Shown here: positions 1-64,000 of the stretch, one piece after another
How positions within the stretch are numbered: the stretch's first letter is position 1
Layout of the letters: every line of letters begins with the position of its first letter
From: Phaeosaccion multiseriatum
Lineage: Eukaryota; Protista; Ochrophyta, other classes
Assembly (NCBI GenBank): GCA_965112735.1
Contig: OZ218961.1
Location: forward strand, 1,302,001 to 1,366,000
Direction of reading: 5' to 3'
DNA length: 64,000 nt
Position numbers and translations under genes: made by a program
The notes under the pieces: generated by a model
Seen by the model: the letters and a program-made list of their open reading frames with translations, nothing else
The model's database searches: none
What the model was told of the DNA's origin: nothing

Positions 1-1
1 T

Positions 2-316
2 GGGCAAGGCGACCTGTTTGGGGGGGAGCCAAAGCTTGTGTACCTGTACCAGTCTATAGTGGGAGACAAGGGCCCGCTTCTCACTCGGGCCAGTGTAGTC
101 GCGATGAACCGGCCTACGTTGGAGTCTTGCTGCGCACGGGAAGGGATTAAGTACTCGAAAGGGACCCTGTTGGCGCGCCTTGCGTCCCGCGAAGCACCCG
201 CGGAGCAGCCTGTGACGCCCGTTGTAGAGCCTTCGGCACCCCCAACACCTCCCACCACCCCTGCTGTCCTCTCTAGCCCGCCCCCGGCCGCTCCAGACAC
301 TGCTGTCATGATATAA
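2..316 (+). CDS. 3' end of an ORF with a SAP-like C-terminal helix pair and Pro-rich tail (possibly a retroelement ORF end)
   Basis: Open frame from the window edge. MNRPTLESCCAREGIKYSKGTLLARL loosely fits the SAP pattern. Followed by a UTR-like stretch ending in (TG)n. Confidence 0.3.
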   Translation, partial: GQGDLFGGEPKLVYLYQSIVGDKGPLLTRASVVAMNRPTLESCCAREGIKYSKGTLLARLASREAPAEQPVTPVVEPSAPPTPPTTPAVLSSPPPAAPDTAVMI

Positions 317-542
317 TTAGTGCTTTTAATTGACATTAGTGTTTTCAATACTTCTCCCAACCCCCCTTTTCTCCCTCGCCCTTCGTTTCTCGGCATGCTG
401 CGAACCGGACGACAGCTCTTCTTGTAGAGGGCATCTTTGCGCAGATTCTGACCTACCACACACCTTCGTACACCTTTCTGGCCAAGAGTTACGAGCTTTG
501 GAAGCTGGGGCAGAGCAGCGATTGTGGGCCGGACTTTGTTGA

Positions 543-680
543 CTTAATAGGAATCACCTAAGAAACTGAAAGTGTGAAAGTGTGTGTGTGTGTGGGTGTG
601 TGTGTGTGTGTGTGTGTAGGTGTCCCTAAGGTCTGTCAGGCCCGCCATCTGTGAGTCTGGATGTGGAGGCCCTGAGGCCC

Positions 681-721
<41 letters not shown>

Positions 722-782
722 ACACAACACACACAACACACGCACATAATTCATAAGCAATTCTTAGGTTGATTCCTATAAG
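543..782. repeat. Inverted ~22-bp repeat enclosing facing (TG)n and (CA)n tracts
   Basis: cttaataggaatcacctaagaa (543-564) vs reverse complement of 761-782, cttataggaatcaacctaagaa. TG tract ~572-617, CA tract ~681-745. Confidence 0.8.
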
Positions 783-1034
783 AGAATTGCTGCTCCACTT
801 ATTCACTCAAGCTCTGTCAGGCTGTACTCGCTGCGAAAGTCCACGTCGAACCATGAAGACGTACTCACTGAAGCCTCAACATTCACAGCAGCGCCTCGAA
901 GCGCGACAGTCACAGCCGTCCATCCTGCTCTGTACTGACCCACGCTCACCGGAAGCCTCCCCAAAAGACCGCTAACTGCCCCCCCACCCCTCCCGCCATG
1001 TCTCTCTCTCCATCTGTGCGAGCTTGTTCTCCTC

Positions 1035-2051
1035 TCAGTCCTGGCAGTCGCAGGGGTGCCCATTGGCGTGCACCCATTGCTTGATGTCCTCAAATGTTGC
1101 GGCCTCGATATGCCATTCTTCCCCATCAAACCATTCTCCGTACACTCTGTCCCTGATGACCTGCGGGCACGATCTTTCGTCCCACTCACACTGCACTTTC
1201 TCCGATCTGAGCCATTTCAGCACAGCAAGGCTCTTACCCTGCACGACTGCACAACTACAGACCCACCAATCCCAATCACAGAGGCGGCGAGCCTTGGCGT
1301 GGAGGAACTTCAGTGCCTCGAGATGGCCAAAGGAAGCGGCAGAGGAAGCTCCCTTCCGCCAATTATGCTCGTCGTGGTCTTCCAACCAGGCTCTGGTGGG
1401 AGGATGCTCGAGAAGCCATTCCAGGACGGGGATTTGCCCACCCATACAAGCGCCGTCCCGAGATACTGAAGATTCAAGATCAAAGTCTGCATTCGTACGG
1501 AGTTGTGTGTTGGCATCCTCCGATAGCAGCCACTTGAGCATCTCCAAACGCCCATTACTTGCAGCCAACTCATAGACCAGAAGGGCCCACGGGCACTGCT
1601 TCTTGCGGGGAAGGTCCTCCGAGCGCAGCCACTTCAGGACTTGCAGGCCATGCTTTTCGTTCTCCGGTGCTGCGAAACACACAGATACACACCAGGGACA
1701 CCTTTTGGCATAAAGGGCCTTGCATACCTCGACATCTCCGTGCCGGGCAGCGGCCTCGAAGACCTTCACATAAAGCTCGAGCCCCTGCCGATTTGTCGCC
1801 CAGTTCGTGCACTCCACAGAGCTGACCACAGATGAGAAAGCTGTCTCCATTACTGGATACAAAGCAGTGTAGCTGGCCTTCCACGTCTTACTCGCACTTG
1901 CGACGAAGCAGAAGTGCCCCTCTCCCACGTGCCCCAAGACAGAACGGAGCAGCTCGGGCTGTGCCAAGACCTCGTGGCAAGCTTCAAAGAGCAGCCCATT
2001 CCCTCCTTCATCTGAAGCAGGAGCACTGGGACCAGCACCAGCCGCTGCCAT
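1035..2051 (-). CDS. Intronless ankyrin-repeat-like protein (CPW-type repeats) with F-box-like N-terminus
   Basis: 338-aa ORF. PELLRSVLGHVGEGHFCFVASASKTWK is F-box-like. Repeated AAxxGxLExLKWL and CPW/CDW motifs are typical of algal and giant-virus ankyrin proteins. Confidence 0.8.
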   Translation of the reverse strand: MAAAGAGPSAPASDEGGNGLLFEACHEVLAQPELLRSVLGHVGEGHFCFVASASKTWKASYTALYPVMETAFSSVVSSVECTNWATNRQGLELYVKVFEAAARHGDVEVCKALYAKRCPWCVSVCFAAPENEKHGLQVLKWLRSEDLPRKKQCPWALLVYELAASNGRLEMLKWLLSEDANTQLRTNADFDLESSVSRDGACMGGQIPVLEWLLEHPPTRAWLEDHDEHNWRKGASSAASFGHLEALKFLHAKARRLCDWDWWVCSCAVVQGKSLAVLKWLRSEKVQCEWDERSCPQVIRDRVYGEWFDGEEWHIEAATFEDIKQWVHANGHPCDCQD

Positions 2052-2982
2052 CCCCCTCCCCTCTGTCCGCTGCCAAATATCCTTCAGCCAGTGCTGCTCC
2101 TCGATGAGGGAAGATGTGTTGGTAGAAGGCTACACTCTGTGTCCTGCGCTGTACGAAGGCGTGGTAGACGGGGCCAAGGGTCAAGAGCAAGGGGTCTATA
2201 TGGGAATAGTGACTCGATGACTCTGGATGTCGAAACCAGCCACCTTCTTTCCCCTCTTGGCGCGACTTACGAGTGCTTTCTCTCTCTCCCTAGAGTAGCG
2301 TGGTATGGGGGAGGACTGCGACGCATGCGCTGAAGACCACATCTGCCTCTCTCCGTACTCTTTTTTTTTGGCGCGCTGCCCACGCCGTCTGGGCTTCCCG
2401 CCAATGGCCTGCTGCCGACCTGCCCTCCCTCTTCTAAAGTAGCGTGGCGTTGTAGAATGTTAAGGAAGGCGGTGGTGGGGAGGAGGGAGGAGGGTTCCTC
2501 TGTACTATGCTTGTAAATACTTCGGCGGCTTTGGGCTCGACCATGACTGCCGGCACCTACTTTGGAGACGCCATGGACCTTAGGCACGCCTTCAACTCAT
2601 ATACTGCCAAGCTTTCCACAGCACTCCGGGAGCTGGAGGAGGAGGAGGTGGTGGTGGTGACGGCGCTGCTGCCACCGAACAACAACGGGCCCCAGATCGC
2701 CAAGGGTATTGATGCCCACAGCAGGACGAGAAGAAGCACTATCAGCACCAGCGGCATTAGTGGCACCTGCCTCCTTTCTAGTGCTACTGCTACTTCTGCT
2801 GCTGCTACGGCCCCCTCTGCTCTTTCTCCTTCCTCTGCTGGAGAAGAGGGAGGAGGAGGTGGGCCTCTTCCAATCGATCTGCTCCACGCTGTGGGGCAGG
2901 GTCAGGGGACACGAGGAGGAGCAGGTGCAGGTGCTACCGGACAAGCAGAAGAGCACCGAAGGGGCTGAGGAGGAGCACGTTG

Positions 2983-3020
<38 letters not shown>

Positions 3021-4136
3021 CCAAGGCAAGCAAACCGCAGCAGCAATGGCAGCAGTGGCAGCGCTACTCAGCAACGGGAGAGAGGCACAGGAGGGGAGGG
3101 GGGTGAGGAAGAGGGGGAGGGGGAGGGGGGGGAGGAGGCAAGCGATCGCCCTCCAGATGAGCAGCGCCGGGGAGGAGGTTTAACTCTTACTCTTCCCCGG
3201 GCTTCTCACCCACCCCCGTTGATGCCGAGGGAGGATGGAGAGGAAACAGTTTCAGATATGCAGGTCGAGGGAGAGGAGGAGGAGGAGGCTGGGGGGGGTT
3301 ATTTCAAGGACACAAGTGCGCGTCGATCCATCCCGTCAAAGTACGTCACGAGGGTGCCCCGCTTGGTGGGAGGCAACCACCGAAGCAGCAGCGGTGGCAA
3401 AGCAGCTCCAATGGGGCACAGGGGGGGCAGCCGCCTTCGGAAGCGCTCCTTCAGTGACGCAGACTGCAGCTTCAAACATGGCAGTGGCGGCGGCGGTGGC
3501 GGCGGTGGTGGTGGTGGTGTGTATCAGGGTCCGAAGAGGGCACTTGCGAGGAGTAGGAGTAGTGGAGCGAAAACTGCGTCAGCAGCAGCAGCAGCAGTAG
3601 GAGGAGGAGGTGTCGCTCGAGATGCAAAGATGCTCATCCCTAGTAGTTGGGGCCCGGGCTTCCCCTCGAGGAGGTCCAGGAAGGCGGACGGAGAAGCAGG
3701 GAGGCAGGCTCTTCTGCAGGGGCAGGCACACAAGCAGAAGCAGTCCAGGGTCAGGGGAAGGACTTGTGGCGCTTGGGATGGTCAGAGGAGAGGAGGAGGA
3801 GGAGGAGGACGAGGAGGAGGTGCGAAGCCTCTGGACCTGCGCTCGAAGGAGAACGTTATCTATTGCGCCCCCAGTATGACTCACCCCCAGAATGACGCGA
3901 CCGCCATAGCCTGGGTCAGGGGCAGCAGCAGCAGCAGCAGCAGCAGCAGCTCCAACAGCAGCAACAACAACAACTGTAGTGGTGATGGTAGGAGTAGTAC
4001 CAACACGACAAGGAGGAAGGCGAAGAGGTGTACTCCCGAGGGGGCGGGTAATGCTGCCACCACAACCACCACCACGACCACGACCACGACCAACTTGTGC
4101 ACAAAAAAAGGGCTTTTTGAATATATTTACGTTTTC

Positions 4137-4655
4137 GCTCCTTCCTTCCTTCGTTCCTTCCTTCCTTCCTTCCTTCCTTCCTCCCTTCCTTCTCTTCCTT
4201 CCTTCCTTCCTTCCTTCCTTCCTTCCTTCCTTCCTTCCTCCCTTCCTTCTCTTCCTTCCTTCCTTCCTTCCTTCCTTCCTTCCTTCCTTCCTTCCTTCCT
4301 TCCTTCCTTCCTTCCTTCCTCCCTCCCTGCCTGCCTGCCTCCCTCCCTCCCTGCCAGCCTGCCTCCCTCCCTCCCTCCCTCCCTCCCTCCCTCCCTCCCT
4401 CCCTCCCTCCCTCCCTCCCTCCCTCCCTCCCTCCCTCCCTCCCTCCCTCCCTTCCTTCCTTCCTTCCTTCCTTCCTTCCTTCCTTCCATCCTTCCTTCCA
4501 TCCCTCCTTCCTTCCTTTCTTGCTTCCTTCCTTCCTTCCTTCCTTCCTTCCTTCCTTCCTTCCTTCCTTCCTCCCTCCCTCCCTCCCCCTCTTCTTGCCT
4601 CTCTCCCTCCCTCCCTCCCTCCATCCCTCCCTCCATCCATCCATCCATCCATCCC
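4137..4655. repeat. (CCTT)n/(CCCT)n/(CCAT)n tetranucleotide microsatellite
   Basis: Direct inspection. Confidence 0.95.
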
Positions 4656-6926
4656 TCTGTTGCCAATCCTGCCATTGCTAGCAAGTCGGAAAGTGATTCC
4701 CCCCATGGCAGTGTATCGCCGGAAGTAGAGGTGTCATACTGCTAAAGGTAAGCAATAAGAGCCTTCTCGGTAACCTACCCGGATGGGAAGTTGAGAGCAG
4801 TAAGAGAGGAGATGGCCACCGAGGGGGCACCAACAGCGGGCATACGCGGAGACTCCTGCCTCTTCGCTGTCCGAACTGCTCCTGCCATTCTCCTTCGCAG
4901 GACAAGAAGGAGAATTGGGATAAGGGAGGAGGGTGACACGCACCCAGCCAATTCCTCACCCGGCAGCTAAGACACTATATTTTTGCCTCGCTCCCTTTTC
5001 CCCCTGTAGCTAGCTCTAGAGCCTCTGAGCCAGGGTTCTGACCGGAGCCACAATCACAGACCGAAACGTCCAAATCACCAACACCTCTAGAAAGCGTTGG
5101 GAAATATTTTCACTCGAAGATCGTGCCAAGCCCACTGCTCTGCGATTCCAGTCGTCCGCCGCGGACTTGCGCCTAACCAGCTCGCGTTTCGCCCCCCCTC
5201 CCCCCCCCTCACAATCTACTCTACTCAGCGTGACATGAGAAAGGAGGGGCGAGGAGGAGAACGAGTAGGTCTGGTTTCCGGCACCAGCCAGGGGCGTTCG
5301 AGGTGCAGCCAGCCACAGCCATCACCAGGGTGCGTGGAGTCGCTCGGGGGCTCGACGGCCTCACTAGCTACTACAGCCAGAGGAAGCACCAAGGGGTGAC
5401 CGAGCGCGGGGTGACCGAGCGAGCTCTTATCGGGGAAGGCGTCCAAAGCCGAGGAGCGGAGACTACTACTGGGCTGCGAAGCTTTCCTCTTTGGCTGGAG
5501 ATGTAGCTACGCGTCGGGGTGGTGGAATCGCTTCTGCGCCGTCGCTTCTGCTGGCTGGCTGCTGATGGACCGAGTAAGTCGCTCGTGCGTAGTGGAGAGA
5601 GTGGTGGAGAGATGAAGCAAATAGTGCCTCCACCGCCTCCTCCGCCTCCCCAGCTGGCTGGGCCTCCACATTCTTTGTGGACGTAGATCCCGAGACATGT
5701 CCCTGGCTGCTACAGGTAAGAATAGATGCCACCTTTAGCTACTTGTATATTTTGCCAAGCAAGGGGGGGCCTTAGCTAACTCGCTCGGAAAATGTCGCTG
5801 CCTGCGCCCCGAGCTTCTTTCACCAGCAGGAGCACCGAAAATAGCGCTATGCATGGATCTTCTAAGGTACTTTCTACCCCGTGGCGGACTGTGGGGCGAG
5901 AAAAATGGCACGGGCATGGACCACAGCAGCAGCACCACAGGAGCTTCAGTTTTCTCATGGAAAAGCAGCAGTAGGACAGTCCTGTGGCCCTGCCCTCCAC
6001 TTTTCAAATCAAAACGAAAAGGGCATGATGGACCACCACCATCTCCCTCTTGGCTAGCTCCCCACAATTCGGCAGCAGCAGCAGCATCTGTCTCTGAGCC
6101 TTAGCCCCCGCCCGCCCCGGACTTGAGACGAGTTTTGAAATCAAAATGAAAGCAAGGGGCATGGAGCAGCAGCTGGCCCTGCCCTCTCCTCCAGCCCCCC
6201 GTCACCGGCACGACTCGACACTGGTGAGGGGAGCGAGGCGGGAGACAGCGGCGCACTGTTCTACAGGGAGTTGTCTGGCCTCGACTCCAGCCAGCCCCCC
6301 TTCCAGCCAGAACACCGCCAAGCAACAAGCAAGGGCACGGGCACCGACACCAAGTAGGCGGGAAGAAGCACCTTTCTGGTCCTTTACCCTGACGCCGACA
6401 GCGACGTCAGACGCCGGGGCCTGCAGCAGCTGCTGTTGTCGCACAAACAGGACTCCGGCGAGGCTGATTTCCCAGGAAGACCATATTGGCGGAGGCAGCA
6501 GAGGCAGAGGGCGAGGCAGTGGCGGGGCCAGAGATAGCACCATTCAACAAGAGCGGAGGCAGGGCGGCACATGCTGCAGCGGAGAGAGCACGGGTGGGTA
6601 ACCAGAGTCCCGCCACAGCTCAAGCAAGGAGGGCCACGGATACTGCAGCACGGAGAGCACGGCTGAGTAACCTCAGTCCCGCGTCACTGGCTGCCCATAG
6701 GGTGACGACGAATAGGCAGGGTAGCTGAGGAGGGGCTCGTCCTTCTGCTGCGGATGCTGGTGATGCTGATGCTGATGCTGGTGGCTGGTGCTGATGCGGA
6801 TGCTGGTGCTGGTGGTAGCCGATTCAGCTTTACTAGTCCTGAGGTGAGTGTATACAAGTGACTGTCTCATTATTGCCCGAGGCCTCGCATGCTTAGTACA
6901 CAGTACACTCACACATTCCCCTCAAG

Positions 6927-7255
6927 CAGTCGCACTGGCGGTGGCGTTGGTGCGGTATCAGGGATAACCTCAAAGGCCAAGCTGCGACGCGCGAACCGCC
7001 ACAGAGCCATGCAGCTCGCCACGATGGAGGCGTTGCTTCGGGCCTGCTGCAGGCTCCAAGAGACCGGCTTCGGTGGACATGGAGGTCAGTCGCTCAGTCC
7101 GTCAGTTGGGCAGGCAGGCAGGCAGGCAGGCACGGAGATACGCAGGCAGGCAGGCAGGCAGGCAGGCAGATAGGCAGGCTCCGGACATAAGATGGAAGGA
7201 GGTGGTGTGTTGCTCCCCCGTCCCTCTAACCGCACATACTTCACGTACTCCCTCC

Positions 7256-7286
<31 letters not shown>

Positions 7287-10200
7287 CCGCCCCTCCCCCT
7301 CTTCTCCCCTCTCCGTCTCCCTCGGTGCAGCTGTGGGGCGAGTACATGAGCCGCCCAGCGCACGGGCCGGAGAGGCTTCGCCAAGAGCACAGGTGAGTGA
7401 GTCCAGAGGCCCCCACCCCAGCAGAAGGCACATGTCCCCCAGTCTTCTCCTTGATGATTGGTGCCTTCTGGTGCCTTCCCACAGGCGTAGTAGGTCACTT
7501 CTCTCTGTCTCTCTGTCCCTCCCTCTGTGTGTCTGTCTCTCCGCCCATCTTAACGCACTCTGCCTTTCTCACATTTACGTTTCCTCTCTGTTCTCTTACC
7601 ATCTCACCCCATCTCTCTCTCTGTCGCGGGCAGCGTGTATGTGTGCAGGAGGAAGAGGAGGAGGAGGAGGAGGAGGAAGGGGGGTAGGAGGAGGAGGAGG
7701 AGGAGGAGAAGGAGGAGGAGGAGGGGGAGGGGGAGGAGGAGGAGGGGGAGGAGGAGGAGGAGGGGGAGGAAGAGGAGGAGGAGGAGGAGGAGGAGGAGGA
7801 GGAGGAGGAGGAGGAGGAGGAGGAGGAAGAGGAGGAGGAGGAGGAGGAGGAGGAGGAGGGGGAGGAGGAGGAGAGGAGGAGGAGGAGGAGCGGCACACCT
7901 TCTGCGACAGTCACTGCATCGAAGCCTGCGGGCTGACGGACTATGCGATGACCGGCATTATGACCAGTACCGCCGACTGCGACAACGGCAGTAGCAACTT
8001 CCTTGACTTCCAGGTGGGGGGGAGGAAGGGGGGGAGACGGGAGGCGAGGAGTGAGAGAGAGAGAGAGACGAAAGACAAAACATACCGCGCATGTTTTCTT
8101 CGGGGCCACCGAGTCTTGGACTCAGGATTTACGCGTGCTCCCCTCCCCACCCCACTCCACACAACCCCTACGAAACGCCATGTAACTATACGTAAACCTT
8201 ATGTTATGCTCAGGTGTCAGAGGACTGCTTTGTGTACCTCTGCATCATCAACGCAGCGGGGGAGGGGATGGCAGCGGATGGAGGGGCAGTTGGTGATACA
8301 GGAGGAGGAGGAGGAGGAGGAGGAGGAGGAGGAGGCGGAGAAGGCGGAGGGGGGCCAGTAGAGGCCCTTGACTCCCACCCTCCCGGCCCCTTAGCGCCCC
8401 CCTCGTGGGTCGCGGCGTTAGGGTTCCATCGCTGGCCGGGTAGAGCCGTTGTGTGTCTCGACTCGGGGGGGGCAGAGCATCGCTTCGGAGTCTTCGTCAA
8501 GAAGGTACGGTGGTTGGTGTCAGGACTTTGCCCTGGGAGGATGGCGTTGGATGGAGACGTGTGTGTGCGTGTGTGTGGGTGTGCATGCCAGAGCTGGAGA
8601 CTCCCACCTAGCCCACCGTATCACCAACTCAGGTAACTCAGGGGCGTGTGCGGCTCGGAGGCAACGCAGGCCTCCCTCTGCATTACTTTGTGCTCCTCTC
8701 GTGCCGAGGCCCACAGGATGGCAGTGGATGGGTGGGTGGCCTCTCGCCGCCGGCTGCTGCTGCTGCTGTGTCCCCTCTCTCCTCGCCCAGGGGAAGCGCA
8801 GTAGCCGCAACAGCAGCAGCAGTTGGTGATACAGCAATAGCAGCTTCCGAAGCGCTAGAGAGAGGGATGACAGTAGAAGGGCCTCTTCTTCCTTCTTCTC
8901 CTCCAGTTGGGGGGCACGATCAAGTGAGTGTGTCTCTCTCTCTCTTTGTGTGTGTCGCTCTCTCCCTCGCTCTCTATGTTGCTCTCTTCTCTCTCCCTCT
9001 CTCTCTATGTTGCTCTCTTCTCTCTCCCTCTCTCTCTATGTTGCTCTCTTCTCTCTCCCTCTCTCTCTATGTTGCTCTCTTCTCTCTCCCTCTCTCTCTA
9101 TGTTGCTCTCTTCTCTCTCCCTCTCTCTCTATGTTGCTCTCTTCTCTCTCCCTCGCTCTCTATGTTGCTCTCTTCTCTCTCCCTCGCTCTCTATGTTGCT
9201 CTCTTCTCTCTCCCTCTCTCTCTATGTTGCTCTCTTCTCCCTCCCTCTCTCTCTATGTTGCTCTCTTCTCCCTCCCTCTCTCTCTATGTTGCTCTCTTCT
9301 CTCTCCCTCTCTCTCTATGTTGCTCTCTTCTCTCTCCCTCTCTCTCTATGTTGCTCTCTTCTCCCTCCCTCTCTCTCTATGTTGCTCTCTTCTCCCTCCC
9401 TCGCTCTCTATGTTGCTCTCTTCTCTCTCCCTCTCCGTCTCTCTGTTTCTCTCCCTCTCCGTCTCTCTGTTTCTCTCCCTCTCCCTCTCGCTGTCCCTCA
9501 CTCCCTGTCTCTTACTCTCTCCTAAGCTCAAGCCTTCTGTCTCTCTCTCCCCTTTCTCCTCTCCTTTGCACGCACTATCTCCCGCCCCCAGGCAGTGTGG
9601 GTCAGCAGAGGCTGCAGCAGCACCAGCAGCAGTTGATGATACAGCGACAGCAACAGCAGCAGTTGGTTATACACAACACCATCGTCGGCGCTTCCTGGGC
9701 TCTGACAGAGGCGTCGCCAATTGGAAGCTCGTCCGCTCTGACAGAGATCGGACTAAGGGTGGAGAAGGAAGCGCAGGTGAGTGAGTGGTTGCAGGCATAT
9801 GGGCAAGCAGACAGACAGGCAGGCTGGCAGCAGGCGCTGGCAGATAGGCAAGCATGCGAAACTACCTGAAACTCCAACTCCCCCCCCCTCCGGACTCGCC
9901 CCCCTGGGCAGGCCATGTCCCGGACTGTGCAGCGCGTGGCGGCGGTGGCGTGTGCGATCGATAGACAGGTACGTGAAACTCGTATTGCACTTGCTGTTTC
10001 AGTTTCAGTTTGTATGGCCTCATCGATATCGATGTCGAGGTAGCGTAACGTTCTGGTATCGACATTATATCGACGCCCCTGCTCGGCCTGACACCCTTGA
10101 TCCCGTTCCTGATGCCCGCTGCCTCAAAGGCCAAGAAGGGATCCTCGCTCACCAAAGGGGCAGGGGAAGGAGCAGGGGCGGCCGCAGATGGTGGTACGGT

Positions 10201-13200
10201 GGTGCGGTTGTCGGGCGTTCGTTTCCAGCTCGCAGTGGCGCTACTCATTGAAGAAGGTACGACACACACGTTATACCATGATGAACGTATAGAGCATGGG
10301 GTATAGGGTATGGGGTATAGGGTATGGGGTGTGGAGGGTAAGACGTATAGCGTATGGGGTATGGAGGATAAGACGTATAGCGTATGGGGTATAGGGTATA
10401 GGGTATAGGTTATGGGGTAGGGTGTGGATATTAGGGTATATGGTATAGGGTATGGGGTATGGGATATCCACTGCCATCCCTCATTTCCCTCTCGTCGCAA
10501 CTCCTCACACGCATTTCCTTATGTACATCATGCTCTCATGGTGCACAACACGTGTCGCCTTCTGCTTCGATGACTGCCTACGCCAGCACCAGCTCCAGCA
10601 CCAGCCCCAGCAGCTGGTGATGCAGCAGCATCCACCCTCGAGGGTCCCTGTGAATGCTGTGAATCACCACTTGCTGGAGGTGTGCATCGTCGACAGCACT
10701 GACGATGTCCAGGAGAGGGGGGATGGCAGTGGAGGTGGTGGTGGTGGTGGTGGTGGTGGAGGAGGAGGAGGAGCTGCTGGAGGAGGAGGAGGGGAGGGGG
10801 CGCGCTTCTTAAGACAGTGCTCGGCTCCAGGCTGCACCAAACTTACCTTCGATCTGTCATTGTCACAGATGGCACTGGACGCAGAGCACGGGCAGGAAGC
10901 AGCAGCAGCAGGAGGAGGAGGAGACGGAGGAGGAAAAGGAGATGGAGTAGGAGGAGGGGGAGGGGGAGGAGGAGGAGGAGGAGCAGGAGGAGGAGGAGCA
11001 GCAGCAGCAGCAGCAGCTGACCATACACAGCGAACTGAAGCTCTTCTCGGTAGCGGCGCTCCAGGGGGGCCGAGGGACGCATGGGACGGGTTGCCGCTCT
11101 TTTGTGCAGAGCACAGATCCCATGATGAGTCTTTGTCATGTACGATGGATCCTACTGCTGCTGTATCACCAACTGCTGCTGCTGCTGCTGCGGAGACAAG
11201 GGGGGAGGAGAGAGGGCCAGGGCTGCGAAAGGCACGCGCTATCGAAGGTCGGTCACAGTCAGTCACTCAGTCACTAAGTCACTCACGCCCTCGCTCACTT
11301 ACTCACTCACTCACTCACTCACTCACTCACTCACTCACTCACTCACTCACTCACTCACTCACTCACTCACTCACTCACTCACTCACTCGCTCACTCACCC
11401 ACCCACCCATCCACCCGCCCACCCACTCACCCACCCACTCACTCACTCATCACTCACTCACTCACTAACTCACTCACGTGCTCCCTCACTCACTCACTCT
11501 TTCACTCTTTCACTCATTCACCGACTCACTCCCTCACTCCCCCACTCACACACTCACTACCTCATGCTTTCATTTCTCATTTCCCACTCAAGGTCCGTGT
11601 CCCCCCCCCCCCCTGGGTCCCTCTTGTCTCGACACTGTGCACTGTGTCTGCTAGGTGCTCTGTTTTGGGAACATCTGTCCTCGGAGCCCCTCCTGGGCAG
11701 GGGTGACGTCATCGCAGCGAGGCTATGCACAGGCATATGGGCCAAGTACTTCAATCACACTCTTGGACCGGTAGAGGGGGGTGTCCAGGGGGGAAGGGGG
11801 ACGGAGAGGGGGGCGGAGTACTGTGTGGAGCCGTGGAAGGTGGCTGCAGATTTGCGTAGTGCCAAGGTTAAAGCGAGGAGGAGCGCTAGGGTAGTCGTAT
11901 TACCAACTGCTGGAGGTGGAGGTGGTGCTGCAGGAGTAGGAGGAGGAGGAGGAGGAGGAGGAGGAGGAGGAGGGGCCGGAGCAGGGCCTGACTACTTGCC
12001 CATCTCGCTCAAGGCCATCGCGCCTTGGCACCTCACGCTGAACCTGACCACTTCGCTCATCCACACGTACCACCAACTGCTGCCCATGCTGAGCAGCAGA
12101 GAGGACCTCGGCCTGGGTCTGGGGATGGCAATGGACGGCGAAGGAGGGGAGAGGAGGAGAAGGCCAAGGGCTTACTATGGGGAGTTGTCGCATTACACGT
12201 TGGGTGTATACGGGGGGGGCTCGCAGAGGCGGGTCGTCGCCATTCGGAATCTGTTGGGGAGTAAGGTCACAGTGACCTTGATGAGGAGAGGAGGGGGAGG
12301 AGGAGGAGCAGGAGGAGGAGGAGGAGGAGGAGGAGGAGGAGGAGGAGGAGGAGGGGACTGTAAGCTGCCATGGAGTGCAGCTGCCGCTGCTGCTGCGACG
12401 ACTGCTGCCGCGACTGCTGCTGGTAGTAGTAAGAGAAGGAGTAGGAGGGCTAGCTGGGGTCTTGGTGGTGGTGGTGGTGGGGCATTGGGAGAGAGGAGAA
12501 AAAGCAGCGGAGCACAAGTAGGAGTAGCAGCAGTTGGTGATACAGGAGCATTAGCAGCCCCAGCTGGAGGGGGAAAGGGCAAGGGGAGAGGAGGGACGGG
12601 GACAGCAGCGACAGCGATGGCGACGGCGAGTAGCGTGGTGGTGCAGCAAGTGGTCATCCAGCACGGGGAGGAAGTGGCTCATATCGCTCTGCATTCTTTG
12701 GCAGGAGGCGAACAGCAGCAGCAGCAGCAGGGGCAGCAGGGGCAGCAGCCTGGGGAGGGGGATGGCAGTGGATGGGGCGCTCTGTTTCTGGAGGTGGAGG
12801 TGGAGGGTTTCCAAGCGGTGACGGACGTGCCCCTGGACTTTCTTCTCCACGGCTCCCCGCCCGAGCTGCGAAAGCTTCGACCCTTAGTGCGAGGGGGAAG
12901 GGGGGCGGCTCACAGCGGCGTTAACCTCCCCTTCTTGGCGCTTGTGGTGGGGAGCAAGCGAGCCCTCAATAGGACCCACGCTCTGATGCTTGACGTTGAG
13001 GTATGCGTGTGTGTGTATGCTTGTGTGCGTGTGTGTGTGTGTGCGTGTGTGTGTCGGTGTGTGTGTGTGTGTGTGTTGACATTTTTGGCTGAAGCGTGCA
13101 TGTAGCAAGCACCCCACTCACTCACTCACTCACTCACCAACTCACTCACTCATGCTCGTGCCAGCATATCCGCCATGCAATACCGACCTCCCCTCCCCTT

Positions 13201-14043
13201 TGTATATGCCTCTATCCAATATGCCTCTATCCAAAGGTGGTACTTTCGAGCAACCTCTCTCTCCGCAACGACACGAGCGAGAACATCACAGCCACCCTGG
13301 GCCCCAGCAGCAGCACCAGTCATATGGGCAGTCCTGACACCAGTCAGACGCAGATACAGAGTGTGATGGGGCCGGGGGAGGAGCGTTACATATCTGTTCC
13401 TGTCATTATGCTCGCTCGGCTCCAAGTGCAAGGGCCCAGCACCTTCTGCCTCCCTTCGTCATCCGCTTCCCCTTCATCGCCATCTGTGAGCAACAACAAC
13501 AACAACTTCAACTACAACATGAACAGTCACACCAAGGCGTTGTTGCCTCTGCGGCTGGACCATCCCTCCCTGTTCGACCCCTCTGCCAAGCCGAGTGAGA
13601 GAGTCACAGAGCACATGCGGCAGAACTGCGTCACCGTTGACTACACGGAGAGAGAGGAGATGGCACTTCACGGGAGCAGTCCTATAGGCAGTCATATGGG
13701 CAGCACCAGTTGTAGGAGTGGTAGTAGGGCGGATGACGAAGTGATGTGGTGTCTTATCGTGCAAGCGCCGTACATTCTCCACAACAACTTGCCTTGTGTG
13801 CTCGAGGTGAGAGTGTCACAGCGGGACAGGAGGAGGAGGGATGGCAGTGCATGGAGGTGGGGGAGGAGGGACGCCGGATCGAGGTACAAGGGAAGCGACT
13901 TGGTGGATGTGGGTGGGGTTGGGAGGCCTTTTCTCCTTCATCAGAGCGGAGGGCGAGGAGGGCTGGGCAATGTTGACGGAGGGGAGGAAGGTGATGGCAC
14001 CAGCGACGATGAGGAGGAGGGTGACGACGACGACGACGACGAC

Positions 14044-14097
<54 letters not shown>

Positions 14098-14514
14098 GAT
14101 GGTGATGAGGACGACGGAGATGATAGCGATGAGGCGGAGGAGGAGGCTGTGATCATCGACAAGTACAGTGATCTTCGGCTTGCCATGACTGCCCAAGGAG
14201 GCACCGAGGATGGCATAGAGGAGAAAGCAGCAGCAGCAGCAGTTGGTGATACAGCAGCTGCTCCTCCTCCGGCGATTCGAGAGGGCAAGAGACAGCGCCT
14301 GAAGAGAGGACTGCGGGGAATGCGAGAGATTGTGCACATCGGCCACAGGAGGAAGTCCGGGGGGGGGGCTGAGGAGCTGTTGCATGGGTTAGGGGCAGCG
14401 CGGGGGGCAGCAGGGCGCCCCACACCGGCGGAAGGAGGAGGAGGAGGAGGAGGAGGAGGAGGAGGTTGGCGAAGCAGGCTTTTCGAGGGGCATCCGAGGA
14501 GTAGAACGGCCAAG

Positions 14515-14563
<49 letters not shown>

Positions 14564-14884
14564 GAAAGTCTCTGGGCCTCTGTCGCGAAGGGCACTGTCC
14601 GGCGGCGGCGGAGGATTTGGTGCTGCGCATGGAGGTGCGATGAGAGGGAAGGAGCACACTCACTCTCTCTCTAGCTCACATACACACACGTTCACACATA
14701 CACACATACACACATACACACACATCATACACACCTATATATACACACACGCGCGCACCCTCCCACACCCATATGCATGTATACTCACGCACCCACACGC
14801 ACCCACACCCACCCACACGCACCCGCACGCACCCACACTCACCCTCCCTCCTTCCGTTCTTACCGCCCCCTCTCCTCCTCTCCC

Positions 14885-14964
<80 letters not shown>

Positions 14965-15010
14965 GGTCTGTCTGTCTGTCGGTTTGTCTGTCTGCCTGTC
15001 TGTCTGTCTC

Positions 15011-15057
<47 letters not shown>

Positions 15058-18000
15058 GTCTGTCTGTCGGTTTGTCTGTCTGTCTGTCTGTCTGTCTCTC
15101 TGTGTGTCTGTCTGTCTGCCTGTGTGTCTGTCTGTCTCTCTGCCTGCCTGCCTGCCGGCCTGCCTGCCTGCCTGTCTACTCTACCTGTCTCAGGCCGGAG
15201 ACGAGGTGAAACTGTCCCGTCTCGACCTCTCCAAGCCCCTGCGTGTGTGCGTGCGCTTCCGCCGCTCGGAGGAGGCCTCAAAGTGTCACTCTCCCTCTCA
15301 ACCGTGGAGCGAGTGGAGCCAGTCTTTCGTCGTGGCGGCGGGTAGGCACATGGACCGCAGGGCTATCAGAGGCATGCCATCGAGAAAAATCGGCTTCGGT
15401 GCGTTGTGTGGCTGATGGCAGTAGATGGAGCAGTAGATGGCAGTGTATGGGTGGGACTGCTTCCATCTCCTAGTTAGTCTGCTGTTGATTTTGTAACCAC
15501 GCTGACAGCGAGCCCTTCCCCTCTGCTCTCCTCCTCACTCTCCCCTCCCCTCTCAATCCCCTCCCCTCCCCCTGTCCTCTCCTCTCTCCCCCTCCCTTCC
15601 CCTCCTTCCTTCAGGCCCCTCCTCCGCCAACAGTAGCAACAGTTACATAGCGTACCCGCAATTCAAGATGGGGCTGGCCTGGCCGCGTTGGTCCTCCACT
15701 CGCCATTTGCACATGTACTGCAATACCTGGGTTCTCAACAAAAAACCGGGGTGGCTCTCTGCTACCGCGCCGCTGCTGCGGCCCCTGCCCATCCACTGCC
15801 ATCTTCCTCCTCTTCCTTCTCTGCCTCTGCCTCTACGTCTTCAGCGGCCTTTAAGTCACATCTGAAGGCAGCAGCAGCGATTGGGGGGGCGAGTGGGAGC
15901 GTTGTGGGGAGGGAACTGCGGCACGGTCGCACGCAGGGAGGAGGATAGGGAGGAGAGGGAGGAGGAGGAGGAGGAGGAGGGGTAGGAGGAGGAGGAGGAG
16001 GAGGAGGAGGAGGGGGAGGAGGAGGAGAGGGAGGATGGCACTGGATGGGGAGCCGTCGGCGCAGCGCGAGCTTTGGTAGTGCTGAAGGGGTACAAGAGGA
16101 TGGGGAGGAAGAAGAGCGCAAGATGAAGAGGGACATGAGGCATGGGCATGGGCAAGGACAAGGCGTGAAAGGAGGGATGATCATGCCCACGCTTACTTCC
16201 GACGGATTGGTGCGGAGCTTCTTTGGCAGAGAGGTAAGAGGAAAGGGAAGAGGCGGGAAGGAGGGGTGGGAGGAGAGGGAGAGAGCGAGAGACAACGAGA
16301 CAAGAAAGAATTCTTCCGTCCTTGCTTGAAGAGTCGCAGGTGTTTGGTTTTTGAGTTTTGAATTTGAGTGTGTGGGCCCCATCGCACCCACTCTTGCCCT
16401 CTATCGCGTCACACGACCCCGTAGGATGGTCCCTGATCGTCCCTGATGGTCTCTCTCTTTGTCTCTCCAGTGCCCGCCCTCCTTCTCGCCGGAGTCAAGA
16501 TGGAACGACCCCGACCAAGCTGCCGCTGTACCACCAACTGCTGCATCATCAACTGCTGTACCACCAACCGCTGCTGTTAGTGCATCTTCTGTTGTGCCCG
16601 TGCTACTACACACCACTGGTGCGTGTCTTGTTTCTGTCTGTTCGTTCCTGTCTCTCGCCCTGTCTTTTTTCTGTTTGTGCTTTTTTAGTCCGTCTCTGTC
16701 TCTCCATCTTTGTCTCTGTCTCTCCATCTTTGTCTCTGTCTCTCTTTCTCTGTCTCTCGTCCCAGTCTCTGTCTATGGTGTGCCTTACCTGCTCACTCAC
16801 TCACTCACTACTCACCCACCCACTCATTCAATCACTCACTCACCTCACTCATTCACTGACATACCCCCTCCCCCCCCAGGCAAGGCGCTGGAAGTGATGC
16901 CCTACGCCATGGCTGTGGACTTGTGCCCATCCACTGCCATCCTTTCCGCCTCGCAGCAGCTCTATCTCTCGGACATGCACACGCTCAGCGGGCACACCCC
17001 GCCAGTGCTGCGCTTCGTCGATCAGGTTGGGAGGGAGGGAGGGAGTACGGCGGTCCGGCGGTCACCGCGAAGGGATTTTGCGACTTTTAGCTATGCCAAC
17101 CGAGATCATCGTGGAAACCTCAAGGAGGCGAGCCGCATTAGCCGTATGCGAGGTGGTGAATGAGGTTGACTCCCTCCTCGCGTCCAGCGATGTCGCCGCC
17201 AACCGCTTCTTGTGCTGTTCTAGCCCTTGCCTTCTTCTTCCTGCTCTCTCTCCCGCCTGCGCGCTCTTGCTCTCGCCTTCACTCCCGCCCGCGTGTTGCC
17301 ATTCCTTCGCCCCAAGTGCTTTCGACTGCCCTTTGGTCTCCCGCCCCTCCCCCCTCCTTGCCCACTGTATGTGTATAATGTGGACGTGTGCGGGTCTGTG
17401 CATGCATTCACCTTGACATGTGTGTAAAGGTGTTCGTATGTGTGAATGTACGTGCGTATGTCACCATCTCATTTCCCTCCTTCTATACCTTCCTCCGTAC
17501 CACCAACCCATCCGGTGGAGTCCCCAGAAACGCTCAGCTTCTCCTCCGACGGAAAGCGTGCAAAGCGTGCTCGCGTCGTGTAGCCTACGTACTGAGTACG
17601 GGGCCTCCCATCCTGCCCTCGCGGACCTTGTGTCGCCAATGCCCTTCCCAGCAGGTATGTGTGTTGGTGATACAAGGGTTTGTACGCGTGTGTTGTATAC
17701 ACATGTATGTATATGTGTGTGCTTCCTGAGCGCTGTATTGTAGTGTGCTCGTTCCACACCACCACGTACACATTCATACAGACATTGGCCTCTCCCCAAG
17801 AGGCGAAGAACAGTTGATTGCAGGCTGTGGCACCCGTGACAAAAAAGTCTATGAAAGTAGTGCGTGGCTGTGCGAAGTGGTCGTGAGCTGTTGAGGCTCG
17901 TGGTCAGGGTGCTGCCCCTCAATGAGGCAAGCATCAATGCCATGCTGGCGAGCGGCAGGTGAGTGGGGTGGTGGGTGGAGGGAGGGTGATTCAGAGATGG

Positions 18001-18815
18001 AGGGAGAAAGGGGGAAGGAAAGAGAAGGAAGGGGTAGAGACGGACAAAGGGAGAGCGATGAAAGAGCGGGAGATTGCTTGGCTGGGAGAGTTGGAACACA
18101 GGTGGCTGGGGAGCTCGTCGCAGTGCTTTCTTATCGATCGACCAAGCCCTCTTCCGCCGTGTGCGTGGGTGTGTGCGTGCGTGCGTCCTACCGCGCGTCT
18201 GTTGCCTTCCCTCTGGCTGGCACCTGCACCCCTCCTTGCATTAGGCTCGTTTCCCCGCTGCTGTCCCCCCTGCCCGTGCAGTGGAGAGAAGCGAAGCCAG
18301 CCACTGCCCTGTGTCACAATGGGAAGCTTCTCTCTGTGGCCTCTCGAGGTGAGGTGAGGTCATGTGAGCGGTGAGGTGAGGTGAGGTGAGGAAAGGTGGG
18401 GTGGTGGGGTGGAGTGAGGTGAGAGAGGTGAGGTGAGCGGTGACGTGAGGTGAGGTGAGCGGTGAGGTGAAGTGGGGTGAGGTGAGGTGAGGTGAGGTGA
18501 GAGGGGAGGTGAGGTGAGGAGAGCGGTGAGGTGAGGTGAGAGGTGGGGTGAGGTAGCGTGGGATGAGAGATGGGGTGATAGGTGAGGTGAGCGGTGAGGT
18601 GAGGTGAGAGGTTGGGCGGGGTGAGGTGATGTCAGGTGAGGTGGGGTGAGAGATGAGGTGAGGTGAGGTGAGGTGAGGTGGCTGAGGTGAGAGGTCAGCG
18701 GTGGGCGGATGCAATGTGAGACGTGCGGTGTGGTGAGGTGAGGGAGTGAGGTGAGGTCAGGTGAGGTGAGTGGAGTTGAGTGAGAGGTGAGGTGAAGTGT
18801 GAGGTGAGGCGAGGT

Positions 18816-18854
<39 letters not shown>

Positions 18855-20500
18855 AGGTGAGAGTGGAGGTGAGGTGAGAGGTGAGGTGAGAGTGGAGGTG
18901 AGGTGAGAGGTGAGGTGAGAGTGCAGGTGAGGGGTGAGGTGAGAGGTGAGGTGAGAGGTGAGGTGAGAGGTGAGGTGAGAGTGCAGGTGAGGGGTGAGGT
19001 GAGAGGTGAGGTGAGAGTGGAGGTGAGAGGTGAGGTGAGCGTGGAGGTGAGGTGAGAGGTGAGGTGAGAGATGAGGTGAGAGGTGAGGTGAGAGTGGAGG
19101 TGAGGTGAGATGAGAGTGGAGGTGAGAGGTGAGGTGAGAGTGGAGGTGAGGTGAGAGTGGAGGTGAGAGGTGAGGTGAGAGGTGACGTGAGAGGTGAGGT
19201 GAGAGGTGAGGTGAGGTGAGAGTGGAGGTGAGGTGAGAGTGGAGGTGAGGTGAAGTGAGAGGTGAGAGTGGAGGTGAGGTGAGGTGAGAGTGGAGGTGAG
19301 GTGAGGTGAGAGTGGAGGTGAGGTGAGAGGCGAGGTGAGAGGTGAGGTGAGAGGTGAGGTGAGAGGTGAGGTGAGGTGAGAGTTGAGGTGAGAGGTGAGG
19401 TGAGGTGAGGTGAGATGAGAGTGGAGGTGAGAGGTGAGGTGAGGTGAGAGTGGAGGTGAGGTGAGAGGTGAGGTGAGGTGAGATGAGAGTGGAGGTGAGA
19501 GGTGAGGTGAGGTGAGAGTGAAGGTGAGATGAGAGTGGAGGTGAGGTGAGAGTGGAGGTGAGGTGAGATGACAGTGGAGGTGAGAGGTGAGGTGAGGTGA
19601 GAGTGGAGGTGGGGTGAGGTGAGGTGGGTTGGAGTGGGGTAGAGGGGGGATGAGGTGAGGAGAGGTGAGAGGTGAGGTGAGAGGTGGGTGAGGTGGGGTG
19701 AGAGTGGAGGTGAAAGGTGAGGTGAGGTGACGTGGGATGGGGTGGTGTGAGGTGAGAGGTGGCGTGAGGTGTGGTGAGGTGAGGTGGGGTGAGCTGAGAT
19801 GAGGTGAAACGTGCGGTAAGGTGGGGTGAGAGGTGAGATGAGAGGTGACAGGTGAGGTGAGGTGAGGTGAGGTGAGAGTGGAGGTGAGGTGAGGTGAGAG
19901 TGGAGATGAGGTGAGGTGAGAGTGGAGGTGAGGTGAGGGGTGAGGTGAGAGTGGGGGTGAGGTGAGAGGTGAGGTGGGGTAGGGTGGGGTGAGAGGTGAG
20001 GTCAGAGGTGGGATGGGGTAGTGTGAGGTGAGGTGAGGTGAGGCGAGGTGTGAGGTGAGGTGAGGCGAGGTGTGAGGTGAGGTGGTTGGGGTGGGGTAGA
20101 TGAGGTGAGGTCGGGGTGGGGTGGGGTGAGGTGGGGTGAGAGGTGGGGTGAGGTACGGCGAAACGTGCGGTGAGATGGGCTGAGAGGTGAGGTGAGATAA
20201 GGTGGGATAGGGTAGTACGAGGTGAGGTGAGGTGAGAGGTGAGGTGAGAGGTGAGGTGAGAGGTGAGGTGAGGTGAGAGGTTAGGTGGGGTGGGGCGACT
20301 ACAAATGGTGGACCACGTCCTGACACTGTATACACACATACACTCACATGCCTCCGCCTCCACAGGTGACCACCTTCCTGCAGAATGACCTTCCTTACGC
20401 GAGTTGGGGGAGTGGTGCATGCCGACTTGGAGCTTCCGGACAGGGTCAGACCTTCCCCTCAGGGAGCACACCACGAAGCTCGTCACGGAGCTCCAGCAGG
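6927..20500 (+). CDS. VPS13: Multi-exon VPS13-like protein (region before and including the VAB/SHR-BD repeats); partial or atypical, ends uncertain
   Basis: GT-AG exons include 7331-7392, ~7649-8013, 8214-8504, 8633-8923, 9592-9776, 11655-13000, 13237-14634, 15194-, 15615-, 16880-, 20366-. VPS13-like motifs: AKYFNH...[56 protein letters not shown]...[30 protein letters not shown]. No chorein N-terminus or VPS13_C seen. Confidence 0.65.
8950..9430. repeat. ~31-bp CT-rich intronic minisatellite (ctctctccctctctctctatgttgctctctt)n
   Basis: About 15 tandem copies inside a VPS13-like intron. Confidence 0.9.
10290..10462. repeat. Heptamer repeat (TATAGGG/TATGGGG)n, intronic
   Basis: Direct inspection; degenerate. 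Confidence 0.8.
14884..15175. repeat. (CTGT)n/(CCTG)n microsatellite, intronic
   Basis: Direct inspection. Confidence 0.95.
18345..20290. repeat. ~1.9-kb (GAGGT)n-based satellite with GTGAGAG/GTGGAG variants
   Basis: Direct inspection; lies upstream of the acceptor at 20364-20365. Confidence 0.95.
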
Positions 20501-20519
20501 GAGGCTACGACTGGACCCC

Positions 20520-20695
20520 TACTCCACTGCCACTACTACTGCAACCACTACTACTGCTACTACTACTACTACTGCTACTGCTACTACTACTACTACTACT
20601 ACTACTACTGCTACTTCTACTACTACTACTGCTACTACCACTACTACTACTACTACTCCTACTACTCCTACTGCTACTACTGCTGCTGCTACTCC
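20520..20695. repeat. (CTA)n microsatellite
   Basis: Direct inspection. Confidence 0.95.
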
Positions 20696-20880
20696 CGTCG
20701 GACCACCATTGCTGGTGCGGTAGTAGTCGGGACGCGAGCGCAGTCAGACAGATGGTAAATGTGGATAGAAGAGGAGGACTCGGAAGGGGGACAAGTTGAA
20801 TGTATTAATCGTCTGAAACTTCGCCCTTTCCGTGTACCCGAACTCATCCCTCGGGTCGGTCACCTTCTTGCGGGAGAGCC

Positions 20881-21325
20881 TGAGCTGGACGCCCTCCGTG
20901 GCGATGTTGAGCGACGGCCTTGGTCAGGTTGACGACATCCTCTATGTTCGTCCACTGCAGCCTGCAGCAGGGGTCCAGGACCCGCCCGTCCTTGGCCTTG
21001 AGAATCCCCTTGCGGACGTAGATACACTCCTCTGCTCTCCTCCTGTTGAGGGACTTGCCTGTGAGCTTGGGCACCGCCCACAAGAGAAGCCGACGCTCGA
21101 CTTCTGGCGTCGGCTTCTCTTGTGGGCGGTGCCCAAGCTCACAGGCAAGCCCCTCAACAGGAGGACAGCCGACGAGTGTATCTACGTCCGCAAGAAGCTT
21201 CTCAAGGCCAAGGACGGGCGGGTCCTGGACCCCTGCTGCAGGCTGCAGTGGACGAACATAGAGGATGTCGTCAACCTGACTAAACAGGCCGTCGCTCAAC
21301 ATCGCCACGGAGGGCGTCCAGCTCA
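20881..21325. repeat. Long fold-back 1: 216/219-bp arms, 10-nt loop (candidate hairpin RNA)
   Basis: 20881-21096 pairs with 21107-21325 with about 8 substitutions and one 3-nt indel. ORFs on both strands encode near-identical peptides. Confidence 0.95.
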
Positions 21326-22561
21326 CCCCGATCGGTGGAGAAGAGCGCGTGAACGGCCCGCCGTCGGCCATTCTGCCTCCTCCTGCGCTTGCCCTTGTTG
21401 CCCTTCTTGAGACTGCCGATGCGCGACCGTTTCCTGTGGTTCACGCACACAGACATTGGTGGTGGGGGGGAAGGGCGAGGAGGAGCAAGGCTGTCAGCGA
21501 GTTTGTTATCGACAGGAGGTACGAGCCAAGCGCTGGCTGGGGAGCTGGGCAACAATCACCCCATCCCTGTTTGTGTTGTTCTACCACATACCATCATCGA
21601 TCATGCCGGAGAAGAAAGTAACGGCGGATTTGGCAAAGTCCGTCTGCGCTGCCTCCTCATCCTCGAGAGTTGGGGCGTCGGACATGGTGTAGCAGAAGAG
21701 CATCCTCCGGACGTGACTGAACCGGTCGGAGACCTTGCTGGAACCGTTGCCAGCGAGGATGCCAAGGATGATGGCCCACAGCTGCACAGTGGGTGGGTGG
21801 AGAGAGAGCGTGGCATGAGGGGGGGGAGGGGCGAGGGCAGCGGCGAGCGGGCCAGCCATGTACTCACGTGGGGGTGGCGTAGGGAGACGACGTAGATGAA
21901 GACCTCGCTCTTTGCTGTGTATGCTGCTGCCGCTGTACCTTCTTCCCACCGCGGCGCTTGCCTCCGACGATACGGAGATCGTCTCGCATGATGCGCATGA
22001 CCCCACGCTCGCTCTCTCCCGCCTTCAATCCCAGCTGAGCCTGGTCGGGACTGATGTAACTACCATCTGCCGCGAGGAGGCCCATGAGGGAGAGGAGCTC
22101 GCTCGCGGCGGAGTTCCCTTTTGCTGCCCAAGGAGTGAAGGGGCGATGGGCGGCGAGGGTCCGTTGGTGGGAACACCTTGCCCACTCTGGCCTCGAGCAC
22201 CATTGACAGCACAAACGAGCTGCTCACAGAAGTGGCCCGCTTGTAGAGCGATGCGGCACAAGTGAAGCTTGAAGTTCTGGAGGCTCAGGTTGGGAAGGAA
22301 GACGGGTCAGCCAGGCAGCTGAGGGATGTTGCATAGCTACTCGAACACACACACAGCCACAGCTAGCTAGTACTCACCAAAGGAGGTCCATGAAGACCAT
22401 ATACTGGCTGGTCATAGGTCTTGTTGGTCCCCCGTGCCTTTCTTCCGTCCTTGGCGTCCTTCTCCTGCTCATCCCCCGTATCGCCGTCGCCATCCTCGTC
22501 GGCGACTTGATGCTGGCTAATCTGCTCGAAGCGTGTCTCCACTTCGCCACAGAAGAAGAGC

Positions 22562-23576
22562 TGTCCTTGCCCCCCCCCACTCATTTGCTGTTCATAGCAA
22601 GGCGCTGGTGGTGCCCCGATTTAACGCCTAGGCATCTCTTGCTGACTCTCCCCCGCCCTCCTTCAGCAGACTTCTCCAGACTTCTCCAGCACGCACAAGC
22701 AGCATATTCATTACGAAGAACAACAGGACGGGCGGCGAGGCTTCTCGGTGCACCATCCAGTATGCGAGGGGCAAGACCAGGGCCATCCCGGAGACGAAGC
22801 AGCATTCCCCCTCCTCCTCCTCGAGCGAGACGTCTTGTTGGGCCACCGTCTGTGCCAACCGTCTTCTTGGGCCAGCCAAGGCTGCCGCGGTGAACCCCGC
22901 CAAGAAGGCGTCCACCGAAGCCAACGCCCGCGAGAGGAGCAACAGCAACAAAACCCCCGTGCGTGCGTGCCGGGTTCCAAAATAAGGGAAACCAATGTTA
23001 CATGGGAACCGCCCTTCAGTCTACAAAAACAAGGGTACACAACAAGAAAGAGGGATTGCGTGAGAGCGAGGCGAGCGGGCAATTACGCTTCGTGCCTTCA
23101 CACACGTACAGATTGGAGGGCGGTTCCCATGTAGCATTGATTGCCCTTGTTTTGGAACCCGGCACGCGCGGGGGTTTTGTTGCTGTTGCTCCTCTCGCGG
23201 GCGTTGGCTTCGGTGGACGCCTTCTTGGCGGGGTTCACCGCGGCATCCTTGGCTGGCCCAAGAAGACCGTTGGCACAGACGGTGGCCCAAGAAGACTGGC
23301 CGCCGGAGCGGGCGAGGACTGGGAGGAGGGGTGATGCTCCTCCGTCTCCGGGATGGCCCGAGTCTTGCCCCGCGCACGCTTGACGGTGCGCCAAGCGCTT
23401 GTGCTGCTGTTGTTCTTCGGAATGAACATGCTGCTTGTGCGTGCTGGAGAAGTCTGGAGAAGTCTGCCGAAGGAGGGCGGGGGAGAGTCAGCAAGAGATG
23501 CCTAGGCGTTAAATGGGGGCATTACCAGCGCCTTGCTACGCACGAACAGCAGCGAATGGGGGGGGGGGCAAGGACA
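22562..23576. repeat. Long fold-back 2: ~460-bp arms whose loop is an 89-nt GT-AG intron (candidate intron-spliced hairpin RNA)
   Basis: 22562-23020 is a diverged inverted copy of 23110-23576. Loop 23021-23109 on minus reads GTACGT...ctcac...ttcttgttgtgtacccttgtttttgTAG. Confidence 0.92.
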
Positions 23577-25370
23577 TGGGTTCCGATAACTACCGCGGCA
23601 GTGTTAGTGTTAGTGTTAGTGCAGCGTTAGTGTTTGACGCACCTGTGTTGTCTCTGCTTCCGCGCGATGAGTGGCTGCGGAGCAACATATCCACGCGAAC
23701 CAAAGGGGTCACAGATTGCGCATCCGCGGAGGCCTCTGTACCATTTGGGGCGGAGAACCAATCGACTTCGCTGCTGGAGTTTTTTTTTTTTTTGAAAACG
23801 TTTTGCTTCTTACAACGGCCGCAATGCCTCTCTTTCAAGCCCACCAAGGCTTTTCTGTGTTGGGGATTGGCGGGGGGGCTCCCATCTGCGTCGCAGTCGC
23901 CCACGCTGTGCTGAAAGGCCAAGTCGAGAGGCTAGCACTGGCGCTTGGCTTGCCATTGCTCACGGAACACGACGTTGCTTCAGACAGACAAGGGCTTCGC
24001 ATCGTGGTCTGGGAGAAGCCCTTCGGTAAGGACAGAGAGGATTTGCACGCCGTCACGAGTCTCCCGAACGTCTGGGTCATTAGCCCTCGGTGCTTCTTGC
24101 ATGCTTGCAAAGAGGCGATCGCGAGAGATGACTACCATTCTCTAAGGATTGGAAGAGGAGGGAATCACCACCGCGTGGCCTTCGTGGAGAAAAGCGACAA
24201 CGCCGCCTACAGCCCCCGCCCAACGAAGACTTGATGGACGTTTCCTCGGACCAAGAGGACGACGAGGAGCTTCTGCCGCGCTTGGAGGAAACAAGCATTG
24301 CGAAGCGTGAGAGAATCGGAGGCACACAAGTAGTACGAGAGCAAGCGTTACGACCGATATGCGGGAGCGGAGGAGGGCGGGGAGCATTCCCATCGACGAT
24401 TCGTTCCCTTGTTCTTCGCCCCTCCGCTGCACAGCCAGGGGCTTTGCCTCGCGGGCCTGCTTCAAGCAAAGGAGGATTGGCTCGCTTCAGGAGCTGCACC
24501 TCCTATCATAGGACTAGTATTCAATGTCATGACCGTTCCTTCCATCCATCACGCCTTTCCGCCGCTCTACGCTCGCTCCGGCCCTGGCTGCTCCTCCGCC
24601 GCGGCATGTAGGCACGTCACGGCTCCTCGCGTCGCTCAGCGCATGGAGTGCTCTAGTCCTGTCTCATGGTCCGCCAATCAAGGGCGTTCAATATTGAAGC
24701 AAGACACGGAGGAGGGAAACATGCCATGTAGTATACAAGAAGAGCGTGGTAGGGGAGGTTCTCCCGTAACTGCGTCAAGCAAAGCTGTGAGATTCAGAGG
24801 CGCGGTAGTAGTTCTTGTGGAGCCAATGTTTTAAGACAGCCACTGCAGGGCCATCAACGCGGCCCACGGCCCACGCACAGCAAAAAAAGCGGACGTTACG
24901 TACATATTTACATAAGTTTGCATAAGGAACTGGTGGAGCTGCTGAGCGAAATAAGCAATGACCTGTAGCCGCTTGCTGCACCGGATTCCGCTGCTTGACC
25001 TGAAGAGGCATCATCCCATCCTACGGGCACTGGCACGCCGCCATCTTCCGAAAGTACATTGTCGTTCGCCCCGACTAGGAGCCACACCATCGAGCTGACC
25101 CTTGTGCTCTGCTGCGCTACAGCACGTCTCTCCTCCGTGCTGGAGCAGTGCCGGGACTCAGGCAGGTTGTTGCCCACCCGTAATCTCTGCGCTGCAGCCC
25201 GTGCCGTCCTCCGTGCTCGAGCTATCGTGCGAAGCGTGGGCTGCTGGGGACTCGTGACCTCTGCGGCCGCTACCAAACAGCACGTGACGTCCTCGCTGCC
25301 ACAACAGCTGTACCGGAACTAAGGTTGCTGATCCTTGTTCTCTCCGCTACAGCATGTGCGGCCCTCCGTC

Positions 25371-28300
25371 CTAGAATGATGCCTGCTGCTCGCTTTGTTT
25401 CGCCCTCAGCTGGTGCATATCCCTCCTGCCTCCTTTGCTGCCTCCGCCCCTTCCCCACCGTATTCCCTGGCTGCCACTCGCGTCTGCCGTCGTGGTGGAG
25501 GCAACGTGGTCCTCCAGAGAAACCAGCCTCGCCATTGAAAGAGTCTCTCTGTCATCCTGCTGAGTCATGGTTGGTGGCCGCCCGTGCGGAGCAGGAGGGG
25601 GGGGGGGGGGCACAGCAGCTGCTGCAGGCCTCCTGCTGGCGGGTAGCTGTGGTGGACACGATACTCACTCACTCCCTCACTCACTCACTCACTCACTCAC
25701 TCACTCACTCACTCACTCACTCACTCACTCACTCACTCACTCGCCCCTTCACTCACTCACTCACTCCACTCACTCCACTCACTTTACTCACTCACTCACG
25801 CACTCACTTACTGACTCACGCACTCACTCACTCACTCACTCACTTACATACTGACTCACGTACTTACTGACTCACTCACTCACTCACCCACTCACTCACT
25901 CACTCACTCACTCACTCACTCACTCACTCACTCACTCACTCACTCACTCACTCACTACCTCACTCACTCAGTCAGTCCCTCACGCACTCACCCACTCACT
26001 CACTCACTCACTCACTCCCTCACTCACTCACGCACTCACTGACGCACGCACGCACTCACATACGCACGCACCGGCGTCTCCAGCTCGAGGGGAGTGGTGG
26101 GGTGCTGCTGGAAGAAGGAGAAGGCGGCGAGGATGTCGCTCATCAACATTTCCGCCAAGTCACGCGAGAAGTTCGCCTTCACCACCACCCGCATGATGGC
26201 CTGGGGGGAGGAGGGGGATGAATGGGTATGAGTGAGTGAGGAGAGGCAGCCAGAGGGGGGGAGGGAGGGAGAGAGGGAGGGAGGGAGAGAGGGACAGGGA
26301 GGGAAGGAGTGAGGGAAGGAGGGAGGGAGAGGGGACGACGAAGAGAGGGACAAAGAGAGGGAGAGGAGGAGAGGGAAGGAGGGAAGGAGAGAAGGTCAGT
26401 TGCGTCAGGGTGCTGGATGAAAATAGAGCACTCATGGCACGAAGCTCTGAGCATCATGACCGGCTCATGCGCTGTGGAGAGTCCTCTTGCGCCTTCGCCC
26501 ACCCTCTCATCCACACCCAGACGCGCACCCACGCCCTCACGCACCCACGCACCCACGCACGCACACGCTCCCACACACACGCCCATACGCACTCACGCAC
26601 TCACGCACTCACGCACCCACGCACGCACACACGCACACGCACTCACCCACTCACGCACACACCCACGCACCCACGCACCCACGCACCCACGCACCCACGC
26701 ACCCACGCACTCACTCAGTCACGCACCCACACACCCTCGCACAAACACACACCATGTCAGTGGCGCCCTGTGGGCACGTGTAGGCCGGAACTATCCAGCC
26801 CTTGTTGCGAAGCTTGTCCTGGAGGTCGAATACGCTGCAGTTGGCGCCAGCGGTGAGACTCCACGCCACCACGGGGATGTGCGCCTTGTCCACGATGGTC
26901 ACCATGCCCTGAGGGGTAAGAGGGAGGGAGGGGGTGTTTCCCATCCAGTACTTATGTTGTAAGTCAGGCCATCCAATGCCATCCTTTGAAGTGAGTGTTT
27001 GTGTGCTCACCGTCTTGACGAGCGACGAGCGCAAGAACTCGGCATTCTCCTGAGTGCGGCGCGTCGCAGCGGCGGGCAAGGGGAGAGGAGCGTGAAGGGA
27101 GGGAAACGTCGTGGGTGAGAAGCAAGTGGAGGGGCGGTGGGCAACAAAGAGGAGGGGCAAAGGCATGATTGGAGCTGCTCACTCACTCACACACTCAATC
27201 GCTCATCACTCGCTCAATCACTCGCTCAATCACTCACGCATGCACTCACTCACTCACTCACTCACTCACTCACTCACTCACTCACTCACCCACTCACCCA
27301 CTCACCCAGTCACCCAGTCACCCAGTCACCCACTCACACTCACTCACTTACTCACTCACTCACTCACCCACTCACTCACTATCTCACTCACTATCTCACT
27401 CACTATCTCACTCACCCACTCACCCACTCACCAACTCACTCACTATCTCACTCACTCACCCAGTCACTCACTATCTCACTCACTCACTCACTATCTCACT
27501 CACCCACCCACTCACCCACCCACCCACTCACCATACAGTTACGCTGATCACATCACGAGAAGAAGAACAGAAGAGCCCCGCCACCGGTAGCGAGAGAAGC
27601 GACAGACAGAGGGAGAGTAACAAGGGGCCGGTGAAGGTGCGACACAAGTGAACAGGAATGGTCTGGAGGGATTGACCGACCTCCACTGAAAGTCAGGCAA
27701 GAAGGAGCCTTCACCTCCACTCGCTTGAGCTGAAAATGCCACCAAAGCAGCTCAGTTAAGCGAAGAGAAAGAGAGAGAGTGGAGGCGCTGTGAGGTGCGT
27801 GAAACTGTATGCCATGCAGATTGCTGTTGGCCCTGGCACAAGCAGGTCGGTTTCTGTAGTCGTACTGGGCAGTCGTGTACGGGTAGTGGCCGTCGCCACC
27901 ACAGACGGCAAGTAGACTGCACCTGAAAATACCCGGACTTGCCCAAGCTTGTCATGGAAGTCGACGCAGTGCAGCACAGATATAGCACAGCACAGCAGTT
28001 GGTGATACAGCACGGAGGGACAGGTATGTAGGGCCGCAGAGCAAGAGACGAAAACCACACGCAACAAACGCGTAGAGAGGGGGGAAGATAAGGGGGAAAG
28101 CTTCGAGTGGGGTCCGAGGACCATCGTGCGTCACAGGACCTCGGCTCGGAAACTGCAACTCGCCACTTCCATCCAGTGCCATCCAGCGTTGCCCTCTGAC
28201 ACTCCGTACTGACTGACCGACTCTTTGGTATTCAGTAATTCACTCGCTTACTGGCTCACGCACTCCCTCAGTCAGTGAGTCATTCAGTCCGTCACTGACT

Positions 28301-28385
28301 TACCAGATGAAGTTATAGTACTGTGCGACGATGTTGCCGGAGCTTTTAGAGAAATTGAGCGTGAAGGACGCCTGGTCACCTCCCA
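25371..28385 (-). pseudogene. GAD: Glutamate decarboxylase 3' exons, copy A (5'-truncated)
   Basis: Exons: 28304-28385 GGDQASFTLNFSKSSGNIVAQYYNFI; LGKSGYFQ; 27011-27049 ENAEFLRSSLVKT; 26753-26908 ...FDLQDKLRNKGWIVPAY; 26072-26200 IMRVVVKANFSRDLAEMLMSDI. No PLP-lysine (SGHK) region found upstream. Confidence 0.85.
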
Positions 28386-29347
28386 CTGCCAAGGGGTGGG
28401 GAGGGACAGATGGCAGTAGATGGGCTGATAGAAGGAGGGTGATGTGCACAGAGAGCATAGAGAGCAGATGAGAGGAGATGAGACGACATGCACATACCCC
28501 ACCCACCCACGCACCGACCCACTCGAACCAAAACCAACCCAACATTTGCAAAGTGCTTCCACCCTTGTTGGCTGCTTGCTGGCTCCACTCTTCCGTCCCC
28601 AGCCAGGGCCCCCGCCAGCCTCCCAGCCAACCTCACCCGCAGGTACTCCTCTCCCCCTCCTTCCTACTTGTTTCTTTGTGTCCTCCTGTCGTACCTCTTG
28701 AGCTGGCGGCCGTGAGGCGACTTGCTGTCGTTGTACCTCGCTCCGAGCAAGGTGCCACGGAAGACTGGTTTCTTGTCCTCTTCCTCCTCCTCCTCCTCCT
28801 CCTCCTCCTCCTCCTCCTCCTCCTCCTCCTCCTCCTCCTCCTCCTCCTCCTCCTCCTCCGCTGGAGCCTCTGCTGCTGCTGGCTGCTGCTCAGGTGGCTT
28901 TGCATCACTCCCGCTGCTACATCGCCTCCGGGGAGAGGCCGGCGAGAGTGACCGCTTGCGAAGAGGCTGCTGCTGCTAACGGAGCTGCTGCCTCGGCTTT
29001 CCCTGTTGTCGTCCCTGTCAGGCTCAGACTCTCTGGACCAAGGGGAGGAGGTCTGCGGGAACCCATGATGTGTGCCTGTTGGTTCTTTCCAAGACCCCAC
29101 CCCAACCTCAGCAGCTTTTCTTTACTTTTGGGAGGCGGCGAAATCGTAAGTCAAGGAAGGCGTGGAGGCCGGCCCTTCCCCCCAAAGCTATTTCCCCATC
29201 CTCCTTCCCCCGTCATTGTGAGCACACGGCGGACAACCTCCCTTCCAACCCCTCGCCCTACCTGCCCCGCTCTCTGCTTGTTTGGGTGAGTTTTCCGTCG
29301 AGAGAGGAGTTTATTCGGTGAGTAGGCGGAGAGAGAAGAAGAAAGAA

Positions 29348-31277
29348 ATGGAGGAGGGAGCAGAAGAGAACACCTTCCCATCTGGTGCTTCAAAGCGGCG
29401 CTCAGAAGGTCCCAATGACTGGGATGGAGTGAAGGTGCTGACTCTCTTGGCTGCCAATGTGGGCTCCCGCAAGAGTCTGTGGGGCCTGTGCAGAGAGGTG
29501 GATGCAGTAGCGGGGAGGCGACTTGTTCTACACAAAGACGTACCGAAAGCTGTGCAGGAGAGAATGCTACAGATGCTCGAGCATCGGCAACGGTTTGAGC
29601 TCGCGCAATCGGAAGAAGGGGCATCATCTGCTCCTGACGAGGGGCAGAGCCAAGGCCTCCAGGAGGAACAGCAGGAGGGAGGAGGTAACATCCGCCAGAG
29701 GAAATGGTTTCGGGTCATCGCTGTGAGCCTGGGTCTTTCCAGTGGGTATTTTTTCCAGGCCATCTGATGAAGCGAAGAAGCCGGACATTGCCCTAGTTCA
29801 GGAAGGGCTGAGAGTGCTCCCTCCCTCGGTGAAGCGCGTTCGCTTGGGAGATGATTTCAACTGTCGTGGCCTGCGTCTTCCTGACTGGCTGGAGAGTGTA
29901 CATTTTGGGAGAGATTTTTCCGAAGAGGTCAAACTTCCGCACGCCTTGAGAGAATTGAGCTTTGATCCTCAGTCCGAATACAATCGTCCTTTGGATCTCC
30001 CCCCATCGCTGCAGAAGGTATCGTTTGGGTGGAAGTACACACAGCAGACAGATTTCAGTCTGCTGGACGGGCTTACGGAGCTGAAATTTTCCGATGGGTC
30101 GAGGTTTAATCATCCGTTCACCCTGCCTGCCTCTCTTCGGACTCTGCACCTGGGACGGTACTACACGCTGCCCCTATCGGATCTGCCGGACGGGCTGGAG
30201 GAGCTGAAATTTGACTATGGCTCGAGGTTTAATCATCCGTTAACCCTGCCTGCCTCTCTTCGGACTCTGCAGCTGGGGTGGAAGTACACTCAGCCGCTAC
30301 CGGATCTGCCGGACGGGCTCAAGGAGCTGAGATTTGCCTATGACTCGACGTTTAATCATCCGTTGATTCTGCCTGCCTCTCTTCGGACTCTGCAGCTGGG
30401 GAAGATTTATAACCAGCCCCTATCGGATCTGCCGGACGGGCTGGAGGAGCTGAAATTTTCCGGTGGGTCGAGGTTTAATCAACCGTTAACCCTGCCTGCC
30501 TCTCTTCGGACTCTGGAGCTGGGAATGCAGTATAACGAGCCCCTATCGGATCTGCCGGACGGGCTGGAGGAGCTGAAATTTTCCGGTGGGTCGAGGTTTA
30601 ATCATCCGTTAACCCTGCCTGCCTCTGTTCGGACTCTGCAGCTGGGAAAGGAGTATGACCAGCCCCTATCGGATCTGCCGGACGGGCTGGAGGAGCTGAG
30701 ATTTGCCGAGGAGTCCAGCTTCAATCATCCGTTGATTCTGCCTGCCTCTCTTCGGACTCTGCAGCTGGGAAAGATTTATAACCAGCCCCTATCGGATCTG
30801 CCGGACGGGCTGGAGGAGCTGAGATTTGACTTTGGCTCGAGGTTTGATCATCCGTTGATCCTGCCTGCCTCTCTTCGGACTCTGCACCTGGGATGGGAGT
30901 GTAACCAGCCCCTATCGGATCTGCCGAACGGGCTGGAGGAGCTGAGATTTGGCTATGGCTCGAGGTTTGATCATCCGTTGATTCTGCCTGCCTCTCTTCG
31001 GACTCTGCAGCTGGGATGGCAGTATAACCAGCCCCTATCGGATCTGCCGGACGGGCTGGAGAAGCTGGACTTTTCCTATTCCCCGAAGTTTAATCATCCG
31101 TTAACCCTGCCTGCCTCTCTTCGGACTCTGGAGCTGGGAAGGGGGTTTCACCAGCCCCGATTGGATCTGCCTGCAGGTCTGGAGCGACTCAGGGTTTGGG
31201 AGGGATACGAGCTCCCTGCCCAGCTGCCCGAGGGCCTTCAAGTGGAGGTCCACGAAAACTCGGATTCGAGGAGATGA
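29348..31277 (+). CDS. F-box-like + FNIP-repeat protein, copy 1 (apparent +1 frameshift in the T6 run near 29749-29754)
   Basis: N-terminal ORF from ATG 29348 matches copy 2 and continues in another frame from ~29755. ~44-aa repeats of the type LPASLRTLxLGxxYNQPLSDLPDGLEELxFxxxSxFNHPL. Intronless. Confidence 0.8.
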
Positions 31278-32967
31278 GGTGTAGCCCAGCTACGGTGTCA
31301 AGGAGTGGTCGCACTGTATGGACGGACCGGCGCTTTGGCGGGATTGGCGGAGTCTTGATGGATGGGTGTGACGAGCCCTCTGGGATCTGAAGATTTGGAG
31401 CGACGCAGAAGCGCCCTGGGCTGTCGCTGTGGCGTCCGAAAAGAAACGGCCCAAAAAGGCGGTCATACAATGGTTACAGATTTGAGACAGCAAGTAACAC
31501 ACGCTACACATATATAGCGTTATCGGCGGGGCTCGCAGTGAGAGATAAGAGGAGAGTCTGATCTAGCCACCTCCCATTGCAAATTCAAGTGAAGCTTGTG
31601 TGAAAAAGAGACTGGGGATATATGTGTATATATGTGCGTCAAGTCTACGACTAGAGTTCAAAGCATTCGAAATTACAAAAGCGAAGGCAGCCAGGCCGTG
31701 CTTGCTCTGTTCGCTGCTCCCCCCTTCCTTGGCTTGTTGCCATTCCTCCCATTACCCATCCCTGTCCAGCTCAGCCTTCAGACTGGCTGGCTGCTCCTCG
31801 CCGGACTGTTTCTCACTGGACTACTCCTGTTAGGGCAGAAGTGAGGGCCCCACTCTCCCACTCACTCCTGCACTCACACACCGCCACCGCCACACACCCG
31901 CCGAATCCAGTCAATAGTCCCATACTCGCATACTCCCTCACTCCCTCCCGCCCTTGAAGAAATAGTCTCTCGCCTCGCCTCTGCTCCTTCCCCCCTCTCG
32001 CACCTTCAGCGCACTCGGGTCTCTGGCTCCTACTGGCGACAGCTCCTCACTACTGCCGCTATTACTCCACTGCTTCTGCTGCTGCCGAGGCTCCCTCTTA
32101 ACCCATACACCTACAGCTGCCCCATATACCTGTCTACGGCTGCCCCCCCTCCCTCCACCACTTAGCACACCCGGTTGGTCTTCTCTCCGCTGAGGCGGTG
32201 CGTTGCGTCCGATCCAAGTGAGTGGAGCCGCCCAAGGTCCTTGCTCGCGGCGGCGGCGCCCGTCTCCTGCACCCCCTTGGGTTTCTTCCTCGCCTGCCAA
32301 TGGGGGTGGTATTGTCGGTGGAAAGTGTGTTTGTGTGTGTGTGTGAGGGAGAGAGAGAGAGGCAGAGAGAGTGTGAGGGAGAGTGCGTGTCAATGGCTCT
32401 GTCTGTGTGCCGTTGTGTGTGCGCTACTGAAGGAGGGGGGGGGAAGGTGGTACAGGGTAGTGTAGAAGCTCACTCACTCACTCACTCACGCACGCACGCA
32501 CGCACGCACGCACTCACGCACGCACTCACTCACTCACTCACTCACTCACGCACTCACTCACTTACTCACTCACTCACTCACTAACTCACTTACTCACTCA
32601 CTCACTCACTCACTCCCTCATTCACTCACTCACTCACTCACTCACTCACTCACTCACTAACTCACTCACTCACCCACTCCCTCACTCACTCACTCACTCA
32701 CGCACTCACTTACTGACTCACGCACTCACTCACTCACTCACTCACTCACCCAGTTACTTACTGACTCACTCACTCACTTACTGACTCACTCCCTCACTCA
32801 CGCACTCACATGCGCACACACGCACACATGCACGCGCCCTCGCACGCACGCACGCACGTATACACACAAGCACGCACACACACACACACGCACTCACGGA
32901 CGTACACACACACGCACGTACACACGCACTCACTCACGCACGCACACGCACTCACTCACGCACGCAC

Positions 32968-35468
32968 CGGCGTCTCCAGCTCGAGGGGAGTGGTGGGGTG
33001 CTGCTGGAAGAAGGAGAAGGCGGCGAGGATGTCGCTCATCAACACTTCCGCCAAGTCACGCGAGAAGTTCTCCTTCACCACCACCCGCATGATGGCCTGG
33101 GGGGAGGAGGGGGGTGAATGGGTATGAGTGAGTGAGGAGAGGCAGCGAGAGGGAGGGAGGGAGGGAGGGAGGGAGGGAGGGAGGGAGGGAGGGAGGGAGG
33201 GAGGGAGGGAGGGAGGGAGGGAGGGAGGGAGGGAGGGAGGGAGGGAGGGAGGGAGGGAGGGAGGGAGGAAGGGAGGGAGGGAGGGAGGGAGGGAGGAGAG
33301 AGGGACAGGGAGGGAAGGAGTGAGAGAAGGAGGGAGGGAGAGGAGGCGACGAAGAGAGGGACAAAGAGAGGGAAAAGGGAGGGAAGGAAGGAGTGAAGGT
33401 CAGTTGCGCCAGGGTGCTGGATGAAAGTAGAGCACTCATGGCACGAAGCTCTGAGCATCATGACCGGCTCATGCCATGCCCTGTGGAGAGTCCTCTTGCG
33501 CCTTCGCCCACCCTCTCATCCACACCCAGACGCGCACCCACGCACCCACGCACGCACCCACGCACCCACACACCCACGCACGCACCCACGCACCCACGCA
33601 CCCACGCTCTCACGCACCCACGCACCCACGCTCTCACGCACCCACGCACCCACGCACCCACACACCCACGCACGCACCCACGCACAAACACACACCCTCG
33701 CACAAACACACACACCATGTCAGTGGCGCCCTGTGGGCACGTGTAGGCCGGAACTATCCAGCCCTTGTTGCGAAGCTTGTCCTGGAGGTCGAATACGCTG
33801 CAGTTGGCGCCAGTGGTGAGACTCCACGCCACCACGGGGATGTGCGCCTTGTCCACGATGGTCACCATGCCCTGAGGGGTAAGAGGGAGGGAGGGATGGA
33901 GGGAGGGGGTGTTTCCCATCCAGTACTTATGTTGTAAGTCAGGCCATCCAATGCCATCCTTTGAAGTAAGTGTTTGTGTGCTCACCGTCTTGACGAGCGC
34001 AAGAACTCGGCATTCTCCTGAGTGCGGCGCGTCGCAGCGGCGGGCAAGGGGAGAGGAGCGTGAAGGGAGGGAAATGTCGTGGGTGAGAAGCCAGTGGGGG
34101 GGGGGGTTGGCCAACAAAGAGGAGGGGCAAAGGCATGATTGGAGCTGCTCACTCACTCACACACTCAATCGCTCATCACTCGCTCAACCCTCGCTCAATC
34201 CCTCACGCATGCACTCACTCACTCACTCACTCACTCACCCACTCACCCACTCACCCACTCACCCACTCACCCACTCACCCACTCACTCACTCACACTCAC
34301 TCACTTAATCACTCACTCACTCACCCACTCACTCACCCACTCACCCACTATCTCACTCACTATCTCACTCACCCACTCACCCACTCACCCAGTCACTCAC
34401 TGTCTCACTCACACACCCGCTCACCCACTCACACAGTCACTCACTATCTCACTCACACACTCAACCACCCACCCACTCACCATACAGTACGCTGATCACA
34501 TCACGAGAAGAAGAACAGAAGAGCCCCGCCACCGGTAGCGAGAGAAGCGAGAGAAAGAGGGAGAGCAATAAGGGACCGGTGAAGGTGCGACACAAGTGAA
34601 CAGGAGGGAGGGGCGGTGAGCGACGGGAATGGTCAGGAGGGATTGACCGACCTCCCCGAAAGTCAGGCAAGAAGGAGCCTTCATCTCCACTGAAAATGCC
34701 ACCAAAGCAGCTCAGTTAAGGAAGAGAGAGAGAGAGAGAGGAGCTGTGAGGTGCGTGAAACTGTATGCTATGCAGATTGCTGTTGGCCCTGGCACAAGCA
34801 GGTCGATTTCTAGTAGTCGTACTGGCAGTCGTGTACGGGTAGTGGCCGTCGCCACCACAGACGGCAAAGTTGCCTGCACCGTTGTAGTCTTAATTACATC
34901 TCGACAGCACAAGAAAGGACGCAAGTAAGCAAGAAAGTGGTGAGTGGTGTCAGGACGCACCATGACTTGGAAATACCCGGACTTGCCCAAGCTTGTCATT
35001 GAAGTCGACGCAGTGCAGCACAGCACAGCACAGCACAGCAGTTGGTGATACATCACGGAGGGACAGGTATGTAGGGCCGCAGAGCAAGAGACGAAACGCA
35101 CACGCAACAAACGCGTAGAGAGGGAGACAGAGAGAGAGGGGGGAAGATAAGGGGAAAAGCTTCGAGTGGGGTCCGAGGACCATCGCGCTTCACAGGACCT
35201 CGGCTCGGAAACTGCAACTCACCACTTCCATCCAGTGCCATCCAGCGTTGCCCTGTGACACTCCGTACTGACTGACCGACTCTTTGGTACTCAGGAATTC
35301 ACTCGCTTACTCGCTCACGCACTCCCCCAGTCAGTGAGTCAGTCAGTGAGTCAGTCAGTGAGTCATTCAGTCCGTCACTGACTTACCGGATGAAGTTGTA
35401 GTACTGTGCGAAGATGTTGCCGGAGCTTTTAGAGAAATTGAGCGTGAGGGACGCCTGGTCACCTCTCA
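32968..35468 (-). pseudogene. GAD: Glutamate decarboxylase 3' exons, copy B
   Basis: Same exons as copy A. A 7-nt deletion in the ENAEFL exon (~33990) shifts the frame. Confidence 0.85.
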
Positions 35469-36864
35469 CTGGGACAGATGGCAGTAGATGGGCGGATAGA
35501 AAGATGGTGATGTACACAGAGAGCATTCATAGAGAGCACAGGGAGAGACAGGACAGATGAGAGGAGATGAGACGACATGCACATACCCCACCCACCCACG
35601 CACCGACGCACTCGCCCACCCACCCGCCGACCCACCAAACCAACCCAACATTTGCAACGACCTTGCTGGCCTCCACAAGATTGAAGTCGTTCGGGGTGGT
35701 AGAGAGACTTGCAAATGAGCATGTTAAGGTGTAGCACATGGGCCTTGAGGAGATGCCCACTTTCGTCCTTGGAGGACTCTGGAAGGCCTCCCAGAACCTC
35801 TGTGATCACTAACCTAGTGATGCATGCCCCCAAGGAGAGAGAGGGAGGGAGGGGAGTTGATAATAGAGCAAATGCCATGGTAGATAGAGGGTGACGGTAG
35901 ACTCAAAGGGGCTGTGCACCACGTGAGCGACACACAGAAGCACCACCCTGCAGGGGACACAGCCAGGTACACACACATGCACGCCCGTACGCACACACGC
36001 TTTCGCACCTGCAGCTGCTCCATAACAAGCGGGTCGTGCCTGAGCTTCTCCCTCTCTCGCTTGCAGTACGGGTGGTCAAAGGCGACATTGCCTTCGTCTC
36101 GAAGGCCTGTGCGAGGAGATGAAGAAGAGAAGATGTGCAGCAAGGAGGAAAGAGAAACGGAACCCTTGGCTGCTTGCCGGCTCCACTCTTCCGTCCCCAG
36201 CCAGGGCCCCAGCCAGCCTCCCAGCGAACCTCACACGCAGGTACTCCTCTCCCCCTCCTTCCTACTTGTTTCTTTGTGTCCTCCTGTCGTACCTCTTGAG
36301 CTGGCGGCCGTGAGGCGACTTGCTGTCGTTGTACCTCCCAGCAAGGTGACACGTTTCTCGTCCTCTTCCTCCTCCTCCTCCTCCTCCTCCTCCTCCGCTT
36401 GAGCCTCTGCTGCTGTGGCTGCTGCTCAGGTGGCTTTGCATCACTCCCGCTGCTGCATCGCCTCCGGGGAGAGGCCGGCGAGAGTGACCGCTTGCGAAGA
36501 GGCTGCTGCTGCTAACGGAGCTGCTGCCTCGGCTTTCCCTGTTGTCGTCCCTGTCAGGCTCAGACTCTCTGGACCAAGGGGAGGAGGTCTGCGGGAACCC
36601 ATGATGTGTGCCTGTTGGTTCTTTCCAAGACCCCACCCTATTACTTTTGGGAGGCGGCGAAATCGTAAGTCAAGGAAGGCGTGGAGGCCGGCCCTTCCCC
36701 CCAAAGCTATTTCCCCATCCTCCTTCCCCCGTCATTGTGAGCACACGGCGGACAACCTCCCTTCCAACCCCTCGCCCTACCTTCCCCGCTATCTGCTTGT
36801 TTGGGTGAGTTTTCCGTCGGCAGAGGAATTTATTCGGTAATAGGCGGAGAGAGAAGAAGAAAGA

Positions 36865-38583
36865 ATGGAGGGGGGAAAGAGACGAGCAGCAGCCGAGACC
36901 ACCATCGCATCTGGTGCTTCAAGGCGGCGCTCAGAAGGTCTCAATGACTGGGATGGAGTGAAGGTGCTGACCCTCATTTTTGCAAACATGGGCTCCACCA
37001 AGAGTCTGTGGGGCTTGTCCAGAGTGGTGGATGCAGTCGTGGGCAGGCGAGTTGTTCTACACTGCGATGTGCCTACAGCGGTCCAGCAGAGAATACTGAA
37101 GATGCTCGAGCACCAGCAGCGGCTTGAGCTTGAGCCATCTCGGGAAGGAGGAGCATCCTCTGCTCCTGACGAGGGGCAGAGCCAAGGCCTCCAGGAGCAG
37201 CAGCAGCGGGCCCAGCAGTGTGGAGAGGGAGGAGGAGAGATTCCCAACGAAAGGCATTTTCCGGTCAGCGCTGTCACGCTGGGCTTTGCAAAAGCGCGGC
37301 TCTTTTCATCTGGTGATACTCGGTTGGCGGACATTGCCCTTGTCCAGGAAGGGCTGAGAGTGCTCCCTCCCTCGGTGAAGCACGTTCGCTTGGGAGATGA
37401 TATCAACTGTCGTGGCCTGCGTCTTCCTGACTGGCTGGAGAGTGTACATTTTGGGTGGAATTTTTCGGAAGAGGTCAAACTTCCGCACGCCTTGAGAGAG
37501 TTGAGCTTTGATCCTATGAGCATGTACAATCATCCTTTGGACCTCCCCCCATCGCTGCAGAGGGTATCGTTTGGGTGTGAGTACACACAGCAGACAGATT
37601 TCAGTCTGCTGGACGGGCTTACGGAGCTGAAATTTTCCTATGGCTCGAAGTGTGATCATCCGTTAACCCTGCCTGCCTCTCTTCGGACTCTGGTGCTGGG
37701 AGGGGAGTATACCCAGCCCTTATCGGATCTGCCGGACGGGCTCAAGGAGCTGAGATTTGCCTGCTACTCGAAGTTTAGTCATCCGTTGATTCTCCCTGCC
37801 TCTCTTCGGACTCTGCAGCTGGGAAGGGAGTATCACCAGCCCCTATCGGATCTGCCGAACGGGCTGGAGGAGCTGAAATTTTGGCCTGGCTCGAAGTTTA
37901 ATCATCCGTTGATTCTACCTGCCTCTCTTCGGACTCTGCTGCTGGGATATAAGTATAACCAGCCCCTATCGGATCTGCCGGACGGGCTGAAGGAGCTGAG
38001 ATTTGCCGAGGAGTCCAGCTTCAATCATCCGTTCACCGTGCCTGCCTCTCTTCGGACTCTGGAGCTGGGAAACGAGTATAACCAGCCCCTATTGGATCTA
38101 CCGGACGGGCTCAAGGAGCTGAAATTTTTCTATTGCTCGGTGTTTAATCATCCGTTGATCCTGCCTGCCTCTCTTTGGACTCTGGAGCTGGGATATAAGT
38201 ATACCCAGCCCCTATCGGATCTGCCGGACGGGCTCAAGGAGCTGAGATTTTTCGAGTTCTCGGAGTTCAATCATCCGTTAACCCTGCCTGCCTCTCTTCG
38301 GACTCTGGAGCTGGGATATAAGTATAACCAGCCCCTATCGGATCTGCCGGACGGGCTGGAGGAGCTGAGATTTTTCGAGTTCTCGGAGTTCAATCATCCG
38401 TTAACCCTGCCTGCCTCTCTTCGGACTCTGCAGCTGGGAAAGGAGTTTCACCAGCCTCTATCGGATTTGCCTGCAGGTCTGAAGCGACTTGAGGTTTTCG
38501 AGGGAATCGAGCTCCCTGCCCAGCTGCCCGAGGGCCTTGAAGTGAGGAGCTGTAACGTGGATGAGGATTCTGATGATTATTGA
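36865..38583 (+). CDS. F-box-like + FNIP-repeat protein, copy 2 (intact, 572 aa)
   Basis: Uninterrupted ORF. VLTLIFANMGSTKSLWGLSRV is F-box-like and is followed by FNIP-type repeats. Confidence 0.88.
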   Translation: MEGGKRRAAAETTIASGASRRRSEGLNDWDGVKVLTLIFANMGSTKSLWGLSRVVDAVVGRRVVLHCDVPTAVQQRILKMLEHQQRLELEPSREGGASSAPDEGQSQGLQEQQQRAQQCGEGGGEIPNERHFPVSAVTLGFAKARLFSSGDTRLADIALVQEGLRVLPPSVKHVRLGDDINCRGLRLPDWLESVHFGWNFSEEVKLPHALRELSFDPMSMYNHPLDLPPSLQRVSFGCEYTQQTDFSLLDGLTELKFSYGSKCDHPLTLPASLRTLVLGGEYTQPLSDLPDGLKELRFACYSKFSHPLILPASLRTLQLGREYHQPLSDLPNGLEELKFWPGSKFNHPLILPASLRTLLLGYKYNQPLSDLPDGLKELRFAEESSFNHPFTVPASLRTLELGNEYNQPLLDLPDGLKELKFFYCSVFNHPLILPASLWTLELGYKYTQPLSDLPDGLKELRFFEFSEFNHPLTLPASLRTLELGYKYNQPLSDLPDGLEELRFFEFSEFNHPLTLPASLRTLQLGKEFHQPLSDLPAGLKRLEVFEGIELPAQLPEGLEVRSCNVDEDSDDY

Positions 38584-39938
38584 TGATGGTGATGAAGACG
38601 AGTCGAGGAGATGAGGTGACTGTAGCCCAGCTACGGTGTCAAGGAGTGGTCGCACTGTATGGACCGGCGCTTTGGCGGGGTTGGCGGAGTCTTGATGGAT
38701 GGGTGTAACGAGCGCTCTGGGATCTGAAGAGGCCAAAGTTAGCGACGCAGAAGCGCTCTGGGCTGTGGCTGTGGCGTCCGAAAAGAAACGGCCCAAAAAG
38801 GCGGTTGTACAATGGTTACAGATTTGAGACAGCAAGTAACACACGCTACAGATATATAGCGTTATCGGCGGGGCTCGCAGTGAGAGATAAGAGGGGAGTC
38901 TGATCTAGCCACCTCCCATTGCAAATTCAAGTGAAGCTTGTGTGAAAAAGCGACTGGGGATGTATGTGTATACGAGTAGAGTTCAAAGCATGTCGAAATT
39001 ACAAAAGCGAAGGCAGCCAAGTGCTTGCTCTGTTCGCTCCTCCCCCCTTCCTTGGCTTGTTGCCATTCCTCCCATTACCCATCCCTGTCCAGCTCAGCCC
39101 ATCAGACTGGCTGGCTGCTCCTCGCCGGACTGTTTCTCACTGGACTACTCCTGTTAGGGCAGAAGCGAGGGCCCCACTCTCCCACTCACTCCTGCACTCA
39201 CACACCGCCACCGCCACACACCCGCCGAATCCATTCAATGGTCCCATACTCGTATCCTCCCCTCCCTCCCGCCCTTGAAGAAATAGACTCTCGCCTCGCC
39301 TCTGCTCCTTCTTCCCCCCTCTCAAACCTCCTCCTCCTACTGGCGACAGCTCCTCTGTACTGCTGCGATTACTCCGCTGCTTCTGCTGCTGCCGAGGCTC
39401 CCTCCTAACCCATACACCTACAGCTGCCCCAAACACCTATCTACGGCTGCCCCCTCCCCTCCCTCCACCACTTAGCACACCCGGTTGGTCTTCTCTCCGC
39501 TGAGACGGTGCGTTGCGTCCGATCCAAGTGAGTGGAGCCGCCCAAGGTCCTTGCTCGCGGCGGCGGCGCCCCTCTCCTGCAACCCCTTGGGTTTCTTCCT
39601 CGCCTGCCAATGGGGGTGGTGTTGTCGGTGGAATGTGTGTTTGTGTGTGTGTGAGAGAGATAGAGAGACAGAGAGAGTGAGAGAGAGAGTGCGTGTCTAT
39701 GGCTGTGTCTGTGTGCCGTTGTGCGCGTGCGTGTGTGTGTGTGTGCGTGTGTGTGTGTGTGTGTCCAGAGCCGACCTGTGCACAAGGCAAGGCGAACCCG
39801 CGAAGCAAACAACCCGGGCGTAGACTTCGCACTCACATACGCAAACACACATGCACGCGCCCTCGCACGCACGCACGCACGTACACACACAAGCACGCAC
39901 ACACACACACACGCACTCACGCACGCATGCACACGCAC

Positions 39939-42265
39939 CGGCGTCTCCAGCTCGAGGGGAGTGGTGGGGTGCTGCTGGAAGAAGGAGAAGGCGGCGAGGA
40001 TGTCGCTCATCAACACTTCCGCCAAGTCACGCGAGAAGTTCGCCTTCACCACCACCCGCATGATGGCCTGGGGGGAGGAGGGGGGTGAATGGGTATGAGT
40101 GAGTGAGGAGAGGCAGCGAGAGGGAGGGAGGGAGGGAGGAGAGAGGGACAGGGAGGGAAGGAGTGAGAGAAGGAGGGAGGGAGAGGAGGCGACGAAGAGA
40201 GGGACAAAGAGAGGGGGAAAGGAGAGGGAGGGAAGGAAGGAGTGAAGGTCATTGCGCCAGGGTGCTGGATGAAAGTAGAGCACTCATGGCACGAAGCTCT
40301 GAGCATCATGACCGGCTCATGCCATGCCCTGTGGAGAGTCCTCTTGCGCCTTCGCCCACCCTCTCATCCACACCCACGCACGCACCCACGCACCCACGCA
40401 CCCACGCTCTCACGCACCCACGCACCCACGCTCTCACGCACCCACGCACCCACGCTCTCATGCACCCACGCACCCACGCTCTCACGCACCCACGCACCCA
40501 CGCACCCACACACCCACGCACGCACCCACGCACAAACACACACCCTCGCACAAACACACACACCATGTCAGTGGCGCCCTGTGGGCACGTGTAGGCCGGA
40601 ACTATCCAGCCCTTGTTGCGAAGCTTGTCCTGGAGGTCGAATACGCTGCAGTTGGCGCCAGTGGTGAGACTCCACGCCACCACGGGGATGTGCGCCTTGT
40701 CCACGATGGTCACCATGCCCTGAGGGGTAAGAGGGAGGGAGGGATGGAGGGAGGGGGTGTTTCCCATCCAGTACTTATGCTGTAAGTCAAGCCATCCAAT
40801 GTCATCCTTTGAAGGGAGTGCTTGTGTGCTCACCGTCTTGACGAGCGACGAGCGCAAGAACTCGGCATTCTCCTGAGTGCGGCGCGTCGCAGCGGCGGGC
40901 AAGGGGGGAGGAGCGTGAAGGGAGGGAAATGTCGTGGGTGAGAAGCCAGTGGGGGGGGGGTTGGCCAACAAAGAGGAGGGGCAAAGGCATGATTGGAGCT
41001 GCTCACTCACTCACACACTCAATCGCTCATCACTCACTCAACCCTCGCTCAATCACTCACGCATGCACTCACTCACTCACTCACTCACTCACTCACCCAC
41101 TCACCCACTCACCCACTCACCCACTCACCCACTCACCCACTCACCCACTCACTCACTCACACTCACTCACTTAATCACTCACCCACTCACCCACTCACCC
41201 AGTCACTCACTGTCTCACTCACACACCCGCTCACCCACTCACACAGTCACTCACTATCTCACTCACACACTCAACCACCCACCCACTCACCATACAGTAC
41301 GCTGATCACATCACGAGAAGAAGAACAGAAGAGCCCCGCCACCGGTAGCGAGAGAAGCGAGAGAAAGAGGGAGAGTAACAAGGGACCGGTGAAGGTGCGA
41401 CACAAGTGAACAGGAGTGGTCAGGAGGGATTGACCGACCTCCACTGAAAGTCGGGCAAGAAGGAGCCTTCATCTCCACTCGTTTGAGCAGAAAATGCCAC
41501 CAAAGCAGCTCAGTTAAGGAAGAGAGAGAGAGAGGAGCTGTGAGGTGCGTGAAACTGTATGCTATGCAGATTGCTGTTGGCCCTGGCACAAGCAGGTCGG
41601 TTTCTAGTAGTCGTACTGGCAGTCGTGTACGGGTAGTGGCCGTCGCCACCACAGACGGCAAAGTTGACTGCACCGTTGTAGTCTTAATTACATCTCGACA
41701 GCACAAGAAAGGACGCAAGTAAGCAAGAAAGTGGTGAGTGGTGTCAGGACGCACCATGACTTGGAAATACCCGGACTTGCCCAAGCTTGTCATGGAAGTC
41801 GACGCAGTGCAGCACAGCACAGCACAGCACAGCAGTTGGTGATACAGCAGACGGAAGGACAGGTATGTAGGGCCGCAGAGCCAGAGACGAAACGCACACG
41901 CAACAAACGCGTAGAGAGGGAGACAGAGAGAGAGGGGGGAAGGTAAGGGGAAAAGCTTCGAGTGGGGTCCGAGGACCATCGCGCTTCACAGGACCTCGGC
42001 TCGGAAACTGCAACTCGCCACTTCCATCCAGTGCCATCCAGCGTTGCCCTCTGACACTCCGCACTGACTGATCGACTCTTTGGTGTTCAGTAATTCACTC
42101 GCTTAACTCGCTCACGCAGCCCCTCAGTCAGTGAGTCAGGCAGCAAGTCAGGCAGTGAGTCATTCAGTCCGTCACTGACTTACCGGATGAAGTTGTAGTA
42201 CTGTGCGACGATGTTGCCGGAGCTTTTAGAGAAATTGAGCGTGAGGGACGCCTGGTCACCTCTCA
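39939..42265 (-). pseudogene. GAD: Glutamate decarboxylase 3' exons, copy C
   Basis: Same exon set; preceded upstream by non-GAD exons. Confidence 0.85.
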
Positions 42266-42429
42266 CTGGGACAGATGGCAGTAGATGGGCGGATAGAAAG
42301 ATGGTGATGTACACAGAGAGCATTCATAGAGAGCACAGGGAGAGACAGGACAGATGAGAGGAGATGAGACGACATGCACATACCCCACCCACCCACGCAC
42401 CGACGCACTCGCCCACCCACCCGCCGACC

Positions 42430-45255
42430 CACCAAACCAACCCAACATTTGCAACGACCTTGCTGGCCTCCACAAGATTGAAGTCGTTCGGGGTGGTAGA
42501 GAGACTTGCAAATGAGCATGTTAAGGTGTAGCACATGGGCCTTGAGGAGATGCCCACTTTCGTCCTTGGAGGACTCTGGAAGGCCTCCCAGAACCTCTGT
42601 GATCACTAACCTAGTGATGCATGCCCCCAAGGAGAGAGAGGGAGGGAGGGGACTTGATAATAGAGCAAATGCCATGGTAGATAGAGGGTGACGGTAGACT
42701 CAAAGGGGCTGTGCACCACGTGAGCGACACACAGAAGCACCACCCTGCAGGGGACACAGCCAGGTACACACACATGCACGCCCGTACGCACACACGCTTT
42801 CGCACCTGCAGCTGCTCCATAACAAGCGGGTCGTGCCTGAGCTTCTCCCTCTCTCGCTTGCAGTACGGGTGGTCAAAGGCGACATTGCCTTCGTCTCGAA
42901 GGCCTGTGCGAGGAGACGAAGAAGAGAAGAGAGTCGTTGTTCAAGAAGAAGAGAAGAGAGTCGTTGTTCTGGTGGGCTCAGACTCCCCTCGTTCCAGAGC
43001 GGCCCGTTCCCCAGTCTTCCGGCAACTTCGCCACCATGTCCTCGTGACCCAGATACATCTGCTTGACCTCCCCCTCGTCTCCAGTGTGCGTGCGGACGCC
43101 CACGACCATGATGCGTGTCCCATCATGGATCCTTGTGTCCCTCCCCACCCTGCCCAACAGCTCGTTCAGCGGGTTCAGATTGGGGTGGCACATGTTCACC
43201 TTGAGCTCCCGACGACAGGAGAACCGTGGTGCTTCCAAACCACCGGCACGTTGCCAGTCCGCTTCGGGTCCTCCCGCTTCATGAGGCCGGTCCACTGGGG
43301 GGTGTTGGTGTCGTCCCACTCCCCAATGTAGCACACGGAGAGCATGTTGCACTTCCTCAGCCGCAGAGGTTCGACGCTGCCTTGTCCCACGACAGACTCG
43401 TAAGTGACCCCCCCCCCCTCCAGCAACCCCACACACTCCGACACTTCTTCGGCTGTCAGCCTGTACTCTGTGTACTTGCCCTCCACCCATGTCGTGCGGA
43501 TGCCGCGCACGGCCTCTCCCCCCCCCCCCGCTCTCCCTCTCCCCCTTGCTGCTCTCCCTCTCCCTGCTGCTCTCCCTCTCCCTGCTGCTCTCCCTCTGCC
43601 CCGCCTCGTACACGCGCATGCCCGCCACACACACGGACTCGTTCGCCAGCCGCCGCCGCAACGTCGTCCAAGGGGTTTTGAGGTTGAAAACAAACCTCAC
43701 GGCGGACATGGGAGCGTCCTTTCCCTTCGCCACCATCACCTGCACGGACCCGGAGCCCGCCTTGAGGTTCATGGTCGTCTCCTGTGTGTCCGTCTTGAGC
43801 ATGGCTCGCGCCACGTCCGTCCACACTGGGGACGAGTCCATCTTGCACACTGTCTCCAGCTGTACGCGTGGCCCGGTCTTGTCCAGGAAAGGGCGGGCGC
43901 GGGCGCCTGTGTATAGTGTAGACGGGGGGAGCAGGGACACATCAATTCCTCAGACGCGGCACCAGCAGGGCAACAACAAGGGGAGTAGGTACTCGCTGCC
44001 CCCGCACTTACTTCTCTCAACCATGCTGAGGCCGGTCGCGGTGCCTTTCCGACCGTCAGCTCCCTTGGCGCAGGTAGCTACGCCACATCCGCCGGCTTGA
44101 GCTCTGCTCTGGGTGAGGCGGCCCGGAAGATGGAAAGCGAGGGGGAAGAGCTCGTACCCACCATCATTTGCCGCACTTCGCTCGGGGAAAGTGCAGTTGG
44201 CCACGTCACTCGGCCAGAACGCTCACGTCATCATGGCCGCCTGAGTGCATCAGATGCACACAGGCGGCGATGATGATGTGCATGTCCTGGCCGAGTGACG
44301 TGGCCAACTGCACCTTCCCCGAGCGAAGTGCGTCACCCGATCCGACGACGCGGTGCAAGAGCAGTGCGCAGGTCACCGGCGACACGTGCCCATGGCCCCC
44401 CACCGAAAGAGTCACCCCCGCTACCTCCACCTCTGTGCGGGCCTGGCGGACGAGAGGCGGACGAGAGCACCCTCCTCCCCCGCCTGCAGGAAGACTCCTA
44501 GTCGCTGGTCTCCGCCCTTCTCTTCCCTCCTCGCCCTCCCTACAGCCTCCTCCGCAGCAGCACGCCGAATCACCGCATCCACGGTGCCTTGCACCTGCTG
44601 CTGCAGCTCAGGTGCCAGACTTTCTCGTCGGTTGGCCAGCACGTCCAGGGCCTCCACAAGGCCAGCGTCATAAGCGGATCCTTCTTCCTTGTCTTGCTTG
44701 CCGTCTTGCTGCTGCTGCTGCTGCTGGTGGTGGTGGTGGTGGTGGTGCTGCTGCTGCTGCTGCTGCTGAGGGGAGTCTTGGCTCGGCCCTTTCCCTTCTT
44801 AGAGCTGCTCGTCGTGCTGCTGCTGCTGGGGCTGGTAGTGCTGCTGCTGCTGTTGCTGCTGTTGCTGCTGCTGCTGAGGGGAGTCTTGGCGCGACCCTTT
44901 CCCTTCTCAGAGCTGCTCGTCGTGCTGCTGCTGCCGCTGTCGGACCCTCCACTGTCTCTCTCATCTTCATCGGTGCTTGTACTTGGATCAATCACGCCCG
45001 ATGTAGGAGCTGTAGACGCGAGTGAGCTCATGCGAGTGGTGAGGTCAATCGTTGCCGCTGGAACTCCTGGGGCGGGGGTCAGGTAGATGATGACTAGTGA
45101 GAGCACGCGAAGCAAGGAGAAGCGAGCTGGAGAGGGATCGAGCAGGCAGAGGAGCGGCTAGAGAAAGAGAAGGGAAGGGGAGAGACCACGTCACAGACCG
45201 AGAGGGGGGGGATAGCTACCTGGGCGTCGGAGGCGTCTTCACTCGTGTCCATCTG
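42430..45255 (-). pseudogene. Frameshifted gene of unknown family, apparently running into GAD copy C
   Basis: Protein-like segments switch frames (EALDVLANRRESLAPEL..., VRFVFNLKTPWTTLRRRL..., WVEGKYTEYRLT..., GLRDEGNVAFDHPYCKRE...LQ|gtgcga). Contains fold-back 3. Confidence 0.5.
44172..44332. repeat. Fold-back 3: 80-bp arms around a single central base (pre-miRNA-sized hairpin)
   Basis: 44172-44251 vs 44253-44332, about 8 mismatches, no indels. Confidence 0.93.
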
Positions 45256-45714
45256 GAGAGAGAGAGAGAGGGAGAGACGAGGCACCACCAGCCAGCCACG
45301 GCCGGCCGCAACCAGTCAGTTGGCTGGGGGCAGAGCTTGACTAGAGTGGATGTGTGAGGAAGGATCTATCCTGCCAATATCCCTCGCTCGCTCCCTCCTC
45401 CCTCTCTCAATTTCCAAAGGCCCTTTCTCCCTCTCCCTTGCTCGTCCTGGCCTGGCTGCTTACCTCGTCCCCTGGCTGAGCCTGCTGTCGCAGCCACCCC
45501 TGCCCTTCTTGCATAAAGACCTTGACATCACTCCCAGCCCCTCAAAAGGGTTCTAATGCCTCAGTATGAACGTGACGTGTGACGCGTTACAAGAGACAGA
45601 ATGCCCGTGGTTCATTGACTTCTTGGGTCGCCGAAGCTTTATGATTTTTCTTTAGGCCTTGTAGGCTGTGGCAATCTCCTATGACCTCTCTTCGTTAAGT
45701 GAGCAAAGTGAAGT

Positions 45715-45953
45715 TCGACGCTGACGTGATTCTGAGGGAGGCGTGATTCGTGATTCTGTGCACCGCTACAGGCGTGATGCGTGCTTCTCGGTGGTGCGCC
45801 TTAGAAATAAGGCCATGAATGACATCATGGTGCGTAATAACATGTCAGGGAAACGTGATTCGTGATTCTGGCGGCCGCCGGAGGCGTGGTTCACCGCTAC
45901 AGGCGTGATTCGTGCTTCTCGGCGCCCTCCGTCAGAATCACGTCAGGGGTCGA
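45715..45953. mobile_element. MITE-like element, 239 bp, imperfect ~30-bp TIRs, 6-bp TSD TGAAGT
   Basis: Left end tcgacgctgacgtgattctgagggagg; right end reverse complement tcgacccctgacgtgattctgacggagg. TGAAGT at 45709-45714 and 45954-45959. Internal CGTGATT repeats. Confidence 0.75.
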
Positions 45954-46055
45954 TGAAGTGCTGTATAATTGGGGCTTTTGCTGTTCCAATAATTGGAGCG
46001 ACAAAGCAAGGACGCCCCGCTCCCTCCAGGTGCATCCCGTCACCAACTGCTACTC

Positions 46056-47636
46056 TCATTCTCCCTCCCTCCCCCCCCCTATGCTGCTGGTCGGATAGGC
46101 CTTCTTGAAAGGTCGGCCCATGGACCCGAGTCCCATTCCTGGGGCAGAGGGAGTTACCTCTACCTCCTCCTCTGCCGGACCGACGGTTGCGTCGTTTAGG
46201 GCAGCAGTGAAGAGCCCGTCGTGCGGGTCGTCTGAAGAGAGCCTCGCCCTCTTGCTTCCCTCCTCCCGCCCCTCCTCTTCCTCTCCCTCTCCTCCACATC
46301 GCTTGGGCCCCGGGGGCTTGGATAGCCAAGTGTAACGGGTGGGACTCCCTCCTCCTCCTGCTGGATGGGTGTCGTCTCCTCGATGCTTCTCCTTGCCCAA
46401 CCCCCTTCCCGCTGCCGCCCGTGCAGGTGCAGCAGCAGCCGTATCACCAACCGCTGCCCCACTTGTCCTGCCATGCCCCCCAGCACGCCTCCCCTCTGTT
46501 GCCTCGCCCTCCCCCCCCTGGGGCTGTGGGTGCTTGCTCTCCCCCTCCTCTTCTTCGCTATCCGATTGCTGCATGCGCGGCTCAACAATGTCCTTCCTTG
46601 GAACACCCGAGGAGGAGACCAGGCTGTTGCTGCTGCTGCCGTTGTCGTTGTGGTGATGATTGTGGTCGTTGTCGTTGCCGGCCACAGAGGGATCTCGAAG
46701 GAGTGTTTGAGGTCGTGTGTGCTCGGTCACCGGTTGCCTTGCGTGATTTTCGAGGCTAGAGAGCTCACCCTCAATGTATTGCGCAAGCCTCCCGAGGGAT
46801 TCGCTGTTCAAATTTGCAGTCACGTCCACGAGAGACACAGGCGGGTGCTCCACGCCCCCCCCCGGCACCGCAGCAGAAGCAGAGCCCCCTGAGTAGGGCC
46901 ACGTGAAGGACGGCGGCGAGTGTATCCCTTCGAGAGCGGCGGTGAAGGAGGAGCCACCGCTTGCCGCTGCGGTGAATGAAGACGAAGACTCCCCCCTTGC
47001 GTGTTCAAGGCTGGAGAGCTCACCCTCAATGTGATGCGCAAGCCTCTCCAAGGATTCGCGGTTCATTTGGGCAGTCACGTCCTCGAGAGACACAGGAGGG
47101 TGCTCCACGCCCCCCCCCGGTGCCGCAGCAGCTGCAGCCACAACCCCCGTGAAGGACAGCGGCGAGTGTATTCCTTTCCGCAGGGCGGTGGTGAAGGAGG
47201 AGCCAGCGCTGGTCGCTGCGGTGAATGAAGACGAAGACTCCCTCCTTCCGTGTTCGAGGCTGGAGAGCTCACCCTCAATGTAATGCGCAAATCTCTCCAG
47301 GGATTCGCGGTTCATGTGGGCAGTCACGTCTCCGAGAGAGAGGGAGGAAGGCTCCACGCCCCGCCTCCCCGGCGACGCACCAGGTGCAGGCACACCAACC
47401 CCCCCCGAGTCGGGCCATGTGAAGGACAGCAGCGAGTGTAACCCTTTGAGGGCAGCAGTGAAGGAGGAGCCACCGCTGGCCGCTGCGGTGAATGAAGACT
47501 CCCTCCCGCTCTCCTTCCCGCCGCTGGGCTTGGCCCGAAGCAGCACGGGTGCGCTGGGCTCAATGTCCGAGCCTTTCCTGCAGAATTGGCTTGCTGCCCC
47601 TGCTGCAGTGGCCTTGACGTCCTCCACCACACCCAT
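46056..47636 (-). CDS. Hypothetical protein with three ~83-85-aa tandem repeats
   Basis: Long ORF. Repeat SFTAAASGGSSFTAAL...VTAxMNRESLERLAHxIEGELSSLEH with in-frame periods of 255 and 249 nt. Confidence 0.5.
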   Translation of the reverse strand: MGVVEDVKATAAGAASQFCRKGSDIEPSAPVLLRAKPSGGKESGRESSFTAAASGGSSFTAALKGLHSLLSFTWPDSGGVGVPAPGASPGRRGVEPSSLSLGDVTAHMNRESLERFAHYIEGELSSLEHGRRESSSSFTAATSAGSSFTTALRKGIHSPLSFTGVVAAAAAAPGGGVEHPPVSLEDVTAQMNRESLERLAHHIEGELSSLEHARGESSSSFTAAASGGSSFTAALEGIHSPPSFTWPYSGGSASAAVPGGGVEHPPVSLVDVTANLNSESLGRLAQYIEGELSSLENHARQPVTEHTRPQTLLRDPSVAGNDNDHNHHHNDNGSSSNSLVSSSGVPRKDIVEPRMQQSDSEEEEGESKHPQPQGGEGEATEGRRAGGHGRTSGAAVGDTAAAAPARAAAGRGLGKEKHRGDDTHPAGGGGSPTRYTWLSKPPGPKRCGGEGEEEEGREEGSKRARLSSDDPHDGLFTAALNDATVGPAEEEVEVTPSAPGMGLGSMGRPFKKAYPTSSIGGGREGE

Positions 47637-50563
47637 CAGTAGGGATACTCGGCTGTCTCCTCCTGGGATTGCACGGCTTTCTTCATTTTTGGAAGTTACA
47701 GAGGGAAATTCGGAGCCGAACCCAAGCCCCGCGGCGCCCTTGTATGTCAATTAACCGCCCTGGATGTCAGTAGGACCGAAATTTTCAGTCAATTTTTTTT
47801 CATCGGCTGGGGCGCGTGAGGGAGGAGATGAATACTAGATACAAGGACTATCCCAGACGAAGCGCTTGTGCAAGCTTGAGGAAAACACAGTGAACTCGGG
47901 ATTAGGCAGCTGAGAGCGTGCTCGCAGCAGCTTTGTGGCAAGAATTAGCGGGTGAGCTGCAAAGGTGCGTTTTTCGCCAACCTTGGTTTCGAGAGAGAGA
48001 GAGGACGGAGGGGGGTATACCCATAGAGATCAGCCGTGGGCAAGATAGGATCTCTTCTCCAGGAGTATGCGAAACTTTTCATATGCGTCGCATGCTCTTC
48101 CGCCTCCAGCTCGTCGGCACTTTTGCCCCTGAAGTTAGGGTACTCCACCTTCACAGTTGGATGTCTCTGAGACGTGGACACTGCTCTATTCTACCGATTT
48201 TCAGGGCCCATGAGGGCGTCATCTCGTCCGCAGGACACGTCTGATGACCCCCGTACCGCTGCTGTCCATGGGCGGGGGGCAAGAGGTCTATGGCAGGTCG
48301 TCACCCGAGGTGGCCGAAAAGGTGAGGGCGCACGAGAGGGGGAGAGGGCGTGAGATGGAAGGCTTCGCCTGGCAGTTACGAGCGGGGCAAGAGGGATTAA
48401 CATCACTCATATATAGCCTGGCTTGTGACCAAGTTTTAGCTTCAAAGGTCATAATCCCATGTGCACAATCGCATACGTGTGCTCCCCTCTCTTTTGCCTG
48501 TGAAGGGTCCTTTTTGTGAGGTCATGAGCAGCCGATCCCACGCCCTGTCAGAGCATCGGTCTTGCTCAAGGGGCGTAATACTAACTCCCCTGCCCCCTGT
48601 TATTGCGGGACGTGGGTGGTGGGGCTATCGGGGGGACTTCGACATCTTCTCCCGAGGTCACTGCACAGGTGGCGAAGTATGAGGGTGGAGAGGAAAGGGA
48701 AGGAACCTTCCCGGCAGAGTCAAGGGCGACACAAGGTATGTTGTGGCATCTAGTGTGTGAGTTGTCAGATGTCCAACTTTCAGCTTCAGCGAGCTTAACC
48801 AGACATGGGAAATCACCTCGTGTCCACCTCCCTAATTTTGGCCCCGTCGGTTAGGTCATCACGAGGGTCATTACCGGGGCAGGAGAACGACTGCGGCGAC
48901 CATCCTGCCTCTCTTCAGGGAGCGAGAAGGTAAGGAGCAAGGGGTTCACGAGCGGCAGTGGCCAGACGAGCGGGGGGAAGAGAAGCAGGCGTCCAGATAG
49001 AAGTCAAGCTTATCCGCCTCGTCGTCCACCCCGGGGGACGCCGTTGCTGCACGATCAGCTGCAGCTCCTCTTGGCTACTGCGGATGAGCGTGCTCGTATT
49101 GAAGCCTACCAGCCACGAGTGAGAGAAGCTCAATCAAGCAGCAGCTGGACGCGCCATCGGCTGCCGAGGCGGCCATGGGAGCTGAGCCGGAGAAAGGGGG
49201 GGGGGGTAGCGTGCTGTTGCTGTGGGTGGTGGTGTTCGTCGTGGCACATGGTCGAAAAGCGAGAATGACTCAGGGGCGACAGGACGATGAGCCGCAAGGC
49301 CATACTCAAGTCGCTGACCGCCCTGTATGCAGAGAAAGTGGGGTGGAGGCCGTGGCAGGGGGGTTAGGAGCTGCCAGAGGAGGGCTTGGCGGGCTACCGA
49401 GACGGATTTCGCAGGTAAGACGGAGCCTCGTGCAGCATCTATAGTAGTAGTAGCTGTAGCAGCACCGATAAGGGGAGGAGGGGCAGTGTGTGTACAGTTG
49501 GAGCTGCCCATCCGTGAAATTGGGTTAAAATGACGAATATACACATAGATAGCGTTGTAAATCGCATCCTCGCCAAGGAGAGCATGTAAAGAGTACCAAA
49601 TCGGCGCATGGTCATGAGGTATAGCCTCGCGTTGTATCTGGCCCATATCTATCGTCATACCCTCTCTTCCCCCTCGATCGAGGGTCAGGATGACGACGAA
49701 AAGGGGCCCTTCACACTTGTAAATTCTCTCCCTCACTCTGTAGCTCCTGAAAGGACACTTCGAGCTGCCCAGCACTCAGCAGACTATGTATACCTCAAGT
49801 CTTCTCAAGGGTTTCATATCTCGTGGTCTGCTGGTCGCACACGCTCCTCCCTCTCCTCACCATTTTTGAGGTGAAAACTGCTGCCATATGTGTTTCCATC
49901 TCGCCTCACCCCTTCTGCTCCACAGCACCTGCAATCGCACTCTTAGCTGCTCAACGTCGACTTCCATATGTGGGTCGCAGTCTGCTCAAAGCCATTCCTC
50001 CCTCATGGGCTCTTGCTCGCACACGCTCTTCCCCCACTCCCCCCTTGTTTGAGGCCCAAATTCCCGCCAAAGCAACGGACATTTCAGCTCCACATGTTAG
50101 CCCACTATCTCCTAAGACCGCGCTCCCAGCTTCACATCGGCTATTTGACTACATAATCCGTATTCAGCCCGAAGATTATCACCTCTTGTGTGAGCTACGC
50201 CTCTCTCTTTCTCCCTTGTTCAGGGGCCAAGATCTCGTCAACATAGCAGCACATTTCACCTCCTAAATCGCTCTATACAGACGCAACAATCAGACTTTAA
50301 GCTGCTCAACATCTAGAATACTGTCTTTGCCTCAGATCTCCCGAAGCGCTTCGCCTGTGGTGCTCTGTAGCGTGCGTAATACCTCTTTTCCTGAGCCCAC
50401 TCAAAATGTTGATTCTACTGACATCCAGGGCGGTTAATTGACATACAAGGGCTTCCCTGTTCTGTTGACTTATTACTCCTCCTCCCACCCTGGATCGATC
50501 AACCCTGTGTAGAAGAGAGAAAAAGAAGAAACGAAGCCCTTGCTGCTGCTTCTATTGCGGACC

Positions 50564-52848
50564 ATGTGGTCGCCGGCCCAGAAGAAGCGGGTACGGACGG
50601 ACGGGCAGATCAGCCGCGAGGAGTACGATCACAACAACGGGCAGCAGCCGCAGGTACATTCTTTCACACTGTAGCCCCCCCCCCCTACTCCACCAATCAG
50701 GGGCTACAAAAGGGGGCAAGTCCTCCACATTGTGGCAGCGTCTTTCCCATATTCTTCTCAGTCTCTTTCTCTCCCCCTCCCTCCCTCCCTCTCTCTCTAT
50801 CTCTTGCCTCTGCATTGCATATATGTTGTGATCTTACGCCTGTTTCTGAAGGGCGGCAGCGCTGGTGCTGTGCATGGATTTGCGCGAGCCGATGCTGCGA
50901 CTCTGGCAGGCAGGAGGATGGTGACCGGCACCCGGAGGAGCAAGAGAGACGAGTTCCTGCGCATGGTGAGTGTGGAGCCGAGACGAGCCGAGAGGAGGAG
51001 CCTGGAGAGGAGGGGGGTCTTTCGCTGTTAGCGCGTCGGGCTAGAGGCTTTCCGTCCATTCTCCGAGGAGCAGAGTCGAGCAGCACACTTGGCGGGCAGC
51101 ACTCGGGACCTGTGGTCTCTTGTGTAGTGCTGTCTGTGCTGGTGCGGCCCACCCACTTCCCTCCGCCGGCTTTTCTCTTTGGTCGATGTATGGTTCCTCC
51201 GCTGCGGCGCTGCGGATGTTCCGTGGTAACCCTTCATGCCCGATGACCCTTCCCCGTTGCCGTACTGCACCTTGTTTCGCTTGCTGTGCGGTGCTTTCCT
51301 TCCCCGTCGCTGTGCTGCTCTTCGTTTTGCTTTCCTGCCCCATTGCTGTACTGTGCTTTGCTGTGCCTTTGCTGCGCTTTGCTGTGGCAGGTCCGCTCTC
51401 TGAATCAGAACTTCGCCGCTTGGGTTGCTGAGGAGCTCTCGGCAAGCGAAGGGGCAGACCTCACCGCCGGCGTGCTCGACTACATTGCGTGAGTGGGGGA
51501 GTGCGTGGGTGTGTGAGTGGCGTGAGTGTGTGAGTGAGTGAGTGAGTGAGTGAGGGAGTGGGTGAGTGGATGAGTGAGTGGGTGAGTGAGTGAGCAAGGA
51601 AGTGAGTGAGCGATTGAGTGAGTAAGTGTTGCTTATTATTAGGCTGCTTTGGCTGGGTGTGGGCATTGGTATGGTTGGGCATTGGCATGGTATGGTTGGG
51701 CATTTGCTTGGTATGGTTGGGCATTGGCATGGTATGGTTGGGCATTGGCATGGTATGGTTGGGCATTTGCTTGGTATGGTTGGGCATTGGCATGGTATGG
51801 TTGGGCATTTGCTTGGTATGGTTGGGCATTGGCATGGTATGGTTGGGCATTTGCTTGGTATGGTTGGGCATTTGCGTGGTATGGTTGGGCATTGGCATGG
51901 TTGGGCAGTGCCACTCCGTATGGGGATCCTCGTGGCCCACGCCTTGGGCCCTTCCCTTCCTTTGCAACAAAGGGAGGGGGGGACGAATACCCACTCACGA
52001 ACTCAATCCCTCCCTCCCTCCCTGTATCACTCACTCCTTCACTCTCTTATTCGCCCTTGAAGGTGGATTGACTGGACAATTATAATGAACTGATTGATTG
52101 ATTGATTGAGTGATTCATGGATTGGCTCACACGCAACACGCTCAGGTGCCCCTGTTTCTCGTCCCTCCCTCCCCCCCCCCCCCGTCCTTCCCGTCCCTCG
52201 GCCCCCCTCCCCTCCCCTCCCCTCCGTCCCTCTTGTCTCTTGTGTATGCGTGTGCGTGTGCGCGTGCGTGTGCGTATGCGTATGCAGCTACGTGGACAAG
52301 CTGGAGGGGCGCTACTTGAGAGGGCCAGGCATGGTGCTCACCTTCGGCAACGGTAAGGCAGTAAAAGTCAGCCGTCTGAAGGCAGAGAGAGAGAGAGAGA
52401 GTGGCCACACTGCATGCGATGAGAGGGGGAGATCAGAGAGAGAGGAAAGGGTGGAGGGAGAGGCAGAGAGAGAGAGGCAGAGGAAAGGGGGAGGGAGAGA
52501 CAGAGAGAGGGAGAGAGGCTCGGGAAAGGGGGGAGGGAGAGACAGACAGAGGGAGGGGAAGAGGAAATGGGGGAGGGAGAGAGAGCGGGAAAGAGAACGA
52601 CCGCACTGCATACCATGAGAGGGGATGATCAGAGAGAGAGAGAGGAAAGGGGAAGAGAGCGACAAAGAGGAAGGTGCTTTCTTCTCTTCCCTCCCCCTCC
52701 CTTCCTTCCAACTCCACTCAACCTCCCTCTTGTCCTCCTCCCCCTCTTGCTCCTCGCCAAGGTGACTGTGGCCAGCTGGCCCACGGTGACGAGTCTGACG
52801 CAGACCTGAATGTCAAGTACGTTCCTACCCATTTTCCTCCTCCTCCTC

Positions 52849-52891
<43 letters not shown>

Positions 52892-55800
52892 TGCACGGGT
52901 TGTTGCTTCCTCCTGCTCCTCCTGCTGCTCCTCCTGCTCCTCCTCCTCCTGCTGCTGCTCCTGCTCTGGTCGTTGCTTCTCCTCCTTTCTCCTTCTCCCC
53001 CTCCTTCTCTTCCTTTTCCTCCTCCTCCTCCTCCTCCTCCTCCTCCTCCTCCTCCTGCACCACCACCACCACCGCCTCCACCCTTCCCGTTACACTGACC
53101 ACCCACCCCCGTCTGTCATACTGGTGACTCCCACTCCTCTGCCGCATCGCTATACTCCTGCGCACCCCTATATCCTAAATCGAGCCCTACTGACCTGAAT
53201 GTTGAGCTCCCCGATATCGACACTCCTGACCCGTATGCCTACAATATGCATCTCCCTAACCCCTAAAGACTCTACCACACCGACCTCCCTGACCTGTATG
53301 CCTATGATATGGACCTCTCTGACCCGTACACCTACAAATATCGACCTCCCTTCCCCACATGTATTCCTACAATGTATCGACCTGGCCTGACCAATAAACC
53401 TGCATGACCCATATTCCTCCACCTGAAGGTACCCCCGCATCGTGGAGTCGCTTAGAGACAGACAAGTGGCGGCCATTGCTTGTGGGGGGCTCCACAACAT
53501 TGTGTGCATGCAGGATGGTGAGGATGGCAGTGGATGGGGAGGGGAGGGCGAGGAGAGGAGTGTGTGTGTGTGTGTGTGTGTGTCTGAGGGTGTGTCCGTG
53601 TATGGTACGCTCTCTGTCTCGCTTCCGTTCCTCCCTTTGGGCACTACGGGAACATTGCCAGCTCTCTCTCTCTCTGTGTGTGTCTCTCTCACTCTGTGCG
53701 TGCGTATGTGTGCGTCTCTCTCTCTGTGCATGTGTGTGCATGTGTGTGCGAGCAGGGAGCCTGTGGTCGTGGGGTTGCAACGACGATGGAGCGCTGGGGA
53801 GGAGCGGCTCAGAGACACAACCCTTGAGGGTGTCAGAGGTGCTTGGAGATGATAGGTGAGGGAGGAGAGGAAGGGGAGAGGAGAGAAGAGAGATGAGAAG
53901 AGGAGGAGAGCATAGCAGAGGAGAGGAGAGAAGCGAAGAGAGGGGAGAGGAGAAGAGGAGGAGAGCATAGCAGAGGAGAGGAGAGAAGCGAAGAGAGGGG
54001 AGAGGAGAAGAGGAGGAGAGCATAGCAGAGGAGAGAAGCGAAGAGAGGGGAGAGGAGGAAGAGGAGGAGAGCATAGCAGAGGAGAGAAGCGACGAGAGGG
54101 GAGAGGAGAAGAGGAGGAGAGCAAAGCAGAGGAAAGGAGAGAAGCGAAGACAGGGGAGAGGAGAAGAGGAGGAGAGCATAGCAGCATAGCAGAGGAGAGG
54201 AGAGAAGCGAAGAGAGGGGAGAGGAGAAGAGGAGGAGAGAAGCGAAGAGAGAAGAGAACAGGGAGGAACGGAGAAGAGGAGGAGAGTATATCAGAGGGGG
54301 GGAGAGGAGAGGAGAGAAGAGAAGAGGAGGAGGGCATGGTAAAGGAGAGGAGACAAGGGAAGAGGGAGGAAAGGAGAAGAGGAGGAGAGCATAGCAGAGG
54401 AGAGGAGACGAGAGCAAATCAGAAGAGAGGAGAGGAGAGCAAATCAGAAGAGAGAAGAGAAGAGCAAATCAGAAGAGAGGAGAGGAGAGCAAATCAGAAT
54501 AGAGGAGAGGAGAGCAAATCAGAAGAGGTGAGAAGGGAGGGAGGGATAGGAAGAGAGAGAGAGGTTAGGGAGGAGGGAGGGTGAGAGAGGGAAATGGGAG
54601 TGAGAAGGGGAAAGGCAAGAGAGAGAGGGAGGACGGAGGCAGAAGGAGAGACGCAGAGACAGGCAGGCAGAGGGAGAGAGGGAGAGAAAGAGGGAGGGAG
54701 AAAGAGCCCACCCACCTGCTTGCGCTTGCAGGCTCTGGCGCTCTGCCCCGGCCCCGATGTCTCGAACCACTGCTTGCCTTGTTTGTCCCTGTAGGAGCCA
54801 AAGCCGTACACCGTGCCCGACAGACACACGCTCTTCGTCTTTGCTCTCTTTTCCGTGTCGTGTTTCAAGCCTTGTTTGGTACATTGACTCAACTCCTTGC
54901 CCCTCCCCCCTCTCCCTTCCCCTTCCCCTTCCTTCCTCCATCCCCCACTCTCCCGTCCCTCTTCCCTCCCCCCTCTCCCTTCCCCTCCGTTCCTCCATCT
55001 CCCTCTCCTCCCCGCAGTATCGTGCAAGTGGCGGCGGGTGACGTGCAGAGCATGGCAGGTGTGTGTGCGTGTGTGTGATTTTGTGTGCATGTGTGTGTGC
55101 ATGTGTGTGTACGTGTGCCGCTATACGAAATGCCATCTGTAGACTCTCAGGAGGGAAGTGGACAGCACAATGTGACTATTCTTCCCTGAGAAGGAAAGAC
55201 TCTCTCCCTCCCTTGCTCGCTCGTCCTCTCTCCTTCCACCTCCATGTATTCTGCATCCCTTATCTTCTCTCTCTGCCTCCGCCTCTCTCTCTCGATCTCT
55301 CTCTCAACTCTCTCTCGCTGTGTGTGCGTGCGCGTGCGCGCCTTTGCCGATTGCAGTGGGTCTGTCGGGCACGGTGTACGGCTTTGGCTCCTACAAGGAC
55401 AAAGAAGGCAAGCAGTGGTTCGAGACATCGGGGCCGGGGCAGAGCGCCAGAGACTGCAAGCGCAAGCAGGTGGGCTCTTTCTCCCTCCCTCTTTCTCTCC
55501 CTCTCTCCCTCTGCCTGCCCCTCTCTCTGCGTCTCTCCTTCTGCCTCCGTCCCCCCTCTCTCTCTTGCCTTCCCCCCTCTCACTCCATTTCCCTCTCTCA
55601 CCCTCTCTCCCTCCTCCCTAACCTCTCTCTCTCTCTCTCTCTTCCTATCCCTCCCTCCCTTCTCACGCTCCACGTCCAAAACCAACCCACCTTCAACCCC
55701 ACCCCCCACCCCTCCCTACTAAGACCACCCCAATGATCGTGCCGGGTCTGAACGGAGTGGTGGAGGTGGCGTGTGGTGCCTCCTTCAACCTTGCCCTCAC

Positions 55801-55942
55801 GCAGGACGGAGCTGTCTATTCCTGGGGCATCGGAGAGACAGGCGAGTTGGGCAGGCCAGTGTCCGACATGAAGGTGGGTAGTAAGTCAATGGGTGGGCGG
55901 GTGCGTGGGTGGGTAGGTGGGTGGGTGCGTGGGTGGGTAGGC

Positions 55943-55976
<34 letters not shown>

Positions 55977-58900
55977 AGGTGGGTAGGTGGGTAGGTGGGT
56001 AGGTGGATTTTTTGGTGAGGTGGGTGGATGTGTAGGTGGTATGGCTGGGACAGAAACACGCTGTATGACTCTCCCCATCTCCCCTCCCCTCTCTTCTGTC
56101 CCTTCTCCCCTCTCTTTCCTCGCCCCTCCCTCCTCCCGCCTGTCCCGCCTCCGCCCCTCTCTCTCCCTTTCCTGTCGCCTCTGCCCCCCCACCCTCGCCT
56201 TCACCCTGCTCCCCCTCTCCTCTCCCTCCTCCCCGCTCCCCTCTCCCTCCTCCTCCCTCTCCCCTCCTTCCTGCCTGTGATGTCCGGACACTCCTCCCCT
56301 CTCGTCTCTGTCCTGACACCTCTTCCCTCTGTCGTGTCCTGTCCCCTCTCCCCTCCGTTGTGACATTCCTCAGGACTCCGACGGCGAGTACAGATTCGCG
56401 GACATTCAGCGCACACACCTCACCCCACAACGCATGCTGGACGACAAGAAACAGGTCAGTCACCCAGTCACTCAGTCGCTCAGTCACTCAGTCACTCAGT
56501 CACTCAGTCAGTCATTCACCCACTCACCTACTCACTTAGTAACTGTCAGTCACCCAGTCACAGTCAGTCAGTCACTCAATCACTCAGTCAGTCAGTCACT
56601 CAGTCACTTAGTCAGTCAGTCAGTCACTCACTCAGTCACTCAGTCACTCACTCAGTCACTCAGTCACTCAGTCACTCAGTCAGTCAGTCAGTCACTCAGT
56701 CACTCAGTCACTCAGTCAGTCAGTCAGTCACTCAGTCACTCAGTCAGTCACTCAGTGAGTCAGTCAGTCAGTCACCCACTCACCTACTCACTTAGTAACT
56801 GTCTCTCAGTCAGTCACTCAGTCAGTGAATCAGCCAATCATTCACTCACGCAGTCACTCACACACTCGGTGATGCAGTCATTCACTTGATCAGTCAGTCA
56901 GTCAGTCAGTCAGACAGTCAGAAGATGTGTCTCCATTCTCGTTTCTCTCTGTGGATCCCTCTGTCTCTCTCTGTGTGTGTGGATTGACCCCTCTTTTCTT
57001 CCCTCTTTCGCTCCCTCCCCTTTTCTGCGTCTCTTCTGCGTCTCTTTCTCTCTCTCATCACCCCCCCCCGCCCTAACCCTCCCTTCCTCCTTCCCTCCTT
57101 CCCTCCTTCCCTCCTTCCCTCCCTCCCTCCCCCTCCCTCCCAACATTCCGTCCCTTTTTAAAGGCGGTGGTCGGTATCAAGGCGATAGGGTGCGGCGCCT
57201 ACCACTCCCTCGTGGTGACTGCTGTCGATGCACACGTCATGTCCACAGGCCTCAACAACTACGGTCAGCTCGGCCACGGCGATGAGGTCAACAGGGATAC
57301 TCTTCGCACCATTCAGGTAGGAGGAGAAGGAGGAGGAGGAGGAGGAGGAGGAGGAGGAGGAGGAGGAGGGGGAGGAGGAGGAGAAGGAGAAGGAGGAGGA
57401 GGAGGAGGAGGAGGAGGAGGAGGAGGAGGAGGAGGAGGAGGAGGAGGAGGAGAAGGAGAAGGAGGAGGGCGAGGAGGAGGAGGAGGAGGAGGAGGAGAAG
57501 GAGGAGGAAGAGGAGGAGAAGGAGGAGGAGGAGGAGGAGGAGGAGGAGGAGGAGGAGGAGGAGGAGGAGGAGGAGGAGGAGGAGGAGGAGGAGGAGGAGG
57601 AGGAGGAGGAGGAGAGGAGGAGAAGGAGAAGGAGAAGGAGGGTGGACGAAGAGGTGCTTGCGTGTGCGCGTATCGACCCCCTTTCCTGACTTACTGGTAT
57701 TCTTCTGAACTGTATGTATGGCAGTTTTACTGATATGCTACTTAACTGTATGTATGGCAGTCTATGGGCCCACCCGTCCAGAGCGAGAAGCACATCCCAA
57801 ACACGCAAAGTAATGTGCAAGCCCTCCTTCCCTGACTTACTTCTCCCCCTCCTCCTCCTCCTCCCCCTCCTCCTCCCCCTCCTCCTCCTCCTCCTCCTCC
57901 TCCTCCTCCTCCTCCTCCTCCTCCTCCACCTCCACCACCACCACCACCTCCTTCTTCTCAGGCGCTGGAGGGTGTGGGCGTAACCCAAGTAAGCGGAGGC
58001 ATGCACCACTCCCTCGTGCTCTCTCTGGGCTCTCACAGACTGCTCTCCTTCGGGAGGAGTGATTCGGGTCAGCTGGGCTGTCTCGACACCATCCCGGCAG
58101 CAGGTACTGATGTGTGTGTGTGCATGTGTGCATAAATGTGCGTGTCACATATTATTACGTATTCCAGGGTAGGCTTCTCTAGCGATTACCTGTCTGACTG
58201 ACTGACACCAGGTACTGAAGTACTGACTGGGTGGGTGGGGATGGGTGCGGCTGAGGGTATTTTCTCTCTCGCATCGATACCCAAACTTTACAACGTCTCT
58301 GCCCCGACTCTCTGCTCTCTGCCCATATGCCTCTGCTCTATGCCCATATGCCTCTACTCTATGCCCAAACTTAACCACGTCTCTGCCTGACTCTCTGCTC
58401 TCCACCCATCCTCCGCTGCTCTCTGCCCATGCGCCTCTGTTCTCTTCTCTCTGCCGATATGTCCCTGCTCTCTGCCAAATGCCTCTACTCTATGCCCATA
58501 CGCCTCTGCTCTCTGCCGAATGCCTCTGCTCTCTACCCATCCTCCTCTGCTCTCTGCCGAATGCCTCTACTCTATGCCCATACGTCTCTCCTCTCTGCCG
58601 AATGCCTCTGCTCTCCACCCATCCTCCTCTGCTCTCTGCCCATACGCCTCTGTTCTCTTCTCTTTGCCCATATGCCTCTACTCTCTATCCATACGCATCT
58701 ACTCTCTGCCCATACGCCTCTGCTCTGTGCCCTGCCCGCACACCTCCATCACTCTCAGGAGCCTTCGAGAACCTTCCCCGTGAGGTTTCGTTGTGTGGTG
58801 AGGAGGCCGTGAGCATTGCGTGTGGCGCTAACCACAGCCTCGCCCTCACCCAGGGGGGCAAGCTCTACTCCTGGGGGTATGGAGACATGTACGCGTTGGG

Positions 58901-60647
58901 GCACGGTAACGACAAGGACCAGGTAATGTTATGTAATGTTATGTGTGTGGTGATGTTGAGTTCATGATGATGGTATGTGTGTGGTATTGTTGAGTGCTGA
59001 GTGGATGATGATGATGGTGGTGATGGTCATGGTCAATGGTCATGGGCAATGGTCATGGTAGCTTGGTTGGTTTGAAGTGTTCTCTTGGTCGTGTCATGGT
59101 AGTCTGGTTGATTTGAAGTGTTACTTTTGGTGTGTTTCATGTGTGGGGAGACACATCGAGTTGCTCACCAAGTGAGCTGGTCACAGGTGTGGGTATGGGA
59201 AGTGTGTATGCGTGTGTACATCATCGACTTTAGGTCATCAGTAGTCGCATTGTAGGGATGGCAGTGCATGCATAAATGTTCGTGGACTTTTGAATGTCTC
59301 TTCTCCGCCCACCTCCCTCCTGTCCTCTCCATCTCTCTTTCCTCCCCTCTCTCTCTCCTCTCACTCTTTATCTCCCTCCCTCTCTCTCACACACACACAT
59401 ACGCACACTTCCTTATCTTCTCTCGTTTTCTTTCTCTCACACACTTCTTTATAATTTCTCTTTTTCTCTCACACACACACATACGTGCACTCTCTTATCT
59501 TCACTCTTTCTCTCTCTCACACACACACATACGCACACTTCCTTATCTCCTCTCTTTCTCTCTCCTCCACCCCCCTCTCCCCTCTCTCTCTCTTACCCCC
59601 TCACCCTGCCCACCCCTCCCCCCAAAGTGGTTGACTTTATTATGTTGCCCCCCTCACTTACGAAGGATTGTCGCCGTTTACCATCACCCCTTTACCGTCA
59701 CTCAGAGCAAACCTCGGGCGCTTAACTTCAGCAAGGCGGGGTTGGACAAGGTGAGTGAGTCAAAGAGTGAGTGAGTTGAGTGAGTGGGTGAGTGAGTGCG
59801 TCAGTGAGTCAGTGGGTGGGTGAGTGAGTGGGTGGGTGAGTGGGTGGGTGTGGGGGTGAATTGATGGGGGTCAATTTTCCAAAGCTGACTCTGGTCTCGC
59901 AGAGCGAAGAATGCCGAACTCAAAGGTGATCTTCGCTGAGTGAGACTCCGTGGTACACAGCGATAGGAGAGGAGGGGAGAGAAGAGGATAGGGGCGGAGA
60001 GGAGAGGAGAGGAGAGAAGTCAAGTGGAGGGGAGAGGCGAGAAGAGCAAGAGAGGAGAGGAGAGTTGAGGGGAGGAGAGGAGAGGAGAGAAGAAGAGAGG
60101 AGAGAAGAGAGGAAGAGGAGAGGAGAGAATAAGAGAGGAGAGTTGAGGAGAGGGGCAGCCCTTTGTGGTGGGCGCCATGCCGCGCTTTGTCGGGTGTTGC
60201 TTGTGAGGGTCTTTGGCTTTGGTTTCTCTCGGCCTTTCCCTGTCATCCCTTCCTTTCTCTTCGGTCTCCTTCCACTGCCATCCCTTCCTTTCTCTTCGGC
60301 CTCCTTCCACTCCCAGCCTTTCCTTTCACTTCGGCCTCCTTCCCCTGCCATCCCTTCTTTTCTCGTCGGCCCTCTACTGCCATCCCTTCTTTTCTCGTCG
60401 GCCCTCTACTGCCATCCCTTCCTCTTCTTGTGCGCTCAAGTGTTCCCCCCCCTGGTCCCGCCGTATCACCAACTGCTGTATCGCCAACTGCTGCCCCGGC
60501 CCCTACCTGCCCCTTTGTCTGCCCCCCGTTCCTGCCCCTGTGGGTTGCGTCGCTCGCCCCCGTGCGTAGGTGAAGGTTCAGGCCTTCGACGGAGGGGGGC
60601 AGCACACCGCCCTAATCCTCGGGCAGGGGCTTATCTCCAGGAGGTGA
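50564..60647 (+). CDS. RCC1: RCC1 (RanGEF) with N-terminal NUP50/Nup2-like domains, 16 exons, frame intact
   Basis: Exons 50564-50653, 50852-50965, 51391-51488, 52288-52352, 52762-52816, 53429-53517, 53756-53855, 55018-55058, 55357-55469, 55724-55873, 56374-56454, 57164-57316, 57962-58103, 58759-58922, 59706-59750, 60570-60647; GT-AG and phase-compatible. RCC1 motifs: CGGLHN, WGCNDDGALGR, VQVAAGD, FGSYKDKEG, GLNNYGQLG, GGMHHSL, GGGQHT. Confidence 0.9.
51655..51905. repeat. 21-bp intronic minisatellite (ggtatggttgggcattggcat / ...tttgctt)
   Basis: About 11 tandem copies of two variants, no unique spacers. Confidence 0.92.
53870..54525. repeat. GA-rich intronic minisatellite (gaggagagcatagcagagg... 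and agagcaaatcagaag...)
   Basis: Direct inspection. Confidence 0.85.
54528..54825 (-). repeat. Inverted copy of RCC1 exon 9 plus downstream intron, located in intron 7
   Basis: Reverse complement of 55360-55666. Minus frame reads LSGTVYGFGSYRDKQGKQWFETSGPGQSARACKRKQ. Confidence 0.92.
58300..58735. repeat. ~21-bp intronic minisatellite (tgcctctgctctctgcccata)n
   Basis: Direct inspection; a related unit occurs at ~62600-62730. Confidence 0.85.
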
Positions 60648-61579
60648 CAGCAGCAGCAGCAGGAGGAGGAGGAGGAGGAGCAGGAGGAGGAGGAGGAGGA
60701 GGAGCAGGAGGAGGAGGAGGAGGAGGAGGAGTAGCAGCAGCAGCAGGAGGAGGAGGAGGAGGAGAAGGAGCGGCTCACCCTGCTCAGCTGTTTTAGAGGG
60801 GGGCGACGAGCTCCCTGCTCAGCTGCCCAAGGGGCTTTGAACTACGGCTCTTTGTAGGCGACGATGACGATGGTGAGGAGGAGAGAGTCGGATATTCCTT
60901 GGCTGTGATGGCTGGGCCTTCGAGGTGTTGGAGCACCCTCAGCGACAGCACCTTTGAGTTTGACTATTGAGAAGGAGTGTGGCACATGACGCTCTTCCTA
61001 CTGTGGTCCTGTAAGTCTTCTTCGGAGTCTTTTTTTTTAGTTTAAAAGTTTAAACAAAACCTCTCATCTGGGCGCCTCCGAAATTATACTCAGCGACGAC
61101 CCACGAGGGCAGCTTTTCTCGTGTCTACTGCAACAAGTCGTAGTAGTGGTGCATGCTATATATCACCAACTGCTGCTGCTGCTGTTGCTTCTGTATCACC
61201 AACTGCTACACGCCTTCTCCCTTGGCCACACTCAGGGGAAGGGAAGGAAGAGAAGGGAATAGTAGTGGTGCTTGGATGTGACTGAATGGTGCCTCTGTCC
61301 CTTCCTCCCTTCCAGACTGCTTCTACTTATGTACATGTGAAGGTCGGGTACACACACCCCACCCCAGTCTATTCTCTACTCTGTATCACCAACTGCTACA
61401 CCCCCACCCCAGTCTACTCTCTATTCCAAGAAGCATGCTAGCAAGTAGAGGTGGGGTGTGCGTAAGGAAGGCCAGCGAGTGCTGCACCCACAGGGCTGAA
61501 TCGCCAATTGTTGTCTCAACCAATATCACCAACTGCAGCACCCTCCGTGCTGTATGGCCAACCGCTGTATCACCAAGCG

Positions 61580-63680
61580 CTACACCCCCAGTGCTTTGGC
61601 CTTGGCCTGCAGCCGGCCAATCACTTCGCTCAGCACTGCTCGCTTTTCCTGCAGCAGGGCCTCAGCCAAGGTCCGTGGCGACTGCTGTACCACCAACTGC
61701 TGCTGCTCGGCCTCTAGGATCTTAATGAGCGCCAGTGTGGCTGCGCGCTCGTTTGCGACGCTGCACAGGATGGCAGTGAATGAACAATGGATGTAGGTGG
61801 AGGAGGGGAAGGAATGGGAGGATGTGTCGATGTTCAGGGGTGGCGGGGCAGGAAGGGGAGGGGGGAGAGAGAGGAGGGAGGGGAGTCAAAGGGGTGGGGG
61901 GTGGGGACGAGGAGGGCGACACGTGAAGTGAAGGGAATGGGCGGGCGAGTCCGTCAATGCACCTGCTCTGCCACTCGGTACACATATGGATGGGTGAGAA
62001 TGAGCAAGAAAAACACTCCGTTACTCCGTTGTGGGACCAGAGTGTGAGGTAGGGAGGCAAGGCAAGGCAAGGCAAGGCACATCCACTGCCATCCGCTGCC
62101 CTCCACCACCATCGCCACCGCCTAAATATACCTGAGCTGGCTCTGAAAGTCCTGCATCTTCACGGACGACATGCGCTCCTCTGACAGCTGCCCATCTTCC
62201 AACACGACCAATCGAAGGGCCGCCAATGCATCCGGCAAGGACCCTCTGCGCAAGAGGAGGGCATCTGCTGCCATCCGCGCCTCTGCTTGCTTAGGAGAGA
62301 GGTCTTCGATCGGTCGGCGCTCTCGCTTAGACGGGGGCGGGGCGGGGCGGGCTTGGTCGGTGCTTCGCTGCAGTTTGACGCGCTGAGGCGGTGTGGGAGG
62401 GAGGGAAGGGAGGGAGGGAGGGAGGGAGGGAGGGAGGGAGGGAGGGAGGGAGGGAGGGAGGGAGGGAGGGAGGGAGGGGAGGGGAGGGGAGGGGAGGGAG
62501 GGAGGGAGGGAGGAAGGGATGGAGAATGCTCGATCAAAACGCTACGCTTGTCCTCCACGCATGCATGTGCATACGACTGCCTCACTGCCCCTATACCCGA
62601 CTGCCCAAAGCCTGCCTTGCCCTGCCCATATGCCTGCCTCGCCTTGCCCATATGCCTGCCTTGCCCTGCCCATATGCCTTCCTCGCCCTGCCCATATGCC
62701 TGCGTTGCCCTGCCCCTATGCCTGGCCTGCCCTACCCCGCTCATCCTACGTACCTCACACTTCGTCGACAGGGGAGACTTGAGGAACAGAGACAGCCTCT
62801 CACTGTCAATAGAGGCGCCCAGTAAGTCACTCACTTTAGAGGGCTTGGGAGGAAGGAAGGAGGGAGGGAGGGAGGGAGGGAGGGAGGGAGGGAGGGAGGG
62901 AGGGAGGGAGGGAGGGAGGGAGGGAGGGAGGGAGGGATGGGTGTTGCACGGGTCAGGGGAAGAGGACAGAGGGGCAAAGGTCTTGAATCACGCACTCACC
63001 ACCACACACACACACTTGCGCAAACACCAACAAACAACCATATATACGTACTCACATACGCACACACGCACACACGCACTCATGCACGCACACACACCCA
63101 CGCCCTCACACATGCAGGCACTCACACACACACAAACACACACACGCACGCACTCACCAGTCCGACAAGGTCGTAGACGTCGTTGGTGTTGCCCTCCTCC
63201 ACAAAGCCGTAGTGCTGCAGTAGGTGGTCATTCGAGCGGTCGCCATAGCTGATAAAGACTTGCTGGCCCGGAGCCCACCCCTCTTGTGTGGTAATGGCGA
63301 AGTAATCGTAGAAGTACTGCGGATGGCAGGGGATGGGCAGCAGAGAGAGGAAAGGATAGTAAGGGTGGTGGAGAGGGGGGGCTGTTAGATTGTTAAAATA
63401 GGCAGGGCGGGCAAAGGCAGGACAAGACGGCCTTTGCTTATCCTGTTTGGAGGCATCCGGAGGCATCGGAGGCTTGTCCTCCACAAGTCTTCTCCCTCTG
63501 CGTCCTTACACCCATTGTGCTGCAGAGCAAAAGCAGTGACAGACTCAAGTGGACATGCTCACAGCTGACAAGTGCGTCGCATGCATGTGTATGTCGTACG
63601 CAGGTCGGTGTGTGGTTGCTCGGGGATTTGACTCACATTGTAGCTGACGTCACTGGTTACCCCGCTCTTGTGATTGACTG
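61580..63680 (-). CDS. 3' exons of a SET-domain protein-lysine methyltransferase (Rubisco LSMT/SETD3-like); 5' part not located, probably beyond the window
   Basis: NHKSG exon; GQQVFISYGDRSNDHLLQHYGFVEEGNTND (~63159-63316); exons 62754-62833, 62132-62382 and 61580-61760 with SVANERAATLAL, similar to the LSMT substrate-binding domain. TAG at 61580-61582. Confidence 0.8.
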
Positions 63681-64000
63681 CCCCCCAACGATGAGGAGGA
63701 GGAGGAGGAGGGAGGGGAGTGAGTGAGTGAGTGATGGGCGTGTTCTCATCGATATAGCTGATCACAGCAAGACACACCTTTTTCCCTGCCTCTCCCTCTA
63801 TCCCCCCTTCTCCCTAACCCTCCTCTCTCGCTCTCCCTCTCTCTGACTCCCTCCCTCTCTCGTCCCTCCCCCTCTCGCTCTCCCTCTGTCTCTCTCTCCC
63901 TCCCTCCCTCCCTCCCTTTCTCCCTCCCCCTCTCGCGCCACACCCGCCCTTCCGCCCCACTCCGACAACATCACGACTCGACGCACTGACTCATTCGATA

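What the first reader, a model, noticed from the sequence alone, without database searches (positions are those of the whole stretch)
20881..55666. Four independent local inverted duplications of gene sequence within 35 kb
Seen: fold-backs at 20881-21325, 22562-23576, 44172-44332 and 54528-54825/55360-55666. Each copies the local gene's own exonic sequence, each has diverged arms, and none shows transposon hallmarks. Established: inverted duplication of target-gene fragments is a known route to new plant miRNA/hpRNA genes. Inference: this lineage may have a frequent mechanism that turns genes and pseudogenes into hairpin-RNA loci, and the four cases could represent different stages.
Basis: inference. 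Interest (0 to 1): 0.75.

Follow-up and report, generated by a model that had tools for sequence, protein, structure and literature searches.

The report
Fold-back duplication scars in algal genes
Four real hairpin-shaped inverted copies of gene sequence lie within 35 kb of this alga's genome; they look like scars of a DNA copying or repair error that recurs often here, and nothing yet shows that they make silencing RNA.

Summary
All four fold-backs exist at the stated coordinates. Five randomised copies of the window gave none.

- HP1 (20881-21325): an inverted copy of the adjacent ~220 nt, inserted into a coding exon. Two of three paralogs keep the pre-insertion state. The junctions show 2-nt and 6-nt microhomology and no target-site duplication.
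- HP2 (22562-23576): duplicates the first exon, which carries a USP Cys box, plus its upstream DNA. It sits in the same dead gene copy as HP1.
- HP3 (44169-44335): lies in a second pseudogene.
- HP4 (54528-54829 / 55356-55666): an antisense copy of an RCC1 exon plus intron, placed in the upstream intron of an apparently live gene.

The arms differ by about 4-15%. In HP1 each arm has private substitutions, so this is not an assembly artefact. None is a transposon.

Paralogs on C2 and C16 carry their own, different and younger fold-backs. About 81 kb of other fetched DNA holds at least 9 more. The scan has already noted the same thing in other windows of this genome.

The "frequent mechanism" reading is therefore supported. 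The hairpin-RNA reading is untested. Argonaute, RNase III and RdRP genes exist, but arm differences show no bias towards keeping the stems paired (18 G:U against 20 A:C). Most likely these are neutral template-switch or fold-back repair scars.

The parts
20881..21096 (-). HP1 left arm. This is the original copy of the exon segment. It is coding on the minus strand, in the last exon of a dead copy of a low-copy gene family.
   Evidence: Collinear with paralogs C12:1294xxx, C4 and C2. The reading frame continues through it in the paralogs.
21097..21106 (.). HP1 loop of 10 nt. It is the reverse complement of the 10 nt that follow this point in the paralogs.
   Evidence: Alignments.
21107..21325 (+). 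HP1 right arm. This is the inserted inverted copy, which the paralogs lack at this position (C12up and C4 have no inverted copy at all). Read on the minus strand it brings a stop about 15 codons into the insertion.
   Evidence: The ORF 21280-21555(-) ends inside the insertion.
21592..21784 (-). Upstream exon of the same gene copy, with canonical AG/GT borders. It is highly conserved among three paralogs, with one in-frame 3-nt indel.
   Evidence: Read.
22363..22561 (-). Exon homologous to a paralog exon. The HP2 left arm abuts its 5' side.
   Evidence: BLASTP 38% identity, E = 4e-7. GTGAGT donor at 22362.
22562..23040 (+). HP2 left arm. It is an antisense copy (relative to the gene) of exon 1 plus upstream DNA, and carries a 4-nt insertion that breaks the frame.
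23041..23099 (.). HP2 unpaired centre. It corresponds to the start of intron 1 of the right-arm copy.
   Evidence: the repeat finder gives 87 nt between the innermost arm segments.
23100..23576 (-). HP2 right arm. It holds an intact exon-1-like ORF (23394 to 23110) that ends in a USP Cys-box motif followed by a GTACGT donor, plus upstream DNA.
   Evidence: The only PDB sequence matches are USP15 and Ubp6, at the Cys box, E about 1.
44169..44251 (+). HP3 left arm, the inverted copy.
44253..44335 (-). HP3 right arm. It is coding sequence of a pseudogene on the minus strand and is homologous to the C16 paralog.
54528..54829 (-). HP4 left arm. It is an antisense copy of an RCC1 exon plus the start of the following intron, and it lies in the upstream intron.
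55019..55060 (+). Small RCC1 exon lying in the 526-nt spacer between the HP4 arms.
   Evidence: AG/GT borders and a blade-like peptide read.
55356..55666 (+). HP4 right arm. It comprises the RCC1 exon 55356-55472 in sense orientation and 194 nt of the CT-rich downstream intron.
   Evidence: RCC1 Pfam matches flank it on both sides.

Best explanation
The four structures are real, separate mutational scars. Each formed when DNA synthesis, at a stalled fork or a resected break, switched to the complementary strand. It copied tens to hundreds of bases backwards, then rejoined the original strand at a short homology. In HP2 and HP3 some intervening sequence was probably lost as well.

This happens often in this genome. 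The products persist where they cost nothing. Two lie in a dead copy of a multicopy orphan gene that starts with a USP-like exon (HP1, HP2). One lies in a second pseudogene (HP3). One lies in an intron of RCC1 (HP4). The arms then decay by ordinary substitutions and small indels.

Shown: the structures; their local origin; the pre-insertion state and junctions of HP1; their different ages; their recurrence in paralogs and in flanking DNA.

Inferred: the enzymology (replicative template switch versus hairpin-primed break repair), and neutrality.

If transcribed, each would form a long double-stranded RNA. The genome has Argonaute, RNase III and RdRP genes, so small RNAs could arise as a by-product. 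That step is possible but unshown.
For: 1. HP1 pre-insertion state. Paralogs C12:1294xxx and C4 run straight from the left arm into the sequence that follows the right arm.

2. HP1 junctions. The inserted copy begins with the reverse complement of the next 10 nt of the ancestral sequence, and the two sequences overlap by 2 nt (GC) at that junction. It ends in AGCTCA, shared with the resumption site. The resumption site and the reverse complement of the left boundary agree at 9 of 10 positions, which means a short inverted repeat was already there. There is no target-site duplication.

3. HP1 age. Both arms share derived states against all paralogs, and each arm has private changes. The event is therefore local, old and not an artefact.

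4. Independent events in paralogs. The C2 paralog has a different inverted-plus-tandem triplication of the same exon, with copies 98.5-100% alike. The C16 paralog of the HP3 gene has a larger fold-back, with arms of about 364-382 nt at 94-99% and a 7-nt loop. Its centre lies 83 nt further into the gene.

5. More palindromes in DNA fetched for other reasons:
- L030 1792-4953 holds at least 5.
- L031 5177-5777 has 291-nt arms at 100%.
- Others lie at L031 6001-6186, L032 872-966 and L033 7280-7416.

6. The host genes are broken.
- The window copy has 4-nt indels where C12up keeps a 263-aa ORF.
- The HP3 gene has a frameshift and lacks about 340 nt or more relative to C16.

7. No sign of stem maintenance: 18 G:U against 20 A:C. 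In HP4 all four exon differences are non-synonymous when the left-arm copy is read in the exon's frame. That fits one constrained copy and one free copy, though there is no outgroup to show which arm changed.

8. The mechanism class is established. Template switching creates whole hairpins in one event (PMC10710096). Fold-back inversions arise from single-stranded DNA hairpins at breaks (PMC7467729).
Against: - The density estimate rests on about 145 kb, part of which was chosen as neighbours of paralogs.
- HP2 does not fit a simple single-age neutral model. Arm identity is mosaic (about 97%, 75%, 98% and 89%), and all 6 differences across the Cys-box codons are synonymous.
- Relatives of the HP2 exon at C16 and C3 also appear as convergent inverted pairs. 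This hints at inheritance or a hotspot.
- Pre-event states for HP2, HP3 and HP4 are not available, so their junctions are not reconstructed.
- Neutrality is inferred from small numbers.
Confidence: 0.78

Rival explanations
1. The hairpins are working or nascent hairpin-RNA, siRNA or proto-miRNA genes. They are transcribed with their host genes and diced. The products silence the parent gene family (HP1, HP2, HP3) or tune RCC1 (HP4). The high birth rate would be exploited as a source of regulators or as defence against a multicopy, possibly selfish gene family.
For: - Each hairpin lies in a transcription-unit orientation and folds very strongly.
- The genome encodes a Piwi-domain protein, three RNase III loci and an RdRP.
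- The hairpins share long exact matches with possible trans targets: HP1 shares 63, 31 and 22 nt with its three paralogs, HP3 shares 20 nt with the open C16 paralog, and the HP4 left arm shares 48 nt with the RCC1 exon.
- Inverted duplication of target genes is an accepted route to plant MIR genes (discussed in PMC2582634). Template switching is an accepted route to new miRNA hairpins (PMC10710096).
Against: - No expression or small-RNA data were available.
- There is no wobble bias in arm differences and no Rfam match.
- The arms carry indels and decay at uneven rates. The hosts are mostly dead genes.
- An efficient RNAi trigger against an RCC1 exon inside the RCC1 pre-mRNA should be harmful, yet it has persisted to about 4% divergence.
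- Equally many fold-backs occur in unrelated flanking DNA.
Confidence: 0.14
2. This rival concerns HP2 only. HP2 is not a local event of this window. It is a copy of an older palindromic module, the first exon of a USP-like gene facing its own inverted copy, that is shared by several dispersed members of a multicopy gene family. Gene conversion between arms, or from functional paralogs, keeps the two arms similar.
For: - Searching the exon-1 peptide against the genome gives weak hits as convergent inverted pairs. One pair is at C16:1637088-1637186(+) / 1638078-1638200(-). The other is at C3:1245354-1245479(+) / 1245488-1245604(-). In both, the turn comes just after the Cys box, as in the window.
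- The C16 pair lies about 12 kb from the HP3 paralog, in the same order as in the window. This suggests an old segmental duplication.
- Arm identity is mosaic, and differences across the Cys box are synonymous only. Conversion tracts would produce this pattern.
Against: - The hits are short (33-42 aa, 46-55% identity, E = 0.004-0.06).
- No DNA-level match to HP2 exists elsewhere in the genome.
- The other loci could not be fetched, so their arms and turning points were not seen.
- Recurrent independent fold-backs are demonstrably common here.
Confidence: 0.22
3. The fold-backs are artefacts of whole-genome amplification chimeras or of fold-back long reads that entered the assembly.
For: Both processes are known to make inverted junctions with short microhomology. 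Several palindromes in the flanking loci are 99-100% perfect.
Against: - The four arm pairs differ by 4-15%, mostly by substitutions.
- In HP1 each arm has private changes, polarised by three paralogs.
- An artefact would give identical arms.
Confidence: 0.03
4. The hairpins are foldback or MITE-type transposons, or the terminal inverted repeats of such elements.
For: They have long inverted arms and little internal sequence. The HP4 arm ends resemble a dispersed GA-rich repeat.
Against: - HP2 is unique in the genome. HP1 and HP3 match only their gene paralogs.
- Each arm is a copy of the adjacent gene sequence.
- The reconstructed HP1 site has no target-site duplication.
- The GA-rich matches to HP4 are simple-repeat similarity at 72-78%.
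Confidence: 0.03

Closest known systems
Template-switch mutations at replication forks (four-point model; primate hairpin and miRNA births, PMC10710096; great-ape survey, PMC7954356)
   Same: A nearby segment is copied in reverse complement in one event. This produces a ready-made hairpin, with departure and return at short homologies. HP1 fits this exactly and can be reconstructed from paralogs.
   Different: From my own knowledge of that literature, not checked here, the primate events are mostly tens of bases long. Here the arms are 83 to about 480 nt. HP2 and HP3 probably involve loss of sequence as well. The density appears far higher.
Fold-back inversions from single-stranded DNA hairpins at breaks (yeast, PMC7467729; human, PMC3907307)
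   Same: Inverted duplication occurs around a short unpaired centre, seeded by a small pre-existing inverted repeat. Small loops (1-10 nt in HP1 and HP3; 7-19 nt in several of the young fold-backs of the fetched loci, up to 80 nt in others) match the class that Mre11 and Sae2 suppress in yeast.
   Different: The yeast and human events are chromosome-scale, make dicentrics and need secondary rearrangements. Here the products are sub-kilobase, interstitial and stably inherited.
Inverted triplications (DUP-TRP/INV-DUP, PMC11293582; origin-dependent inverted-repeat amplification, PMC4689423)
   Same: The C2 paralog has an inverted copy plus two direct copies of the same exon segment, which needs iterative switches.
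   Different: The scale here is about 140-190 nt per copy, against kilobases to megabases.
Plant MIR and hairpin-RNA genes born by inverted duplication of target genes (model discussed in PMC2582634)
   Same: Gene-derived long hairpins show extended complementarity to the parent or to paralogs, and lie in a transcribed context.
   Different: No small RNAs, processing or target repression are shown here. There is no evidence of selection on the stems. Most hosts are pseudogenes.

Membership tests
Template-switch / fold-back inverted duplication (mutational class) | The inverted copy lies next to its own source sequence. | tested here: met
   All four arm pairs are local, with spacers of 1-526 nt. 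The HP1 arms are sister sequences relative to the paralogs.
Template-switch / fold-back inverted duplication (mutational class) | A related sequence preserves the state before the event. | tested here: met
   Met for HP1. Paralogs C12up and C4 lack the inverted copy and are collinear across the site. No such reference exists for HP2 or HP4. For HP3 the C16 paralog shows the uninterrupted reading frame but has its own fold-back.
Template-switch / fold-back inverted duplication (mutational class) | Short homology at the switch points and no target-site duplication. | tested here: met
   HP1 has a 2-nt GC overlap at the turn and 6-nt AGCTCA at the return (9 of 10 with flanks). Ten nt of the original are replaced and there is no duplication of the target. 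This was not testable for the other three.
Hairpin-RNA / proto-miRNA gene born by inverted duplication | The hairpin is transcribed and yields Dicer-type small RNAs. | not testable with these tools
   No transcript or small-RNA data.
Hairpin-RNA / proto-miRNA gene born by inverted duplication | RNAi machinery is present in the genome. | tested here: met
   Piwi domain at C13:419594-420865. RNase III at three loci. RdRP at C1:3767137-3770084.
Hairpin-RNA / proto-miRNA gene born by inverted duplication | Selection keeps the stem paired, seen as compensatory or wobble-compatible differences or as conservation. | tested here: not met
   18 G:U against 20 A:C mismatches on the transcribed strand, pooled over the four. 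Arms contain many indels. No orthologues were available for covariation.
Foldback / MITE transposon | Multiple dispersed copies with target-site duplications. | tested here: not met
   HP2 is unique. HP1 and HP3 occur only in gene paralogs. HP4 matches only simple-repeat look-alikes. HP1 has no target-site duplication.
Ubiquitin-specific protease (Pfam UCH, PF00443), for the gene hit by HP2 | A profile match to the catalytic domain, covering the Cys and His boxes. | tested here: inconclusive
   PF00443 gives no match in the window even at E <= 10, and Pfam finds nothing on the exon. However, the only three PDB sequence matches are USP15 and Ubp6, aligned at the Cys box, with E about 1.
RCC1 repeat protein (PF00415), for the gene hit by HP4 | RCC1 repeat profile matches in flanking exons. 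| tested here: met
   PF00415 at E = 6e-6 upstream (53398-53856) and E = 5e-9 downstream (55622-55975). The duplicated 39-aa exon alone gives no match.

The most novel reading that the evidence does not exclude
This stramenopile-like alga may make short fold-back inverted duplications at an exceptional germline rate, on the order of 60-110 per Mb in the DNA seen here. An altered hairpin-processing or break-repair pathway could be the cause. The stream of gene-derived long hairpins would feed its Argonaute/Dicer/RdRP system. Dead copies of a multicopy, possibly selfish USP-like gene family (HP1, HP2) would then act as natural hairpin triggers that silence the family. That would be a hairpin-based analogue of a piRNA cluster, and a living example of how hairpin-RNA and miRNA genes are born.
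Probability: 0.12. Interest if true: 0.8.

Novelty: new member of a known kind. Interest (0 to 1): 0.5.

Why it matters
Long near-perfect palindromes are unstable and rare in most genomes. A lineage in which they arise and persist this often would be a natural system for two questions. The first is how cells process hairpin-forming DNA. The second is whether template switching really supplies the raw material for new hairpin-RNA or miRNA genes. HP1 is a clean example that can be reconstructed from paralogs, with both junctions resolved.

There is also a practical point. These scars disrupt exons and sit in introns of live genes such as RCC1. Gene models and pseudogene calls in this genome need to take them into account.

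Tried and rejected
**Steps that were blocked**
- Genome-wide sampling. I planned 100 random 10-kb stretches. I did not try another route, so no genome-wide density was measured.
I therefore could not inspect the inverted Cys-box pairs at C16 and C3, or search for Mre11/Sae2-type genes.

**Naming the gene families**
- Pfam on 25 exon or ORF pieces around HP1, HP2 and HP3 and on the paralogs gave nothing usable.
- The ESM Atlas search on the paralog tail exon gave no usable hit.
- Pfam UCH over the whole genome found about 25 USP loci but none in the window.
- I left the gene families unnamed. The costly protein searches were not spent on them, because the verdict does not depend on the names.
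Exons were searched separately by reference.

**Other negative results**
- Rfam over the window gave no match.
- I considered whether the HP1 insertion could be spliced out in frame. A GTGAGC donor and a CAG acceptor do bracket it. I dropped the idea because the gene copy has other frameshifts.
- I considered whether HP4 came from an RNA intermediate, since its inner boundary coincides with the exon start. I rejected this because the copy runs on into the downstream intron.
- An earlier-notes search by sequence and by USP-related words returned nothing.

Full report
**Setting.** The window is C12:1302001-1366000 of a 67.1-Mb, 22-contig assembly. GC content is about 58%. The DNA is rich in microsatellites and satellites and has spliceosomal GT-AG introns. 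Earlier notes of this scan call the organism a GC-rich, stramenopile-like alga.

**Observation.** All four fold-backs are present at the stated coordinates.

| Fold-back | Arms | Centre | Arm comparison |
|---|---|---|---|
| HP1 | 20881-21096 / 21107-21325 | 10-nt loop | 212 matches, 14 mismatches |
| HP2 | 22562-23576 | spacer about 87 nt | 433 matches, 45 mismatches, 16 indels |
| HP3 | 44169-44251 / 44253-44335 | 1-nt loop | 89% in the core; 82 matches, 15 mismatches over the extended arms |
| HP4 | 54528-54829 / 55356-55666 | 526 nt apart | 301 matches, 12 mismatches plus a few indels |

Five Markov-1 random windows gave no comparable inverted repeat. Predicted RNA folds run from -152 to -874 kcal/mol, with z from -25 to -57. 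The rest of the window holds only low-complexity inverted pairs.

**HP1.**
- *Context.* The hairpin lies in a unit of about 2 kb (20263-22307). The unit has three paralogs in the genome: C12:1294119-1295587, C2:1675008-1676807 and a truncated copy at C4:3435558-3436516.
- *Gene.* The gene runs on the minus strand. Exon 21784 to 21592 has AG/GT borders and is nearly invariant among copies, with one in-frame 3-nt indel. In the paralogs the last exon reads straight through the segment that forms the HP1 left arm.
- *Pre-insertion state.* Paralogs C12up and C4 lack the right arm. They pass directly from the end of the left arm to the sequence that follows the right arm in the window.
- *Junctions.* The inserted copy starts with the reverse complement of the next 10 nt of the ancestral sequence. 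A palindromic TCGA sits at the turn, and the two sequences overlap there by 2 nt (GC). The copy ends in AGCTCA, which is also the resumption site. The resumption site and the reverse complement of the left boundary agree at 9 of 10 positions, so a short inverted repeat about 216 nt apart was already there and probably guided the switch. There is no target-site duplication.
- *Age and origin.* Both arms share derived states against all paralogs, including a 4-nt insertion. Each arm also has private substitutions. The copy was therefore made from the neighbouring sequence, long enough ago to reach about 6% divergence. It cannot be an assembly or amplification artefact.
- *Effect.* Read on the minus strand, the insertion brings a stop about 15 codons in. 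The window copy also has 4-nt indels where C12up keeps one 263-aa ORF. This gene copy is dead.

**HP2.**
- *Right arm.* On the minus strand the right arm carries an open exon-1-like ORF (23394 to 23110). It ends in GFQNKGNQCYMGTALQS and is followed by a GTACGT donor.
- *USP evidence.* The only PDB sequence matches at E <= 10 are USP15 and Ubp6, aligned on their Cys box with E about 1. Pfam does not reach significance.
- *Left arm.* The left arm is the antisense copy, with a 4-nt insertion that breaks the frame. It ends at 22562. That point is directly against an exon (22561 to 22363) homologous to a paralog exon (E = 4e-7). The position could be a splice acceptor. It could equally be a rearrangement break that removed the rest of intron 1 and the start of exon 2.
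- *Uniqueness.* HP2 has no DNA match elsewhere in the genome.
- *Two features that do not fit simple neutral decay.* Arm identity is mosaic, at about 97%, 75%, 98% and 89%. All six differences across the 17 Cys-box codons are synonymous, while two differences further upstream are non-synonymous. Gene-conversion tracts, between arms or from a functional paralog, would explain both features. This is an inference.
- *Possible relatives.* The exon-1 peptide finds weak relatives as convergent inverted pairs at C16:1637088-1638200 and at C3:1245354-1245604. It also finds single hits near weak UCH His-box matches on C1. I could not fetch those loci.
- *Family.* Earlier notes describe a multicopy spliced gene family in this genome with a small USP-like head and a LAGLIDADG-like tail. 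One member lies 6.4 kb before this window, which is the C12up paralog. This agrees with what I see: a Cys-box exon at the 5' end and a motif resembling LAGLIDADG in exon 21784-21592. I did not test the nuclease reading.

**HP3.**
- *Coding sequence.* The right arm is coding sequence on the minus strand. The C16 paralog (L033) has one long open frame through the homologous region.
- *Damage to the window copy.* Relative to C16, the window copy has a frameshift and a 108-nt insertion. It lacks about 340 nt or more of the gene next to the fold-back. It is a pseudogene.
- *The paralog's own fold-back.* C16 carries a larger, younger fold-back at 5162-5525 and 5533-5914, with 94-99% identity and a 7-nt loop. 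Its centre lies 83 nt further along the gene. This is either an independent event or an older palindrome revised by central deletion. With only two loci I cannot tell which.

**HP4.**
- *Arms.* The right arm is an RCC1 exon (55356-55472, sense) plus 194 nt of the CT-rich downstream intron. The left arm is its antisense copy in the upstream intron.
- *Spacer.* A 42-nt exon (55019-55060) lies in the spacer.
- *Host gene.* RCC1 repeat matches flank the structure on both sides, so the host gene appears to be alive.
- *Differences.* All four exon differences are non-synonymous when the left-arm copy is read in the exon's frame. That fits one constrained copy and one free copy, though without an outgroup I cannot tell which arm changed.
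- *Repeat similarity.* The GA/CT-rich outer arm resembles a genome-wide simple repeat at only 72-78%.
- *Possible consequence.* In the pre-mRNA the arms could sequester the exon and its donor, or favour back-splicing. This is speculation.

**Is this a general process?**
- *Paralogs.* The C2 paralog of the HP1 gene has its own inverted-plus-tandem triplication of the same exon, with different junctions and copies 98.5-100% alike. The C16 paralog has its own fold-back, as described above.
- *Flanking DNA.* In the roughly 81 kb fetched as flanks and for other reasons, I found at least 9 further palindromic centres unrelated to my queries. Arms are 40-291 nt, at 94-100% identity, with loops of 9-80 nt. 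At least five lie within 3.2 kb on C4.
- *Rough density.* This gives 60-110 per Mb. The DNA was not a random sample.
- *Other windows.* The scan's notes list many similar fold-backs in other windows of this genome. Follow-ups there also read them as repair or replication scars in dead genes. So this has been found before on other DNA of the same genome. I treat those notes as leads only.
- *What I could not do.* My planned random sample of 1 Mb could not be fetched.

**Function.**
- *Machinery.* The genome has one Piwi-domain gene, three RNase III loci and one RdRP. Dicing of transcribed hairpins is therefore feasible.
- *Possible targets.* HP1 shares exact runs of 22-63 nt with its paralogs. 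HP3 shares 20 nt with the open C16 copy. The HP4 left arm shares 48 nt with the RCC1 exon.
- *No sign of selection on the stems.* Transition differences give 18 G:U against 20 A:C on the transcribed strands. Indels are frequent. Rfam finds nothing. The hairpins sit where neutral insertions are expected to survive.
- *Reading.* I therefore read them as scars. They belong to the known class of template-switch or fold-back mutations (PMC10710096, PMC7954356, PMC7467729, PMC3907307). Any small-RNA output is an open possibility.

**Limits.** The gene families of HP1/HP2 and HP3 remain unnamed. No reads, transcripts or small RNAs were available. Junctions of HP2, HP3 and HP4 are not reconstructed.

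Noticed in passing
L031:8002-8460 (C2:1676002-1676460): The C2 paralog of the HP1 gene carries one inverted and two direct copies of the same exon segment. The copies are 98.5-100% alike and the junctions differ from those of HP1. It is a young, independent, multi-switch event.
   Followed up: yes
L033:5162-5914 (C16:1650162-1650914): The C16 paralog of the HP3 gene has a larger, younger fold-back, with arms of about 364-382 nt at 94-99% and a 7-nt loop. One reading frame stays open through both arms.
   Followed up: yes
L030:1792-4953 (C4:3440792-3443953): A cluster of at least five palindromes and inverted pairs lies within 3.2 kb. Arms reach 257 nt at 99-100% identity, with loops of 9-80 nt. 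The cluster is unrelated to my queries.
   Followed up: partly
L031:5177-5777 and 6001-6186 (C2:1673177-1674186): Two near-perfect palindromes lie 0.8-1.8 kb upstream of the C2 paralog. Their arms are 291 nt at 100% and 86 nt at 99%. This is the same relative position as HP2 in the window, but there is no sequence similarity to HP2.
   Followed up: partly
C16:1637088-1638200 and C3:1245354-1245604 (coordinates only): Weak protein-level relatives of the HP2 Cys-box exon occur as convergent inverted pairs at both loci. The turn comes just after the Cys box. The DNA could not be fetched.
   Followed up: no
window 22972-23022 and 23110-23160: All six differences between the two arms across the 17 Cys-box codons are synonymous third-position changes. 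Neighbouring arm segments are either about 98% identical or about 75% with indels.
   Followed up: partly
window 47736-47789 and 50399-50452: A 54-nt inverted repeat at 91% brackets 2.6 kb between two genes. It looks like terminal inverted repeats, but no transposase-like ORF was evident.
   Followed up: partly
window 57321-57617 and 57829-57959: Two trinucleotide-repeat tracts lie in opposite orientation, 83-89% complementary over 120-133 nt. This is an inverted microsatellite pair.
   Followed up: no
window 18360-20486 and 25659-26000; also L027 3600-7400 and L031/L032 9000-11600: Long GTGAGTGA-type satellite arrays flank the HP1/HP2 pseudogene and also its paralogs. The gene copies therefore sit in similar satellite-rich surroundings.
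   Followed up: no
window 29742-31277 and 36865-38583: Two large FNIP-repeat ORFs (Pfam PF05725, E = 5e-84 and 7e-61).
   Followed up: no

What the first reader, a model, noticed from the sequence alone, without database searches (positions are those of the whole stretch)
50564..52352. NUP50/Nup2 N-terminal domains fused to a bona fide RCC1
Seen: exons 1-4 encode KKRVRTDGQISREEYD...GFARADAATLAGRRMVTGTRR and VRSLNQNFAAWVAEEL...DLTAGVLDYIAYVDKLE, spliced in frame to a full RCC1 propeller with RanGEF-type motifs. Established: these resemble the Nup50/Nup2 importin-alpha-binding N-terminus and the conserved ALN..W..DL...DY helical region, and vertebrate Nup50 binds and stimulates RCC1. Inference: a fusion that hard-wires RanGEF to an importin-alpha cargo-release and pore-targeting module. 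It may be lineage-wide; I cannot tell whether it has been described.
Basis: partly seen in the sequence, partly recalled or inferred. Interest (0 to 1): 0.7.

Follow-up and report, generated by a model that had tools for sequence, protein, structure and literature searches.

The report
RCC1 fused to a Nup50-type head
This alga's RCC1, the enzyme that recharges the nuclear-transport switch Ran, starts with the importin-binding and pore-docking parts of the pore protein Nup50; the fusion is shared across stramenopiles (many algae and the water moulds), I found no paper describing it, and it suggests that Ran is recharged at the nuclear pore in these organisms.

Summary
Window 50564-60647 (+) is one 16-exon gene with GT-AG at every intron, consistent phases and a 525-codon reading frame. 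Exons 1-4 encode a roughly 110-residue head. Exon 4 itself runs from the last head helix into the first RCC1 strand, and exons 5-16 complete a seven-blade propeller.

The fusion is real and widespread. A metagenome relative (L001) has the head's middle in one exon. Over 150 listed 480-660 aa relatives carry the same head, including complete MMETSP transcript ORFs. Every named source is a stramenopile: oomycetes, chrysophyte, xanthophyte, pelagophyte, brown alga, bolidophyte, diatom.

The head is Nup50-derived. Pfam NUP50 is the only recurrent hit (45 of 57 heads; one tested head passes Pfam's cutoff). The head profile's two best PDB hits are Nup2 and Nup50. It matches the metazoan Nup50 NPC-targeting region without gaps at 27-37 bits, against decoys of at most 7.5 bits. 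The propeller is closest to true RCC1/Prp20.

The head lacks Nup50's FG repeats and Ran-binding domain. Two relatives add a RanBP-type zinc finger plus FG motifs.

Pore tethering and cis-activation are inferred, not shown. No RNA was available for this locus. The spliced product was not searched as one string. No published description was found.

The parts
50564..50653 (+). Exon 1 (30 codons): start codon, basic KKRVR motif and acidic/aromatic ISREEYD. This is the counterpart of the Nup50/Nup2 N-terminal importin-alpha-binding segment 1.
   Evidence: Scores 25.4 bits on head-profile positions 2-21. Canonical N-termini (yeast MAKRVADAQIQRETYD, Thalassiosira MKVKRTAENQIAKDNYD) are in the Neumann 2010 supplement.
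50852..50965 (+). Exon 2 (38 codons): GFARADAATLAGRRMVTGTRR. This is the counterpart of Nup50 segment 2, the region holding F27 and R38 that RCC1 binding needs in Xenopus. It also holds the start of the helical region (SKRDEFLRM).
   Evidence: Scores 26.0 bits on profile positions 28-60. The head profile aligns this part to Nup2 (1un0/2c1t) and Nup50 (3tj3). Residue roles are from PMC8634129.
51391..51488 (+). Exon 3 (32 codons plus 2 nt): first helix and turn of the Nup50-type NPC-targeting region (SLNQNFAAWV...ADLTAGVLDYI).
   Evidence: Scores 26.6 bits on profile positions 63-93. The same profile positions match metazoan Nup50 aa 144-189 without gaps.
52288..52352 (+). Exon 4 (65 nt): the fusion joint. 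The end of the Nup50-type helix (YVDKLEGRYLR) and the first RCC1 strand (MVLTFGN) lie in one exon.
   Evidence: tblastn of P0241 residues 98-119 matches here. The spacing from the DY motif to the FGSGDCGQ motif is 22 residues in 68 of 75 relatives.
52762..52816 (+). Exon 5: GDCGQLAHG..., the first RCC1 repeat signature. It holds the counterpart of human RCC1 D44.
53429..53517 (+). Exon 6: RCC1 blade.
   Evidence: Pfam RCC1 E=0.0027.
53756..53855 (+). Exon 7: RCC1 blade (WSWGCNDDGALGR).
   Evidence: Pfam RCC1 E=3.5e-06, 27.9 bits, above the cutoff.
55018..55058 (+). Exon 8: VAAGD..., holding the counterpart of human D128.
55357..55469 (+). Exon 9: the beta-wedge region (FGSYKDKEGKQWF...). It is 8 residues longer than in human RCC1.
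55724..55873 (+). Exon 10: blade with CGASFN, where human RCC1 has N181-D182-H183, and GETGELGR.
   Evidence: tblastn E=4e-17.
56374..56454 (+). Exon 11: the insert between blades (…HLTPQRM…), typical of true RCC1.
   Evidence: The family consensus is HLTPxxM.
57164..57316 (+). Exon 12: blade (GLNNYGQLGHG).
   Evidence: tblastn E=4e-11.
57962..58103 (+). Exon 13: blade with GGMHHS, the counterpart of human H304.
58759..58922 (+). Exon 14: blade (SWGYGDMYALGHG).
   Evidence: tblastn E=8e-13. It is 62% identical to P0151.
59706..59750 (+). Exon 15 (15 codons). It has no tblastn hit of its own and is placed by frame, splice sites and the family consensus.
   Evidence: consensus.
60570..60647 (+). 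Exon 16: last strand (GGGQHTA, the counterpart of human H410) and the TGA stop.

Best explanation
SHOWN. The gene encodes the stramenopile form of RCC1, the Ran guanine-nucleotide exchange factor. Its usual short N-terminal tail is replaced by the N-terminal half of a Nup50/Nup2-type nucleoporin. That half consists of a basic KR motif followed by an acidic/aromatic stretch, a second F.RA....L..RR segment, and the two-helix region that in vertebrate Nup50 (aa 144-189) binds Nup153 and ELYS and targets the protein to the pore. The second helix runs into the first propeller strand after only about four residues. FG repeats and the Ran-binding domain of Nup50 are absent.

INFERRED. (1) The KR and RR segments bind importin-alpha as in Nup50/Nup2. 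They would bring the protein into the nucleus and keep it next to arriving import complexes. (2) The helical hairpin docks the exchange factor on the nuclear basket, so that RanGTP is made where import complexes are dismantled. (3) Segment 2 touches the propeller in cis and stimulates exchange, as Nup50 does in trans in Xenopus. Step 2 is the best supported, because the hairpin is present in 80 of 80 full-length relatives. Step 3 is the weakest, because 19 of those 80 lack segment 2.
For: Gene model. It is collinear with P0241.

One polypeptide: the joint lies inside exon 4 of the window. In L001 one exon (2486-2700) spans what is exons 2, 3 and the start of 4 here. MMETSP ORFs flagged 'type:complete' (P0164, P0267) and annotated proteins of Phytophthora, Pythium, Aphanomyces, Saprolegnia, Pylaiella, Tribonema, Ochromonadaceae, Pelagophyceae and Triparma carry the head.

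Nup50 homology of the N-terminus: 45 of 57 heads hit Pfam PF08911 at E<=1 (best 1.7e-06), and the next most frequent family has 4 members. The Pelagophyceae head scores 23.5 bits, above the 22.5 cutoff. The closest relative P0198 scores 22.3 bits. The head profile's two best PDB hits out of 177,635 sequences are Nup2 (E=0.025) and Nup50 (E=0.24).

Homology of the helical region: the head profile scores Ciona 37.2, Xenopus 30.6, Danio 29.5, Apis 27.0, Drosophila 16.6 and Cryptococcus 11.8 bits against Nup50 central segments. For the four best, the alignment is ungapped over profile positions 57-104. The best decoy scores are 0.3 bits in 433 k residues and 7.5 bits in 12,000 shuffles.

Structure: the AF2 model of P0241 has pLDDT 90.5. 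Residues 1-50 have low confidence, helices 53-82 and 89-106 score about 90, and the first strand starts at 111.

True RCC1: a single global alignment to human RCC1 (E about 1e-39). The ten best Foldseek hits are all RCC1/Prp20 (E 2e-37 to 5e-34), ahead of UVR8, HERC and RPGR.

Pore context: P0296 and P0301 add a RanBP-type zinc finger (33-34 bits, cutoff 27) and FG motifs in front of the same head.

Biochemistry in vertebrates: Nup50 aa 1-114 binds RCC1 and roughly doubles its activity, and aa 144-189 target the NPC (PMC8634129).
Against: There is no localisation, binding or activity data for any member. Pfam NUP50 and PDB searches on the window's own short exons gave nothing, so the homology rests on the family profile. 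Most heads fall just below Pfam's gathering score. Human N181-D182-H183 correspond to A-S-F here, and the beta-wedge is 8 residues longer, so full RanGEF competence is assumed, not shown. Of Nup50's four RCC1-binding residues, the alignment to the family consensus shows only the F27 and R38 counterparts kept. Segment 2 is missing in 19 of 80 relatives. No RNA evidence exists for this locus. The spliced product was not searched as one string.
Confidence: 0.7

Rival explanations
1. The head is Nup50-derived but works only as an import signal plus a structural cap. The KR and RR segments are a strong importin-alpha-dependent NLS, as in ordinary RCC1 tails. The helical hairpin simply packs on the propeller. 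The protein then acts on chromatin like animal RCC1, with no pore tether and no cis-activation.
For: Ordinary RCC1/Prp20 tails are importin-alpha ligands: the PDB entries 5tbk and 5t94 appear among the fold hits. The hairpin is joined to the propeller by about 4 residues at a fixed spacing, which fits a packed cap. Diatoms seem to have a separate canonical Nup50 candidate with FG repeats (Neumann 2010 supplement), so a basket Nup50 function need not reside in this protein.
Against: The hairpin keeps the signature of the NPC-binding region over its whole length, including the counterpart of the D in the KDY motif. [quoted passage not shown] The hairpin is the most conserved part of the head (80 of 80). 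Relatives that add a RanBP zinc finger and FG motifs point to the pore.
Confidence: 0.2
2. The protein is an RCC1-like paralogue with another job, not the cell's RanGEF. The head would then recruit a different activity to importin-alpha or the pore.
For: The position equivalent to human D182 is not conserved (A-S-F in place of N-D-H) and the wedge carries an insertion. HERC2 RLD scores as high as RCC1 in summed phmmer bits.
Against: Only RCC1 aligns in one global stretch. The HERC2 score comes from repeat-wise matches. By fold, the ten best matches are all true RanGEFs. The counterparts of D44, D128, H304 and H410, the GS(F/Y)(R/K)D wedge motif and the RCC1-type insert are kept. No second RCC1-type protein without the head turned up among the named stramenopile hits, but this was not tested systematically.
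Confidence: 0.08
3. Gene-model artefact: two neighbouring genes, a small Nup50-like gene and RCC1, wrongly joined.
For: There are no RNA reads for this locus. The introns are long and full of repeats.
Against: The joint lies inside a single exon here. The other joints lie inside a single exon in L001. Intron-free genomic copies (P0220 on L002 and L003) and complete transcript ORFs encode the fused protein.
Confidence: 0.02

Closest known systems
Nup50 (vertebrates) / Nup2 (yeast), nuclear-basket nucleoporins
   Same: The N-terminal KR and acidic motif, the second F..A....L..R segment, and the 46-residue helical NPC-targeting region occur in the same order, and the helical region aligns without gaps.
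   Different: The head has no FG repeats and no C-terminal Ran-binding domain. Both are replaced by an RCC1 propeller that begins about 4 residues after the second helix. The linker between segment 2 and the helices is about 10 residues, compared with about 100 in vertebrates.
RCC1 (human, Drosophila) / Prp20-Srm1 (yeast), the chromatin-bound RanGEF
   Same: A seven-blade propeller that is globally collinear. It gives the best sequence and fold matches, and it keeps the wedge motif and most of the residues known to matter for exchange.
   Different: The short NLS and chromatin-binding tail is replaced by a roughly 110-residue Nup50-type head. The wedge is 8 residues longer. N181-D182-H183 are replaced by A-S-F.
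The non-covalent Nup50-RCC1 complex of vertebrates (Holzer et al. 2021, PMC8634129)
   Same: The same two partners are involved. The region of Nup50 that binds and stimulates RCC1 (aa 1-114, needing G25/F27 and K36/R38) corresponds to exons 1-2 here.
   Different: Here the partners are one polypeptide, a 'Rosetta-stone' fusion. Only the F27 and R38 counterparts are kept in the family consensus. No activity data exist.
Nup153/Nup358-type zinc-finger FG nucleoporins
   Same: Two relatives (P0296, P0301) carry a RanBP-type zinc ribbon and FG motifs in front of the Nup50-type head.
   Different: The window's gene starts directly with the head. No zinc finger or FG motif is encoded in exons 1-4.

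Membership tests
RCC1 / RanGEF | Seven-blade propeller built of RCC1 repeats | tested here: met
   Pfam RCC1 hits on window exons 6 and 7. P0151 scores 258.7 bits on WD40_RLD and has 6 RCC1 repeats. The AF2 model of P0241 has pLDDT 90.5.
RCC1 / RanGEF | Closest to true RanGEFs rather than to other RCC1-like domains | tested here: met
   A single global alignment to human RCC1. Foldseek ranks 1-10 are all RCC1/Prp20, ahead of UVR8, HERC and RPGR by about 5 orders of magnitude or more in E-value.
RCC1 / RanGEF | Beta-wedge and the residues important for exchange (human D44, D128, D182, H304, H410; this list is from my memory of Azuma 1999 and Renault 2001) | tested here: inconclusive
   The counterparts of D44, D128, H304 and H410 and the GSYKD wedge motif are kept. 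D182 corresponds to S. The wedge is 8 residues longer.
RCC1 / RanGEF | Catalyses GDP/GTP exchange on Ran | not testable with these tools
   This needs a biochemical assay.
Nup50/Nup2 (Pfam PF08911 NUP50) | N-terminal importin-alpha-binding region matching the Pfam NUP50 model | tested here: inconclusive
   The window exons tested singly gave no hit, each being at most 38 aa. At family level, 45 of 57 heads hit at E<=1 (best 1.7e-06). Pelagophyceae P0294 scores 23.5 bits, above the 22.5 cutoff. P0198 scores 22.3 and P0241 21.9 bits. The database lists a precomputed PF08911 match (threshold not stated) for P0189, P0220 and P0314. The spliced window product was not scanned.
Nup50/Nup2 | Conserved central NPC-targeting region (Xenopus aa 144-189) | tested here: met
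   The head profile scores 27-37 bits against the metazoan segments without gaps, and decoys score at most 7.5 bits. Window exon 3 scores 26.6 bits on the same profile positions.
Nup50/Nup2 | FG repeats | tested here: not met
   No FG-repeat stretch is encoded in exons 1-4. The family heads are only about 105-120 aa long. FG motifs occur only in the extended relatives P0296 and P0301.
Nup50/Nup2 | C-terminal Ran-binding domain (PF00638) | tested here: not met
   The precomputed Pfam lists of about 170 relatives show RCC1-type families only, plus PF08911 or PF00641 in a few.

The most novel reading that the evidence does not exclude
In stramenopiles the Ran exchange factor is a resident of the nuclear basket. 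Its Nup50-derived head would dock it to the pore and to importin-alpha, so that RanGTP is produced at the exit of the transport channel and cargo release is coupled directly to nucleotide exchange. This would be a different spatial layout of the Ran system from the chromatin-bound RCC1 of animals and yeast. It would also mean that the Nup50-RCC1 partnership, found in vertebrates in 2021, is ancient, shared by lineages as distant as stramenopiles and opisthokonts.
Probability: 0.35. Interest if true: 0.8.

Novelty: new variant of a known kind. Interest (0 to 1): 0.62.

Why it matters
A conserved natural fusion is strong independent evidence that two proteins work together. This one links the N-terminal half of Nup50 to RCC1 across a whole major eukaryotic group. 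That backs the recent and still sparsely tested vertebrate finding that Nup50 binds and activates RCC1, and it suggests the link is old.

It also predicts something directly testable. In diatoms, eustigmatophytes, brown algae and oomycetes (which include major crop pathogens), RanGTP may be generated at the pore basket rather than only on chromatin. That would change how the Ran gradient and mitotic Ran signalling are pictured in these organisms.

The family also offers a natural construct for structural work on how the Nup50 head contacts RCC1, because the head and propeller are already joined. Finally, the proteins are filed in databases simply as 'RCC1-like', so their annotation can be improved.

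Tried and rejected
1. Pfam and PDB searches on the window's single head exons (30, 38, 32 and 21 aa) gave no NUP50 or Nup hit. My first exon-1 query was one base out of frame and was repeated correctly.

The list filled with giant multi-repeat proteins and gave no orthologue. This was a poor choice of query on my part.

3. The ESM Atlas look-alike search with the head of P0241, leaving out RCC1 families, gave no usable hit.

4. The search for RNA runs found four runs of one study. All hold 84-88% of the words of a stretch that is mostly intron, so they are DNA. I did not use read laying because these runs cannot show splicing.

5. The 71-aa middle exon of L001 alone gave no Pfam or PDB hit.

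6. Literature searches using Nup50, RCC1, fusion, 'NUP50 domain', stramenopiles, Phytophthora, diatom and PF08911 found no description of the fusion. The review PMC9359400 is not held.

7. Homologues with database ids served as proxies.

The segments were chosen because the paper PMC8634129 defines that region, so the E-values are for a pre-chosen comparison.

9. I considered convergent similarity and rejected it. Three separate motifs occur in the same order, and one aligns without gaps over 48 residues.
Full report
WHAT IS IN THE WINDOW

Reading 49800-54500 and translating all + frames to 64000 shows a gene with many introns. I fixed its model by splice sites and phase. It has 16 exons: 50564-50653, 50852-50965, 51391-51488, 52288-52352, 52762-52816, 53429-53517, 53756-53855, 55018-55058, 55357-55469, 55724-55873, 56374-56454, 57164-57316, 57962-58103, 58759-58922, 59706-59750 and 60570-60647.

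Every intron is GT-AG and all phases agree. The reading frame is 1578 nt, which is 525 codons plus TGA. Nearly every intron carries a micro- or minisatellite.

IS IT ONE PROTEIN?

The decisive point can be read in the DNA. Exon 4 encodes YVDKLEGRYLRGPGMVLTFGN. That is the end of the head's last helix and the first strand of the propeller in one exon.

Using the stop-free frame around exon 14 as a reference, a word search found one relative, P0151, on a 4.7-kb metagenome contig, L001. Upstream of its propeller ORF, L001 has a first exon (2254-2340, MAGLKRTRVDGQLAKDAYY...). It also has a single 215-nt exon (2486-2700) covering what is exons 2, 3 and the start of 4 in the window. A third exon begins YLKEYGEVLTFGSGDCGQLAHG. 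So every joint of the head is inside an exon in one genome or the other.

A 531-aa homologue, P0241, gives collinear tblastn hits on 15 of the 16 window exons. No RNA run holds this locus. The four runs found hold the introns too and are therefore DNA. Direct cDNA evidence for this alga is missing. Complete transcript ORFs of relatives (MMETSP P0164 and P0267) and intron-free genomic copies (P0220 on L002 and L003) encode the fused protein.

HOW WIDESPREAD IS IT?

Searches with P0151 and with the divergent P0253 returned 446 and 235 strong hits respectively. The listed full-length ones are 480-660 aa long. They share a head of about 105-120 residues with this consensus: MKRxRxDGxxSKEEY ... FxRAxxxxLxxRRxV ... 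EFxRHxxALNxSFxxW ... DL ... QDYIxY...LExRYLR. The propeller motif GEVLTFGSGDCGQLAHG follows directly.

Every named source is a stramenopile:
- Oomycetes: Phytophthora, Pythium, Peronospora, Bremia, Plasmopara, Aphanomyces, Achlya and Saprolegnia.
- Ochrophytes: Ochromonadaceae CCMP2298, Tribonema, Pelagophyceae CCMP2097, Pylaiella, Triparma and the diatom Eucampia, whose head is diverged.

The window's protein is 53-62% identical to the best of them, and closest to P0198. Whether the fusion exists outside stramenopiles was not settled. The lists show only the best 120 hits.

IS THE HEAD NUP50?

Single window exons are too short for Pfam or PDB searches and gave nothing. I therefore aligned 57 heads (alignment A1) and ran three tests.

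First, each head was scanned on its own against Pfam. Of the 57, 45 hit PF08911 NUP50 at E<=1 (best 1.7e-06), and no other family is hit by more than four. The Pelagophyceae head passes Pfam's own cutoff (23.5 against 22.5 bits). The heads of P0198 and P0241, among the window's nearest relatives, fall just under it at 22.3 and 21.9 bits.

Second, the head profile was searched against all PDB sequences. It puts yeast Nup2 (1un0/2c1t, E=0.025) and human Nup50 (3tj3, E=0.24) in first and second place out of 177,635 sequences. It aligns the F.RA....L..RR segment to the importin-alpha-bound peptides.

Third, I tested the helical region. I took the metazoan and Cryptococcus Nup50 central segments from the alignment in the supplement of Neumann et al. 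2010 (PMC2951903) and scored them with the head profile. The scores were Ciona 37.2, Xenopus 30.6, Danio 29.5, Apis 27.0, Drosophila 16.6 and Cryptococcus 11.8 bits. For the four best, the alignment is ungapped over profile positions 57-104. Controls gave at most 0.3 bits in 433,000 residues of unrelated RCC1-like proteins, and at most 7.5 bits in 12,000 shuffles.

The Xenopus segment begins at what I count as E144. It contains the 46 residues that Holzer et al. define as the minimal NPC-, Nup153- and ELYS-binding region, and its KDY aspartate falls at position 178, the residue they find critical (PMC8634129). The numbering is my inference. The window's exons 1, 2 and 3 score 25.4, 26.0 and 26.6 bits on successive parts of the same profile.

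The head is therefore homologous to the N-terminal half of Nup50/Nup2. It is not a whole Nup50, because FG repeats and the Ran-binding domain are absent.

IS THE PROPELLER A TRUE RCC1?

P0241 aligns to human RCC1 in one global stretch (E about 1e-39), whereas HERC2 matches only repeat by repeat. An AF2 model of P0241 (pLDDT 90.5, pTM 0.86) finds RCC1/Prp20 structures in Foldseek ranks 1-10 (E 2e-37 to 5e-34). UVR8, HERC and RPGR follow at 1e-30 or weaker.

The counterparts of human D44, D128, H304 and H410 and the GS(F/Y)(R/K)D wedge motif are kept. The list of important residues is from my memory of the literature. N181-D182-H183 correspond to A-S-F, and the wedge is eight residues longer. 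Exchange activity is likely but not shown.

ANATOMY AND LIKELY MECHANISM

In the model, residues 1-50 are of low confidence, as expected for linear motifs that fold on a partner. Residues 53-82 and 89-106 form two confident helices, and the first strand starts at 111. The distance from the DY motif to the propeller motif is 22 residues in 68 of 75 relatives, so the hairpin is rigidly placed on the propeller.

Among 80 full-length relatives, all have the hairpin, 61 have segment 2, and 56-70 have the KR part. The pore-targeting element is thus the constant feature.

In Xenopus, Nup50 aa 1-114 binds RCC1 and roughly doubles its activity, and G25/F27 and K36/R38 are needed for this. In the alignment of the family consensus to Nup50, only the F27 and R38 counterparts are kept. 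The window's FARADAATLAGRR fits that consensus.

Two relatives (P0296, P0301) put a RanBP-type zinc ribbon (33-34 bits, cutoff 27) and FG motifs in front of a head almost identical to the window's (KKRVRTDGQVSKEEYD). That makes a nucleoporin context more likely.

My reading is as follows. The head imports the exchange factor through importin-alpha. It then anchors it at the basket, so that RanGTP is made where import complexes arrive. Stimulation of the propeller in cis by segment 2 is possible but is the weakest step.

IS THERE A SEPARATE NUP50?

Neumann et al. list Nup50 candidates for Thalassiosira (gi 223993929) and Phaeodactylum (protein 48647). In their alignment these have a canonical N-terminus (MKVKRTAENQIAKDNYD..., MGKRRNEQAQMSKEDFE...) and FG motifs. 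A diatom (Eucampia) also has the fused RCC1. So at least diatoms seem to have both, and the fusion is not simply a replacement of Nup50. I could not test this for the window's own genome.

NOVELTY

The proteins are public and are named 'RCC1-like'. A few carry an automatic PF08911 hit. Seven full-text searches found no paper that mentions the architecture. The library lacks most subscription journals, so this is not proof. I rate it a new variant of a known kind.

LIMITS

One capped search was wasted. There is no RNA for this locus. Model coordinates could not be inspected, so I do not know which face of the propeller the hairpin covers.

Noticed in passing
window 54534-54829 (minus-strand sense) versus 55356-55652: Intron 7 holds an inverted copy of exon 9 plus the start of intron 9. 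The arms are 182 nt at 85% and 74 nt at 91% complementarity. The copy still reads ...GTVYGFGSYRDKQGKQWFETSGPGQSARACKRKQ on the minus strand. The two arms bracket exon 8, so the pre-mRNA could fold back around it.
   Followed up: partly
window 51489-60770, introns of the gene: Almost every intron carries a micro- or minisatellite. Examples are (GTGA)n at 51489-51628, a 21-nt unit repeated 11 times at 51662-51901, a 55-nt unit repeated 10-12 times at 53862-54514, (TCAGTCAC)n at 56456-56920, (AGG)108 at 57319-57641, and 21- and 41-nt units at 58296-58732.
   Followed up: partly
P0296 (662 aa) and P0301 (648 aa), relatives from JGI/ENA samples: These are extended relatives with a RanBP-type zinc ribbon and FG motifs, followed by the Nup50-type head and the RCC1 propeller. 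In effect this is an FG nucleoporin and a RanGEF in one chain. Their source organism is unknown.
   Followed up: partly
relatives P0194, P0200, P0202, P0204, P0211, P0217, P0221, P0223 and others (19 of 80): This subgroup keeps the KR start and the helical hairpin but has lost segment 2, the part that corresponds to the RCC1-binding stretch of vertebrate Nup50.
   Followed up: partly
L002 and L003 (NCBI assemblies GCA_024449665.1 and GCA_024449685.1): P0220 is encoded without introns on 45-61 kb contigs. The contig accession numbers run into the hundreds of thousands and millions, which suggests very large assemblies. One cluster member is labelled Bolivina argentea (a foraminiferan) in EukProt. 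This is probably an associated or contaminating stramenopile rather than the labelled organism.
   Followed up: no
Neumann et al. 2010 supplement (PMC2951903, file 52): The sequence labelled nup50_phytophthora in their alignment is a long helical-repeat-like protein with no Nup50 motifs, so it looks like a false positive. Their table lists no Nup50 for Phytophthora infestans. Yet P. infestans has the fused RCC1 (P0270), whose head carries the Nup50 motifs.
   Followed up: no
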